Part shown: positions 1-41,650 of the stretch, one piece after another | Position numbering within the stretch: position 1 is the stretch's first letter | Layout of the letters: every line of letters starts with the position of its first letter | IMG/VR virus record: IMGVR_UViG_3300017747_002967 | Span: 1 to 41,650 of that record | Length of the DNA: 41,650 bases | Reading direction: 5' to 3' (one strand) | DNA from: a virus | Lineage: Duplodnaviria > Caudoviricetes | Position numbers and translations under genes: made by a program | The notes under the pieces: model-generated | What the model was told of the DNA's origin: nothing | The model's database searches: none | Seen by the model: the letters and a program-made list of their open reading frames with translations, nothing else

Positions 1-72
1 CTCGAACCCGGGGGCTGACGTGGCGCTGACCTGCGATTGTTTGCAAAGAACACGGTTTCTGAGCGTCCGCTC

Positions 73-348
73 GTGAATGACCGGCAGCGCGCCGACCTCG
101 AGGCTCTCCGGGCGGATCTGTTCGAGGCGCTGGACTCGGCGGACGTCGCAGTGAAGGCGCAGATCGCCGGCCAGTTGCGAGCGGTCGTGAAGGACCTCGC
201 CGCGTTGGGGGAAGACGTGGGGGAGGTGTCTGTTGCCGACCAGCTCGCTGCTAAGCGCAAGGCTCGGGGCGCAGGTCCCGACGGTATTGCATCAGCCTCC
301 CGGCGTGGTCAGCCTCGCCGCGGCGGAGGACGCAATCGAACTGGCTGA
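73..348 (+). CDS. terS: terminase small subunit
   Basis: Short helical ORF (..IAGQLRAVVKDLAAL..VADQLAAKRKAR) of the actinophage TerS type, overlapping terL. GTG at 73 chosen; ORF track starts at 37. Confidence 0.75.
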   Translation: MNDRQRADLEALRADLFEALDSADVAVKAQIAGQLRAVVKDLAALGEDVGEVSVADQLAAKRKARGAGPDGIASASRRGQPRRGGGRNRTG

Positions 349-1696
349 CGCGTATGGGGTGTGTGACGGGTTCCCTTTGTCGGAGTCGCAGAAGATCACG
401 CTCCGGAACGGGCTCGGTGAACGGGCCGATGGTTCGTGGGCGGCGACCCGGATAGCGGACTTCGGTCCCCGTCAGGGCACCGGCAAAAACGACAAGATCG
501 CCGCTCGTGAGCTCGCCGGCCTGTTGCTGTTCGGTGAGCAGTTGATCATCCACACGGCGCACGAGTTCCCGACGGCGAACGAGTCGTTCCTGCGACTGGT
601 GGCGGTGTTCGAGAACTGGGACGACCTCCGCAAGAAGGTCGCCCGGATCAGGTACGCGAACGGCGAGCAGGGCATCGAGCTCTTGTCGGGGCAGCGGTTG
701 AAGTACCGGGCTCGGACGGGCGGGTCGGGTCGTGGCTTCGCGAAAGCGGACCTCGTGGTCTATGACGAGGCGCAGCACCTGGCGCGCGAGCATGTCGCTG
801 CGTCGGGTCCGGCGAAGATGGCGAACCCGAACAGCCAGACGTGGTATGCGGGCTCGGGTGGGTTGGCTTCGTCGCATGTGGCGTGGTCGATCCGACGGCA
901 GGCGATCCTCGGCGACGGTGGCCGGTTGGCGTACACGGAGATGACCGGCGAGCAGATCGCTGTGGTTGACGGCAGGATCGTGGCGACGACTCCCGATCCG
1001 TCTGACCGCGAGGTGTGGTATCGGTGCATCCCCGGTCTCGGCCGGTGGGTGACCGAGGAAGCGGTCGAAGCGCTCCAAGACGAACTCAAGGATCTGTTCC
1101 CCCGCGAGATCCTGTGCGTGTGGGAACCCGAACCGGGGTCCGATGCGTCGGTGTTCCCCGCCGGGGTGTGGGAACTCGTGTGCTCGGACATCCCGCAGCC
1201 TGACGGTGCGGTCGTGTTCGCAGTTGACGTGAACCCGGAGCGGACGTCGGCTGCGCTAGCGGTTGCTTCTGGCCGGGTTTGCGGGCTCGTGGACGCCCGC
1301 CCGGGTGTCGGGTGGGTGGTCGATGAGGCGATACGGGTAGCGAAGGCCCACAACGCTCCTGTGGTGGTCCCTGCTACGGGTGCTGCGGCGTCATTGATCC
1401 CCGATCTGGAACGTGCCGGGGTCGAAGTGGTCCCGTTGCCGTTGAAGTCGATGGTCGCTGCGTGCGGCGAGTTCTACGACGCGGTCGTCGAAGCGAAGAT
1501 CGCGGTGAAGCGGAACTCGGTCCTGGATGCTGCGGTCGCGTCGGCGACGAAGCGTGTGTCGGGCGATGCGTGGATCTGGGACCGGCGCGCCGGGGACGTG
1601 TGCGCGCTGGTCGCGGTGACGTGCGCTGCGTACGCCGCGCAGAACGGCGACGGCCCGTCGAAGTACGAGACGGCAGGGATGCGGGTGTTGGGGTGA
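233..1696 (+). CDS. terL: terminase large subunit
   Basis: Walker A-like PRQGTGKN, HTAHEF, GSGRGF, Walker B VVYDEAQ, RNase H-like FAVDVNPER nuclease domain. Confidence 0.93.
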   Translation: MPTSSLLSARLGAQVPTVLHQPPGVVSLAAAEDAIELADAYGVCDGFPLSESQKITLRNGLGERADGSWAATRIADFGPRQGTGKNDKIAARELAGLLLFGEQLIIHTAHEFPTANESFLRLVAVFENWDDLRKKVARIRYANGEQGIELLSGQRLKYRARTGGSGRGFAKADLVVYDEAQHLAREHVAASGPAKMANPNSQTWYAGSGGLASSHVAWSIRRQAILGDGGRLAYTEMTGEQIAVVDGRIVATTPDPSDREVWYRCIPGLGRWVTEEAVEALQDELKDLFPREILCVWEPEPGSDASVFPAGVWELVCSDIPQPDGAVVFAVDVNPERTSAALAVASGRVCGLVDARPGVGWVVDEAIRVAKAHNAPVVVPATGAAASLIPDLERAGVEVVPLPLKSMVAACGEFYDAVVEAKIAVKRNSVLDAAVASATKRVSGDAWIWDRRAGDVCALVAVTCAAYAAQNGDGPSKYETAGMRVLG

Positions 1697-1908
1697 GACG
1701 GATTCTGCGGCAACGCAAGTTCAAGAAAGTGATCGTCTCGCTCGACACGGGCGAGGCGTTCTCGGGGTTGTTGTTCGACAAGGACCGCGAAGCGTTGGTG
1801 TTGCGGTCTGCGGGGGTGCTCGATCCTCGAGCGGATACTCAGTTCACTCCCGCTGATGGGGAACTCGTCCTGCCTTGGGCGAGGGTAACCACTGTGCAAT
1901 TCCCCTGA
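1693..1908 (+). CDS. Sm/LSm-like small protein (putative RNA-binding)
   Basis: GTG overlaps terL stop (GTGA). KKVIVSLDTGEAFSGLLFDKDREALVL..GELVLPWARVTTVQ follows the Sm1/Sm2 pattern. Confidence 0.65.
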   Translation: MRRILRQRKFKKVIVSLDTGEAFSGLLFDKDREALVLRSAGVLDPRADTQFTPADGELVLPWARVTTVQFP

Positions 1909-1919
1909 TCGGAGGGCCG

Positions 1920-3362
1920 ATGCTTGTTTCTGGCGGCTCTCTCGTCGTGACCAAACGCCCCGACATTCTGACGTGGCGTGGCCGCACAGATCAGATCACG
2001 GGTGCGGTGGCGGAGATCCTCGGCGGGTGGACGTCGTATGCGGCGTTGTATGAGCGGCAGCCGTGGATCAACGCTGCGGTGAAGAAGCTCGCGTCGGCCA
2101 CCGGCCGGTTGCCGTTGAAGACGTATCAGCGGACCGCTACCGGTCGCGACGACGCGCGTGACACGCCGTACGGGCAACTGTTGCGCCGGCCGAACAAGCG
2201 GATCGACCCGGTCACGTTGTGGCGGTGGGTGTCGTCCACAGAAGACATCTTCGGCGAGTCGTTTCTCGGGAAGGTCCGTGACGCCGGCGGTCGTCCGGTG
2301 GAGCTCGTCCCGCTGCACCCGACGTGGATGCACTACGACACCTCCGACCAGCAATGGTCGGTGGATGACGGGAAACGCCGGTTCAAGATCGACCGCCGCG
2401 ACTTCATCCACTTCCGGTACTACTCCCCGAACAGTGTCCGTGGCCTGTCACCGCTCGAACCGTTGCGGTCCACATTGGAGAACGAGGAAGGCGCACGTCG
2501 CGCGAACAGTGCGATGTGGCGCAACGGGGGACGCCCGTCGGTGGTCCTGTCCCACCCCCGCACCTTGTCGGACCCGGCGGCGGAACGTATCGCAGCGTCG
2601 TGGGCTGACATCCACGGTGGGGTCGACAACTGGGCGAAAGCAGCGGTTCTCGAAGAGGGCCTGACGGCGACCGTGTTGCCGTTGAACGTCGAAGAGTTGC
2701 AGTACATCGAAGCCCGGAAACTGAACCGGGAAGAGGTGTGCGGGGTGTACGACATCCCGCCGCCTGTCCTGCACATCCTCGACCGGGCAACTTTCAGCAA
2801 TATCACCGAGCAGTTGCGGTCGATGTATCGGGACACGATGGCGCCTCGCATCGGTGCGATCGAGTCGACGCTCGAGCACGAGCTACGCGACGGCCGCATG
2901 GGCGCCAACACCGAACCCGACTTCCCCGACAACGTGTACGCCGAATTCCTGATGGACGAGGTGTTGCGCGGCGACTTCGAGGTCCGGGTGAACGCGTGGG
3001 CGACCGCGATCAACACCGGCCAGGTCACCCCGGACGAGGCGCGACGCGCGGAGAACCGTCCGTTCGTCGAAGGTTCCGACAAGCTCCTGATCAACGCCGC
3101 GCTGGTCCCGGTCGGGATGATCGGACAGCAACCCGAACCGGCCCCGGAACGGGCGGCTCCGCTCGCACTCGAAGCCCCGAAGACGATCGACCTCCGGTCG
3201 TTGATGGGTCGCCTGTCGCGCGCCAAGACCCTCAACGACATCGACCCCACCGCCATCGCCGCGCACGGCGCAGCCATTTTGGCGGAACTTGACGACGCAC
3301 GATCCAAGGGCGAAACGCTCGACCAGTTCAAAGCCCGCCTGCGGGCGCTCACGGAGGCGTGA
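1920..3362 (+). CDS. portal protein (HK97 family)
   Basis: RBS GGAGGG before ATG 1920; LHP, IHFR, GLSPL, GVYDIPP, TFSNITEQ, TPDEAR motifs. Confidence 0.93.
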   Translation: MLVSGGSLVVTKRPDILTWRGRTDQITGAVAEILGGWTSYAALYERQPWINAAVKKLASATGRLPLKTYQRTATGRDDARDTPYGQLLRRPNKRIDPVTLWRWVSSTEDIFGESFLGKVRDAGGRPVELVPLHPTWMHYDTSDQQWSVDDGKRRFKIDRRDFIHFRYYSPNSVRGLSPLEPLRSTLENEEGARRANSAMWRNGGRPSVVLSHPRTLSDPAAERIAASWADIHGGVDNWAKAAVLEEGLTATVLPLNVEELQYIEARKLNREEVCGVYDIPPPVLHILDRATFSNITEQLRSMYRDTMAPRIGAIESTLEHELRDGRMGANTEPDFPDNVYAEFLMDEVLRGDFEVRVNAWATAINTGQVTPDEARRAENRPFVEGSDKLLINAALVPVGMIGQQPEPAPERAAPLALEAPKTIDLRSLMGRLSRAKTLNDIDPTAIAAHGAAILAELDDARSKGETLDQFKARLRALTEA

Positions 3363-4057
3363 TGCACACCAAGACATTGATCGGTGAGATCAAGGCCACC
3401 AAAGGCGACGGGCCAGGTTCGTTCGAAGCAATCCTGTCGATGCCGACCGTGGACCGTGACGGCGAAGTGCTCGACGCGCACGCGTTCGAACCGCTCCCGA
3501 AGCGCATCCCGATCGACGTCGACCACGGTGTCGGCACGGAGAAGACCGTCGGGTCCGGTGTCCCGTATTACGAAGACGGGATCTTGAAGATCAAGGGCAC
3601 GTTCGCCTCGACCCCGCTCGGGCAGGAGACGCGTGCACTCGTCACCGAAGGCCACGTCGGGTTCATGTCGGTGATGTACATGAACGCTGTGTACGAGGTC
3701 GACGAGAAGGACGGCCTCCCGCACCTCCGCAAGGGTGAGCTGTTGAACGCGGCGATCACCCCGGTCCCCAGCAACCGCCAGGCAGCGATCACCGCTGCGA
3801 AGTCGCATGAGAAGGCCGGCGCGCGTCACTCATCGAAGGACGCCGAACGCATCCAGTCGATCTTCGATCACGTCGTGCAACTTGGCGCAATTTGCCCAGG
3901 TTGCGCCGAGAAGTCCGCTCCGCAAGGAACGGCTAAGTCCGCAGACACAGACCCCGAGCCCGCCGCCGCACCCGCCGCCGCAGCTCCGGCCGAAGTGGAC
4001 GTGGCAAGGGGCCTCGCAGCGCACGCGCTCGCAATGGCCGAACTCGCTCTCACGTAG
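3359..4057 (+). CDS. capsid maturation (prohead) protease
   Basis: DRDGEV, DVDH, FMSV, PVPSN motifs; located between portal and capsid. Confidence 0.85.
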   Translation: MMHTKTLIGEIKATKGDGPGSFEAILSMPTVDRDGEVLDAHAFEPLPKRIPIDVDHGVGTEKTVGSGVPYYEDGILKIKGTFASTPLGQETRALVTEGHVGFMSVMYMNAVYEVDEKDGLPHLRKGELLNAAITPVPSNRQAAITAAKSHEKAGARHSSKDAERIQSIFDHVVQLGAICPGCAEKSAPQGTAKSADTDPEPAAAPAAAAPAEVDVARGLAAHALAMAELALT

Positions 4058-4130
4058 AGCACCAACCCCCCCCCACATCCCCACCGACCGAGCCCCTCGA
4101 GGGCTGGTTGTCGCGCCCCAGGAGGGCCAA

Positions 4131-5435
4131 ATGTCTACCCAACTCCGTGACCGCATCGAGCACGAGAAGGCTGCGCTCCAGGCGTTCGCCGACGGCCTCG
4201 ACGCCAAAGACGGCGGCCCGTCCGCCGAAGACTCCGCGCAACTCGCACAGCGCGCCGTCGCACTCAAGCAGATGGTCGCCGACCTCAAGGCCGCGAACGA
4301 AGCTCGCTCTGCGCTGACCGACACGTCGTCGTTCCTGAAGGACATCAGCGAGGCCGGCCCGTCCGTCCTCAAGTCCGCAGCCGACGTCGAGCGCACCCCC
4401 GACGGTCGCATCGCGAACCCGCAGGGCAAGACCCTCGGCGAGATTTTCGCCGAGTCCGCCCAGTTCAAGAACGCTGCGCCGCGCAGCTCCACCGGTGAGA
4501 TCCCCGCCGGCGTCCAGTTCCGCTCGGACCCATTCAACATCCCGTCGATGAAGGCGCTGATCACCGGCGCCTCCGCGACGTCGGCCGGTGCAGCGGTCCG
4601 CAACGACCTGTACCTCCCGATCACCGACCTCGTCGGCGAACGCCCCCTGCGTGTGTACGACCTCGTCACGAAGGGTTCGACCACGTCGGACACCATCGAG
4701 TACGTCCGTGTCACCGGCAAGACCAACTCGGCCGCCCCGGCCGCTGAGACCACGAACGTCACGTCGTCGGCGATCAAGGCCGAGTCCGGCATGGCGCTCG
4801 AGGTCGTGTCGACCACCGTGAAGACGTTGGCGCACTGGATCCCGATCACCCGCCGCGCGATGAACGACGCCGGCCAGGTCCGCACCCTCGTCGACAACTT
4901 CCTCCGCTACGGCCTCGAGGAAGAACTCGAAGACCAGATGGTCGCCGGGTCCGGCTCGGGCGAGAACTTCCAGGGCATCATCGGCGCCTCCGGCGTCCAG
5001 ACCCAGGACGCCACCACCGGCGGCGGCGGCTCCGCCATCGACGCCGTCCTCCTCGCGATGGCGAAGGTCCGTTGGACCGGCTACCGCGAACCGACCGCGC
5101 TCGTCGTCCACCCGAACGACTGGTACTCGACCACGTTCCTCCTGAAGAAGGACTCGGAGAACCGGTACCTCGTCGGTGACCCGCGCATGTCGGCCGATCA
5201 GCTCAACATGCTGTGGGGCCTCCGTGTCGTCGTGTCCCCGGCAGCGACCGAGAACCAGGCCATCGTCGGCGACTTCCGCCAGGCGATCCTGTGGGAACGG
5301 TCCGGCGTGAACCTGTACGTCACCGACGCCCACTCGGACTTCTTCGTCCGGAACGTGTTCGTGATCCTCGCCGAGATGGAAGCAGCGTTCGGGATCCTCG
5401 ATCCCCAGGCGTTCTGCCTCGTCAACAACGTGTGA
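4131..5435 (+). CDS. major capsid protein (HK97 fold, N-terminal delta domain)
   Basis: RBS AGGAGG; coiled-coil N-terminus; TLAHWIPITR, VVHPNDW, LWGLRVV, GDF, HSDFFVRN motifs. Confidence 0.95.
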   Translation: MSTQLRDRIEHEKAALQAFADGLDAKDGGPSAEDSAQLAQRAVALKQMVADLKAANEARSALTDTSSFLKDISEAGPSVLKSAADVERTPDGRIANPQGKTLGEIFAESAQFKNAAPRSSTGEIPAGVQFRSDPFNIPSMKALITGASATSAGAAVRNDLYLPITDLVGERPLRVYDLVTKGSTTSDTIEYVRVTGKTNSAAPAAETTNVTSSAIKAESGMALEVVSTTVKTLAHWIPITRRAMNDAGQVRTLVDNFLRYGLEEELEDQMVAGSGSGENFQGIIGASGVQTQDATTGGGGSAIDAVLLAMAKVRWTGYREPTALVVHPNDWYSTTFLLKKDSENRYLVGDPRMSADQLNMLWGLRVVVSPAATENQAIVGDFRQAILWERSGVNLYVTDAHSDFFVRNVFVILAEMEAAFGILDPQAFCLVNNV

Positions 5436-5483
5436 GTTGTTCCCTGCCGCCGTCCCGTCGGGTGTGGCGGCGGCAGGGGCAAC
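5436..5483 (+). terminator. GC-rich hairpin after capsid gene (terminator/stabiliser)
   Basis: GTTGTTCCCTGCCGCCGTC pairs with GGCGGCGGCAGGGGCAAC; no U-tract. Confidence 0.55.
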
Positions 5484-5509
5484 ACCCGACCACACCCGTG
5501 GGGGCAACC

Positions 5510-5629
5510 ATGCAAGACGAAACCAGTGAGTCAGCCGCGCCCGAGCAGGAACCGCCAGCGGCACGCCGTCGGCGTTCGTTCCGTGAGTTCCTGATCTCGA
5601 AACCGGCACCGAAGGGCGACGCGAAGTGA
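5510..5629 (+). CDS. small protein (39 aa)
   Basis: ATG 5510 after GGGGG; stop overlaps GTG of the next gene. Confidence 0.5.
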   Translation: MQDETSESAAPEQEPPAARRRRSFREFLISKPAPKGDAK

Positions 5630-7005
5630 GTGTCGCGATCGGGTACGTGTTCGACGACGAGCTCGCAGCGTCGTTCCATCAGTCGTTGTTCGAGTTGCTC
5701 GAGTGGGACCGCCAGAAGTACGACCCGAACCCTGCGTTCAACCGGTCGCACATCGGACGGAGCCCGATCCTCGGTCAGCGGTACGGCACCGATGGTTTGG
5801 TGACGGCCCGGAACGAGGTCGTGAAGCGGTTCTTGAAGTCGGACGCCGAGTGGTTGTTCTGGCTCGACACCGACATGGGGTTCCGGTTCGATGTCCTCGA
5901 CCGGCTCCTGTCTGTGGCCGACAAGGACGAGCGTCCGATCGTCGGCGGGTTGTGCTTCATGCAGTCGCACACCGCACAGGACGGTATGGGCGGGTTCCGG
6001 TGCTATCCGCAGCCGACGATCTTCGACTGGTTCGAAGGGTTCGGGCAGCGGTTCTTGCAGTCACGCAAGACGTACCCGGTGAACGCATTGGTTCCGTGCG
6101 ACGGGACCGGCTCGGCGTGCGTGGTGATCCACCGCTCCGTGTTCGAGAAGGTCAAAGCCGAGCACGGGCCACGGTGGTATGACCGGGTCACGAACGACTC
6201 AACCGGGGCTCTCGTGTCCGAGGATCTGTCGTTCTGCATCAAGGCCGACGTCCCGGTGCACGTGTACACCGCAGCGAAGACCAGCCACTTGAAGCACCTG
6301 TGGTTGTCGGAAGAGGACTACTGGCAGGCGTATCTGGCGCCGCCGGCGGACGAACCGGTAGCGGTGATCGTCCCCGTCATGGAACGCCCGGAAGCTGCGG
6401 CACGGTTCATGCGTTCGCTTCGAGCGACGACCGGCCTCGCGACCGTGTACGCGGTGTGTGATGCGCCGGATCACGACACGCAGATCGCGTGGAAAGAAGC
6501 CGGCGCGCAGGTCCTGATCTCGGAGCGTGGGTTCACGTTCGCTCAGAAGTCCAACGACGGCGTCTTGCGCACCGACGAGCCGAATCTGATCTTCGTCGGT
6601 GACGACGTCCACTTCCATCCCGGCTGGTACGACCAAGCACTGAACGTCATGAAAACCGAAGGCGTGTCGGTGGTCGGTACGGACGACCTCGGAAACGCCG
6701 CCGTGCGGGCCGGTGAGCACGCTACGCACCCGTTGGTGCGCCGCTCCTACATCATGGAGCAGGGCGGCTCGTGGGACGGCCCAGGGACCATGTGCCATGA
6801 GGGCTACGGGCACTGGTACGTCGACAACGAGTGGACGACGGTAGCGAAGCAGCGCGGCCAGTTCGGTTTCGCGCTCGGAGCCGTCGTCGAACACCTCCAC
6901 CCACTGTGGGGTAAGGCTCCGAACGACGCGACGTATGAGCGTGGGAAGCGTTCCACGGACTCCGACCGGAAACTGTGGGAGCGTCGGTTGAGGGCGAACC
7001 GATGA
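5626..7005 (+). CDS. two-domain glycosyltransferase (GT-A x2)
   Basis: Domain 1: ARN, WLDTDM (DxD), GTGSACVVIHRSVF, SEDLSFC. Domain 2: VIVPV, FVGDDVHF, WYVDNE, EHLHP. Confidence 0.85.
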   Translation: MSVAIGYVFDDELAASFHQSLFELLEWDRQKYDPNPAFNRSHIGRSPILGQRYGTDGLVTARNEVVKRFLKSDAEWLFWLDTDMGFRFDVLDRLLSVADKDERPIVGGLCFMQSHTAQDGMGGFRCYPQPTIFDWFEGFGQRFLQSRKTYPVNALVPCDGTGSACVVIHRSVFEKVKAEHGPRWYDRVTNDSTGALVSEDLSFCIKADVPVHVYTAAKTSHLKHLWLSEEDYWQAYLAPPADEPVAVIVPVMERPEAAARFMRSLRATTGLATVYAVCDAPDHDTQIAWKEAGAQVLISERGFTFAQKSNDGVLRTDEPNLIFVGDDVHFHPGWYDQALNVMKTEGVSVVGTDDLGNAAVRAGEHATHPLVRRSYIMEQGGSWDGPGTMCHEGYGHWYVDNEWTTVAKQRGQFGFALGAVVEHLHPLWGKAPNDATYERGKRSTDSDRKLWERRLRANR

Positions 7006-7592
7006 TCGGCGCCGTGTTCATCTCGGACCGGGCTGACCTGTACCTGGCGGATTGTGTGGCGTCGTTCCAGGAAATGAACGCAGCGTCCGGCGTGCCGACG
7101 TACACGGTCGACGACCGAGCCCACCGTCTCGGTATGGCGGGTGCGGTGCGTGAGGCGTGGTCGTGGGCGCTCGACAACGACTTCGACTACCTGCTCCACA
7201 TCGAAGAGGACTTCCGGTTCCACCGCCTCCCACTCAAGGGCATGCAACGGATACTCGAGACGCAACCGCACCTCGCACAGGTCGTCTTGAAGCGGCAGCC
7301 TTGGTCGATCGAGGAACGCGCCGCCGGCGGGATCATCGAACGCCACCCCGGGGACTACACCCAGCACTCCGACGGCGAACTGTTGTGGGTGGAACACGAA
7401 CGGATCTTCTCGCTGAACCCGACGCTGATCCCGAAGAAGATCCTGCAACTCGGGTGGCCTGATTCGAACGAAGCAGGAATGACACAACGGTGCCTGATGG
7501 CCGGTTACCGGTTCGCCTTCTACGGGCACCGCCAGGACCCGCCCCGGGTCGAACACGTAGGAAGTGTTCGCGGTGAGGGGTGGCGGCTATGA
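7002..7592 (+). CDS. glycosyltransferase (GT-A)
   Basis: FDYLLHIEEDFRF, SLNP, VEHVG motifs; ATGA overlap with upstream gene. Confidence 0.72.
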   Translation: MIGAVFISDRADLYLADCVASFQEMNAASGVPTYTVDDRAHRLGMAGAVREAWSWALDNDFDYLLHIEEDFRFHRLPLKGMQRILETQPHLAQVVLKRQPWSIEERAAGGIIERHPGDYTQHSDGELLWVEHERIFSLNPTLIPKKILQLGWPDSNEAGMTQRCLMAGYRFAFYGHRQDPPRVEHVGSVRGEGWRL

Positions 7593-8080
7593 AAGCGGTC
7601 CTGGGGGCAGGGCCGCACGGACGCCAGATCGCAGCAGACCTGAACATCCGCTGGTTGTACGACGACCATCTCCCGGGATACGAGCCCTGCCACATCGGCG
7701 CCGACCTGTACTCGCAGTGGATAGCGGGACCGTTGTGGCCCGACATCCGGCGTGGGCTCGTCGAGAAGGTCGGCCGCAAAGTCCGTGGCGTGTACGTCGC
7801 ACCGTCTGCTGTCATCGGGATCGACGTCGAGTTCGCCGATCACGTGCACATCCTGTCCGGTGCGATCGTCAGCCACGGTTGCCGCATCGGGGCGTTCTCC
7901 ACGATCGCGACGGGGGCGATCCTGTGCGGCGAAGTCGAAGTCGGCGAAGGTGCGTTCATCGGCGCCGGCGCGAAGATCGCACACGGCGGCATCAAGATCG
8001 GGGCCGGTGCCTTTGTCTGTATGGGGGCGAACGTGTCGCGCGACGTCGCCCCAGGCGAGCGGGTCCCATGTTCGAAGTAG
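7589..8080 (+). CDS. hexapeptide-repeat sugar acetyltransferase (NeuD/PglD-like)
   Basis: N-terminal LGAGPHG; left-handed beta-helix repeats (IGAFSTIATGAILCGEVEVGEGAFIGAGA); VSHGC at the catalytic His position. Confidence 0.85.
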   Translation: MKAVLGAGPHGRQIAADLNIRWLYDDHLPGYEPCHIGADLYSQWIAGPLWPDIRRGLVEKVGRKVRGVYVAPSAVIGIDVEFADHVHILSGAIVSHGCRIGAFSTIATGAILCGEVEVGEGAFIGAGAKIAHGGIKIGAGAFVCMGANVSRDVAPGERVPCSK

Positions 8081-8643
8081 GCGAAGCTGCGAAGGGATGG
8101 TTGAACCCCGGCGAAGGCGAACATCTCTACGCCCGGGCGGGACAGTGCGATGGGCCGTTCGTGGAGATCGGCGGCTACTGCGGCAAGTCGGCCTGCTACA
8201 TCGGAGCGGCAGCGCGCGACGTCGACACGGTGTTGTTCTCGGTGGACTGGCATCGCGGCTCGCCGGAGATGGCCCCAGGCCAGAACTGCCACGACCCCGA
8301 CATGGTCGGGTTGGACGGGGTGTTCGACACGCTCCCGCACTTCCGGCGCACCATCCGAGCCGCAGGCCTCGAGGGGCACGTGATCCCGATCGCCGGGTCG
8401 TCACACATCGTCGGCCAGCACTGGAACACCCCGATCGGGTTCTTGTTCATCGACGGCGCACACGACGGGCAGGGCGTCATGGCCGACTACGAACTGTGGG
8501 CGCCGCACGTCATGCCAGGCGGGTACCTCGTGTTCCACGACCAGTTCATCCCCGGTATCAAACGTGCAGGTGACCGCGCCGCCGACGAAGGGTTCGACGA
8601 AGTGTGGACGTGGGCCGATCTCCGGTTCCTGGTGCGGGCATGA
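8068..8643 (+). CDS. class I SAM-dependent methyltransferase (Methyltransf_24-like)
   Basis: GWL, VEIGGYCGKS, FLFIDGAH, PGGYLVFHD. Confidence 0.88.
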   Translation: MFEVGEAAKGWLNPGEGEHLYARAGQCDGPFVEIGGYCGKSACYIGAAARDVDTVLFSVDWHRGSPEMAPGQNCHDPDMVGLDGVFDTLPHFRRTIRAAGLEGHVIPIAGSSHIVGQHWNTPIGFLFIDGAHDGQGVMADYELWAPHVMPGGYLVFHDQFIPGIKRAGDRAADEGFDEVWTWADLRFLVRA

Positions 8644-9293
8644 TCGCCGTCTCGATGGTCCGCGACGAGGCGGACGTGATCCGGGAAACGGTCGAGATCC
8701 TGCTGCTGCAAGGCGCGCGGGTCGTCGTGTCCGACAACCGTTCGGTGGACGGGACACGTGACCGGCTCGCCGGGCTACCGGTGACGCTCATCCAAGACCA
8801 TGACCCGGCGTACAACCAGTCAGCGAAAATGACCCGACTCGCTTCGATCTTCGCTACCGAAGGCGAATGGGTGATCCCGTTTGACGCCGACGAGCATTGG
8901 CACGGCGTCGACGAGCTTGACAAGTACCCGGACTTCGACCAGGCGCACGCTCGGCCGCATGTCCACATCGGCGCCGGCCACATCGGCCCGGAGCCGTTCC
9001 CGAAAGTGGCGTTCCGGTGGAAGCCCGGAGCGGTGATCGAGATGGGCAACCACGGCGTCACCGGCGCAGGGCACCGCATCCTCCATGACGTTCTCGAGGT
9101 GTGCCACTTCCAATACCGGTCGCTCGAGCAGGTCCGCCGCAAGGTCCGTAACGGGGTCGAGGCGTACAACCACACCACCATGCCTGCGTCGTTCGGGTCG
9201 CATTGGCGCCAGTTGGCTGCCCTAAGCGATCAGGATCTTGAGGCGTGGTGGTTGCAGTACAGCACGAGGGAGACGCAACCATGCCGTCTGTAG
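8640..9293 (+). CDS. glycosyltransferase family 2-like
   Basis: VSMVRDEADVI, SDNRSVDGT, WVIPFDADE, HFQYRS. Confidence 0.85.
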   Translation: MIAVSMVRDEADVIRETVEILLLQGARVVVSDNRSVDGTRDRLAGLPVTLIQDHDPAYNQSAKMTRLASIFATEGEWVIPFDADEHWHGVDELDKYPDFDQAHARPHVHIGAGHIGPEPFPKVAFRWKPGAVIEMGNHGVTGAGHRILHDVLEVCHFQYRSLEQVRRKVRNGVEAYNHTTMPASFGSHWRQLAALSDQDLEAWWLQYSTRETQPCRL

Positions 9294-9832
9294 CGGCTGT
9301 GGTGTCGAGCCTCCCGACCAAGGAACGGCAACCGTTGCTGTTCGAAGCGATCCAGTCGGTGTGGGACCAGACCCGCCCACCCGACGATCTGGTGATCGGC
9401 GCCGACTTCTCCCGTCTCGGCGAGGTCGACAACATGAACCGGCTGATCCGCTCCACCTCGTGTGAGTGGCTGGCGTTCCTCCACGACGACGACCTGTGGT
9501 GGCCCGACCATCTCGCGGTGTGCGAGAAACACTTCGACGACGCCGACGTGGTGGTGTCCCGGTTCGAGCTCGTCGGCCGTACCAACATCGAGCCGTGGCA
9601 CGACAACTTCCACGACCTGATGTGGACGAACTGGATCGGGTCTCCGTCGATGGTCGTCGTACGCAAGTCGGTGTTCGGTGAGTGGTGCCGGCCCGACGGG
9701 TGGGGCACACAGTGGAACGACTTGGCGAACTGGCGGCGGCTCTTGGACAAGGGAGCACGGTTCGTTGACACGAAGCAAGTGACGACGTCGTACCGGTTCG
9801 GTGCGTGGGGCAACGGGAGCTGGCAGGCATGA
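9281..9832 (+). CDS. glycosyltransferase family 2
   Basis: AIQSVWDQT, WLAFLHDDDLWWPDHL, T..YR motifs. Confidence 0.82.
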   Translation: MPSVAAVVSSLPTKERQPLLFEAIQSVWDQTRPPDDLVIGADFSRLGEVDNMNRLIRSTSCEWLAFLHDDDLWWPDHLAVCEKHFDDADVVVSRFELVGRTNIEPWHDNFHDLMWTNWIGSPSMVVVRKSVFGEWCRPDGWGTQWNDLANWRRLLDKGARFVDTKQVTTSYRFGAWGNGSWQA

Positions 9833-10719
9833 CGCTCGAACAACTCCCCAACGCACCCCGAATCCTTGTCGGCACGGCTGCCCCGTTGACGTCGTACAAG
9901 CGCGGCTCCGACGGCGAACCGGCGAACCCCGGCGCGACAACCGTGACGGTCACCCGTGCCGACGGCGAAGTGATCGCCACCGGTGCAGCGACCACCGAGA
10001 CCTCCACCACGAACGAACTGTCGTACACGTTGTCGGCGGCGAACAACACGCAACTCGACTGGTTGACCGCGGTGTGGACCGACGCTGACGCGACGACGTG
10101 GACGACGTACTACGAGGTCGTCGGCGGGTTCTACTTCTCACGGAACTACGCGATCGGCGAAGACCCCAAGTTCTCCGAGTACACGTCGGCGCAACTGTTG
10201 GCGAAACGCACCCAGGTCGAATGGGAACTCGAGTCGGAGCAGATGTGCAACCGGGCGTTCGTCCCCCGGTACCGCCGGGTCCGGGTCAAGTCGCACGGCC
10301 GTTGCCATCTGATCCTCCCGAACCCCGACATCCGCAGCATCCGATCCGTGACCGCGTACTACACGGCCACGTCGTCGGAGGCGTTCTCGGTGTCGGACCT
10401 CGCAGAGTTGCACTACTCCGAGTCGGGGGTCGTGACGCGCGTCGACGGTGTCGATTGGCCGTGCGCCGAACTGGTCGTCGAATACGAATACGGGTGGAAC
10501 CAACCCCCCCCGGATCTCATGCCGGCGATCCTGCGCCGCACACGCTGGCTGCTCGGCCGTGCCTCTACCGGCATCCCTGAGCGGGCGACGTCGTTCTCGA
10601 TCGACAACGGCGGCTCGTACTCGCTGGCGCAACCGGGCCGGAACGGCTGGTACACCGCAGACCCCGACGTCGACCTGCTCGTCCAGCGGTACCGGTTCGA
10701 ACGTGCCGGGATCGGCTAA
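9829..10719 (+). CDS. head-to-tail adaptor with N-terminal beta-rich extension
   Basis: C-terminal CNRAFVPR..VVEYEYGWNQPPPD..DVDLLVQRYR adaptor pattern; position after the head genes. Confidence 0.7.
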   Translation: MTLEQLPNAPRILVGTAAPLTSYKRGSDGEPANPGATTVTVTRADGEVIATGAATTETSTTNELSYTLSAANNTQLDWLTAVWTDADATTWTTYYEVVGGFYFSRNYAIGEDPKFSEYTSAQLLAKRTQVEWELESEQMCNRAFVPRYRRVRVKSHGRCHLILPNPDIRSIRSVTAYYTATSSEAFSVSDLAELHYSESGVVTRVDGVDWPCAELVVEYEYGWNQPPPDLMPAILRRTRWLLGRASTGIPERATSFSIDNGGSYSLAQPGRNGWYTADPDVDLLVQRYRFERAGIG

Positions 10720-11186
10720 TGGCAACCGACCCGGTAGCGACCCGCCTCGCGGTGAAGCGGGCGATCTGCGAACAAGCCGACCAGTACACCGACTCGAAAG
10801 TCACCGTCTCCCCGAACGACCCCGGCCGCGATTTGAAGGACCGGCACATCTTCGCCGGGGAACTCACCGGGACCGCCGAGTACACGACCATGGCGCGCGC
10901 CGAGATGCCACACGAGGACCGGTTCACGATCGAGTTCATGTGTTACGCACTCGAACCCGACCGGGCCGACCTCGCACACATCGAAGACGAAGTCGCAGCG
11001 ATGGGCGACGCACTCAACCGGGCCGTGTCCCTCAACGCAGCGCTCGACGTGCTGTCTGAAGAGTTCTACGTCTTCGACGTCCTTTTGGATTCGGTCGACG
11101 GCCCGTATGCGTGGTTCACGGACAACGGCGCCGAAGGGTATTGCACGGTCCGCATAGCGGCTCACACGAGAGTGGTGAACACATGA
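10719..11186 (+). CDS. putative tail terminator/neck protein
   Basis: Synteny and size (155 aa); coupled to the adaptor. Confidence 0.55.
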   Translation: MATDPVATRLAVKRAICEQADQYTDSKVTVSPNDPGRDLKDRHIFAGELTGTAEYTTMARAEMPHEDRFTIEFMCYALEPDRADLAHIEDEVAAMGDALNRAVSLNAALDVLSEEFYVFDVLLDSVDGPYAWFTDNGAEGYCTVRIAAHTRVVNT

Positions 11187-11362
11187 AGATCATGTACGTC
11201 GGTGACGAAGCCGCGGTCGTGGTCGGCGACGGGATCGTGTTCCCGAACGGCGAAGTGGTCGACGTGGACGGCGACCTCGCACGGTCACTGCTCGAACAGC
11301 CCACGTTCGCCCGCCCGCCCCGCCAGAAGCACGAAGACCCTGAACCTGAGGTCGAGGGTTAG
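11183..11362 (+). CDS. small virion-associated protein (59 aa)
   Basis: ATGA overlap; YVG..GEVVDV..ARSLLEQ pattern often seen before tail tube genes. Confidence 0.55.
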   Translation: MKIMYVGDEAAVVVGDGIVFPNGEVVDVDGDLARSLLEQPTFARPPRQKHEDPEPEVEG

Positions 11363-11568
11363 CTACACGCAAACCCGGGTTCCGGGGTGATCGTCGCAAT
11401 GTACGGGCGCACATCAGTGCATGGCCCGTAGATCGTCCCGTCCGATGTCCGCCACAACGTCGGATGCCCATCGATCTGCTCGGCGGTAGCAGGCGCCATC
11501 TGTGGCCGTGTCGGTTCCTTCTCGGAACACGCAGCCAACACAACCAGAAGCAACAGGGCTCGTCTCAT
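11359..11568 (-). CDS. small lipoprotein
   Basis: MRRALLLLVVLAAC signal II/lipobox; -10-like TACCGT (11581-11576) 7 nt upstream suggests a leaderless transcript. Confidence 0.65.
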   Translation of the reverse strand: MRRALLLLVVLAACSEKEPTRPQMAPATAEQIDGHPTLWRTSDGTIYGPCTDVRPYIATITPEPGFACS

Positions 11569-11593
11569 GGCCCTAACGGTATTCCCCCCAAAC

Positions 11594-11620
11594 AGCGACC
11601 GCCTCGAAAGGGCGGTCGTT
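11594..11620 (+). other. 11-bp hairpin upstream of the major tail gene
   Basis: AGCGACCGCCT-CGAAA-GGGCGGTCGTT; a similar hairpin lies before the capsid gene (~4085-4110). Confidence 0.5.
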
Positions 11621-11643
11621 TCGCGTTACCCCAAGGAGCCTCA

Positions 11644-12576
11644 ATGGCCGCACGTTCAGGAATCGCAGCCCAGTTCGGGTGCGCGGCCGAGACCACGGTC
11701 GGCACCGCCGTCACCGTGACGACGTTCCTGCCGCTCGTCTCGGAGTCGATCCAACGAACCGAGGCGTTCACCGAATCGGCGGGCATTCGCGCCGGCCGTC
11801 AGGTGATGGTGTCGGAGCAGCAGAACTCCGGCATGGTCACCGTCGAGGGCGACGTTCAACTCGAGCTCCCGACGCTCGGCCCACGGCCACTGTTCAAGGC
11901 AATGTGGGGCACCGAGACCGGTTCGGGTCCGTGGACGTACACGCCCGGAGACCTCGCAGGGAACAGCCTGACGGTGCAGATCGGCCGACCGGGCGTCGAT
12001 GGAACCGTCCGACCTTTCACCTATCCGGGGTGCAAGGTCGCTTCGTGGGAGATCGCGTGCGCTGCTGGGGAGATCGCGCAGCTCGGCATCACGTTCATGG
12101 GCTCCGTGGCCGACGAGACGACCGGCATCGCGTTGGCTTCGGCGTCGTACACGGCAGGGTTGAAGGCGTTCAAGTTCTCCGGCGCGACAGTCACCGTTGC
12201 AGGTACCGCGGTCTCGGCGAAGCAGTTGACCATCACCGGCGACAACGGGCTCGAGGAACGCCGGTTCCTGGGGTCGTTGTTCTCGAAGGAACAACTCCAG
12301 ACGTCGCTGATGTCGATCACTGGTTCGATCCAAGCCGAGTTCACCGACCTCACCCTGTACAACCTGTACAAGCTCCACACCGAGGCGGCGATCGTCGCTA
12401 CGTTCGTGTCCGGCACGCAGCAGTTGGTGATCACGATGAACGCCCGCATCGACGGTGAGACACCGAACGTCGGCGGCACCGGGGTCGTGGAGCAGGCGGT
12501 CCCGTTCACCGCTCTCGCGACTGCGGGTGGTGGCGCTGATTCGACGGCGTTCTCCGCGGTGTACACGGCCTCGTAG
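11644..12576 (+). CDS. major tail (tube) protein
   Basis: RBS AAGGAG; SLTVQIGRP, YPGCKVASWEI, ITGDNGL tail-tube pattern. Confidence 0.85.
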   Translation: MAARSGIAAQFGCAAETTVGTAVTVTTFLPLVSESIQRTEAFTESAGIRAGRQVMVSEQQNSGMVTVEGDVQLELPTLGPRPLFKAMWGTETGSGPWTYTPGDLAGNSLTVQIGRPGVDGTVRPFTYPGCKVASWEIACAAGEIAQLGITFMGSVADETTGIALASASYTAGLKAFKFSGATVTVAGTAVSAKQLTITGDNGLEERRFLGSLFSKEQLQTSLMSITGSIQAEFTDLTLYNLYKLHTEAAIVATFVSGTQQLVITMNARIDGETPNVGGTGVVEQAVPFTALATAGGGADSTAFSAVYTAS

Positions 12577-13049
12577 TGGCTCGGAGCCTGAAGTCCGGCG
12601 ATTCGATCCGGGTTGATGGACTCGACGGGTTCCGTAAGGAACTGCGGAAGCTCGACGACGCCGGGTTGATCGACGAGTTGAAGGAAGCGAACGCTGACGT
12701 CGCCGAACTCGTTGTCCGGGTCGCTCGAGCGCGTGCGTCGACTCGGATGGAGCAGCGGGCGGCTTCGACGTTGAAAGCCCGCCGGGCGCAGCGCGCGGCC
12801 GAGGTGAGTTTCGGTGGCGCGCAGGCGCCGTTCGCTGCGGGTGCAGAGTTCGGCGCCGGGCAGGACATCGTCCGCCGCTCCGTTGCCGGCCGCACCTTCC
12901 GTGGTTACAACCAGTTCAAAGCGTGGAGCGGCAACGACACCGGCGCCGGGTACTTCCTGTACCCGAGCATCCGTGCGGAGACCGAGAAGATCGTCGAGAT
13001 GTACGGCGACGCGATCGAGAAGATCACAAGCAAAGCATTCCCAGACTGA
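12576..13049 (+). CDS. HK97 gp10-like tail completion protein
   Basis: IRVDGLDGFRKELRK, PFAAGAEFG, YFLYPS. Confidence 0.7.
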   Translation: MARSLKSGDSIRVDGLDGFRKELRKLDDAGLIDELKEANADVAELVVRVARARASTRMEQRAASTLKARRAQRAAEVSFGGAQAPFAAGAEFGAGQDIVRRSVAGRTFRGYNQFKAWSGNDTGAGYFLYPSIRAETEKIVEMYGDAIEKITSKAFPD

Positions 13050-13061
13050 GGGGTCACAAGC

Positions 13062-13406
13062 ATGGCGAAGGCAGCAAGACCAGGCACGAAACCTGCGGGT
13101 GAAGGAGGGGCGAAGGAGATCGTCGTGGTCGTCGGCGGGGTGCGTTACCCGCTGGCGTTCGACGCGATCTCGGCTCGGCTCGCCGGCGAGTGCCGTCGGG
13201 CGTGTGGCATGTCGCCACGCGAGCTCGTCGACAACCTTCGCAAGTCGCCCGACATCGACCTCGTCGCCGCGTTGGTGTGGTTGTCGCGCAGGTTGAACGG
13301 CGACCCGAAAGTCTCGTACGACGAGATAGCCGACGAGATCGGCTACGACACCGAACTCGACTTCGTGGACCCAGACGGCAAAGAGGACGACTCCCCGGAA
13401 GCCTGA
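13062..13406 (+). CDS. tail assembly chaperone
   Basis: Position between tail tube and tape measure genes; followed by an ORF in the -1 frame. Confidence 0.75.
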   Translation: MAKAARPGTKPAGEGGAKEIVVVVGGVRYPLAFDAISARLAGECRRACGMSPRELVDNLRKSPDIDLVAALVWLSRRLNGDPKVSYDEIADEIGYDTELDFVDPDGKEDDSPEA

Positions 13407-13537
13407 TGCGCTGGCTCGCACCGTCGATGCCAGCGCTGTCCTTCCATTTCGGTATCCGGTGGGATGACCCGCCGAACATGCCCCCGTTCCTGCTCGACGA
13501 GTACCTCAACGCGCTCCATGAACTGAACCGGAAGTAG
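13394..13537 (+). CDS. tail assembly chaperone extension via probable -1 frameshift at CCCGGAA
   Basis: C CCG GAA at 13394-13400; -1 frame is open to 13537 (..LSFHFGIRWDD..). Confidence 0.6.
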   Translation, partial: PGSLMRWLAPSMPALSFHFGIRWDDPPNMPPFLLDEYLNALHELNRK

Positions 13538-13543
13538 GTGACG

Positions 13544-15061
13544 ATGGCAGGCACCCGGAAGCTTGTCGTCGAGATCCTCGGCGATTCGAAGGGTTTGTCG
13601 GGCGCGCTTGACGAGTCCAGTTCGAAGCTCGAAGGGTGGGGTTCGAAGATCGGCAAGACCGCAGCGATCGGCGCCGCTGCGCTCGGCGGTCTCGGACTCG
13701 TCGGCGGCAAGGCGCTGCTTGATCTCGCCAAAGGTGCAGCGGAGGACGAAGCCGCGTCTGCTTCGCTGGCAAAGACCCTCAAGAACGTCACGTTGGGCAC
13801 TGAGGACCAGATCGCAGCGGTCGAGGACTACATCTCGTCGATCACCAAGGCGACCGGCGTCATGGACGACGACCTCCGCCCGGCGTTCGATGTCCTCGCC
13901 CGTGGCACCGGGTCGATCGAGAAGTCACAAGAACTCATGGCGATCGCCATGGACGTTTCGGCGGGCACCGGTAAGGACCTGACGTCGGTCACCGAGGCGT
14001 TGTCGAAGGCGTACGCCGGGAACATGAAGGGCCTGCGGGCGCTCGACCCGCAGATGGCGAACCTCATCAAAGAGGGCGGCACAGCCGAGGAAGCGTTCGC
14101 TGCTTTGAACAAGACGTTCGGCGGACAGACAGCGCTGGCAGCGGAGACGACCGCCGGGAAGATGAAGATCGCTTCGGCCCAGTTCGCCGAGTTCAAAGAG
14201 TCGATCGGCGCGAAGGTTCTCCCGGTTCTCGCGCAGTTCGCCGAGTTCGTCACGGCCAACGTGCTACCGGCGCTCGAGCGGTTCTCGGCGTGGGCCGGTG
14301 AACACATCCCCCCGATCTTGCAGGCGATCGCAGGGTTCATCCGTGAGCAGGTCGTACCGGCGTTGAAGGACCTGGCGGGGTGGGTCGAAGAGAACCTGCT
14401 CCCGGCGATCATGAAGCTGTGGGCGTCGTTTGAGGAGAACATCCTTCCGACGTTGCGCGACAAGATATTGCCTGTTCTGGCGCAGGTCGGCGAGTGGATC
14501 TTGAAGTACGTCCTGCCGGCGGTCGGGAAGCTAGTCACGTTCATCCTTGGCGATCTGATCCCGGCGATCTTCAAGGTCATCGGCTGGTTTTCTGAACACC
14601 TCGGCCCGGCGCTCGAGAAGATCGGCGAGATCGTCATCGGAGTCAAAACGAAGTTCGAGGAGATCGTCGCGTTCATCCGTGGCATACCCGAGAACATCCG
14701 TGAGGCGGCGCGCGGGATGTGGGACGGGATCACCGACGCGTTCAAGGCGGCGATGAACACCATCATCCGCGGCTGGAACCGGATCGAGTTCAAGATCCCC
14801 GGGTTCTCTATCGGCCCGGTCGGCTACGACGGGTTCACGCTCGGCGTGCCGGACATCCCGACGTTGCATTCGGGTGGCACGTTCCGTTCCCCGAACGGTC
14901 CTGGCACGTCGGGCATGGCGTGGCTCCAAGACGGCGAGCGTGTGTCGCGCGGCGGCTCCGCTGGTGGGATCACGATCATTGTGCAGGGTTCGATGATCGG
15001 CACCGAACGCGAACTCGTGTCGATCCTCAAGCGCGCCAAGGCTGACGGGATCACCGTGTGA
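13544..15061 (+). CDS. tape measure protein (short, ~505 aa)
   Basis: LVVEILGDSKG N-terminus; Ala-rich helices; periodic W/F repeats (..VLPAL..). Confidence 0.9.
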   Translation: MAGTRKLVVEILGDSKGLSGALDESSSKLEGWGSKIGKTAAIGAAALGGLGLVGGKALLDLAKGAAEDEAASASLAKTLKNVTLGTEDQIAAVEDYISSITKATGVMDDDLRPAFDVLARGTGSIEKSQELMAIAMDVSAGTGKDLTSVTEALSKAYAGNMKGLRALDPQMANLIKEGGTAEEAFAALNKTFGGQTALAAETTAGKMKIASAQFAEFKESIGAKVLPVLAQFAEFVTANVLPALERFSAWAGEHIPPILQAIAGFIREQVVPALKDLAGWVEENLLPAIMKLWASFEENILPTLRDKILPVLAQVGEWILKYVLPAVGKLVTFILGDLIPAIFKVIGWFSEHLGPALEKIGEIVIGVKTKFEEIVAFIRGIPENIREAARGMWDGITDAFKAAMNTIIRGWNRIEFKIPGFSIGPVGYDGFTLGVPDIPTLHSGGTFRSPNGPGTSGMAWLQDGERVSRGGSAGGITIIVQGSMIGTERELVSILKRAKADGITV

Positions 15062-16944
15062 GCGCGTACACGCCGACGGTTGTCGTCGAGTTCGCGTTCG
15101 GCTACGCGCCGTTCGCGACCCCTTCGTGGACCGCTGCTGATGATGACGGGTTGACGGTCGAGTCGATCGAGATCGAACGCGGCCGGAGCTCGGAGTTCGA
15201 CGATTTCCCTGCCGGGAAGTGTTCGGTGGTGTTCAAGGACTCGAACCGGATCTTGGACCCGTCGAACGCCGCAGGCCCGTACTACGGGGACTTGTTGCCT
15301 CGGGTGCCGATGCGGGTCGTCGCCACGGTCGGTGTCACGGACTATGTCCGGTTCTACGGGTTCGTTGACGGGTGGCCGTTGCAGAACGCCCGCGGGATGG
15401 CAACCGTCCGCATCACCGCCACCGACGCATCGAAGATCCTCACCGCCACCCCGATCCCTACCTCGGAGTATGCGACGTCGATCATCGCCGACGGCCCGGT
15501 CGGGTATTGGCGGCTCGGCGCGACCACCGGGAACGTGGCGGTGGACTCGTCAGGCAACGCGCTCGACGGCACGTATGCCGGTGTGCTCAAGCGTGGGTCC
15601 CCGTCGGTGTTGCCGTTCTCCGCTGACGGTTCGATGGGGTCCATTGCGAACGACCGGGGCGTGGTGGTCCTGCCGGTCACTGCCCGGGTTGACACGTTCC
15701 CGGTGTCGGTCGAGATGTGGCTGCAAACTGACACGAACAAGCCGCTCGAGCCGTTCGGCTCCCGCAAGTTCCTGTATGTGCAATATCAGAACGCCGGCGG
15801 CGAAGAGTTCTACCTGGCTCTTGGCGGTGACTCGGCTACCGACCAGTTCGTGATCCTCAACACCGTCGGAACCGGCAACACCTCGACGTCCTGGTCGGCG
15901 AACATCAACGATGGCGCTCCGCACCATGTGGTCCTGACGATCGACGCCGGGGTGAACCCAAGCCTGATTGTTGATGGCGCATACGCTCCGGTGCGCGCGA
16001 GAGCGTTCGGTGGCGTCGTGGCGCAGGACTTCCCGAACCCATACATCGGCGGCGGGTCAACCGACCCCGAATGGGTCGGCCGCCAGGACGAGGTTTCACT
16101 GTGGGACGTCGTCCTGACCGATGCCCAAATCTCTGAGCACTACATCGCAGGGACGGCACCTTGGGATGGGGACTCGACCGGTGACCGGATCACCCGTGTG
16201 TTGGATCTGGTCGGGTGGCCTGCCGGGTTGCGGTCGATCGACAACGGCGAGTTCAGTGTCGGCCCGGCGCAGATCGAAGGCCGCAACGCATGGGACTACA
16301 TGCGCTCGGTCGCAGAGTCCGAGCAGGGGCGGTTGTTCATCGCCGCTGACGGGACGTTGACGTTCCACGAACGCGGCCGGTACTTCACCGAAGCAACGGA
16401 GACGACCAGCCAGTTCACGTTCTCCGATGACGGCGCAGGCGACGGCCTGCACGCCGGGCTGAACTTCGTCCTCGACGACCGCTGGATCATCAACACCGCC
16501 ACCGCGACGCGCGACGGCGGCGAACCACAGACAGCGGTAGCGACCGCGTCGAGGACGACGTACGGCCCGTCCGAGAAATCGCTTTCGGGGTTGGTGTTGC
16601 AGCACGACCGCAACGCCCGCCAGCTCGCCGAGTACCTCGTGTTCCGCTACAAGGACCCGCTCGTCCGTGCTGAGGGTTGGTCGCTGCAACCGGAACTCGA
16701 CGGCGCTGATTGGGCGGACATCTTCGGGCTCGAGATCGGGCACCGTGTGACGCTCGAATGCACACCGATCAACGTCGGGTCGCAGATCGTCATGGACCAG
16801 CACCTCGAACGCATCCACGACACGATCACGCCCTCGACGTGGACGGTCGAGTTCAACGGCTCACCCGTCGACCCGTACATCGACGACTACTTCACGTTCG
16901 GCGGAACCAGCGCGCAGTCCTTCGGGAACGGCTTCTGGCGATGA
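15058..16944 (+). CDS. minor tail/baseplate protein with inserted LamG/ConA-like domain
   Basis: IERGRSSE N-terminus; GPVGYWRLG..HHVVLT..GRQDEVSLW LamG insert; GRLFIAADG hub motif. Confidence 0.8.
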   Translation: MSAYTPTVVVEFAFGYAPFATPSWTAADDDGLTVESIEIERGRSSEFDDFPAGKCSVVFKDSNRILDPSNAAGPYYGDLLPRVPMRVVATVGVTDYVRFYGFVDGWPLQNARGMATVRITATDASKILTATPIPTSEYATSIIADGPVGYWRLGATTGNVAVDSSGNALDGTYAGVLKRGSPSVLPFSADGSMGSIANDRGVVVLPVTARVDTFPVSVEMWLQTDTNKPLEPFGSRKFLYVQYQNAGGEEFYLALGGDSATDQFVILNTVGTGNTSTSWSANINDGAPHHVVLTIDAGVNPSLIVDGAYAPVRARAFGGVVAQDFPNPYIGGGSTDPEWVGRQDEVSLWDVVLTDAQISEHYIAGTAPWDGDSTGDRITRVLDLVGWPAGLRSIDNGEFSVGPAQIEGRNAWDYMRSVAESEQGRLFIAADGTLTFHERGRYFTEATETTSQFTFSDDGAGDGLHAGLNFVLDDRWIINTATATRDGGEPQTAVATASRTTYGPSEKSLSGLVLQHDRNARQLAEYLVFRYKDPLVRAEGWSLQPELDGADWADIFGLEIGHRVTLECTPINVGSQIVMDQHLERIHDTITPSTWTVEFNGSPVDPYIDDYFTFGGTSAQSFGNGFWR

Positions 16945-16954
16945 GAGGGAACTA

Positions 16955-17599
16955 GTGGCCTACGTAACGCTCAGCACGCTTCACAATCCGACGACGGGCA
17001 CCGCTCCGCCGGCGACGTGGGGCGACCAGATCAACGACAACGACGAGTACCTTCACCTGCGCGGCCCGTACATCTGCACCGCAGCAACCCGGCCGGGTTC
17101 GCCGTTCCAAGGTCAGGTGATCTACGAAACCGACACCGGCTCCGAGCTCATGTACTACGGGGCGACGACGACGTGGAAACCACGGTGGAACCAGCCGTGG
17201 GGGTACATCGGCCGTAACGCTTCGTCTACGTCGCAGACCAGTATCTCGTCGGAGACGGATCTGACCGGCCTATCGGTGACGTGGACGGCGGTGACGGGCC
17301 GGATCTACCGGATCACGTTGCAGGTCCGGGTGTTGCAGAACACGTCGACCGGCGCGAACGAAGCGAAGATCACGAACTCGGCGAACACGTTGCAGAATAA
17401 GAGCACGGTGTCGCTGACGGCGGCGTCGGCGTTCACACACAACATCTTCGCGTTCGTCACCCCGTCGTCGGGTTCGGTCACCTACAAGGGCCGACTCTCC
17501 ACGACAGCGGGCACGACCGACACGGTGTTGTCTTCGACGCAGCAGGCCGAGTTCGTGGTCGAGGACATGGGTCCCTATGCGACGGTCCCCGGGTCATGA
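16955..17599 (+). CDS. minor tail protein
   Basis: RPGSPFQGQVIYETDT; Thr/Ser-rich beta domain ending VEDMG. Confidence 0.7.
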   Translation: MAYVTLSTLHNPTTGTAPPATWGDQINDNDEYLHLRGPYICTAATRPGSPFQGQVIYETDTGSELMYYGATTTWKPRWNQPWGYIGRNASSTSQTSISSETDLTGLSVTWTAVTGRIYRITLQVRVLQNTSTGANEAKITNSANTLQNKSTVSLTAASAFTHNIFAFVTPSSGSVTYKGRLSTTAGTTDTVLSSTQQAEFVVEDMGPYATVPGS

Positions 17600-18243
17600 C
17601 CCTCGCGGACTACTGCTTGCCTGGTGCGGACCCGGACCTTCAGGAACCGCTCGCCGGCCGGTTGCTGGGCTTGCTCGAGCATTTCGACGGACGCCTGATG
17701 ATCCTGTCGGGCAGGCGGTCGCGCGGCGAACAGCAACGCTTGTACGACGCGTGGGTCGCGGGCGAAGGGAACTACGCCGCAGTGCCCGGCACGTCGAAGC
17801 ACGAGAAAGGCCTAGCGGCTGACCTCAAGTTGTTCGACGGACTGGAGTGGCCCGAGGTCCACGAAGAGGCGGCGACGCGTGGGTTGCACTTCCCGGTCTA
17901 CGACAAGGACGGCAACCACGAGGATTGGCACGTCGAAGGCGATCCTGCGTGGGTCGAACCACCGCCTGAACCTGAGGAGCCCGACATGCAATGGCGAATC
18001 CTGACCCCTGCCGGTAGCGCAGCGAAGTTCATCGCACCGATGGCGCCGCTGCCCGACGGGACGCTCGCAGCGTTGTACGCGACGTGGCTCCCGACCGGGC
18101 ATCAAGTCGAAGCGTTCGCGTCTCGTGGCGTGACCGAGCTCGGGTTAGCGGTCGAGGATCTGCGGAACGTGACGCTGCTCGGCCCACTGCCCAGCGGTGA
18201 TGTGCGGCAGTGGACGGACGCCGACTTCCTCGCGGTGACCTGA
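17596..18243 (+). CDS. endolysin, M15 family Zn peptidase
   Basis: SGRRS..Q..LY, AVPGTSKHEKGLAAD (SxHxxxxAxD), EDWH; Pro-rich linker to a C-terminal domain. Confidence 0.85.
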   Translation: MTLADYCLPGADPDLQEPLAGRLLGLLEHFDGRLMILSGRRSRGEQQRLYDAWVAGEGNYAAVPGTSKHEKGLAADLKLFDGLEWPEVHEEAATRGLHFPVYDKDGNHEDWHVEGDPAWVEPPPEPEEPDMQWRILTPAGSAAKFIAPMAPLPDGTLAALYATWLPTGHQVEAFASRGVTELGLAVEDLRNVTLLGPLPSGDVRQWTDADFLAVT

Positions 18244-18256
18244 CCAGTTCTGGAGT

Positions 18257-18333
18257 GAGCGAGGCCCGCCTAGGAACAGGCCCCGCTCTGAGCCGTACAC
18301 CTCACAGGAGTGCACGACACATGCAGCAACGTA
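18257..18333 (-). ncRNA. putative cis-antisense two-hairpin RNA element (copy A)
   Basis: Same architecture as copies at 25299, 25922 and 35557; reverse -10 TACGTT at 18333-18328. Confidence 0.45.
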
Positions 18334-18362
18334 GACGCGTCACCCCAGGCCAGGCCAAATGA
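18321..18362 (+). CDS. 13-aa leader peptide MQQRRRVTPGQAK
   Basis: RBS AGGAG; stop overlaps ATG 18359/18362 of the next gene. Confidence 0.4.
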   Translation: MQQRRRVTPGQAK

Positions 18363-18808
18363 TGGGGCTCTCCGGGGCCGACATCGTCGTGGGCGCCACG
18401 GGCGTCTCTGCGGTGATCGCCGCCGGGTACCTGGTGCACAAAGCGATCAAGTCGATCCGGGCGTGGGGCGCGCAGACATGGGACCGGCTGGAACGCCTGT
18501 TCTCCCACGCGGTCGACAACTCAACCACCGGGCACCTCGTCAAGTACCACCTCGGCCCGAACGGGACGACCAGGCCGATGCATGAACGCGTCGGGTCGAT
18601 CGAGCAGGCGCAAGCGGACCACAACACGGTCGCCGCAGCGATCGGGGACAAGGTCGCCGAACACGACCGGCTCGGCACGACCCGCCACCAGGAGAACACC
18701 CGGAAGCTGATGGACATCTCCGCCCGGCTCGTCGCGGTCGAGCAAGCACAACGCATCGCGGCGACGGTCGCCGAAGACGCAGCACGACACCAAGGAGACA
18801 CACCATGA
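18359..18808 (+). CDS. membrane protein in lysis cassette
   Basis: N-terminal TM, LGPNG motif, coiled-coil tail. Confidence 0.65.
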   Translation: MMGLSGADIVVGATGVSAVIAAGYLVHKAIKSIRAWGAQTWDRLERLFSHAVDNSTTGHLVKYHLGPNGTTRPMHERVGSIEQAQADHNTVAAAIGDKVAEHDRLGTTRHQENTRKLMDISARLVAVEQAQRIAATVAEDAARHQGDTP

Positions 18809-18984
18809 AGATGCCATCGGAGCCGTTCCGGGCGTACCTGTACAACGTGGCGTTGGCGTTGCAGCCGATCGCTGTGATCTACGGGGCGACGTCGTCCGAC
18901 AAGGCGGCGTTGTGGATCGCTGCGCTGCCCGCTGTGCTCGGCCTCAGCCTCGCCCGGGCGAACACCACCACCAAGACCCAGTAG
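18805..18984 (+). CDS. holin (59 aa, absent from ORF track)
   Basis: RBS AAGGAG; MKMPSEPFRAYLYNVALALQPIAVIYG..ALWIAALPAVLGLSLARANT, two hydrophobic segments typical of actinophage holins. Confidence 0.7.
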   Translation: MKMPSEPFRAYLYNVALALQPIAVIYGATSSDKAALWIAALPAVLGLSLARANTTTKTQ

Positions 18985-19176
18985 ATGTCGCGCCGGAAAC
19001 GGTTAGCGGCGATCGAAGCGGAACAAGCGCGCGCCGCCGAAACAGCGCGCCTGTACGAACTGGTCGCCACGAAACGGCACACGGATCTGATGGCCGCAGT
19101 AGCGGCGGTGCACCGGGACGTGCGGTCGCTCCGCACGAAAGTCGACCGCGACTTCAAACCCACGAAGGGGACCTGA
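18985..19176 (+). CDS. hypothetical protein
   Basis: Fills the gap; TGATG coupling downstream. Confidence 0.5.
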   Translation: MSRRKRLAAIEAEQARAAETARLYELVATKRHTDLMAAVAAVHRDVRSLRTKVDRDFKPTKGT

Positions 19177-19655
19177 TGGCGACAAAGGTCGATGGCAGAC
19201 CAACGAAGATCGACGTGTGGGCAAACCCGTTGCTTGACGGCGAAGCGATACGGGTCGAAGGGTTCCCCTCGACGTACTTCGCAGGCGCGACCGTCACAGC
19301 GGTCGTGTCCGACCTCGCAGGTGTCGCGGCCGGGGCGGCGTGGACGGTCGACGTGGACGACACGATCGTCACCCTGACGCTCCCGCAGGCGTCCGTCGCA
19401 GCGATCGGCGAAGGGACCTTCACATGGACGGTTGTCGTGTCGACATCGGCCGGCGCGAAACCTCCGCTGATCGGCGGTGCGCTGTACATCCACAAGGGCC
19501 ACAAGCCGACGTGGCGTAGTTCGGCGTCGGGCGCCGTGTGCTTCGAGGGTTACGACCTGACGATCACCCAAATATTGGCGAACGCAGTCGACGTGATCGA
19601 CGGCGGCACCCCCGATGTGGAACCCGACCAAACACTCGATGGGGGCACCCCGTGA
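19176..19655 (+). CDS. virion protein, Ig/BppU-like with C-terminal DGGTP motifs
   Basis: Beta-rich sequence ending IDGGTP..LDGGTP. Confidence 0.6.
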   Translation: MATKVDGRPTKIDVWANPLLDGEAIRVEGFPSTYFAGATVTAVVSDLAGVAAGAAWTVDVDDTIVTLTLPQASVAAIGEGTFTWTVVVSTSAGAKPPLIGGALYIHKGHKPTWRSSASGAVCFEGYDLTITQILANAVDVIDGGTPDVEPDQTLDGGTP

Positions 19656-19768
19656 TCCGGATCCTGATCGTTCAGACACTTACCGAATCGGACGTGGTCG
19701 ACGGCGGCGTACCCGCCGGGGTCGGCGAAGGCATCGGTTCAGGCATCGTCGATGGAGGCACCCCGTGA
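19652..19768 (+). CDS. 38-aa DGG-motif peptide
   Basis: GTGA overlaps at both ends; VDGGVP..VDGGTP. Confidence 0.5.
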   Translation: MIRILIVQTLTESDVVDGGVPAGVGEGIGSGIVDGGTP

Positions 19769-20385
19769 CCGCACGCATCCTTGTCCGTGGCGGCACCGCA
19801 GCCGAGTGGACTTCCGCTAACCCGATCCTCGCTGCGCGTGAGCTCGGAGCGGAACGCGACACCGGGAAACTGAAAGTCGGCGACGGCGTCACTGCATGGA
19901 CGTCGCTCGCCTACTCCACCCCGACGTACACGGCGTTCACCGCGTCGCTGCTGGACGACACCACCGCAGCGGCGGCACGCACCACGCTCGGCCTCAGCAC
20001 ACTTGCCACAGCGACAACGCTCCCTGCGGAACTGTGCATAGCGGTCGGCGACGAAACGACTGCGATCACCGTCGGGACAGCGAAGGTCACGTTCCGGATG
20101 CCGTTCGCCATGACGGTCACCGCAGTACGGGCGTCGCTAACGACCGCTTCGTCGTCAGGTACCCCAACGGTTGACATCAACGAAGGCGCCGGCGCAGGTA
20201 CGTCGATCCTGTCGACGAAACTCACGATCGACGCGACCGAACTCACATCGACGACAGCGGCGACCGCCGCCGTGATCTCCGACGCGTCCCTCGCAGATGA
20301 TGCGCAGATCACGATCGACGTGGACGTCGCCGGCACGAACGCCGCCGGGTTGAAGGTGTGGCTGCTAGGAACACGGGCTGCCTGA
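19765..20385 (+). CDS. tail fibre adaptor 1 (Mtd_N/hyaluronidase N-terminal-like domain)
   Basis: [41 protein letters not shown]. Confidence 0.75.
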   Translation: MTARILVRGGTAAEWTSANPILAARELGAERDTGKLKVGDGVTAWTSLAYSTPTYTAFTASLLDDTTAAAARTTLGLSTLATATTLPAELCIAVGDETTAITVGTAKVTFRMPFAMTVTAVRASLTTASSSGTPTVDINEGAGAGTSILSTKLTIDATELTSTTAATAAVISDASLADDAQITIDVDVAGTNAAGLKVWLLGTRAA

Positions 20386-21650
20386 TGCCGATAATGGTCA
20401 TGCAGCCGGGGAGGTTCAGTCAGCTCCCAAACGCGAACCTGATCTCCCGGTACATAGCCGGGGTCGGGGTCACCTCGTCAGGTGGCCGGATCACACAGTG
20501 GAACGATCAGGTCGGCACGGCGCACATGACCGACAACGCGACCGGGTACGGTCCCGCAGAGTCCACGGATTGGCTCGGCAGGCCCGTTGTCCGCTACGAC
20601 GCGTCGCTGACGAACAAACCGCGAATGATGGCCGCAGGCCTATCGGGGTGGAACTCGAGGACCCGGTCGTTCGTGATCATCTCGCGCGATTCGTGGTTCA
20701 ACACGACCCACTACTACATCCGTCCCGCCGGGCTCGCCGGGGCGGCGCTGCATCTGTCCGGCACAGTGAACGAACCGCCGAACGTGCTCGTCAACGCGTC
20801 GGGTGGCACCCCGGCGATGCGTCCCGTTTCGTTGCCGCGCATCCAGATCGTCGCGTCGTCTGCGTCGTCGGTGGTCGTATCGAACGAGGAGACGTCCTCG
20901 ACGTTTACCGCGCTCCCCTCCGCGACGTACGACGGGTATCAGATCGGCGCGCAGTCCGACGGCAACTTCTCGATCTCCGGCGACATCTACGAAGTGCTTG
21001 TCTACGACACGACCACCCCCGACGTCACGGGGCTGCGAGGGTACGCGACGGGCCGGTACGGGATACCGACGAGGCGCACAAAAAATCTCGTGTTCGACGG
21101 CGACTCGATCACTCAAGGCACCGGTGTCATAACGGTCGACAACTATCCGTACCGGGTCCTCCGTGCCGGGTTCTCGTCTGATTGGCGGATGGCCGACGTA
21201 GGTCGCGGCGGGTTGAAAGTCGCGGACCTCGTCACCCACGGCGCGAAAACGGACGCGCACTACGACCCGTCGTGCACCCGGAACGTTCTCGTGTTGCTCA
21301 TCGGCCGGAACGACATCACCGACGGCACGGCAACCGCGACGATCTATTCGTCGATCGTGTCCCTGTTGCAGGCACGTGTCGCCGCCGGTTGGGAAGTGTG
21401 GGCGTGCACCCTCATCGACTCGTCGACCGCCGGCGCGTCAACAGCTATTCAGGCGCTGAACCAGATGCTGCGCGGCGTCACCGCTAACGGCGTCATAACC
21501 GACGCAGGCGTTGACCGGCTCATCGACTTCGGGGCGCAACCGAACCTGAACCCCGGTTCCGCGCCCGACCCGGCGTATTGGCAAGACGCCCTTCACCTCA
21601 ACGGCGCCGGCGCGCAGATCATGGCCGACCTCATCTACGCACAGTTCTAA
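20385..21650 (+). CDS. ConA-like domain + SGNH/GDSL esterase (receptor-binding/deacetylase)
   Basis: FDGDSIT (block I), GRGG (II), IGRND (III), DALH (V); N-terminal ITQWNDQ..GDIYEVLVY ConA-like domain. Confidence 0.82.
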   Translation: MPIMVMQPGRFSQLPNANLISRYIAGVGVTSSGGRITQWNDQVGTAHMTDNATGYGPAESTDWLGRPVVRYDASLTNKPRMMAAGLSGWNSRTRSFVIISRDSWFNTTHYYIRPAGLAGAALHLSGTVNEPPNVLVNASGGTPAMRPVSLPRIQIVASSASSVVVSNEETSSTFTALPSATYDGYQIGAQSDGNFSISGDIYEVLVYDTTTPDVTGLRGYATGRYGIPTRRTKNLVFDGDSITQGTGVITVDNYPYRVLRAGFSSDWRMADVGRGGLKVADLVTHGAKTDAHYDPSCTRNVLVLLIGRNDITDGTATATIYSSIVSLLQARVAAGWEVWACTLIDSSTAGASTAIQALNQMLRGVTANGVITDAGVDRLIDFGAQPNLNPGSAPDPAYWQDALHLNGAGAQIMADLIYAQF

Positions 21651-21662
21651 GGAAGGGACGGC

Positions 21663-22427
21663 ATGACCACAAGGATCTTGCTACGTGGCGGCACCGCCGC
21701 AGAGTGGACGTCGGAAAACCCGACGCTCCACGCACGCGAAGTGGGTGTCGAAACGGACACCGGTTACATCAAAGTCGGCGACGGTGTCACGGCGTGGACG
21801 TCGCTGTTGTACTCGACGGTCGCCGTTTCCGCGTTCATGAAAACGGTCCTCGACGACACGACCGCCGCCGCGGCGCGCACCACTCTCGGACTCGCGATCG
21901 GCACAGACGTTCAAGGGTACGACGTCGAGCTCGCTGCTTTGGCCGGGTTGACGTCCGCAGCGAACGCCGTCCCGTACTTCACCGGTTCCGGAACTGCAGC
22001 GGTTCTCACGCCCGCAGCGTCTTCGGTCGTCGGCCGCAAAGCATCCGGGGATCTCGCAGCGATGACCGGCGCCGAAACCGCTGCGGTGCTCGCCGGTGAG
22101 GTGTTCAAACAAACGCAGGAAGTCAACGCGCAAACCGGTACCACGTACACGCTTGTCGCCGGCGACGCCGGGAAACTCGTCACGTTGTCGAACGGGTCGG
22201 CGATCACGTTGACGTTGCCGCAAGACTCGGACGCGACCATCGCTATCGGCACGTACGTGGACCTGTTGCAGCTCGGCGCCGGTCAGGTCACCGTCGCCGC
22301 CGGTTCCGGGGCGACGCTCCGAACAGGCGGACTCACCGCGAAAGCCCGGGCGCAGTACTCGAGCCTCGGCGTCCAAAAGATCTCGGCGAACACTTGGCGT
22401 CTTTTTGGCGACCTAGCGACTTCGTGA
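21663..22427 (+). CDS. tail fibre adaptor 2 (Mtd_N-like domain)
   Basis: N-terminus paralogous to 19765; C-terminal [18 protein letters not shown] domain. Confidence 0.75.
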
Positions 22428-23089
22428 TGGGCCTCGGATCGCATTGCGTCGCGTCGGTCAACTCGGGGTTCAGTCCCCTGACCCTCAGCCCATACTTTTG
22501 GTACGACCTGTCGGACGCTGCGACGGTCACGACGTCGGGCGGGTTGATCACCCAGGTGAACGACAAGTCCGGCAACGCCCGGCACCTGATCGGCTCTGGC
22601 GGCTCGCGGCCTACGTATACGGCTGCGGGGTTGAACGGGTTGAACGTCGCCACGTTCGGGTCCGGTCATCAACTCTCGGTCACGCCGGGCACGATCACCA
22701 CGCAGCCGTACATGACGTTCGCCGTCGCGCAGTTCGACAACTCGGTGACCACCCAGTGCAACCTGTTCGGTATTGGCACCTACGTCTACACGTTGACGGG
22801 GACGTGGCGGTTCTACGCCGGGTCGGAGATCAACTCGGCGGTAACCGACGACGCGTTACCGCACGTGTTCTGCACCAAAGCCGCCGGTGCGTCCTCATAC
22901 CTGCGCCTGGACGGCAACCAGATCGCAGCTGGGAACGCCGGTATCACCAACTTCGGGCAGATCATCCTCGGGTCTGCGGCGTCGTCGTGGCGGGGCATCA
23001 TCTGCGAAGTGTTGTGTTGCCCTGACCCTGGGACAGGGCCACGGGACACGTACATCGCCGCCCTGAAAGCGAAGTGGGCGACCACCTAA
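22427..23089 (+). CDS. ConA/LamG-like receptor-binding protein
   Basis: FWYDLSD..QVNDKSGNARHL..GIICEV..YIAALKAKW. Confidence 0.7.
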   Translation: MGLGSHCVASVNSGFSPLTLSPYFWYDLSDAATVTTSGGLITQVNDKSGNARHLIGSGGSRPTYTAAGLNGLNVATFGSGHQLSVTPGTITTQPYMTFAVAQFDNSVTTQCNLFGIGTYVYTLTGTWRFYAGSEINSAVTDDALPHVFCTKAAGASSYLRLDGNQIAAGNAGITNFGQIILGSAASSWRGIICEVLCCPDPGTGPRDTYIAALKAKWATT

Positions 23090-23151
23090 GTTCTCCGCTG
23101 ACCCCCCTCCAGCGGATAGCACGCACCGTCCCCCCGCGGTGTTGTGCCGTA

Positions 23152-23186
23152 ACGCCGCCCGTCCTCTAACCCGGGGCGGGCGGCGT
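23152..23186 (+). terminator. hairpin ending the late operon
   Basis: ACGCCGCCCGTCC pairs with GGGCGGGCGGCGT. Confidence 0.6.
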
Positions 23187-23228
23187 CTGCGCGTCCGGGC
23201 GCATGTTCGTTTGTTGTGAAAGGAACTT

Positions 23229-23256
23229 CTCAAGGTTCGCGCAGCGCGCGCCGATA
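23229..23256 (+). promoter_or_regulatory. FliA/WhiG (sigma28)-like promoter
   Basis: CTCAAG-N15-GCCGATA; twin with identical spacing at 25845. Confidence 0.5.
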
Positions 23257-23335
23257 GGTGCAGGACAACCGAGAAGCGGCCGGGGTTTGAGTTACGAGCT
23301 CGCCCCCCGACCTAACCGACAGTGGAGTGAGCCAC

Positions 23336-24157
23336 ATGCCGATTTCGTCCGACCATAGTCGCGCGCTGCTGCGCGACCCGAACATCCCTACGGCTGACTT
23401 TGTCGTCTGGGCCGACCCTGCGCGCCCACGCACGAAGAAGCGGATCGCCACCGCGGCCGTCGGGGCGTTCGTCCTCGGTGTCGCCACGATGGCAGACGCC
23501 GCACCGGACGCCCCCCGGCTCGCGCCGCCTGGGTGCATCTTCCACACGGTGGTGCGCGGCGACACAGTTTGGCGGATTTCAGGCCAGGCGGGCATCACGC
23601 TCGACGTGGTCGCGCGCCTTAATCCCCAGATCCAGAATCTGAACGCCATCGAGGTAAACGACCAGATCGCGACGTCGTGCCCGACCAACGAGGTGCAGCG
23701 CGCGACGCTCGCCCCCGCAGTACACGTCGTGAACGTCGACAAGTACCTCGCCGAACGAGACGCACCGAACATCGCATCGAAGCGTGCGATCCTCGCCGCC
23801 CTTTGGAAGGCCGGGGCGCGCGGCGACCAGCTCATCACGCTCGCCGCGATCACCGAAGGCGAATCCGGGCGCAAGATCACCGCCATCGGCGACGTGGAGA
23901 TCCAGACCGGTGACTGGGGCCCGTCCGTTTCGGTGTTCCAAATCCGCACGCTGAAAAGCCAGACCGGGAAGGGCACGACGCGCGACATCAACCGGGCGTC
24001 CACCCTCGAAGGCGGCGCGCGCTCGGCCGTCGAACTGTGGAACCAGTCCGTCGAACGGGGCAAGCCAGGCGGCACCCCTTGGACCGCATGGTTGAAGGCG
24101 TGGCATACCCCACACATGGCGTCGTACGCCGCTGCGGCCGCGGAGATGGGGCTATGA
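23336..24157 (+). CDS. secreted LysM + lysozyme-like (transglycosylase) protein
   Basis: Hydrophobic signal/TM; LysM HTVVRGDTVWRIS..LNPQI; AITEGESG catalytic Glu, FQIR, PWTAW. Start at 23327 or 23336. Confidence 0.82.
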   Translation: MPISSDHSRALLRDPNIPTADFVVWADPARPRTKKRIATAAVGAFVLGVATMADAAPDAPRLAPPGCIFHTVVRGDTVWRISGQAGITLDVVARLNPQIQNLNAIEVNDQIATSCPTNEVQRATLAPAVHVVNVDKYLAERDAPNIASKRAILAALWKAGARGDQLITLAAITEGESGRKITAIGDVEIQTGDWGPSVSVFQIRTLKSQTGKGTTRDINRASTLEGGARSAVELWNQSVERGKPGGTPWTAWLKAWHTPHMASYAAAAAEMGL

Positions 24158-24417
24158 GTGCGACGTTGATCGCCTTGTTCCTCATCGGCATCGCGTCGGC
24201 GGTGTCGTACATCGTCGGCAAATCCGCCGGGGTCGCCGAATGCGAGAACGAACACACCATCGCCTTGCGGTTGGCTGCGCTTGCCCGTGAAGAGGAACGC
24301 CGCCAGGACCGCGCCGAGGTGCTGTCCGAAGCGCTCGGCCTGATGGGCCAGAAGTGGGCGCACCCCTCAAACCCGCAGTTCGTCATCGACCTCACGGAAG
24401 GGGACTCCGATGCATGA
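24154..24417 (+). CDS. membrane protein
   Basis: N-terminal TM; ATGA coupling. Confidence 0.55.
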   Translation: MSATLIALFLIGIASAVSYIVGKSAGVAECENEHTIALRLAALAREEERRQDRAEVLSEALGLMGQKWAHPSNPQFVIDLTEGDSDA

Positions 24418-24625
24418 GTGGGAGCGTGGAGATAGCCGGCGGCTCGAGCCGGTTGACCCTTCCGTGGCGCGCGACCGGGCTGAGCGGCTGTTCGAGCTCG
24501 ACCGACGCGGCCACCTTGTGTGGGCGACAGCGTGGATGTGCCCGCAGTACCGGTGCCCGAACTTCGGACGCGGCCTAACGCCCGGTATGTGCCCGGACCA
24601 TAACCTGAGGATGGTGCCGCGATGA
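24410..24625 (+). CDS. hypothetical Cys-containing protein
   Basis: RBS; coupled ORF. Confidence 0.5.
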   Translation: MHEWERGDSRRLEPVDPSVARDRAERLFELDRRGHLVWATAWMCPQYRCPNFGRGLTPGMCPDHNLRMVPR

Positions 24626-24861
24626 GTCGCGAGGACGACATCGCCAGGGCTCGCGCCGAGTACAAGGCTCGCCGCTACGGCCCCGACTGGTGCTGCCCGT
24701 ACGACTCGTGCGAGCGGATCGTGGAGGACATGGCGCACCCTGCGCCGCGGTGCCGGGATCATGGCGTGCCGATGTTGGAGATCAAACCGCCGACGAAGCG
24801 GGTGCTGATGAAGCACACGTTGTGGCCCGCGTTGACGTTCTACGCAGAGGTGCCGAAATGA
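24622..24861 (+). CDS. hypothetical Zn-ribbon-like protein
   Basis: WCCPYDSC..CRDH; ATGA coupling. Confidence 0.5.
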   Translation: MSREDDIARARAEYKARRYGPDWCCPYDSCERIVEDMAHPAPRCRDHGVPMLEIKPPTKRVLMKHTLWPALTFYAEVPK

Positions 24862-24928
24862 CGGCGTTCTGGGGTTTCGTCCTCGGCTGGTGTGCGTCGT
24901 CGTGGTTTTGGATGGGCTGGGTGAAGCG

Positions 24929-25246
24929 ATGACCCGGCTACTGACGTGGCTCAAACGCCTGCTGATCGCCGCCGCTGTTGTGCTGATCGGGTTCGTTGCG
25001 CTTGCGCCGAACAAGGACACGTACACCAGCAACGCCGACGCCCCGATGGTGACCCGGACGTTGGTGCCGCGGGAAACGACCACGACGCGCGCCACCCCGA
25101 CCACCGTCGCCCGCACGAGCTCGGCTGTGTCGATCGAGAAGGTGCTCGACGAGATCGTCGTGATCGACGGCGATCGGGTGTACCGGCTGCCTCGGTCGGC
25201 GTCCGTGATGCTCGCCCTGTACCTCGCCACCGCTGGAACCCGATGA
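24929..25246 (+). CDS. membrane-anchored Thr-rich protein
   Basis: N-terminal TM and Thr-rich linker; preceded by a 24-aa hydrophobic ORF (24858-24932). Confidence 0.55.
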   Translation: MTRLLTWLKRLLIAAAVVLIGFVALAPNKDTYTSNADAPMVTRTLVPRETTTTRATPTTVARTSSAVSIEKVLDEIVVIDGDRVYRLPRSASVMLALYLATAGTR

Positions 25247-25275
25247 AAGAGGGCCGAATGAGCTGCCGAGCGAGC

Positions 25276-25297
25276 TAAAATACGAACACATATTCGG
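25276..25297 (+). promoter_or_regulatory. -10 box with adjoining LexA (SOS)-like box
   Basis: TAAAAT then ACGAAC-ACAT-ATTCGG versus the actinobacterial consensus TCGAAC-N4-GTTCGA. Confidence 0.6.
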
Positions 25298-25298
25298 T

Positions 25299-25370
25299 GA
25301 GCCGGGCGCGCTGCTAACGCCCCGGCTCTGGACAACACCTGTCTGAGAGGTGCCGTCGTGGCGCACATTA
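25299..25370 (-). ncRNA. putative cis-antisense two-hairpin RNA element (copy B)
   Basis: GAGCCGGG/CCCGGCTC stem, bulged C, loop CTGCTAA; second hairpin over RBS with AA/CC mismatches; reverse -10 TAATGT. Confidence 0.55.
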
Positions 25371-25843
25371 CCCGTTCCTATTTGACCGATGCCCAGATCG
25401 AGCGGTTCCTACGCGATGTGAGCGTGGACGAATCCGGTTGCTGGCCCTGGCTTGGGTTCCGAAACGACGAGGGCTACGGCCACACGGTGTTCAGCGACAC
25501 CACGATCAAGATGGCCCATCGGGTCAGCTACCTGATCCACTACGGCGCCCTGGATCTCGATCTGACCATCGATCATCTGTGCTTCGTGACTTCGTGCGTG
25601 AACCCGGAACATCTTGACCTCGTGACGCGCGCCGAGAACACGCGGCGGCAGTTCCAACGGATCAAAGAGGAACGGCGCCCCCTCGTTGAGCGAGCCGCCT
25701 TGGCCTACGCCAGTGGCCTCAGCATCGATGACATCACCGCCCAGATGGGCGTCCCATACTCGACCATCCGGCGTTGGCTACGCGAGGCAGGTGCAGAGAT
25801 GCGACCTCGTGGCCGCTACGCCAGAAAGAATCTTGTGAAATGA
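25358..25843 (+). CDS. HNH endonuclease with C-terminal HTH
   Basis: GCWPW, AHRVSY, IDHLC..CVNPEHL..EN; GLSIDDITAQMGVPYSTIRRWL. Confidence 0.9.
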   Translation: MAHITRSYLTDAQIERFLRDVSVDESGCWPWLGFRNDEGYGHTVFSDTTIKMAHRVSYLIHYGALDLDLTIDHLCFVTSCVNPEHLDLVTRAENTRRQFQRIKEERRPLVERAALAYASGLSIDDITAQMGVPYSTIRRWLREAGAEMRPRGRYARKNLVK

Positions 25844-25844
25844 A

Positions 25845-25872
25845 CTCAAGTAACCGGGTGATCGCGCCGACC
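25845..25872 (+). promoter_or_regulatory. FliA/WhiG (sigma28)-like promoter
   Basis: CTCAAG-N15-GCCGACC, with upstream TTGTGAAAnGAAC shared with the 23229 site. Confidence 0.45.
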
Positions 25873-25921
25873 ATGATTACATCAGGTCGGCGACCCTCGC
25901 CAACCGAACCCAAAACAAGGT

Positions 25922-25992
25922 GGGACCGGCGGCACGCCAATGCCCCGGTCCCTGACCGAAGCCCTCTGGAGGCTCCGATGTTCAAGAAGCTA
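25922..25992 (-). ncRNA. putative cis-antisense two-hairpin RNA element (copy C)
   Basis: GGGACCGG/CCGGTCCC stem, bulged C, loop CGCCAA; second hairpin over GGAGG; reverse -10 TAGCTT. Confidence 0.55.
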
Positions 25993-26622
25993 CTCACCGC
26001 AACCGTCCTCGTTCCAGCCGCAGTGCTGGTGCTCTCGACCGGCGCATCGGCCCACACGCCGAACGTGTCGCACTCCTGCACCGCCGCCGGCGCGACGTTG
26101 ACCGTTCACCTGACGCAGTACGAGCCCGGCTCCACCGTCACCGTGAACGGCGTCAAGTCTGTGTTCGGGACCGCCGACTACGACACCACCACCACCCTCG
26201 GTGACGGCACCAAGCCCGTCGAGTTCACCGTCGTGATCGACAACAAGGGCGACGGCAAGCACGACAAGTGGGACCAGACGATCATCGACACGACGGACGC
26301 CTGCGTCACGCCGCCGACGACCACCGCTCCGCCCAGCGACGACCTGACCCCGCAGACTCCGCCGAAGGTCGAGTACGTCAACCCCGCCTGGCCGATCTGC
26401 ATGGTCCCCGGGAAGCACCTGTACAACGCCCACGACCCCGAATGCGTCGACACCCCTGTGGTGATGGCCCCGCCCGCAGTCCTCGAACGTCAGCCCGCAC
26501 CGTCAACGCTCGCGTTCACCGGTGCCCAGTCGTGGCAGATGGCCCTCGCAGGCGTCCTCATCCTCGGCTCCGGGTTCGCCGCCATCCGCACCGGCAAGGC
26601 CATCAACAAGGCTAAGGCCTAG
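25978..26622 (+). CDS. secreted sortase-anchored surface protein (LAFTG)
   Basis: Sec signal ending ASA; beta domain; Pro/Thr linker; LAFTG + TM + basic tail. Confidence 0.85.
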   Translation: MFKKLLTATVLVPAAVLVLSTGASAHTPNVSHSCTAAGATLTVHLTQYEPGSTVTVNGVKSVFGTADYDTTTTLGDGTKPVEFTVVIDNKGDGKHDKWDQTIIDTTDACVTPPTTTAPPSDDLTPQTPPKVEYVNPAWPICMVPGKHLYNAHDPECVDTPVVMAPPAVLERQPAPSTLAFTGAQSWQMALAGVLILGSGFAAIRTGKAINKAKA

Positions 26623-26769
26623 CGCTCGCCCGGGCCGAGAAAGGGGGAACCCCTCATCCGTCAGTGTGGTCATGCCTGCGCAACGCCCTCGCCTCCCGAG
26701 CGGGGGCGTTGACGCGTATAGTGAGCGGACCGGTTGTGGTGACCGGCCCCTAGCGAAAGAAGGAAGCGA

Positions 26770-27126
26770 ATGGAACAAATCGGCGAAGTCGAGATCTTGC
26801 GCACGCGCGTCTATCCCCTGGACGCTGCGCTGAGAGACGAACCACACGCCACGACAGTCGTTGTGGAGCCTGGCAGTTTCCCTTTGTATCAGGACGGCAT
26901 CAGCCGGTTCTGGTTGATGAGCGGCCGGGTCAACGTCGGCCGGATGCACCGACTCGGTGACGGCATCTTCGCCTTGTCGGGAAACGACCAGCCCAGCGAT
27001 GTGGTCGTCACCTTCCCGTCGCGCGTGTTCGGTCCTGATGAGTGGGCTGAGTTCGTCGCAGAACCGGCGTGCTCGGAAGGTTCCCACGAGCAGCGTCTCC
27101 GCATCGTCGAGTTCGCTTCCCGCTAG
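26770..27126 (+). CDS. hypothetical protein
   Basis: RBS AAGGAAG; 118-aa ORF. Confidence 0.6.
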   Translation: MEQIGEVEILRTRVYPLDAALRDEPHATTVVVEPGSFPLYQDGISRFWLMSGRVNVGRMHRLGDGIFALSGNDQPSDVVVTFPSRVFGPDEWAEFVAEPACSEGSHEQRLRIVEFASR

Positions 27127-27205
27127 GGGAGTGAAGCCCCCGCCCTCACCACCCGGTCAGCCGGTTGGGCGGGGGCACCCATTACGCGACGAGAGGTGGG
27201 AACCA

Positions 27206-27571
27206 ATGGAACCTGTGCAGGTCACGTTTCAGGGGTACGAGTGGGACGGCAGCGAGGACGGCGCGCGACAGATCGCCGCGGTGTTCCCGAAGTTCTCCGA
27301 ACCCGAGTGGACGATCACGATCATGAGCCCGCGGTTACCGGAGACGTTCGAGCAGCGATGGCTCGACATCCGCATGACGCACGCGGGTAACGCCCCGTCG
27401 TTCAGGATGGAACCGGGCAGCGTTCTCGTGTTCTCGCAAACCAAGCACGAGCCGTACCCGCTGCGTGTGCTTAGCCCCGAGGATCGACGGCACCACGCCG
27501 ACCCACGGACGTGGCCGCGTGGTGACGAGGCGCCGACAGCGGCGATGCTTTCGCCGACCTGGCCTGTGTAA
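27206..27571 (+). CDS. hypothetical protein
   Basis: RBS GAGGTG; ends before the terminator. Confidence 0.55.
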   Translation: MEPVQVTFQGYEWDGSEDGARQIAAVFPKFSEPEWTITIMSPRLPETFEQRWLDIRMTHAGNAPSFRMEPGSVLVFSQTKHEPYPLRVLSPEDRRHHADPRTWPRGDEAPTAAMLSPTWPV

Positions 27572-27576
27572 CGCAC

Positions 27577-27623
27577 AAGAGCCCGCCCCTCGAATAATCG
27601 GGAGGCGGGCTCTTCGTCGTTTT
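27577..27623. terminator. terminator between convergent genes
   Basis: AAGAGCCCGCC..GGCGGGCTCTT followed by CGTCGTTTT. Confidence 0.75.
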
Positions 27624-27636
27624 CACCCTCGGTGGG

Positions 27637-27765
27637 TCATTCGGATTCGGCTACCCGCAACCAGTGCTGAGCCTCTGTGATCCCGACTGCGAGGATCAAC
27701 GCCCGGACCGCTATCCGGTAACGCTCCGCCAACCGGTTCAACTCCGCCTCGTGGCCGCAGGTCAT
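27637..27765 (-). CDS. 42-aa ORF coupled to integrase stop
   Basis: ATGA overlap; MTCGHEAELNRLAERYRIAVRALILAVGITEAQHWLRVAESE. Confidence 0.45.
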   Translation of the reverse strand: MTCGHEAELNRLAERYRIAVRALILAVGITEAQHWLRVAESE

Positions 27766-28628
27766 GCGACGTCCGCCTGGAAACGGGATTGCACCGCAGC
27801 GGCGATCACATCAACCCCGGAGCGTTTGATGTAGAACTCGAGCGAACTCATGTTGGCGTGCCCGAGCATTCCCTGCACCGCCTTGATGTCGTGCGACGCT
27901 TCGAGCGTTTCGGTCGCTGCGGTGCGCCGCAAAGCGTGCGCCGACTTCCCGTCGTATGCGTGCGCCTTGATCCCGCTCGACCACATCAGTTCGGTGACGC
28001 GCTGCGAGATCGTCCCCGGCTTCAACCGCCCGGTCGGCGACGGGAACATCGGGCCAGTGGAACGAGGGTCCGACGCGTGCCACGTCTTCAACGCCGCCTC
28101 GACGTGTGGCACCACCGGCAGGGTCCGTTCGTGGTGGCCCTTGCCGCACACGATCAGGATGTTGTTGTACCGGTCCCAGTCCTCCCAGTTCAACCGCGAC
28201 GTGTCGACGCACCGCAGGCCGAGGATGAACATCAGCGACACGATCGCCCGGTCGCGTGGGTTCTCGCACACCTCCCACAACGCTTCGACCGCAGGCCGGT
28301 TCAGGGTGTGGACGACCTTGCGCGGCTGGCGGATGCGTGCGATGCCGACCGTGGGGTCACGGCGCAGCTTCCCCTCTCGGACAAGGAACTGGCAGAACAA
28401 CTTCACTGATCCGAGCTCGTTCCGGCGGGTCGCCGGCGACTTGTGGACGTTCGTTTCCAGCCACCGCAAGATTGCGGCTTCACCTAGCTGGTTGATAGGT
28501 CGTGCCCCGAATGAGGTACACAACGTTCGGAGTGCGTGTCGGGGCATCTTCGACGACTCGGCGCTGATCTCTCGGCGCCTCAGCCTGCCCGCTATGTACC
28601 GGTTTGCTTCTGCCTGCAACGGTGTCAT
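27762..28628 (-). CDS. int: tyrosine integrase lacking the arm-binding domain
   Basis: GLRC (R), GKG (K), HALR, LGH, Y; RBS GAGGGGGAG before ATG 28628; 288 aa. Confidence 0.92.
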   Translation of the reverse strand: MTPLQAEANRYIAGRLRRREISAESSKMPRHALRTLCTSFGARPINQLGEAAILRWLETNVHKSPATRRNELGSVKLFCQFLVREGKLRRDPTVGIARIRQPRKVVHTLNRPAVEALWEVCENPRDRAIVSLMFILGLRCVDTSRLNWEDWDRYNNILIVCGKGHHERTLPVVPHVEAALKTWHASDPRSTGPMFPSPTGRLKPGTISQRVTELMWSSGIKAHAYDGKSAHALRRTAATETLEASHDIKAVQGMLGHANMSSLEFYIKRSGVDVIAAAVQSRFQADVA

Positions 28629-28720
28629 CTCCCCCTCGTTCCCCGCTCCCCGCTGAGCGATGAGGAATGATGCAGTAACCAGTTGCAGTGGGCAACTACT
28701 CGGATTCTCGATGTCTTCCA

Positions 28721-29023
28721 TCACGCGGCCGCTGCCAATTCGATGATGCAACCACACTCCAGATTGACCTGCTCAGACCACCCGGAGGACCCCATCCAGG
28801 TGAGCAGTTCAGGCGTCTCCATGAAGAGTGCTGTCGGGGGGATTTTGTAATAAGCGACCAGCCGGTCGATGTCCTTGAGGCTCAGCGGGATCGACCCCTT
28901 GCGCTTCCCGTGCGCAGCCTGTCGCGAGCAGCCGAGGATGCCGGCGAGCTTGACGTCTGACGTGCGGGTGGTGTTCGCGAGGGTGCTGAGCGCTCCTGAT
29001 GTGAGGGTGAGTGTGTCTGCCAT
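28721..29023 (-). CDS. immunity repressor (XRE-like HTH) with ssrA-like C-terminus
   Basis: SDVKLAGILGCSRQAAHGKRKG HTH; ends ELAAAA; divergent from cro-like gene. Confidence 0.75.
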   Translation of the reverse strand: MADTLTLTSGALSTLANTTRTSDVKLAGILGCSRQAAHGKRKGSIPLSLKDIDRLVAYYKIPPTALFMETPELLTWMGSSGWSEQVNLECGCIIELAAAA

Positions 29024-29027
29024 AGGT

Positions 29028-29061
29028 GGACATTCTGGACACATCGGGACACATCGGTCAA
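29028..29061 (-). promoter_or_regulatory. leaderless repressor promoter with tandem repeats
   Basis: TTGACC-N18-CAGAAT, ATG 8 nt downstream; GGACACATCG x2 (29037-29056) fills the spacer. Confidence 0.6.
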
Positions 29062-29131
29062 GACGACAGGGCCATTGGGCCACTTTCGTCACGCGTTGTG
29101 CAAGTGTTGAGGTCAGTTCGTCAACTGGTAC

Positions 29132-29160
29132 TTGACATCATGGGTCGAACGATGCACCCT
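29132..29160 (+). promoter_or_regulatory. early rightward promoter (leaderless)
   Basis: TTGACA-N17-CACCCT, ATG 29168 7 nt downstream. Confidence 0.6.
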
Positions 29161-29167
29161 GAAACCC

Positions 29168-29401
29168 ATGCAACCACCAGAACACTCGTACGTAGATGGT
29201 GAAACGGAGCCATACGAACTGAGCCCGAACCAGGCGGCGAGGTTCCTATACCACAGAGTTCCGGTCACACCGCGGACCATCCGACGCTGGGCGGAGCAAG
29301 GACTGCTCCCTTCGTACAACGGACCGGGCAACCGCCGCCGGTTCCGCCGCTCGGATCTCGACAAGTTCATCGACGCTCGCATCGAAGCGGGGCAGTCGTG
29401 A
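29168..29401 (+). CDS. Cro/excisionase-like MerR-type HTH
   Basis: LSPNQAA..VTPRTIRRWAEQGLLP..GNRRRFRRSDL. Confidence 0.82.
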   Translation: MQPPEHSYVDGETEPYELSPNQAARFLYHRVPVTPRTIRRWAEQGLLPSYNGPGNRRRFRRSDLDKFIDARIEAGQS

Positions 29402-29865
29402 ACAACCTCGAACGGTTCATCGCTCGCATCCCAACCCTTGACCCGGCGAAGTGCTGGCCGTACCCCGGAGCGCAACGCCCCAACGGGTACCGCAACGCCA
29501 ACTACCAGGGCAAGCCGACCACCGGCCACCGAGCAGTGTGGCTAGCCACCGGTCGCACGATCCCCGCAGGGTTTGACCTCGACCACCTGTGCCGCAACCG
29601 GGCGTGCTGCAACCCTGCGCACATCGAGCCCGTCACGCGATCGGAGAACCTGCGGCGCGGTGTGTGCGCTCGGTTGTGCCAGTGCGATGCATGCGTCGCC
29701 AAGCGCGACCGCCCCGACCGGGCTGCACGCTTCGCCGCTGCGGCCGCCGGCGCGTGTCCCGTTCCTCATGGACACAACGGGTACAGCAACTACGGCTGCC
29801 GTTGCGACGTCTGCCGCTTGGGCAAGTCGACCTATGAGCGCACCCGCAAGGCGGTGTCGGCATGA
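29398..29865 (+). CDS. HNH endonuclease with C-terminal Cys-rich domain
   Basis: CWP, GHRAVW, LDHLCRNRACCNPAH..EN; HG..GY..GCRCDVC. Confidence 0.88.
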   Translation: MNNLERFIARIPTLDPAKCWPYPGAQRPNGYRNANYQGKPTTGHRAVWLATGRTIPAGFDLDHLCRNRACCNPAHIEPVTRSENLRRGVCARLCQCDACVAKRDRPDRAARFAAAAAGACPVPHGHNGYSNYGCRCDVCRLGKSTYERTRKAVSA

Positions 29866-29932
29866 ACGTTGTCGCGTTCCTCGTCTTCGCCGCGGTCGTG
29901 CTCGGTGGGTTCTCCCGATGGGGGTGCCAGCG

Positions 29933-30235
29933 ATGACACGCGAAGAAGCAGAAGCAGCAGCGAACCGGCTGCGGATGTTGTACGCCGAGGTCGGCTACAG
30001 CGGCGATGCCGTCAGTGTTTGGGGTGTTGCTGACGACTGGCACTTTGGTTCCGATGCCCGGGTGCCGCTATCGGTTCGGTGGACCGCAGCGCTGTTGTTG
30101 AACGCCTCCTACAACCTTGCGTGCTGGCCTTGCGCTGAGAAGCACGGCAAGGTCCAGAAAGCGAACCGCTCGAACCTTGGCTGCGAGCACGATCCGTGGC
30201 TGTCTGAGCGTCCCCGTTTGGAGCGTGTCCGGTGA
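29933..30235 (+). CDS. hypothetical protein
   Basis: Coupled ORF; preceded by a 24-aa hydrophobic ORF (29862-29936). Confidence 0.5.
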   Translation: MTREEAEAAANRLRMLYAEVGYSGDAVSVWGVADDWHFGSDARVPLSVRWTAALLLNASYNLACWPCAEKHGKVQKANRSNLGCEHDPWLSERPRLERVR

Positions 30236-30525
30236 AGGCCCGGGCGTCCGATCCGGTGTCGTCTCACCTGGCGGCGACAGCAGTGAAACCAGGAGCCGGA
30301 GTCCTTGAGGCGATGATCGTGGCTGCGGTGTGGCGGCGCACGAAGACCGCTGAGCAGATCGCGTCGCACCTGGACAAGGTGTGCCCGGGCCGGTGGCATG
30401 AGGGCACTGTGCGGACTGCCGTGTCGCGCGTGGCTGAGGACGGCCGGATCGTCGTCGTTGGCGAAGGCCGAACCAGTCGTGGCCGTGTGGCGCGGCTGTA
30501 CCGAGCAACGGGGGAAGAACAGTGA
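30232..30525 (+). CDS. winged-HTH DNA-binding protein
   Basis: ARASDPVSSHLAA N-terminus; TAEQIA..GTVRTAVSR; TSRGR wing. Confidence 0.65.
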   Translation: MKARASDPVSSHLAATAVKPGAGVLEAMIVAAVWRRTKTAEQIASHLDKVCPGRWHEGTVRTAVSRVAEDGRIVVVGEGRTSRGRVARLYRATGEEQ

Positions 30526-30788
30526 AGGGCTACACGATCGAGCGTTATCGGTCATGGGCGCCGCTTCCGGGTGGCGATCCGTGGGCGCGGTTCGTGGCGA
30601 CCTGGCGTTACGGGGTCATTGCTCCGGGCGGCAAGCCCATCGCTCGTGGTTGCACGTGGCGTTCGGCGCGGAAGATCGCCGACGCACTCAACGGCATCCA
30701 GTTCCAGCAGTTGTTGCTCGCCCGGCTCGAAACCGAGTTGAAGCTGTACGAGGCCCGCGCACTCAACGCCCAACAGGTGAAGCCATGA
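30522..30788 (+). CDS. hypothetical protein
   Basis: Coupled ORF. Confidence 0.5.
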   Translation: MKGYTIERYRSWAPLPGGDPWARFVATWRYGVIAPGGKPIARGCTWRSARKIADALNGIQFQQLLLARLETELKLYEARALNAQQVKP

Positions 30789-31252
30789 GCCGCAAGGGCT
30801 GGGCGTTCATGAAGCGCTTCGTCGTCCCGCACTTCGACTCCGATGACGACTACCTGCGGCGGTTGCGGATCGTCGAGACGCCACTGTTCGGCCTGTACCT
30901 GCACCGGATCGGTACGCCGGACTCGCGGCCGACGCTGCACGATCACCCGTGGAACTTCACGGCGTTCGTGTTGCGCGGCGGCTACACCGAACGTCGCCTA
31001 GATCCGAAGACGATGCGGGTCTGTGCGCGTCGGGTGCGGCACGTCAATCGGATGCGGACGCACGACTTCCACGCCATCACCGAACTGCTGCGGGTGCCGA
31101 CCTGGACGCTTGTGTTCGTCGGTCGTCGCGCTCGCACGTGGGGGTACCTCGAAGAGATCGGCTGGCCGAATCAACACTGGATGTGGACGGCCTTCGACCA
31201 GCACCCCCACAACGACGAGTTCGTGGCTGCACTTCAACGGCGTGCGTCGTGA
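30785..31252 (+). CDS. cupin-fold protein
   Basis: LYLHRI..LHDHPWNF..LRGGYTE..FHAI..WTLVFVG. Confidence 0.72.
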   Translation: MSRKGWAFMKRFVVPHFDSDDDYLRRLRIVETPLFGLYLHRIGTPDSRPTLHDHPWNFTAFVLRGGYTERRLDPKTMRVCARRVRHVNRMRTHDFHAITELLRVPTWTLVFVGRRARTWGYLEEIGWPNQHWMWTAFDQHPHNDEFVAALQRRAS

Positions 31253-31434
31253 GTGTCGTGAAGACGGTCCTCATGGTGATCGGTGCGGGGTGTGTCGGGT
31301 TGATGGCCGGGCTGCTCGCGTTCATGGCGTGGGTGGAGTGTGCGACGCGACGCAACTTCCGCCGGCGCGACCTCCCCATCAAGAACGACGACACCGTGCT
31401 TCGCGTGGAGCGTTCGACGTGGGACCGGCGATGA
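31249..31434 (+). CDS. small membrane protein
   Basis: N-terminal TM; GTGA coupling. Confidence 0.5.
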   Translation: MSVVKTVLMVIGAGCVGLMAGLLAFMAWVECATRRNFRRRDLPIKNDDTVLRVERSTWDRR

Positions 31435-31682
31435 CCGTCCACCGTGTGTGGCTGTACCGGCATTCGCGAGCGTTGGTGCACGTCGAAGCCGCCAGCGAAC
31501 AAGAAGCCCGCCAGATCGCTGCGCACGTCGTGGAGGAATCCGCGTGGACCGCGTCGCGGGTCGTCACTGACGTGCAACAGACCCGGAAGGGCTGGCCCAC
31601 CGAAAGGTACTGGACCGGCCCGCCCGACACCGGCCGATGGGTCTACCCAGAGACAGAACTGTTCGACGAAGGGGAGAAGTGA
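31431..31682 (+). CDS. hypothetical protein
   Basis: VEAASEQEARQIA motif; coupled. Confidence 0.55.
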   Translation: MTVHRVWLYRHSRALVHVEAASEQEARQIAAHVVEESAWTASRVVTDVQQTRKGWPTERYWTGPPDTGRWVYPETELFDEGEK

Positions 31683-31900
31683 TGAAGGTGCCTGACGTTC
31701 TGCAACAGGCCGGCGATCACCTGAACGACGCGCAGGCGGCGTGGATGATGATGCGCGTCGCCGCGCTGGTCGATGACGAGGTGTCGGTGCGGCAGTTCTC
31801 CGCTGAGGCCGAAGCCGCAGCGAACCATGCCCGGTCGTTGTTCGACGAGTTCCTGACGTTCGGTGACGTCCCATCCGACGCGACCGTTGAGGGGTTCTGA
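31682..31900 (+). CDS. hypothetical protein
   Basis: RBS GGAG; coupled. Confidence 0.5.
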   Translation: MKVPDVLQQAGDHLNDAQAAWMMMRVAALVDDEVSVRQFSAEAEAAANHARSLFDEFLTFGDVPSDATVEGF

Positions 31901-31902
31901 CC

Positions 31903-32115
31903 ATGAGCGACGAGCAGAAGCTGACCGCTAGGCAAGCGGCGATCATCGGAGCGTTCACAGGCGTCCTGTGCGGGCCGTTCGCTGATCTTCACGAGTACGT
32001 CGATGGCCTGCCGGGCTTCAGCGGCATCGGGACGCTCGGGATTGCGTTCCATGCCGACCAGATCAAGGAAGCGGCGCGCGCTGACTTCCTCGCTATCGCA
32101 GCGGAGCGTGCCTGA
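31903..32115 (+). CDS. hypothetical protein
   Basis: AIIGAFTGVLCGPFADLHEY conserved-phage-like pattern. Confidence 0.6.
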   Translation: MSDEQKLTARQAAIIGAFTGVLCGPFADLHEYVDGLPGFSGIGTLGIAFHADQIKEAARADFLAIAAERA

Positions 32116-32555
32116 TGTTCGATGATCTGATCGAGTTGGCGTTGGCGGAAGACCCGATGCTCGACGAGCTCGACCGTGAGGACGTCGCCGAGTTGTATGT
32201 CCGTGCGGTCGAGATGCGCGACATCGCAGCGAACGCCGTCCGGAAACTGGGCGAGCACATCGGTACCCGGTTCGACACGCCGGTCACGCTCGCGAACGGG
32301 TGGGTGCTGCAACCGTCGGTCGACGTGCGACGTACGGGGTGGCGGAAGTCGGATCTGATCGACCACGTGAAGGACACCCTGTCGGTGATCCTCGTGAACC
32401 GCGAAGGCGAACAGGTGCCTGTGCTGCCGGATGCGGTGGTGCGTGACTTGTTCGAGCCGGCGACGGGGCGGACGAAGAACTGGCGGGCGCGCGGCATCAA
32501 CCCGGACGACTGGTGCGACGTCACCAAGATCCCCAGCGTTCGGGTGGTGAAGTAG
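32115..32555 (+). CDS. hypothetical protein
   Basis: TGATG coupling; directly upstream of erf. Confidence 0.6.
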   Translation: MFDDLIELALAEDPMLDELDREDVAELYVRAVEMRDIAANAVRKLGEHIGTRFDTPVTLANGWVLQPSVDVRRTGWRKSDLIDHVKDTLSVILVNREGEQVPVLPDAVVRDLFEPATGRTKNWRARGINPDDWCDVTKIPSVRVVK

Positions 32556-33148
32556 TGGACGAGTTGGTGACGGCACTCGCGAAGGCGCAGTCGGAGTTCC
32601 CGGCGATCGTGAAGTCGCACTCGGCGAAGGTCAAGATGAAGGCGGGCGGCGAGTACAGCTACACGTACGCCAACCTCGCCGACACGCTCGCTGCTGTGGT
32701 GCCTGTGTTGACGGCGAACGGGATCGCGTTGCTGCAACCGATCCAGACGACCGCTACCGGTGTCGAGATTGGCACAGTGCTGTTGGGGCACGGCGATCGG
32801 ATCGCATCGTCGATGCCGCTCGACATCGCACGCCTCGCGCCGCAGGAAATCGGGTCGCTGATCTCGTACTACCGCCGATATCTGTTGACGAGCCTTCTGG
32901 CGCTCGCTGTGGACGACGACGACGGGAAGGCGGCTACCACCGCCCGACGCAAGCCGGCGCCTCGTGCTGCGGCTCCTGTGACCTTGGCCGAGGACCACAA
33001 GCAGGCGTTCCGTGACTGGTTCGACGGGCTCCCCGATGAGGTGCAGGCCGAACGGAAACCGGCGTTCAAGGCAGCGTTCGGGAAGCTCGACGACGTCCCG
33101 GCCGACAAGTGGCCCGACGTCGAAGCGTTCATGGCTGGTGCGTCTTGA
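32555..33148 (+). CDS. erf: ERF-family ssDNA annealing protein
   Basis: ALAKAQ, YSYTYANL, QEIGSLISYYRRY, DDDG. Confidence 0.88.
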   Translation: MDELVTALAKAQSEFPAIVKSHSAKVKMKAGGEYSYTYANLADTLAAVVPVLTANGIALLQPIQTTATGVEIGTVLLGHGDRIASSMPLDIARLAPQEIGSLISYYRRYLLTSLLALAVDDDDGKAATTARRKPAPRAAAPVTLAEDHKQAFRDWFDGLPDEVQAERKPAFKAAFGKLDDVPADKWPDVEAFMAGAS

Positions 33149-33648
33149 CTGCCGTACCGGCCGACCGGAAGGTGGGCGAAGTACTCCCCCGGCAAGTGAC
33201 TCCAAGGTTGAAGGCTCCGAAGCCGGCGAAGAAGGCCGCGAAGCGGTTGAAGCCGAAGCGGGCAACGACCACGGCGGCGTTGAAGCGGCAGGCGTTGACG
33301 AAGTGGGGCGCGGTCATCCACCTCAAGTACGACGCCTGCCAGTTCTGCGGGCGCCGCGACGGGAAGCTCGACGCTCATCACATCGTCGACCGGGGATACG
33401 CCGCAACGTTCGCTGATTCGACGAACGGAGTGCTGCTGTGCGCTACCCACCACACCCTCGGGTTGCAGTCCGTTCACCGGGACTCGCAGTTCGCGGTGAA
33501 CCTGTACTCGCTGGTGCTCGGCGTGGAGGGTTACGCGGCGTTGAACGCGAAGGCGTACGCCGGGGTGCGAGCGAACCGGGCGTTCTGGGAGGGCGAGATC
33601 GCCAAGCTGGACGCCGAGCTCGTCGAGTTGGGGCTGCGGCATGTCTGA
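33145..33648 (+). CDS. NinG-like/HNH-fold nuclease
   Basis: CQFCG, LDAHHIVDRG, NGVLLC..HH. Confidence 0.7.
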   Translation: MTAVPADRKVGEVLPRQVTPRLKAPKPAKKAAKRLKPKRATTTAALKRQALTKWGAVIHLKYDACQFCGRRDGKLDAHHIVDRGYAATFADSTNGVLLCATHHTLGLQSVHRDSQFAVNLYSLVLGVEGYAALNAKAYAGVRANRAFWEGEIAKLDAELVELGLRHV

Positions 33649-34414
33649 GCTCACCGTGGGCTCACTGTTCAGCGGCATCGGCGGGCTCGATTTGGGGCTC
33701 GAGCGTGCCGGTATGCGTGTCATCTGGAACGCCGAAGTGGACCCGTACTGCTGCCGGGTGTTGAAGAAGCACTGGCCTGACGTCCCGAACTTGGGTGATG
33801 TCACTGCGATTGATTGGACGACCGTTGAACGACCCGACGTCATCTGCGGCGGATACCCGTGCCAGCCGTTCAGCTACGCCGGCGCTCGAGCAGGAGCGGA
33901 CGACGCCCGGCACCTCTGGCCGCACATGCTCAACGCCGTTCGCGTTCTACGACCCCGATACGCGATCTTGGAGAACGTCGCAGGCCACCTTTCTCTCGGG
34001 TTTGGACGAGTACTCGGGGACCTGGCCGAGATCGGGTTCGACGCGGAATGGGACTGCATCCCAGCGGCAGCCGTCGGCGCCCCGCACCTCCGTGACCGCG
34101 TCTTCGTTGTTGCATACCCCAACAGCGAAAGCGAACCAGTCGGCACCGTCGATGGCGCACCGCGACCGAGGGTCATGGTTCCCGACGCCGACTGCGGCGG
34201 ACGGGATGGGCGGGCCGGGGAACTCTGGCCGAGGGGGTGGCCTAAACCTGCGGACCGTCGTCGCCGAGGAGACGCCTGGCCCGCTATCGCCGACCTTCGT
34301 CGAGTGGCTGATGGGGTTCCCTCTCGGATGGACCGACTTAGAGGACTCGGCAACGCCGTCGTCCCTGCCGTAGCCGAACACGTTGGACGACTCATCACGA
34401 AGGGTTCGATATGA
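33641..34414 (+). CDS. DNA (cytosine-5) methyltransferase, large polypeptide
   Basis: Motif I SLFSGIGG, IV GGYPCQPFS, VI ENV, VIII HLRDRVF, X LGNAVV; motif IX is absent in this frame. Confidence 0.92.
   Translation: MSELTVGSLFSGIGGLDLGLERAGMRVIWNAEVDPYCCRVLKKHWPDVPNLGDVTAIDWTTVERPDVICGGYPCQPFSYAGARAGADDARHLWPHMLNAVRVLRPRYAILENVAGHLSLGFGRVLGDLAEIGFDAEWDCIPAAAVGAPHLRDRVFVVAYPNSESEPVGTVDGAPRPRVMVPDADCGGRDGRAGELWPRGWPKPADRRRRGDAWPAIADLRRVADGVPSRMDRLRGLGNAVVPAVAEHVGRLITKGSI
33795..34373 (+). CDS. nested alternative-frame ORF, putative small subunit of the methyltransferase
   Basis: 192-aa ORF wholly inside the MTase; TPTA repeats and motif IX-like LSPTFVEWLMGFPLGWT. Confidence 0.7.
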   Translation: MMSLRLIGRPLNDPTSSAADTRASRSATPALEQERTTPGTSGRTCSTPFAFYDPDTRSWRTSQATFLSGLDEYSGTWPRSGSTRNGTASQRQPSAPRTSVTASSLLHTPTAKANQSAPSMAHRDRGSWFPTPTAADGMGGPGNSGRGGGLNLRTVVAEETPGPLSPTFVEWLMGFPLGWTDLEDSATPSSLP

Positions 34415-34755
34415 CCAGCCCAAAGACGCGCACCCGCCTGGTTTGGCGTGGCGGCAAGAAGGTCTGCGAACACCGTTGGCTGATGGAACAGCATCTCGGC
34501 CGCGCGCTGCTGGCTACAGAGCACGTACACCACCGGGACGGGAATCCGCTCAACAACGAGCTGTCGAACCTTGAGGTGTTGAACGCACGAGAGCACATGC
34601 TCCTGCACAAGGTGCGCGATCTCGAACCGAAGCCGTGTGCGAACTGCGGGCAACTCTTCACCGGCCAAGGCAAGCATCGTCATCGCCAGATGTGCTGCAC
34701 GTCTGCGTGTGCACAAGCCATGCGTGTCCGGGCTTCAAGCGAGGCGCGGCGATGA
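34411..34755 (+). CDS. HNH endonuclease
   Basis: EHRWLME..LGR.L..EHVHHRDGNPLNN..NL; CANCG Zn finger. Confidence 0.88.
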   Translation: MTSPKTRTRLVWRGGKKVCEHRWLMEQHLGRALLATEHVHHRDGNPLNNELSNLEVLNAREHMLLHKVRDLEPKPCANCGQLFTGQGKHRHRQMCCTSACAQAMRVRASSEARR

Positions 34756-34808
34756 ACGTAGTGCCTCAGGTAGCGGAGCACGTCGGCCGGCTGGTCGTGA
34801 ACCGATGA
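34752..34808 (+). pseudogene. relic copy of methyltransferase C-terminus
   Basis: Reads MNVVPQVAEHVGRLVVNR*, versus VVPAVAEHVGRLIT at the MTase end. Confidence 0.75.
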
Positions 34809-34966
34809 ACGACGCGCCGTTGATCACGCCGTACGAGCTGCGCCGGGAAGCGTCCGTTGCGATGGAAACGGACGTGTACCTCGCGGGTGTGCTCCGCCGT
34901 GCAGCCCGCGCGCTCGAGTTCAAAGACGCACAACTAGCAGCCACAGAACACCAGGAGGAAGCGTGA
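34805..34966 (+). CDS. hypothetical protein
   Basis: ATGA coupling to the relic; ends with RBS for whiB. Confidence 0.5.
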   Translation: MNDAPLITPYELRREASVAMETDVYLAGVLRRAARALEFKDAQLAATEHQEEA

Positions 34967-35619
34967 GCCCGCAGAAAGGCCAGTTGAACGCGGCGAGCTA
35001 CTACATGACGCAGACACCGCGTGTCACTGCGTGGGCTGCGCCGGGTCGTGGGACACGCGAGCACGGTTCGCCGCGCGCCGAGACGCTGACTCTGTGGGAG
35101 CACGCTGCGTGCCGCGGCCAGGGGAACGAGTACGGGAATGTGTGGATGTACCCAGGGCAGCACGACCCGGAGGTGGTGCGCGACGCAGTGAAGTTGTGTG
35201 CGTCGTGCCCGGTGCGTGACCTCTGTGCTGCTGACGCTCGACGTGAAGCGCCAGCGGTCGGTATCCGCGCCGGCCGCGTGTACGGCCAGACCCCGGACAA
35301 CGACGGGCGCGCGTCGAGGACGTGTGTGATCTGTGGGGATGTGTTCAAGGGTTACGGTCCGGCGAAGTCGTGTTCGTCGGCGTGCCGGGTCGCGTTGAAC
35401 ACGCACCGGGACCGGGTGAACGCCGCAGCGAAACGCGCGGAGCGGGCACGCATCAAAGAGTTGGCACGGAACGGTCCCGACCCGGCAGAGGTGTGGGGTA
35501 CACAACCACTACAGACAGACGTTCGATCAGCGGATACACTGATAGGACATACAAGTGATCCCGGCGCCGCTGGTAACGGCCCGGGATCTGACCGGAAGCC
35601 GCTTGGAGGCCCCCGATGA
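34963..35619 (+). CDS. whiB: WhiB-family regulator with C-terminal Zn finger
   Basis: WEHAAC..KLCASCPVRDLC..GIRAG; then CVICG..SCSSAC. Confidence 0.8.
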   Translation: MSPQKGQLNAASYYMTQTPRVTAWAAPGRGTREHGSPRAETLTLWEHAACRGQGNEYGNVWMYPGQHDPEVVRDAVKLCASCPVRDLCAADARREAPAVGIRAGRVYGQTPDNDGRASRTCVICGDVFKGYGPAKSCSSACRVALNTHRDRVNAAAKRAERARIKELARNGPDPAEVWGTQPLQTDVRSADTLIGHTSDPGAAGNGPGSDRKPLGGPR

Positions 35620-35630
35620 AGAGCACCGTA
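35557..35630 (-). ncRNA. putative cis-antisense two-hairpin RNA element (copy D)
   Basis: GATCCCGG/CCGGGATC stem, bulged C, loop CTGGTAA; second hairpin over GGAGG with AA/CC mismatches; reverse -10 TACGGT. Confidence 0.55.
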
Positions 35631-35984
35631 CCCGATCCGTCAACCCCTCGTGAAGTCGCCGAGGACACACTGTTTCCGGTACCGCCGAAAGCGCCGACAG
35701 TGGACCTGTCCGCTGGGCAGCGGCTCACGATCCGCAACAACGAACTGATCGCTGCGGGAGTACACCCGGCGACTCATCGCCCGATCGCCGATGGCGAGTG
35801 GACCTGCGGCGAGTGTGATCGGCACAAGGTCATCGAGTACCACACCCGCACCTACCACAAGTGCGACCGTCACCGCCTCGGGCTGTCTTCGTCGGCATCA
35901 TCCGACATCCGTGTCGGCTGGCCCGCCTGCACATGGTTCCTCCGCAACGGTGCGGATCTCGGCGACATCGCGTTGGAGATCTGA
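35616..35984 (+). CDS. hypothetical Cys-rich protein
   Basis: TCGEC..YHKC..SDIRVGWPAC; RBS GGAGG. Confidence 0.65.
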   Translation: MKSTVPDPSTPREVAEDTLFPVPPKAPTVDLSAGQRLTIRNNELIAAGVHPATHRPIADGEWTCGECDRHKVIEYHTRTYHKCDRHRLGLSSSASSDIRVGWPACTWFLRNGADLGDIALEI

Positions 35985-36841
35985 TGGCGCGCATCCGTTC
36001 GATCAAGCCCGACTTCTTCACGTCGGAGACCATCGCGCAGCTCGACATGACCGACCGTCTGTTGTTCATCGGGCTATGGACGCATGTGGACGACAACGGC
36101 GTGTGTCGCGACGTGCCAGCGCTCATGAAGGCCGCAGTGTTCCCGCTCGACGAGGACGTGACCCTCACGAGAGTTGCAGGAGGGCTCATGAGGCTCGCAT
36201 CGCTTGGTCTCGTGGTCCGCTACAAGGTCGACGGGAAGGGCTACTTGGCCATTCCGTCGTGGACCGAGCACCAGAAGGTGCAGCACCCCGGAAAGCCCCG
36301 CTATCCCGAGCCTGACCAGGCACAAGAGATCCTCACGCCAGACTCAGGAGACTCTCATGAAACTCTCACTCCTGAGCAGGGAGCAGGGAGCAGGGAGCAG
36401 GGATGGGAGCAGGGAGCAGGTGCACGTGGTTGCCGGTCTCACGAGAAACCCAGCACGACGCTTGCGGTGATCGAAACCACGGCCGTCGCTCACGCTCCGG
36501 CGCGCCGCAGGGACCACGCCTTCGATGCGCTCTGCCAAGCGACTGGCACCAACCCTGCTGAACTCACCTCGTCGGCTCGGGGCAAGCTCAACCGAGCGTT
36601 GGCTGAGATTCGTGGCGCATGGCAGGGCACGCCCGAGGAACTGCCGCACGAGATCCTGGTGCGCGCAGCCCGGTACCTCGCACAGTTCGGCGACGCACGC
36701 ATTACCGACGTCGCGTTGGCGAAGCACTGGGGGTCACTGACCCCTGAGTCGGAACTGCTGCAATCAGGGAACGTCCGCAAACAGGCGAGCACCCCCAGCG
36801 TCGTGGACCGCCTTCGTGCCCGTGGCCCGGTGACGGCATGA
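35984..36841 (+). CDS. replication initiator protein
   Basis: MARIRSIKPDFF..RLLFIGLW..DDNG..WTEHQK N-terminal domain; internal repeats. Confidence 0.8.
   Translation: MARIRSIKPDFFTSETIAQLDMTDRLLFIGLWTHVDDNGVCRDVPALMKAAVFPLDEDVTLTRVAGGLMRLASLGLVVRYKVDGKGYLAIPSWTEHQKVQHPGKPRYPEPDQAQEILTPDSGDSHETLTPEQGAGSREQGWEQGAGARGCRSHEKPSTTLAVIETTAVAHAPARRRDHAFDALCQATGTNPAELTSSARGKLNRALAEIRGAWQGTPEELPHEILVRAARYLAQFGDARITDVALAKHWGSLTPESELLQSGNVRKQASTPSVVDRLRARGPVTA
36122..36445. repeat. candidate origin: CTCAnGAr repeats and a GAGCAGG heptamer array
   Basis: CTCAnGAr at 36122, 36164, 36185, 36343, 36354, 36438; six GAGCAGG copies in 36374-36420. Confidence 0.6.
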
Positions 36842-37443
36842 ACTACCAAGAGTCGATCGACGTGATCGCGTCCATCATGCGCCGCTGGGAGCAAGCGAAG
36901 ACGTGGACCGAGGAACACGCCGGGCAATGGGTCGAGGACTTGGCCCCGCTCGACTTCGACCGGTCGTTGACCGCCGTGAAGGACTGCGCCCGCCTTCATC
37001 ACTTCCCGCCGTCATGGGCACAGTTCCACGAGGCCTACCGGGCGGTGACGTTCCGCGAGATCGACCCATCACGAAACCCGCCCGACCCGTCGCGCGCCCT
37101 GGGCGCCGGCTACCTCCCGAAAGCGGAGAACGTGCGTCGTCTCGGCGAACTACGCAAGGCGCTGCGGACGATCGGTAACCCGGCACCGCACAGCCACGGC
37201 TCGCGCAAGGTCCGCACGCTCGACGAGGAAGGCAACCCGCTGCTCGACGAGGAAGGCAACCCGCTGCTCGACGAACACGGCAGCGAGGTCACGACCACGA
37301 TCCGAGGCCCGCTCGCCTGCCCGGTGTGCAGCCAGCACGACTGGAACGCACAGGGGCACCACAAGCCCGAGCACTGCGCGCGCTGCAAGCACCTTGGCGC
37401 CGAGTTCTACGCCTCCGTGACGAAGAACGTGAGCGACCTGTGA
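36838..37443 (+). CDS. putative helicase loader/inhibitor
   Basis: Follows the initiator; W...L..LD....AV..FPPSWA pattern. Confidence 0.55.
   Translation: MNYQESIDVIASIMRRWEQAKTWTEEHAGQWVEDLAPLDFDRSLTAVKDCARLHHFPPSWAQFHEAYRAVTFREIDPSRNPPDPSRALGAGYLPKAENVRRLGELRKALRTIGNPAPHSHGSRKVRTLDEEGNPLLDEEGNPLLDEHGSEVTTTIRGPLACPVCSQHDWNAQGHHKPEHCARCKHLGAEFYASVTKNVSDL
37218..37274 (+). repeat. perfect in-frame 24-bp tandem duplication
   Basis: GCTCGACGAGGAAGGCAACCCGCT x2 plus a partial third copy. Confidence 0.9.
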
Positions 37444-37556
37444 CCGGCTGGTGTCCACCCCTACCCGCAAGCCAGGAGAAGCCCGCATGAATTGGTGGAC
37501 GTGTGAGGCATGCGGTGCGTTGCGCCCAGCCACTGGTGCGGCATGAGGGGTCGACT

Positions 37557-37736
37557 GTGAGTTACACGGCATACCAAGCGTTTCGACGCAACGAGGACAT
37601 CTACGCGGCGGCTCGCGAGTTCTGCGAGGCGTGGCAAGCCGAAGGAGCGCACCGCATCGAGGACGCAGACAAAGCACTCGTCCGTGCGTGCCTGCGCTCG
37701 GCGTTGGACTACCCGGAACAAGCGAGGTCCTGGTGA
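37557..37736 (+). CDS. hypothetical protein
   Basis: RBS GAGGGG; TGATG coupling. Confidence 0.45.
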   Translation: MSYTAYQAFRRNEDIYAAAREFCEAWQAEGAHRIEDADKALVRACLRSALDYPEQARSW

Positions 37737-37900
37737 TGAACGAGTGGGAAGCGTTCGAGGATCTACTCGACGAGTGGTTTGACGACGCCCATCAGTCGAT
37801 CATGCGCCACGACCTCGATCACCTTGTCGAGCGGTTGCAGCGCGAAGGGTTCATCGTCGTGTGTCCACCCCTACCCGCAAGCCCCCAGGAGCAAGCATGA
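37736..37900 (+). CDS. hypothetical protein
   Basis: Coupled; ends in the junction repeat. Confidence 0.5.
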   Translation: MNEWEAFEDLLDEWFDDAHQSIMRHDLDHLVERLQREGFIVVCPPLPASPQEQA

Positions 37901-38055
37901 GCCGCCGAAAGATTGGATGGGCGTTCGTGCAGGGTGTCGCCGTGGTGTTCATGCTCCGCTGCATAGGCGTCGAAGGCTGGCGCTTGATCGGAGCGTCCCT
38001 CGGCCTGTTCGTCGTGATCGAGACCGAGTGGCGCTACCGGCAGGCCGACCGATGA
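37897..38055 (+). CDS. small membrane protein
   Basis: Two hydrophobic segments; RBS AGGAG. Confidence 0.5.
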   Translation: MSRRKIGWAFVQGVAVVFMLRCIGVEGWRLIGASLGLFVVIETEWRYRQADR

Positions 38056-38459
38056 GCACCCCACCACCCGATTGGGGTGACCAGATCCGTGTGTCCGGCA
38101 TCATCCCCGTGTCGAAGGAACTGCTCCAAGAGGGCGGGCATGGCATCGCGTCGTGGATCGCGAAGGAGCTCCACGACTCCATGACCATCGGACCCACCCA
38201 CGGCCCACAACTCCCGGAACCCGACGAGGTAGAGGACCGCACCACAGGCGACGTGATCGACTTGTGGTTGGTGTGGGACGACTCGGACTACTACGGGACC
38301 GACCTTCACGCCACGTGCCGTACCCGTGAGGACGCGATCGCGTTGGCGAGATTGAACAGCGCACGCAAGTACGGCCCGAAGCTGCGCGAGATGTACATCG
38401 AAGGCGTCGCGTTCGACAGCCCTCCCGCACCCCTACCCGCAAGCCAGGAGAAGCCATGA
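38052..38459 (+). CDS. hypothetical protein
   Basis: Coupled; ends in the junction repeat. Confidence 0.55.
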   Translation: MSTPPPDWGDQIRVSGIIPVSKELLQEGGHGIASWIAKELHDSMTIGPTHGPQLPEPDEVEDRTTGDVIDLWLVWDDSDYYGTDLHATCRTREDAIALARLNSARKYGPKLREMYIEGVAFDSPPAPLPASQEKP

Positions 38460-38743
38460 GCAGCCCGCTTGAACGCGAGTTGGCGATGTACGAGGACTAC
38501 AGGGAGCACCTGACCTACTGCATGAGCGTGCTCGGCATCGAGTCTCACCCAGCGCTGCGGGACGTGTCCGAGATCATCTCGCTACTCAACAGCGCTATCG
38601 AGCTCGCCGAGCCGGTCGAAGACCTTCACCAAGAGTTGTGGGTCGGCGACCACGCTGGGATGCGCGCGTGGTTCGACAACTACGACAAGGCCCCCGCCCC
38701 TTCTCTACCTGTAGCCGCAGACCCCAAAAACGAGGACGCATGA
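38456..38743 (+). CDS. hypothetical protein
   Basis: RBS AGGAG; coupled. Confidence 0.55.
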   Translation: MSSPLERELAMYEDYREHLTYCMSVLGIESHPALRDVSEIISLLNSAIELAEPVEDLHQELWVGDHAGMRAWFDNYDKAPAPSLPVAADPKNEDA

Positions 38744-38901
38744 GCGAACGTCGCGAACCAACAGCGAACGCACGCCAGATGGCAGCGGTGTTCCGCGACC
38801 AGTACCTGGCGTTCGTCCAGGAGGGCTTCAGCCCGGCCGAAGCGATGCAGCTCATCGCGTCGATGGTCGCCGCCGCCATGCCCCGAATCGAGCCGTCGTG
38901 A
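38740..38901 (+). CDS. hypothetical protein
   Basis: YLAFVQEGFSPAEAMQL pattern common in actinophages. Confidence 0.6.
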   Translation: MSERREPTANARQMAAVFRDQYLAFVQEGFSPAEAMQLIASMVAAAMPRIEPS

Positions 38902-39119
38902 CCGCGGAAACTGAGCATGGGTGGCGTTCCCCTGAACGCCGCAAAGCAGCCGCAGTAGGAATCGCGGCGGCGCGCGCCGGCCTGCACCGTTCGACGATCG
39001 ACCGGGCCGATCCCGCTGGGGTGACGTGGCGCGCGTCGTGCGTGTGCGGCAAGGCGTACTCCGGGTCGTTCGAGCTCGCAGAGAAATGGGCTACAAGACA
39101 CCCTGAGGAGGGGCAATGA
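38898..39119 (+). CDS. hypothetical protein
   Basis: WRASCVCG..H; coupled. Confidence 0.5.
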   Translation: MTAETEHGWRSPERRKAAAVGIAAARAGLHRSTIDRADPAGVTWRASCVCGKAYSGSFELAEKWATRHPEEGQ

Positions 39120-39304
39120 GCGAAGAACGTGAAGGTTGGGGCTGGCCTGGGTCGAGCCGTAAGGCGCACTACTTCAAGGGCTCGACATCGATCTGCGGCA
39201 AGTGGATGTACACCGGGCTCCTTGAGCAGAGCCAGGGCGGATCGTCCCCTGATGACTGCGTCGTTTGCACGCGCAAACGAGCTGCCGTGGAAGCCGACCG
39301 ATGA
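39116..39304 (+). CDS. small Zn-binding protein
   Basis: GW.WP..SRKAHYF..SICG..CVVC. Confidence 0.6.
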   Translation: MSEEREGWGWPGSSRKAHYFKGSTSICGKWMYTGLLEQSQGGSSPDDCVVCTRKRAAVEADR

Positions 39305-39651
39305 ACGCCCGTGATGTGATCGCCGAGTCGTGGACCGACGAAGCCGAGTACACGCCTGAAAGCATCCTTGCCGCTCTGCGGGCTGCTGCTGGTGGTGCGG
39401 ATCGGGTTGTCCTCGCATGGGAACCGACACCGTGCCCCGAGAGTTGCTACGGGACGACGCGTTCGAGCTGCAAGACATGCAACGGTTCGGGGTTCGTGGG
39501 CGACACCGTTAGCCTCCAAACGCTCGCCAAGCAGGGCAGCACATGCTCATGCGTGGTCGCACCAGAACAGCTTGACGAACCGTGCGCCGTCGTCCCGCTG
39601 TTCCGTCTGGTTGCTGTGTCACCAGAACCCCCGGAAACCGGAGGTGCGTAA
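39301..39651 (+). CDS. hypothetical protein with DnaJ-like CxxCxGxG repeats
   Basis: CPESCYG..CKTCNGSG. Confidence 0.55.
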   Translation: MNARDVIAESWTDEAEYTPESILAALRAAAGGADRVVLAWEPTPCPESCYGTTRSSCKTCNGSGFVGDTVSLQTLAKQGSTCSCVVAPEQLDEPCAVVPLFRLVAVSPEPPETGGA

Positions 39652-39896
39652 TGGGCGTGGACGGTTACGAAGGCGAGTGCCGCTGCTACTACCAGTGCTG
39701 CTGCGGCCCTGAGGACCCGTACGAGCGGATTGTGGCGTTGGAGGCTGAACGGGACCGCCTCGCAGCCACGATCGTCGAAGCGCGCAGCCTGTGGGAGGAG
39801 ATGAAGGCTCCCGCCCACCCTGACTCGGCTGTTCCGTTCCTTCGACTCGACGCTCTCCTGCGGGCGGCTGGGTCTACAGACAGCAGCACCCCGTGA
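39651..39896 (+). CDS. hypothetical protein
   Basis: RBS GGAGGT; coupled. Confidence 0.5.
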   Translation: MGVDGYEGECRCYYQCCCGPEDPYERIVALEAERDRLAATIVEARSLWEEMKAPAHPDSAVPFLRLDALLRAAGSTDSSTP

Positions 39897-40219
39897 GCGC
39901 CCGTGAGGGAACAGTGCAAATCATGCGGTGCGCGTACTGCAACCGCGACAAGGCATGGGCGGACGGGTTCCCGAACCGGATCTACGCCGAGTGCTGGGAG
40001 TGCGTGTGGAAGCACCACCAGGAAGCCGAACACAAGCCGAAGAACAGGCGGTGGCGGCGTGACCGGTCCGTAGGGCGGATGACCCGATGCGCCGACGGTT
40101 CGCTCGTGCACGACTTCAAAGGCCAATCGCGGTGTCCTGGTTGCGGGATCGAAGGGATCACCTTCAACCGCCCGCCCGCTGACCCTCTGCACACCCACAA
40201 CACCCCGGAGCCCCGATGA
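39893..40219 (+). CDS. hypothetical Cys-rich protein
   Basis: CAYC, CWEC, CPGC. Confidence 0.5.
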   Translation: MSAREGTVQIMRCAYCNRDKAWADGFPNRIYAECWECVWKHHQEAEHKPKNRRWRRDRSVGRMTRCADGSLVHDFKGQSRCPGCGIEGITFNRPPADPLHTHNTPEPR

Positions 40220-40650
40220 CGAAACAGAAGCTCGGCCGCCGCGCCCGTCGCCGCATCGCCGCCGCCCGGCTGCAAGGCCTGTACGACGGGCTAGGGCAAC
40301 GCACCCGCAACACGGCGACCCTCCGCACCGAAGCACAGATAGACGCCTATCTCGAAGGCTGGGAACGCGGCCGGGCCACAGCCGCGGATCGACGCCGTGC
40401 GGCCTACCTATCCGTCGTCGACCCTCAAGCGTTGAACGAACGGTTCGAACGGGACTGCGCCAAAGCCGACTCCATCATGGATGACGACTCAATCCCGGAA
40501 GCCGAGCGGCCTGTCCTCGCAGACCTGGCCCTGCTCGGCGGCACAAGGTACGAGTACCTGCTGCATTTGAGCCCGTCCGGGCTACGTACCGACTCTGACT
40601 GCCCGCCCCATCTGAGGGCTATCCCCAAACTCGGCGGCGGGTACTTCTGA
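40216..40650 (+). CDS. hypothetical protein
   Basis: RBS GGAG; coupled. Confidence 0.5.
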   Translation: MTKQKLGRRARRRIAAARLQGLYDGLGQRTRNTATLRTEAQIDAYLEGWERGRATAADRRRAAYLSVVDPQALNERFERDCAKADSIMDDDSIPEAERPVLADLALLGGTRYEYLLHLSPSGLRTDSDCPPHLRAIPKLGGGYF

Positions 40651-40693
40651 TGTTCGTACACCCTCGCCCGACCTGCACCCCGGAGGAAACCAA

Positions 40694-41140
40694 GTGACCA
40701 ACCCGACAGCGAACCTGCGCGCCGTTGAAGTCCGTGCACAAGGACTGGGCCGGGACTGGTCGAAGTTCCGCCAGTTCATCAACCAACGCAAGCAGCCGGC
40801 GTCCTCGTCCGGCGGAGGTGATGGGCGCGGCTCGGACGTGAGCGACCCCACAGGCAACGCGGTCGTCCACATCTCCCACTGGGAGCAGTACGAGCTCGAC
40901 GCCGCCGACCTGACCCGCAAGATCCTCGACCAGATGATCGACCTCGAGAACATGCTGAACAAGGTCCTGAAGGTGCAACGCACCGCAGACGACAAGGCCA
41001 AGGACCGCTGCTCAGGCAAGGTCGACGCGACCTGCACAGAGAACGCATCCGTCGGCCCATCAGGGCGAGCAGACCGAGCCGGGCTTTGCCTCAAGTGCTA
41101 CTGGTCCGACTACCGAGCCAAGCAGAAGGTCGACGCCTGA
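40694..41140 (+). CDS. putative late-gene regulator
   Basis: Last early gene; RBS GGAGG; VSDPTG motif and C-terminal Cys cluster (GLCLKCY); followed by promoter-like DNA. Confidence 0.5.
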   Translation: MTNPTANLRAVEVRAQGLGRDWSKFRQFINQRKQPASSSGGGDGRGSDVSDPTGNAVVHISHWEQYELDAADLTRKILDQMIDLENMLNKVLKVQRTADDKAKDRCSGKVDATCTENASVGPSGRADRAGLCLKCYWSDYRAKQKVDA

Positions 41141-41144
41141 CCCC

Positions 41145-41190
41145 TGCTACGTGACAGGGCTTGCGTTGCTACGTGAAACTGTGGTACAAC
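41145..41190 (+). promoter_or_regulatory. putative late promoter with direct repeats
   Basis: TGCTACGTGA at 41145 and 41167; TTGCGT-N18-TACAAC. Confidence 0.5.
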
Positions 41191-41329
41191 CTGTGGACTG
41201 GCGCTTGCAACCCTTAGGGGATGTGGGCGCCGTTCCGCGTTCCCAGGCTCATCACCTAGGTAGAGCGCGTGTCGGGGCTGTGGGCAACGGCGGCACCCCG
41301 GCCCCACCCCCGACAACCTCGAGGCGCCG

Positions 41330-41575
41330 ATGGGCAGCGAAGGCAGACGCTCAGCCGCCTACCGCAAGACCAGCGCACTGTTCAAGACCGGACAGTTCCC
41401 CTGCCACTTCGGATGCGGACGGCCAGGAACGACAGTGGACCATGAGCCCCCACTCCGAGACTTCCCGAACCCGAACGACTGGCAAGGCCAATGGCTACCC
41501 GCATGCCGCCGCTGCCAGTGCGCCCAAGGCGGAAGACTCCGCACAAGAACCCAACAAACCGAGTGGGTCTGGTGA
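41330..41575 (+). CDS. packaging-associated HNH endonuclease
   Basis: CHFGCG..TTVDH..PACRRC; terminal position preceding terS in the circular map. Confidence 0.8.
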   Translation: MGSEGRRSAAYRKTSALFKTGQFPCHFGCGRPGTTVDHEPPLRDFPNPNDWQGQWLPACRRCQCAQGGRLRTRTQQTEWVW

Positions 41576-41650
41576 CCGATGCACACCGCATGCGAACACG
41601 CCTACTTTCCAAACAACACGCATGCACAACGCATCGACCGGGTCTGAAAA

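Follow-up and report, generated by a model that had tools for sequence, protein, structure and literature searches.

A two-hairpin motif over gene starts in phages and mobile elements of Actinomycetota is likely an uncatalogued lineage of Sar-type cis-antisense RNAs

Results

The window, which is the whole 41,650-nt stretch of phage DNA analysed here, has no close DNA relative among cultured phages. It carries four copies of a two-hairpin element (A to D) where the sequence-only reading had placed them, at 18257-18333, 25299-25370, 25922-25992 and 35557-35630. Copy A lies in the lysis region, where its start codon (ATG 18321) opens nothing but a 13-codon leader ORF (18321..18362, plus strand). 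The TGA of this leader overlaps the ATG of a 149-aa ORF (18359..18808, plus strand), and the two are predicted to be translationally coupled. The 149-aa ORF has no Pfam match, DUF2746 being a lead only, and overlaps the holin gene downstream (18805-18984). Copy B precedes its predicted target, an HNH endonuclease gene with an HTH (25358..25843, plus strand). The predicted target of copy C encodes a 214-aa protein (25978..26622, plus strand) that reads as having a signal-peptide-like N-terminus and a hydrophobic C-terminus, with no family match and no relative among viral contigs. Copy D sits inside the 3' end of a WhiB-like ORF (34963-35619, plus strand) whose stop overlaps the ATG at 35616 of a 122-aa phage hypothetical protein (35616..35984, plus strand); the replication initiator (35984-36841, plus strand) begins with an ATG that overlaps the stop of the latter, and relatives of the initiator (L004-L007) occur without the element. 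Two features of this arrangement count against an antisense reading, namely the position of copy D in a coding frame and the presence in the window of three further HNH genes that lack the element. The idea that the gated genes are dose-sensitive thus fares unevenly, as it suits the gene list of the wider family but not these three HNH genes.

The minus-strand minimum free energy structure of each copy consists of two clean hairpins, and all four copies fold far better on this strand than on the plus strand, with dinucleotide-shuffle z-scores for A, B, C and D of -4.95, -5.93, -4.79 and -4.47 on the minus strand against -1.08, -2.70, -3.35 and -2.45 on the plus strand. The predicted antisense RNAs, all on the minus strand, span 18250..18320 (copy A, ~70 nt), 25292..25357 (B), 25915..25979 (C) and 35550..35617 (D). 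The expected minus-strand -10 boxes are all present, as TACGTT (18328..18333), TAATGT (25365..25370), TAGCTT (25987..25992) and TACGGT (35625..35630) for A to D, and in each copy 7 nt separate the TANNNT box from the base of hairpin 1, which opens with a purine. Among 151 matches to a Shine-Dalgarno (SD) plus start codon in the window, seven had a reverse box just past the start, all from the starts of copies A to D. A pattern built from copies C and D gave 2 matches against 0.00 expected (100 shuffles), and the covariance model R2 scores copy A, one of its training members, at 44.1 bits. Candidate sense -10 boxes lie on the plus strand 5' of copy B (TAAAAT, 25276..25281), a call also backed by family-wide enrichment, and of copy D (TACACT, 35535..35540). 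For copies A and C, the 50 nt on the upstream side contain no TANNNT, which counts against the antisense reading.

A degenerate fifth copy had been suspected at ~23277-23357, and there is about an even chance that it is a true member. The candidate RNA (23271..23344, minus strand) is the top non-training match of R2, albeit a weak one (14.9 bits, E 0.036), and lies in front of a LysM/SLT gene (ATG 23336, plus strand). A TATGGT box (23352..23357, minus strand) stands 7 nt from the hairpin and the shuffle z is -3.4, but the family loop is absent.

Pattern scans yielded 138 distinct members elsewhere, which are kin to each other and pattern-selected, so that the counts below do not represent independent events. 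The raw pattern-holding stretches numbered ~780 and ~440 in two collections, and 91 of 132 and 51 of 119 of those examined passed the stem test. Dropped before counting were duplicates, truncated hits, L077 (a copy of L075), and L199 and L287, which passed the stem filter and had no start or hairpin-1 context; L347 (unpublished genome G039) was included only in the tally of 14/151. The named hosts of members are Actinomycetota in 49 of 50 cases. Genes downstream fall into 44 families, 40 of which carry the reverse box, and include excisionase-like HTH proteins, HNH/EndoVII/GIY-YIG nucleases, recombinases, transposases (a DDE transposase behind three members) and ArdC; one plasmid member (38.8 bits) precedes a KilAC antirepressor gene.

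Several features that had not been selected for recur at fixed places. A start codon stands at the expected position in 134/137 members and the reverse box in 129/137, compared with 0/136, 2/135, 0/135 and 0/135 in other windows of the same ORFs; pattern matches without the stem have the box in 1/41 and 0/68 cases. Relative to the start codon, the box is found in each of the three frames (60/15/8), and it lies 6-8 nt from hairpin 1 in 83 of 84 members. An upstream sense TANNNT is found in 109/137 members versus 4/109 controls. Conservation of a -35 element was not found among members, the U-tract past hairpin 2 is weak and YUNR was not clearly enriched (73/138), all of which count against the antisense reading.

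Comparison of the members also bears on strand and pairing. As had been proposed from the four copies, stem mismatches are wobbles on the antisense strand, a strand-neutral count giving 265 A.C versus 34 G.T in hairpin 1 and 23 versus 0 in hairpin 2. The minus strand is the more stable fold in 138/138 members. The claim of covariation also holds, both sides having changed in 19 of 22 pairs with 97.6% paired (slid controls 40-52%), statistics that come from an alignment fitted to the model; in hairpin 1 this applies to all 10 pairs. A weak sense-strand hairpin (mean -7.8 kcal/mol) overlaps the SD. The notion that the loops would give non-cross-reacting specificities stands only in part: cognate pairs (-86 to -107 kcal/mol) are far stronger than the in silico cross-pairing of copies C and D (~-21 kcal/mol), but such cross-pairing does occur and the hairpin-2 loop, of type GYU-NNN-RC, is largely conserved across members. 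The idea that the hairpin-2 loop occurs freely in both orientations was rejected: with the loop left free, the pattern brought in no further full members, and the 12 loci that passed, out of 26, all retained A-R-C. A pattern of hairpin 2 alone returned mostly chance matches, with one clear member in 13.

In two Gordonia phages the element is inserted jointly with an endonuclease gene, and the insert boundary lies ~40 nt upstream of the hairpin. Malisha and Squiddly carry an identical element, both retaining TANNNT with different inner bases, and the ORFs behind have diverged.

Discussion

We consider it probable that copies A to D belong to a widespread actinobacterial two-hairpin motif over the ribosome-binding site, likely encoding a Sar-type cis-antisense RNA that would block translation of the adjacent gene. 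Comparison of the 138 members lends strong support to what had been proposed from the window, that is, cis-antisense RNAs of ~65-70 nt over the ribosome-binding site with a -10 box in the first codons. The host housekeeping sigma factor would start the RNA 6-8 nt past this box. In hairpin 1, the anti-SD would lie mostly within the stem, which is capped by a variable loop. The stem of hairpin 2, bulged and rich in GC, would carry the conserved GYU-NNN-RC loop, and this hairpin would also form the transcript end. Contacts at the loops may then seed complete pairing across the leader, the SD and the start codon, so that 30S binding would be blocked. In most members, B and D included, a convergent sense promoter ~25 nt upstream would complete an IS10-like pIN/pOUT unit. 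The expected net effect is that little is made of nucleases, recombinases and excisionase-like proteins, which would be expressed only in the interval between entry and build-up of the RNA, or under read-through strong enough to outpace it.

Other explanations have to be weighed against such an antisense RNA. The signal on the minus strand could be incidental to an mRNA hairpin that hides the SD, as in T4 homing endonucleases: of the 13 viral members that were scanned, 10 stand ahead of HNH/EndoVII/GIY-YIG genes, the weak sense hairpin does cover the SD, and I-TevI, segB and mobE of T4 use hairpins that sequester the ribosome-binding site, according to the available text of PMC2988022. We regard this as quite unlikely, as the wobbles in both hairpins favour the minus strand, a functional fold of the T4 type on the mRNA strand was not found in the family, and a reverse TANNNT at fixed spacing regardless of frame would be left unexplained. 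The sense hairpin may nevertheless form a second layer of control by analogy with IS200, as far as the accessible part of PMC4513863 describes it. It is also unlikely that the reverse promoter works mainly through transcriptional interference, with hairpin 2 just terminating a dispensable RNA. The convergent sense box in most members and the distance of less than ~100 nt between the two promoters would suit interference; a conserved 5' hairpin in which every pair covaries, and a loop in common with Sar, would not be needed for it.

A folded single-stranded DNA site for recombination or protein binding, attC-like and marking gene cassettes, could account for the conserved extrahelical base, for the co-insertion with an endonuclease gene and for one related contig (a single contig, depth 9) that joins across copy B and the HNH gene. 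We hold this to be very improbable. The tandem arrays with one site per cassette that characterise integron attC are not seen, given exactly one R1 match in 67 of 96 loci of ~3 kb; the insert boundary does not coincide with the hairpin, and the SD, start codon and promoter spacing are signals of transcription and translation.

The antisense reading can be extended, tentatively and with somewhat less than an even chance that all of it holds, to a picture in which the motif serves the actinobacterial mobilome as a plug-in 'gene-start lock'. Such a unit, ~110 nt long and self-contained, would comprise a sense promoter, the antisense RNA, the SD and the first codons. It would be exchanged among nuclease, recombinase, anti-restriction and phage genes that have no relation to one another, allowing each a short burst on entry to a naive cell and then silence. 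With Sar and PtaRNA1 it would make up a cross-phylum superfamily in which a common geometry of pairing, or a common host factor, reads the conserved GYU-NNN-RC loop, and a single phage would run several near-orthogonal copies in parallel. The known cases of phage and transposon genes under antisense control are a few individual systems from enterobacteria; the present motif is a single RNA design, not yet catalogued, that occurs at hundreds of sites in phages, plasmids, IS and integrative elements of Actinomycetota, on at least 44 protein families. The class of mechanism is already known, and it is the breadth and portability that appear new. The motif would explain in general terms how free-standing homing endonucleases, and genes of the excisionase-like kind, are tolerated in actinophages. 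It points to compact switches of translation for use in the genetics of actinobacteria, and its antisense design is directly testable in the cultured phages Malisha, Squiddly and LilSpotty.

We found no description of this family in the literature, and motif catalogues outside Rfam could bear on its novelty. The view that the RNA belongs to no named family holds in that no Rfam family matches at cut-off, but has to be qualified by two precedents. P22 Sar (RF00262) is likewise a ~70-nt cis-antisense RNA with a promoter in the first codons of its target (TATACT 6 nt before +1), a 5' hairpin with the anti-SD and a 3' terminator hairpin whose loop, GUUACCGC, matches the family loop. Predicted folds of the family give the same two hairpins with a 5' anti-SD and a GUUNNNGC-type loop 3', and by sequence its antisense -10 also lies in the first codons with +1 near the start codon. 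The family differs from Sar in that its hairpin 2 is bulged and GC-rich, its hairpin 1 is stronger and its hosts are actinobacterial, and in having 44 target families rather than the single target of Sar, the ant antirepressor of the arc-ant operon, which is not among them. PtaRNA1 (RF01811), reportedly a 72-position two-hairpin antisense model (Findeiss 2010), is the sole relevant Rfam echo of the copies; its best score on the window, for copy B only, was 23.5 bits (cut-off 47 bits), and L073 also gave a weak match. Like PtaRNA1, the motif is predicted to give a two-hairpin RNA that lies antisense to the SD and start codon of the neighbouring gene, and gammaproteobacterial PtaRNA1 matches below the cut-off carry an upstream TANNNT, as well as a start codon located at the hairpin base; no PtaRNA1 above the cut-off was found in 5 + 151 genomes. 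Rfam files PtaRNA1 as an antitoxin ('putative RNA antitoxin' in the available text of PMC3013711), whereas the targets of the present motif are mostly DNA-processing genes. Common ancestry with Sar and PtaRNA1 is unproven, because R2 scores neither P22 sar nor the PtaRNA1-like sites (8 loci) and a search of the window with the sar model (gathering cut-off 43 bits) comes up empty even at E<=10; at E<=5 the model has no match in 40 member-bearing loci.

The fold of IS10 RNA-OUT and IS200 art200 differs from that of the motif. Each is bound to one IS, neither has an Rfam match to the copies, and both are cis-antisense RNAs over the transposase ribosome-binding site that block 30S binding, as given in the accessible part of PMC4513863. 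The SAS/ESAS of Cluster K are, like the motif, repeated start-associated elements in actinophages, described in the available text of PMC3203893 as a constant 13-bp sequence accompanied by inverted repeats of 17 bp; in the motif, by contrast, pairing is preserved through changes of sequence, and the reverse -10 is conserved. The 13-bp repeat was not found at the start sites of the four copies when these were read against the consensus in that text.

A relative may already have been seen at the RNA level. In a Mycobacterium mucogenicum prophage, a 'Sar RNA' homologue on the opposite strand beside a signal-peptide gene was detected by northern blot, and was reported as one low-homology Rfam match of unknown function; the accessible portions of the report (PMC6582537) describe no family, promoter or target rule. 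The probe (Table S1 there) is absent from the 401 genomes sampled. The element on which it maps, the distant member L421, is a weak match to R2 (22.3 bits), and another stretch of the locus reaches 20.1 bits, which counts against the assignment. The same element has TAAGAT followed by 7 nt, two hairpins and the loop GUUGCCGC, and scores 39.3 bits with the sar model on the same strand, so that the northern probably shows a distant member expressed.

The two-hairpin elements form a family

The two-hairpin motif is real and well supported, and it is probably a new form of Sar/PtaRNA1-type antisense control with a wide distribution. The four copies proposed by the sequence-only reading, A (18257-18333), B (25299-25370), C (25922-25992) and D (35557-35630), were confirmed in the window sequence. 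Each copy forms two clean hairpins on the minus strand (z -4.5 to -5.9 vs -1.1 to -3.4 on the plus strand) and, as the earlier reading had also claimed, carries a minus-strand -10 box, here TANNNT followed by 7 nt and a purine at the base of hairpin 1 (the 5' hairpin, with the anti-SD). Among 151 SD-plus-start matches in the window, this reverse box lies just behind the start at only these four. A suspected degenerate fifth copy (~23277-23357) was borderline with R2, a covariance model of the element (14.9 bits, E 0.036).

To find the family elsewhere, we used pattern scans. The first pattern, covering part of the motif, matched 58 viral loci, five of which (four distinct) were architecturally complete: they also had the 5' arm, start codon and box, for which the pattern had not selected. 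The second matched 20 viral, at least 120 metagenome and at least 120 genome loci, with an estimated ~780 metagenome and ~440 genome stretches. A stem test accepted 91/132 and 51/119 distinct matches, leaving 138 members once two false passes and duplicates were dropped, a sample biased by pattern selection toward one subfamily.

The reverse box was present in 129/137 members vs 0-2 of ~135 in each of four control windows, and in 1/41 and 0/68 non-members. It occupies all three frames (60/15/8), and in 83/84 cases 6-8 nt separate it from hairpin 1; no -35 signal accompanied it among the members examined. In 134/137 members the SD is followed by a start codon (vs 21/107), and 109/137 have a TANNNT on the sense strand 20-45 nt upstream (vs 4/109); copies A and C have none nearby. 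The proposal that stem wobbles favour the antisense strand was borne out among members (265 vs 34 and 23 vs 0), as was stem covariation, with both-side changes in 19/22 pairs of 94 model-aligned sequences, although a structure-fitted alignment of related rows overstates their independence. Termination signals are weak in members. Opposite-strand TANNNT boxes peak again 60-75 nt upstream of hairpin 2, the 3' hairpin, which suggests divergent promoters beside many elements.

Relation to known antisense RNAs and proposed mechanism

The suggestion that the element belongs to no named RNA family held: Rfam returned only PtaRNA1 (RF01811) on the window, at copy B (23.5 bits vs a cut-off of 47), and just once more across 40 member-bearing loci. 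In its record, P22 sar (RF00262) ends one base before the ant start and has its promoter inside ant, a layout shared with the elements, and its terminator hairpin loop, GUUACCGC, matches the family hairpin loop. The sar model does not detect the elements, nor does R2 detect sar, so the elements, although they would work like Sar, lie outside RF00262. PMC6582537 reports that a mycobacterial prophage expresses a 'Sar' of low homology from the opposite strand. In the viral collection the probe used there has a single match, at locus L421. It falls on an element in which TAAGAT is followed by 7 nt and two hairpins and whose target is a signal-peptide gene; this element scores 39.3 bits with sar and 22.3 bits with R2. 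L421, which may or may not be the prophage of that strain, bridges Sar and our elements and gives indirect support. Related literature covers antisense control of IS10 and IS200 (PMC4513863), T4 hairpins (PMC2988022), FinP and sar (PMC5415839), SAS elements (PMC3203893) and mentions of PtaRNA1 (PMC3013711, PMC3300014); our literature searches, which took in PMC5737381, found no description of this family, although supplementary material may contain one. Four sub-cut-off PtaRNA1-like elements precede short ORFs in a gammaproteobacterial genome, G193 (L363, L367, L368, L369), all with TAAACT upstream; PtaRNA1-like RNAs may be broader than the Rfam cut-off shows.

Most likely the elements encode a Sar-type cis-antisense RNA; we infer that its promoter is used, where the RNA starts and ends, and that it pairs with and represses its target. 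Against this reading stand the weak termination signals, the lack of a nearby sense TANNNT at copies A and C, and three other HNH genes of this phage that have no element. The anti-SD lies mostly within the stem (pattern '(((.' in 111/138 members), where it would be less free to pair with other mRNAs. In other antisense systems, bulges close to loops help strand invasion. In silico, cognate RNA/leader pairs gain -86 to -107 kcal/mol. The idea that the copies do not cross-react stood in part: non-cognate pairs gain -12 kcal/mol or less, but C/D reaches ~-21 and the hairpin-2 loop is conserved. Since that loop stays conserved even where the pattern leaves it free, specificity probably resides in hairpin 1 and the stems.

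Hosts, targets and mobility

Of 50 members in named genomes, 49 belong by label to Actinomycetota, most of these to Acidimicrobiia or Thermoleophilia, and the remaining one to Chloroflexota. In the Amycolatopsis class, where 31 candidates were scored per genome, R2 also matched at least 14 of 151 sampled genomes, and it matched plasmids of Iamia, Kitasatospora, Streptomyces and Corynebacterium. Pfam matched 55/105 downstream ORFs scanned: HTH_17 (32), HNH or endonuclease VII (10), tyrosine (4) and serine (2) recombinases, ArdC (4), PD-(D/E)XK (2) and small terminase (1). DDE transposases and one GIY-YIG were also found downstream. The 130 downstream proteins form 44 families, 40 of them with the box. 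The largest (25 members: L101, L103, L111 and 22 others; ~300 aa) has only weak tyrosine-recombinase matches. Actinomycetes element variants (L345, L348, L356, L358, L360, L361; five in genome G114) lie ahead of small ORFs rich in Arg and Pro, which had no Pfam match where scanned.

The element also occurs in the cultured phages LilSpotty, Maddy2, Malisha and MargaretKali. Malisha has two copies, each ahead of an endonuclease. Malisha and Squiddly carry ~740 nt more than the 23 relative records listed (17 phage names). Compared with Holliday, the sole empty site aligned, the insert comprises the element, a TATGAT on the sense strand and a gene for endonuclease VII. Their elements are identical and their ORFs diverged, TANNNT being kept in both with differing inner bases. 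In MargaretKali (L372:1481-1557) the element lies close to the end of the genome, and no gene is annotated behind it.

A single contig of a relative of the window phage skips copy B with its HNH gene and joins across, and another single contig differs at copy C in its inner stem and loop; both are weak hints. In the window, copy A opens a 13-codon leader overlapping a 149-aa ORF that precedes the holin; such a short leader beside a long ORF recurs in 4/138 other members. Copy D sits in the tail of a WhiB-like frame (34963-35619), which reads through it to a stop on the next gene's start, as happens similarly in 3/87 other members.

The virus record (41,650 nt, GC 65%) encodes terminase, portal, capsid, tail, lysis, Erf, methylase, WhiB and replication initiator, a content like that of an actinobacterial siphovirus. 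No integrase was found among its 92 ORFs scanned, and our search found no close cultured relative. A glycosyltransferase and methyltransferase block (5626-9832), between capsid and head-tail adaptor genes, possibly serves virion glycosylation. At 19615-22427, an SGNH/GDSL hydrolase has on each side a tail or receptor-binding gene with an Mtd_N domain, and the ORF at 30398-31252 matches, at E 1e-27, a PHROG that carries the label cysteine dioxygenase.
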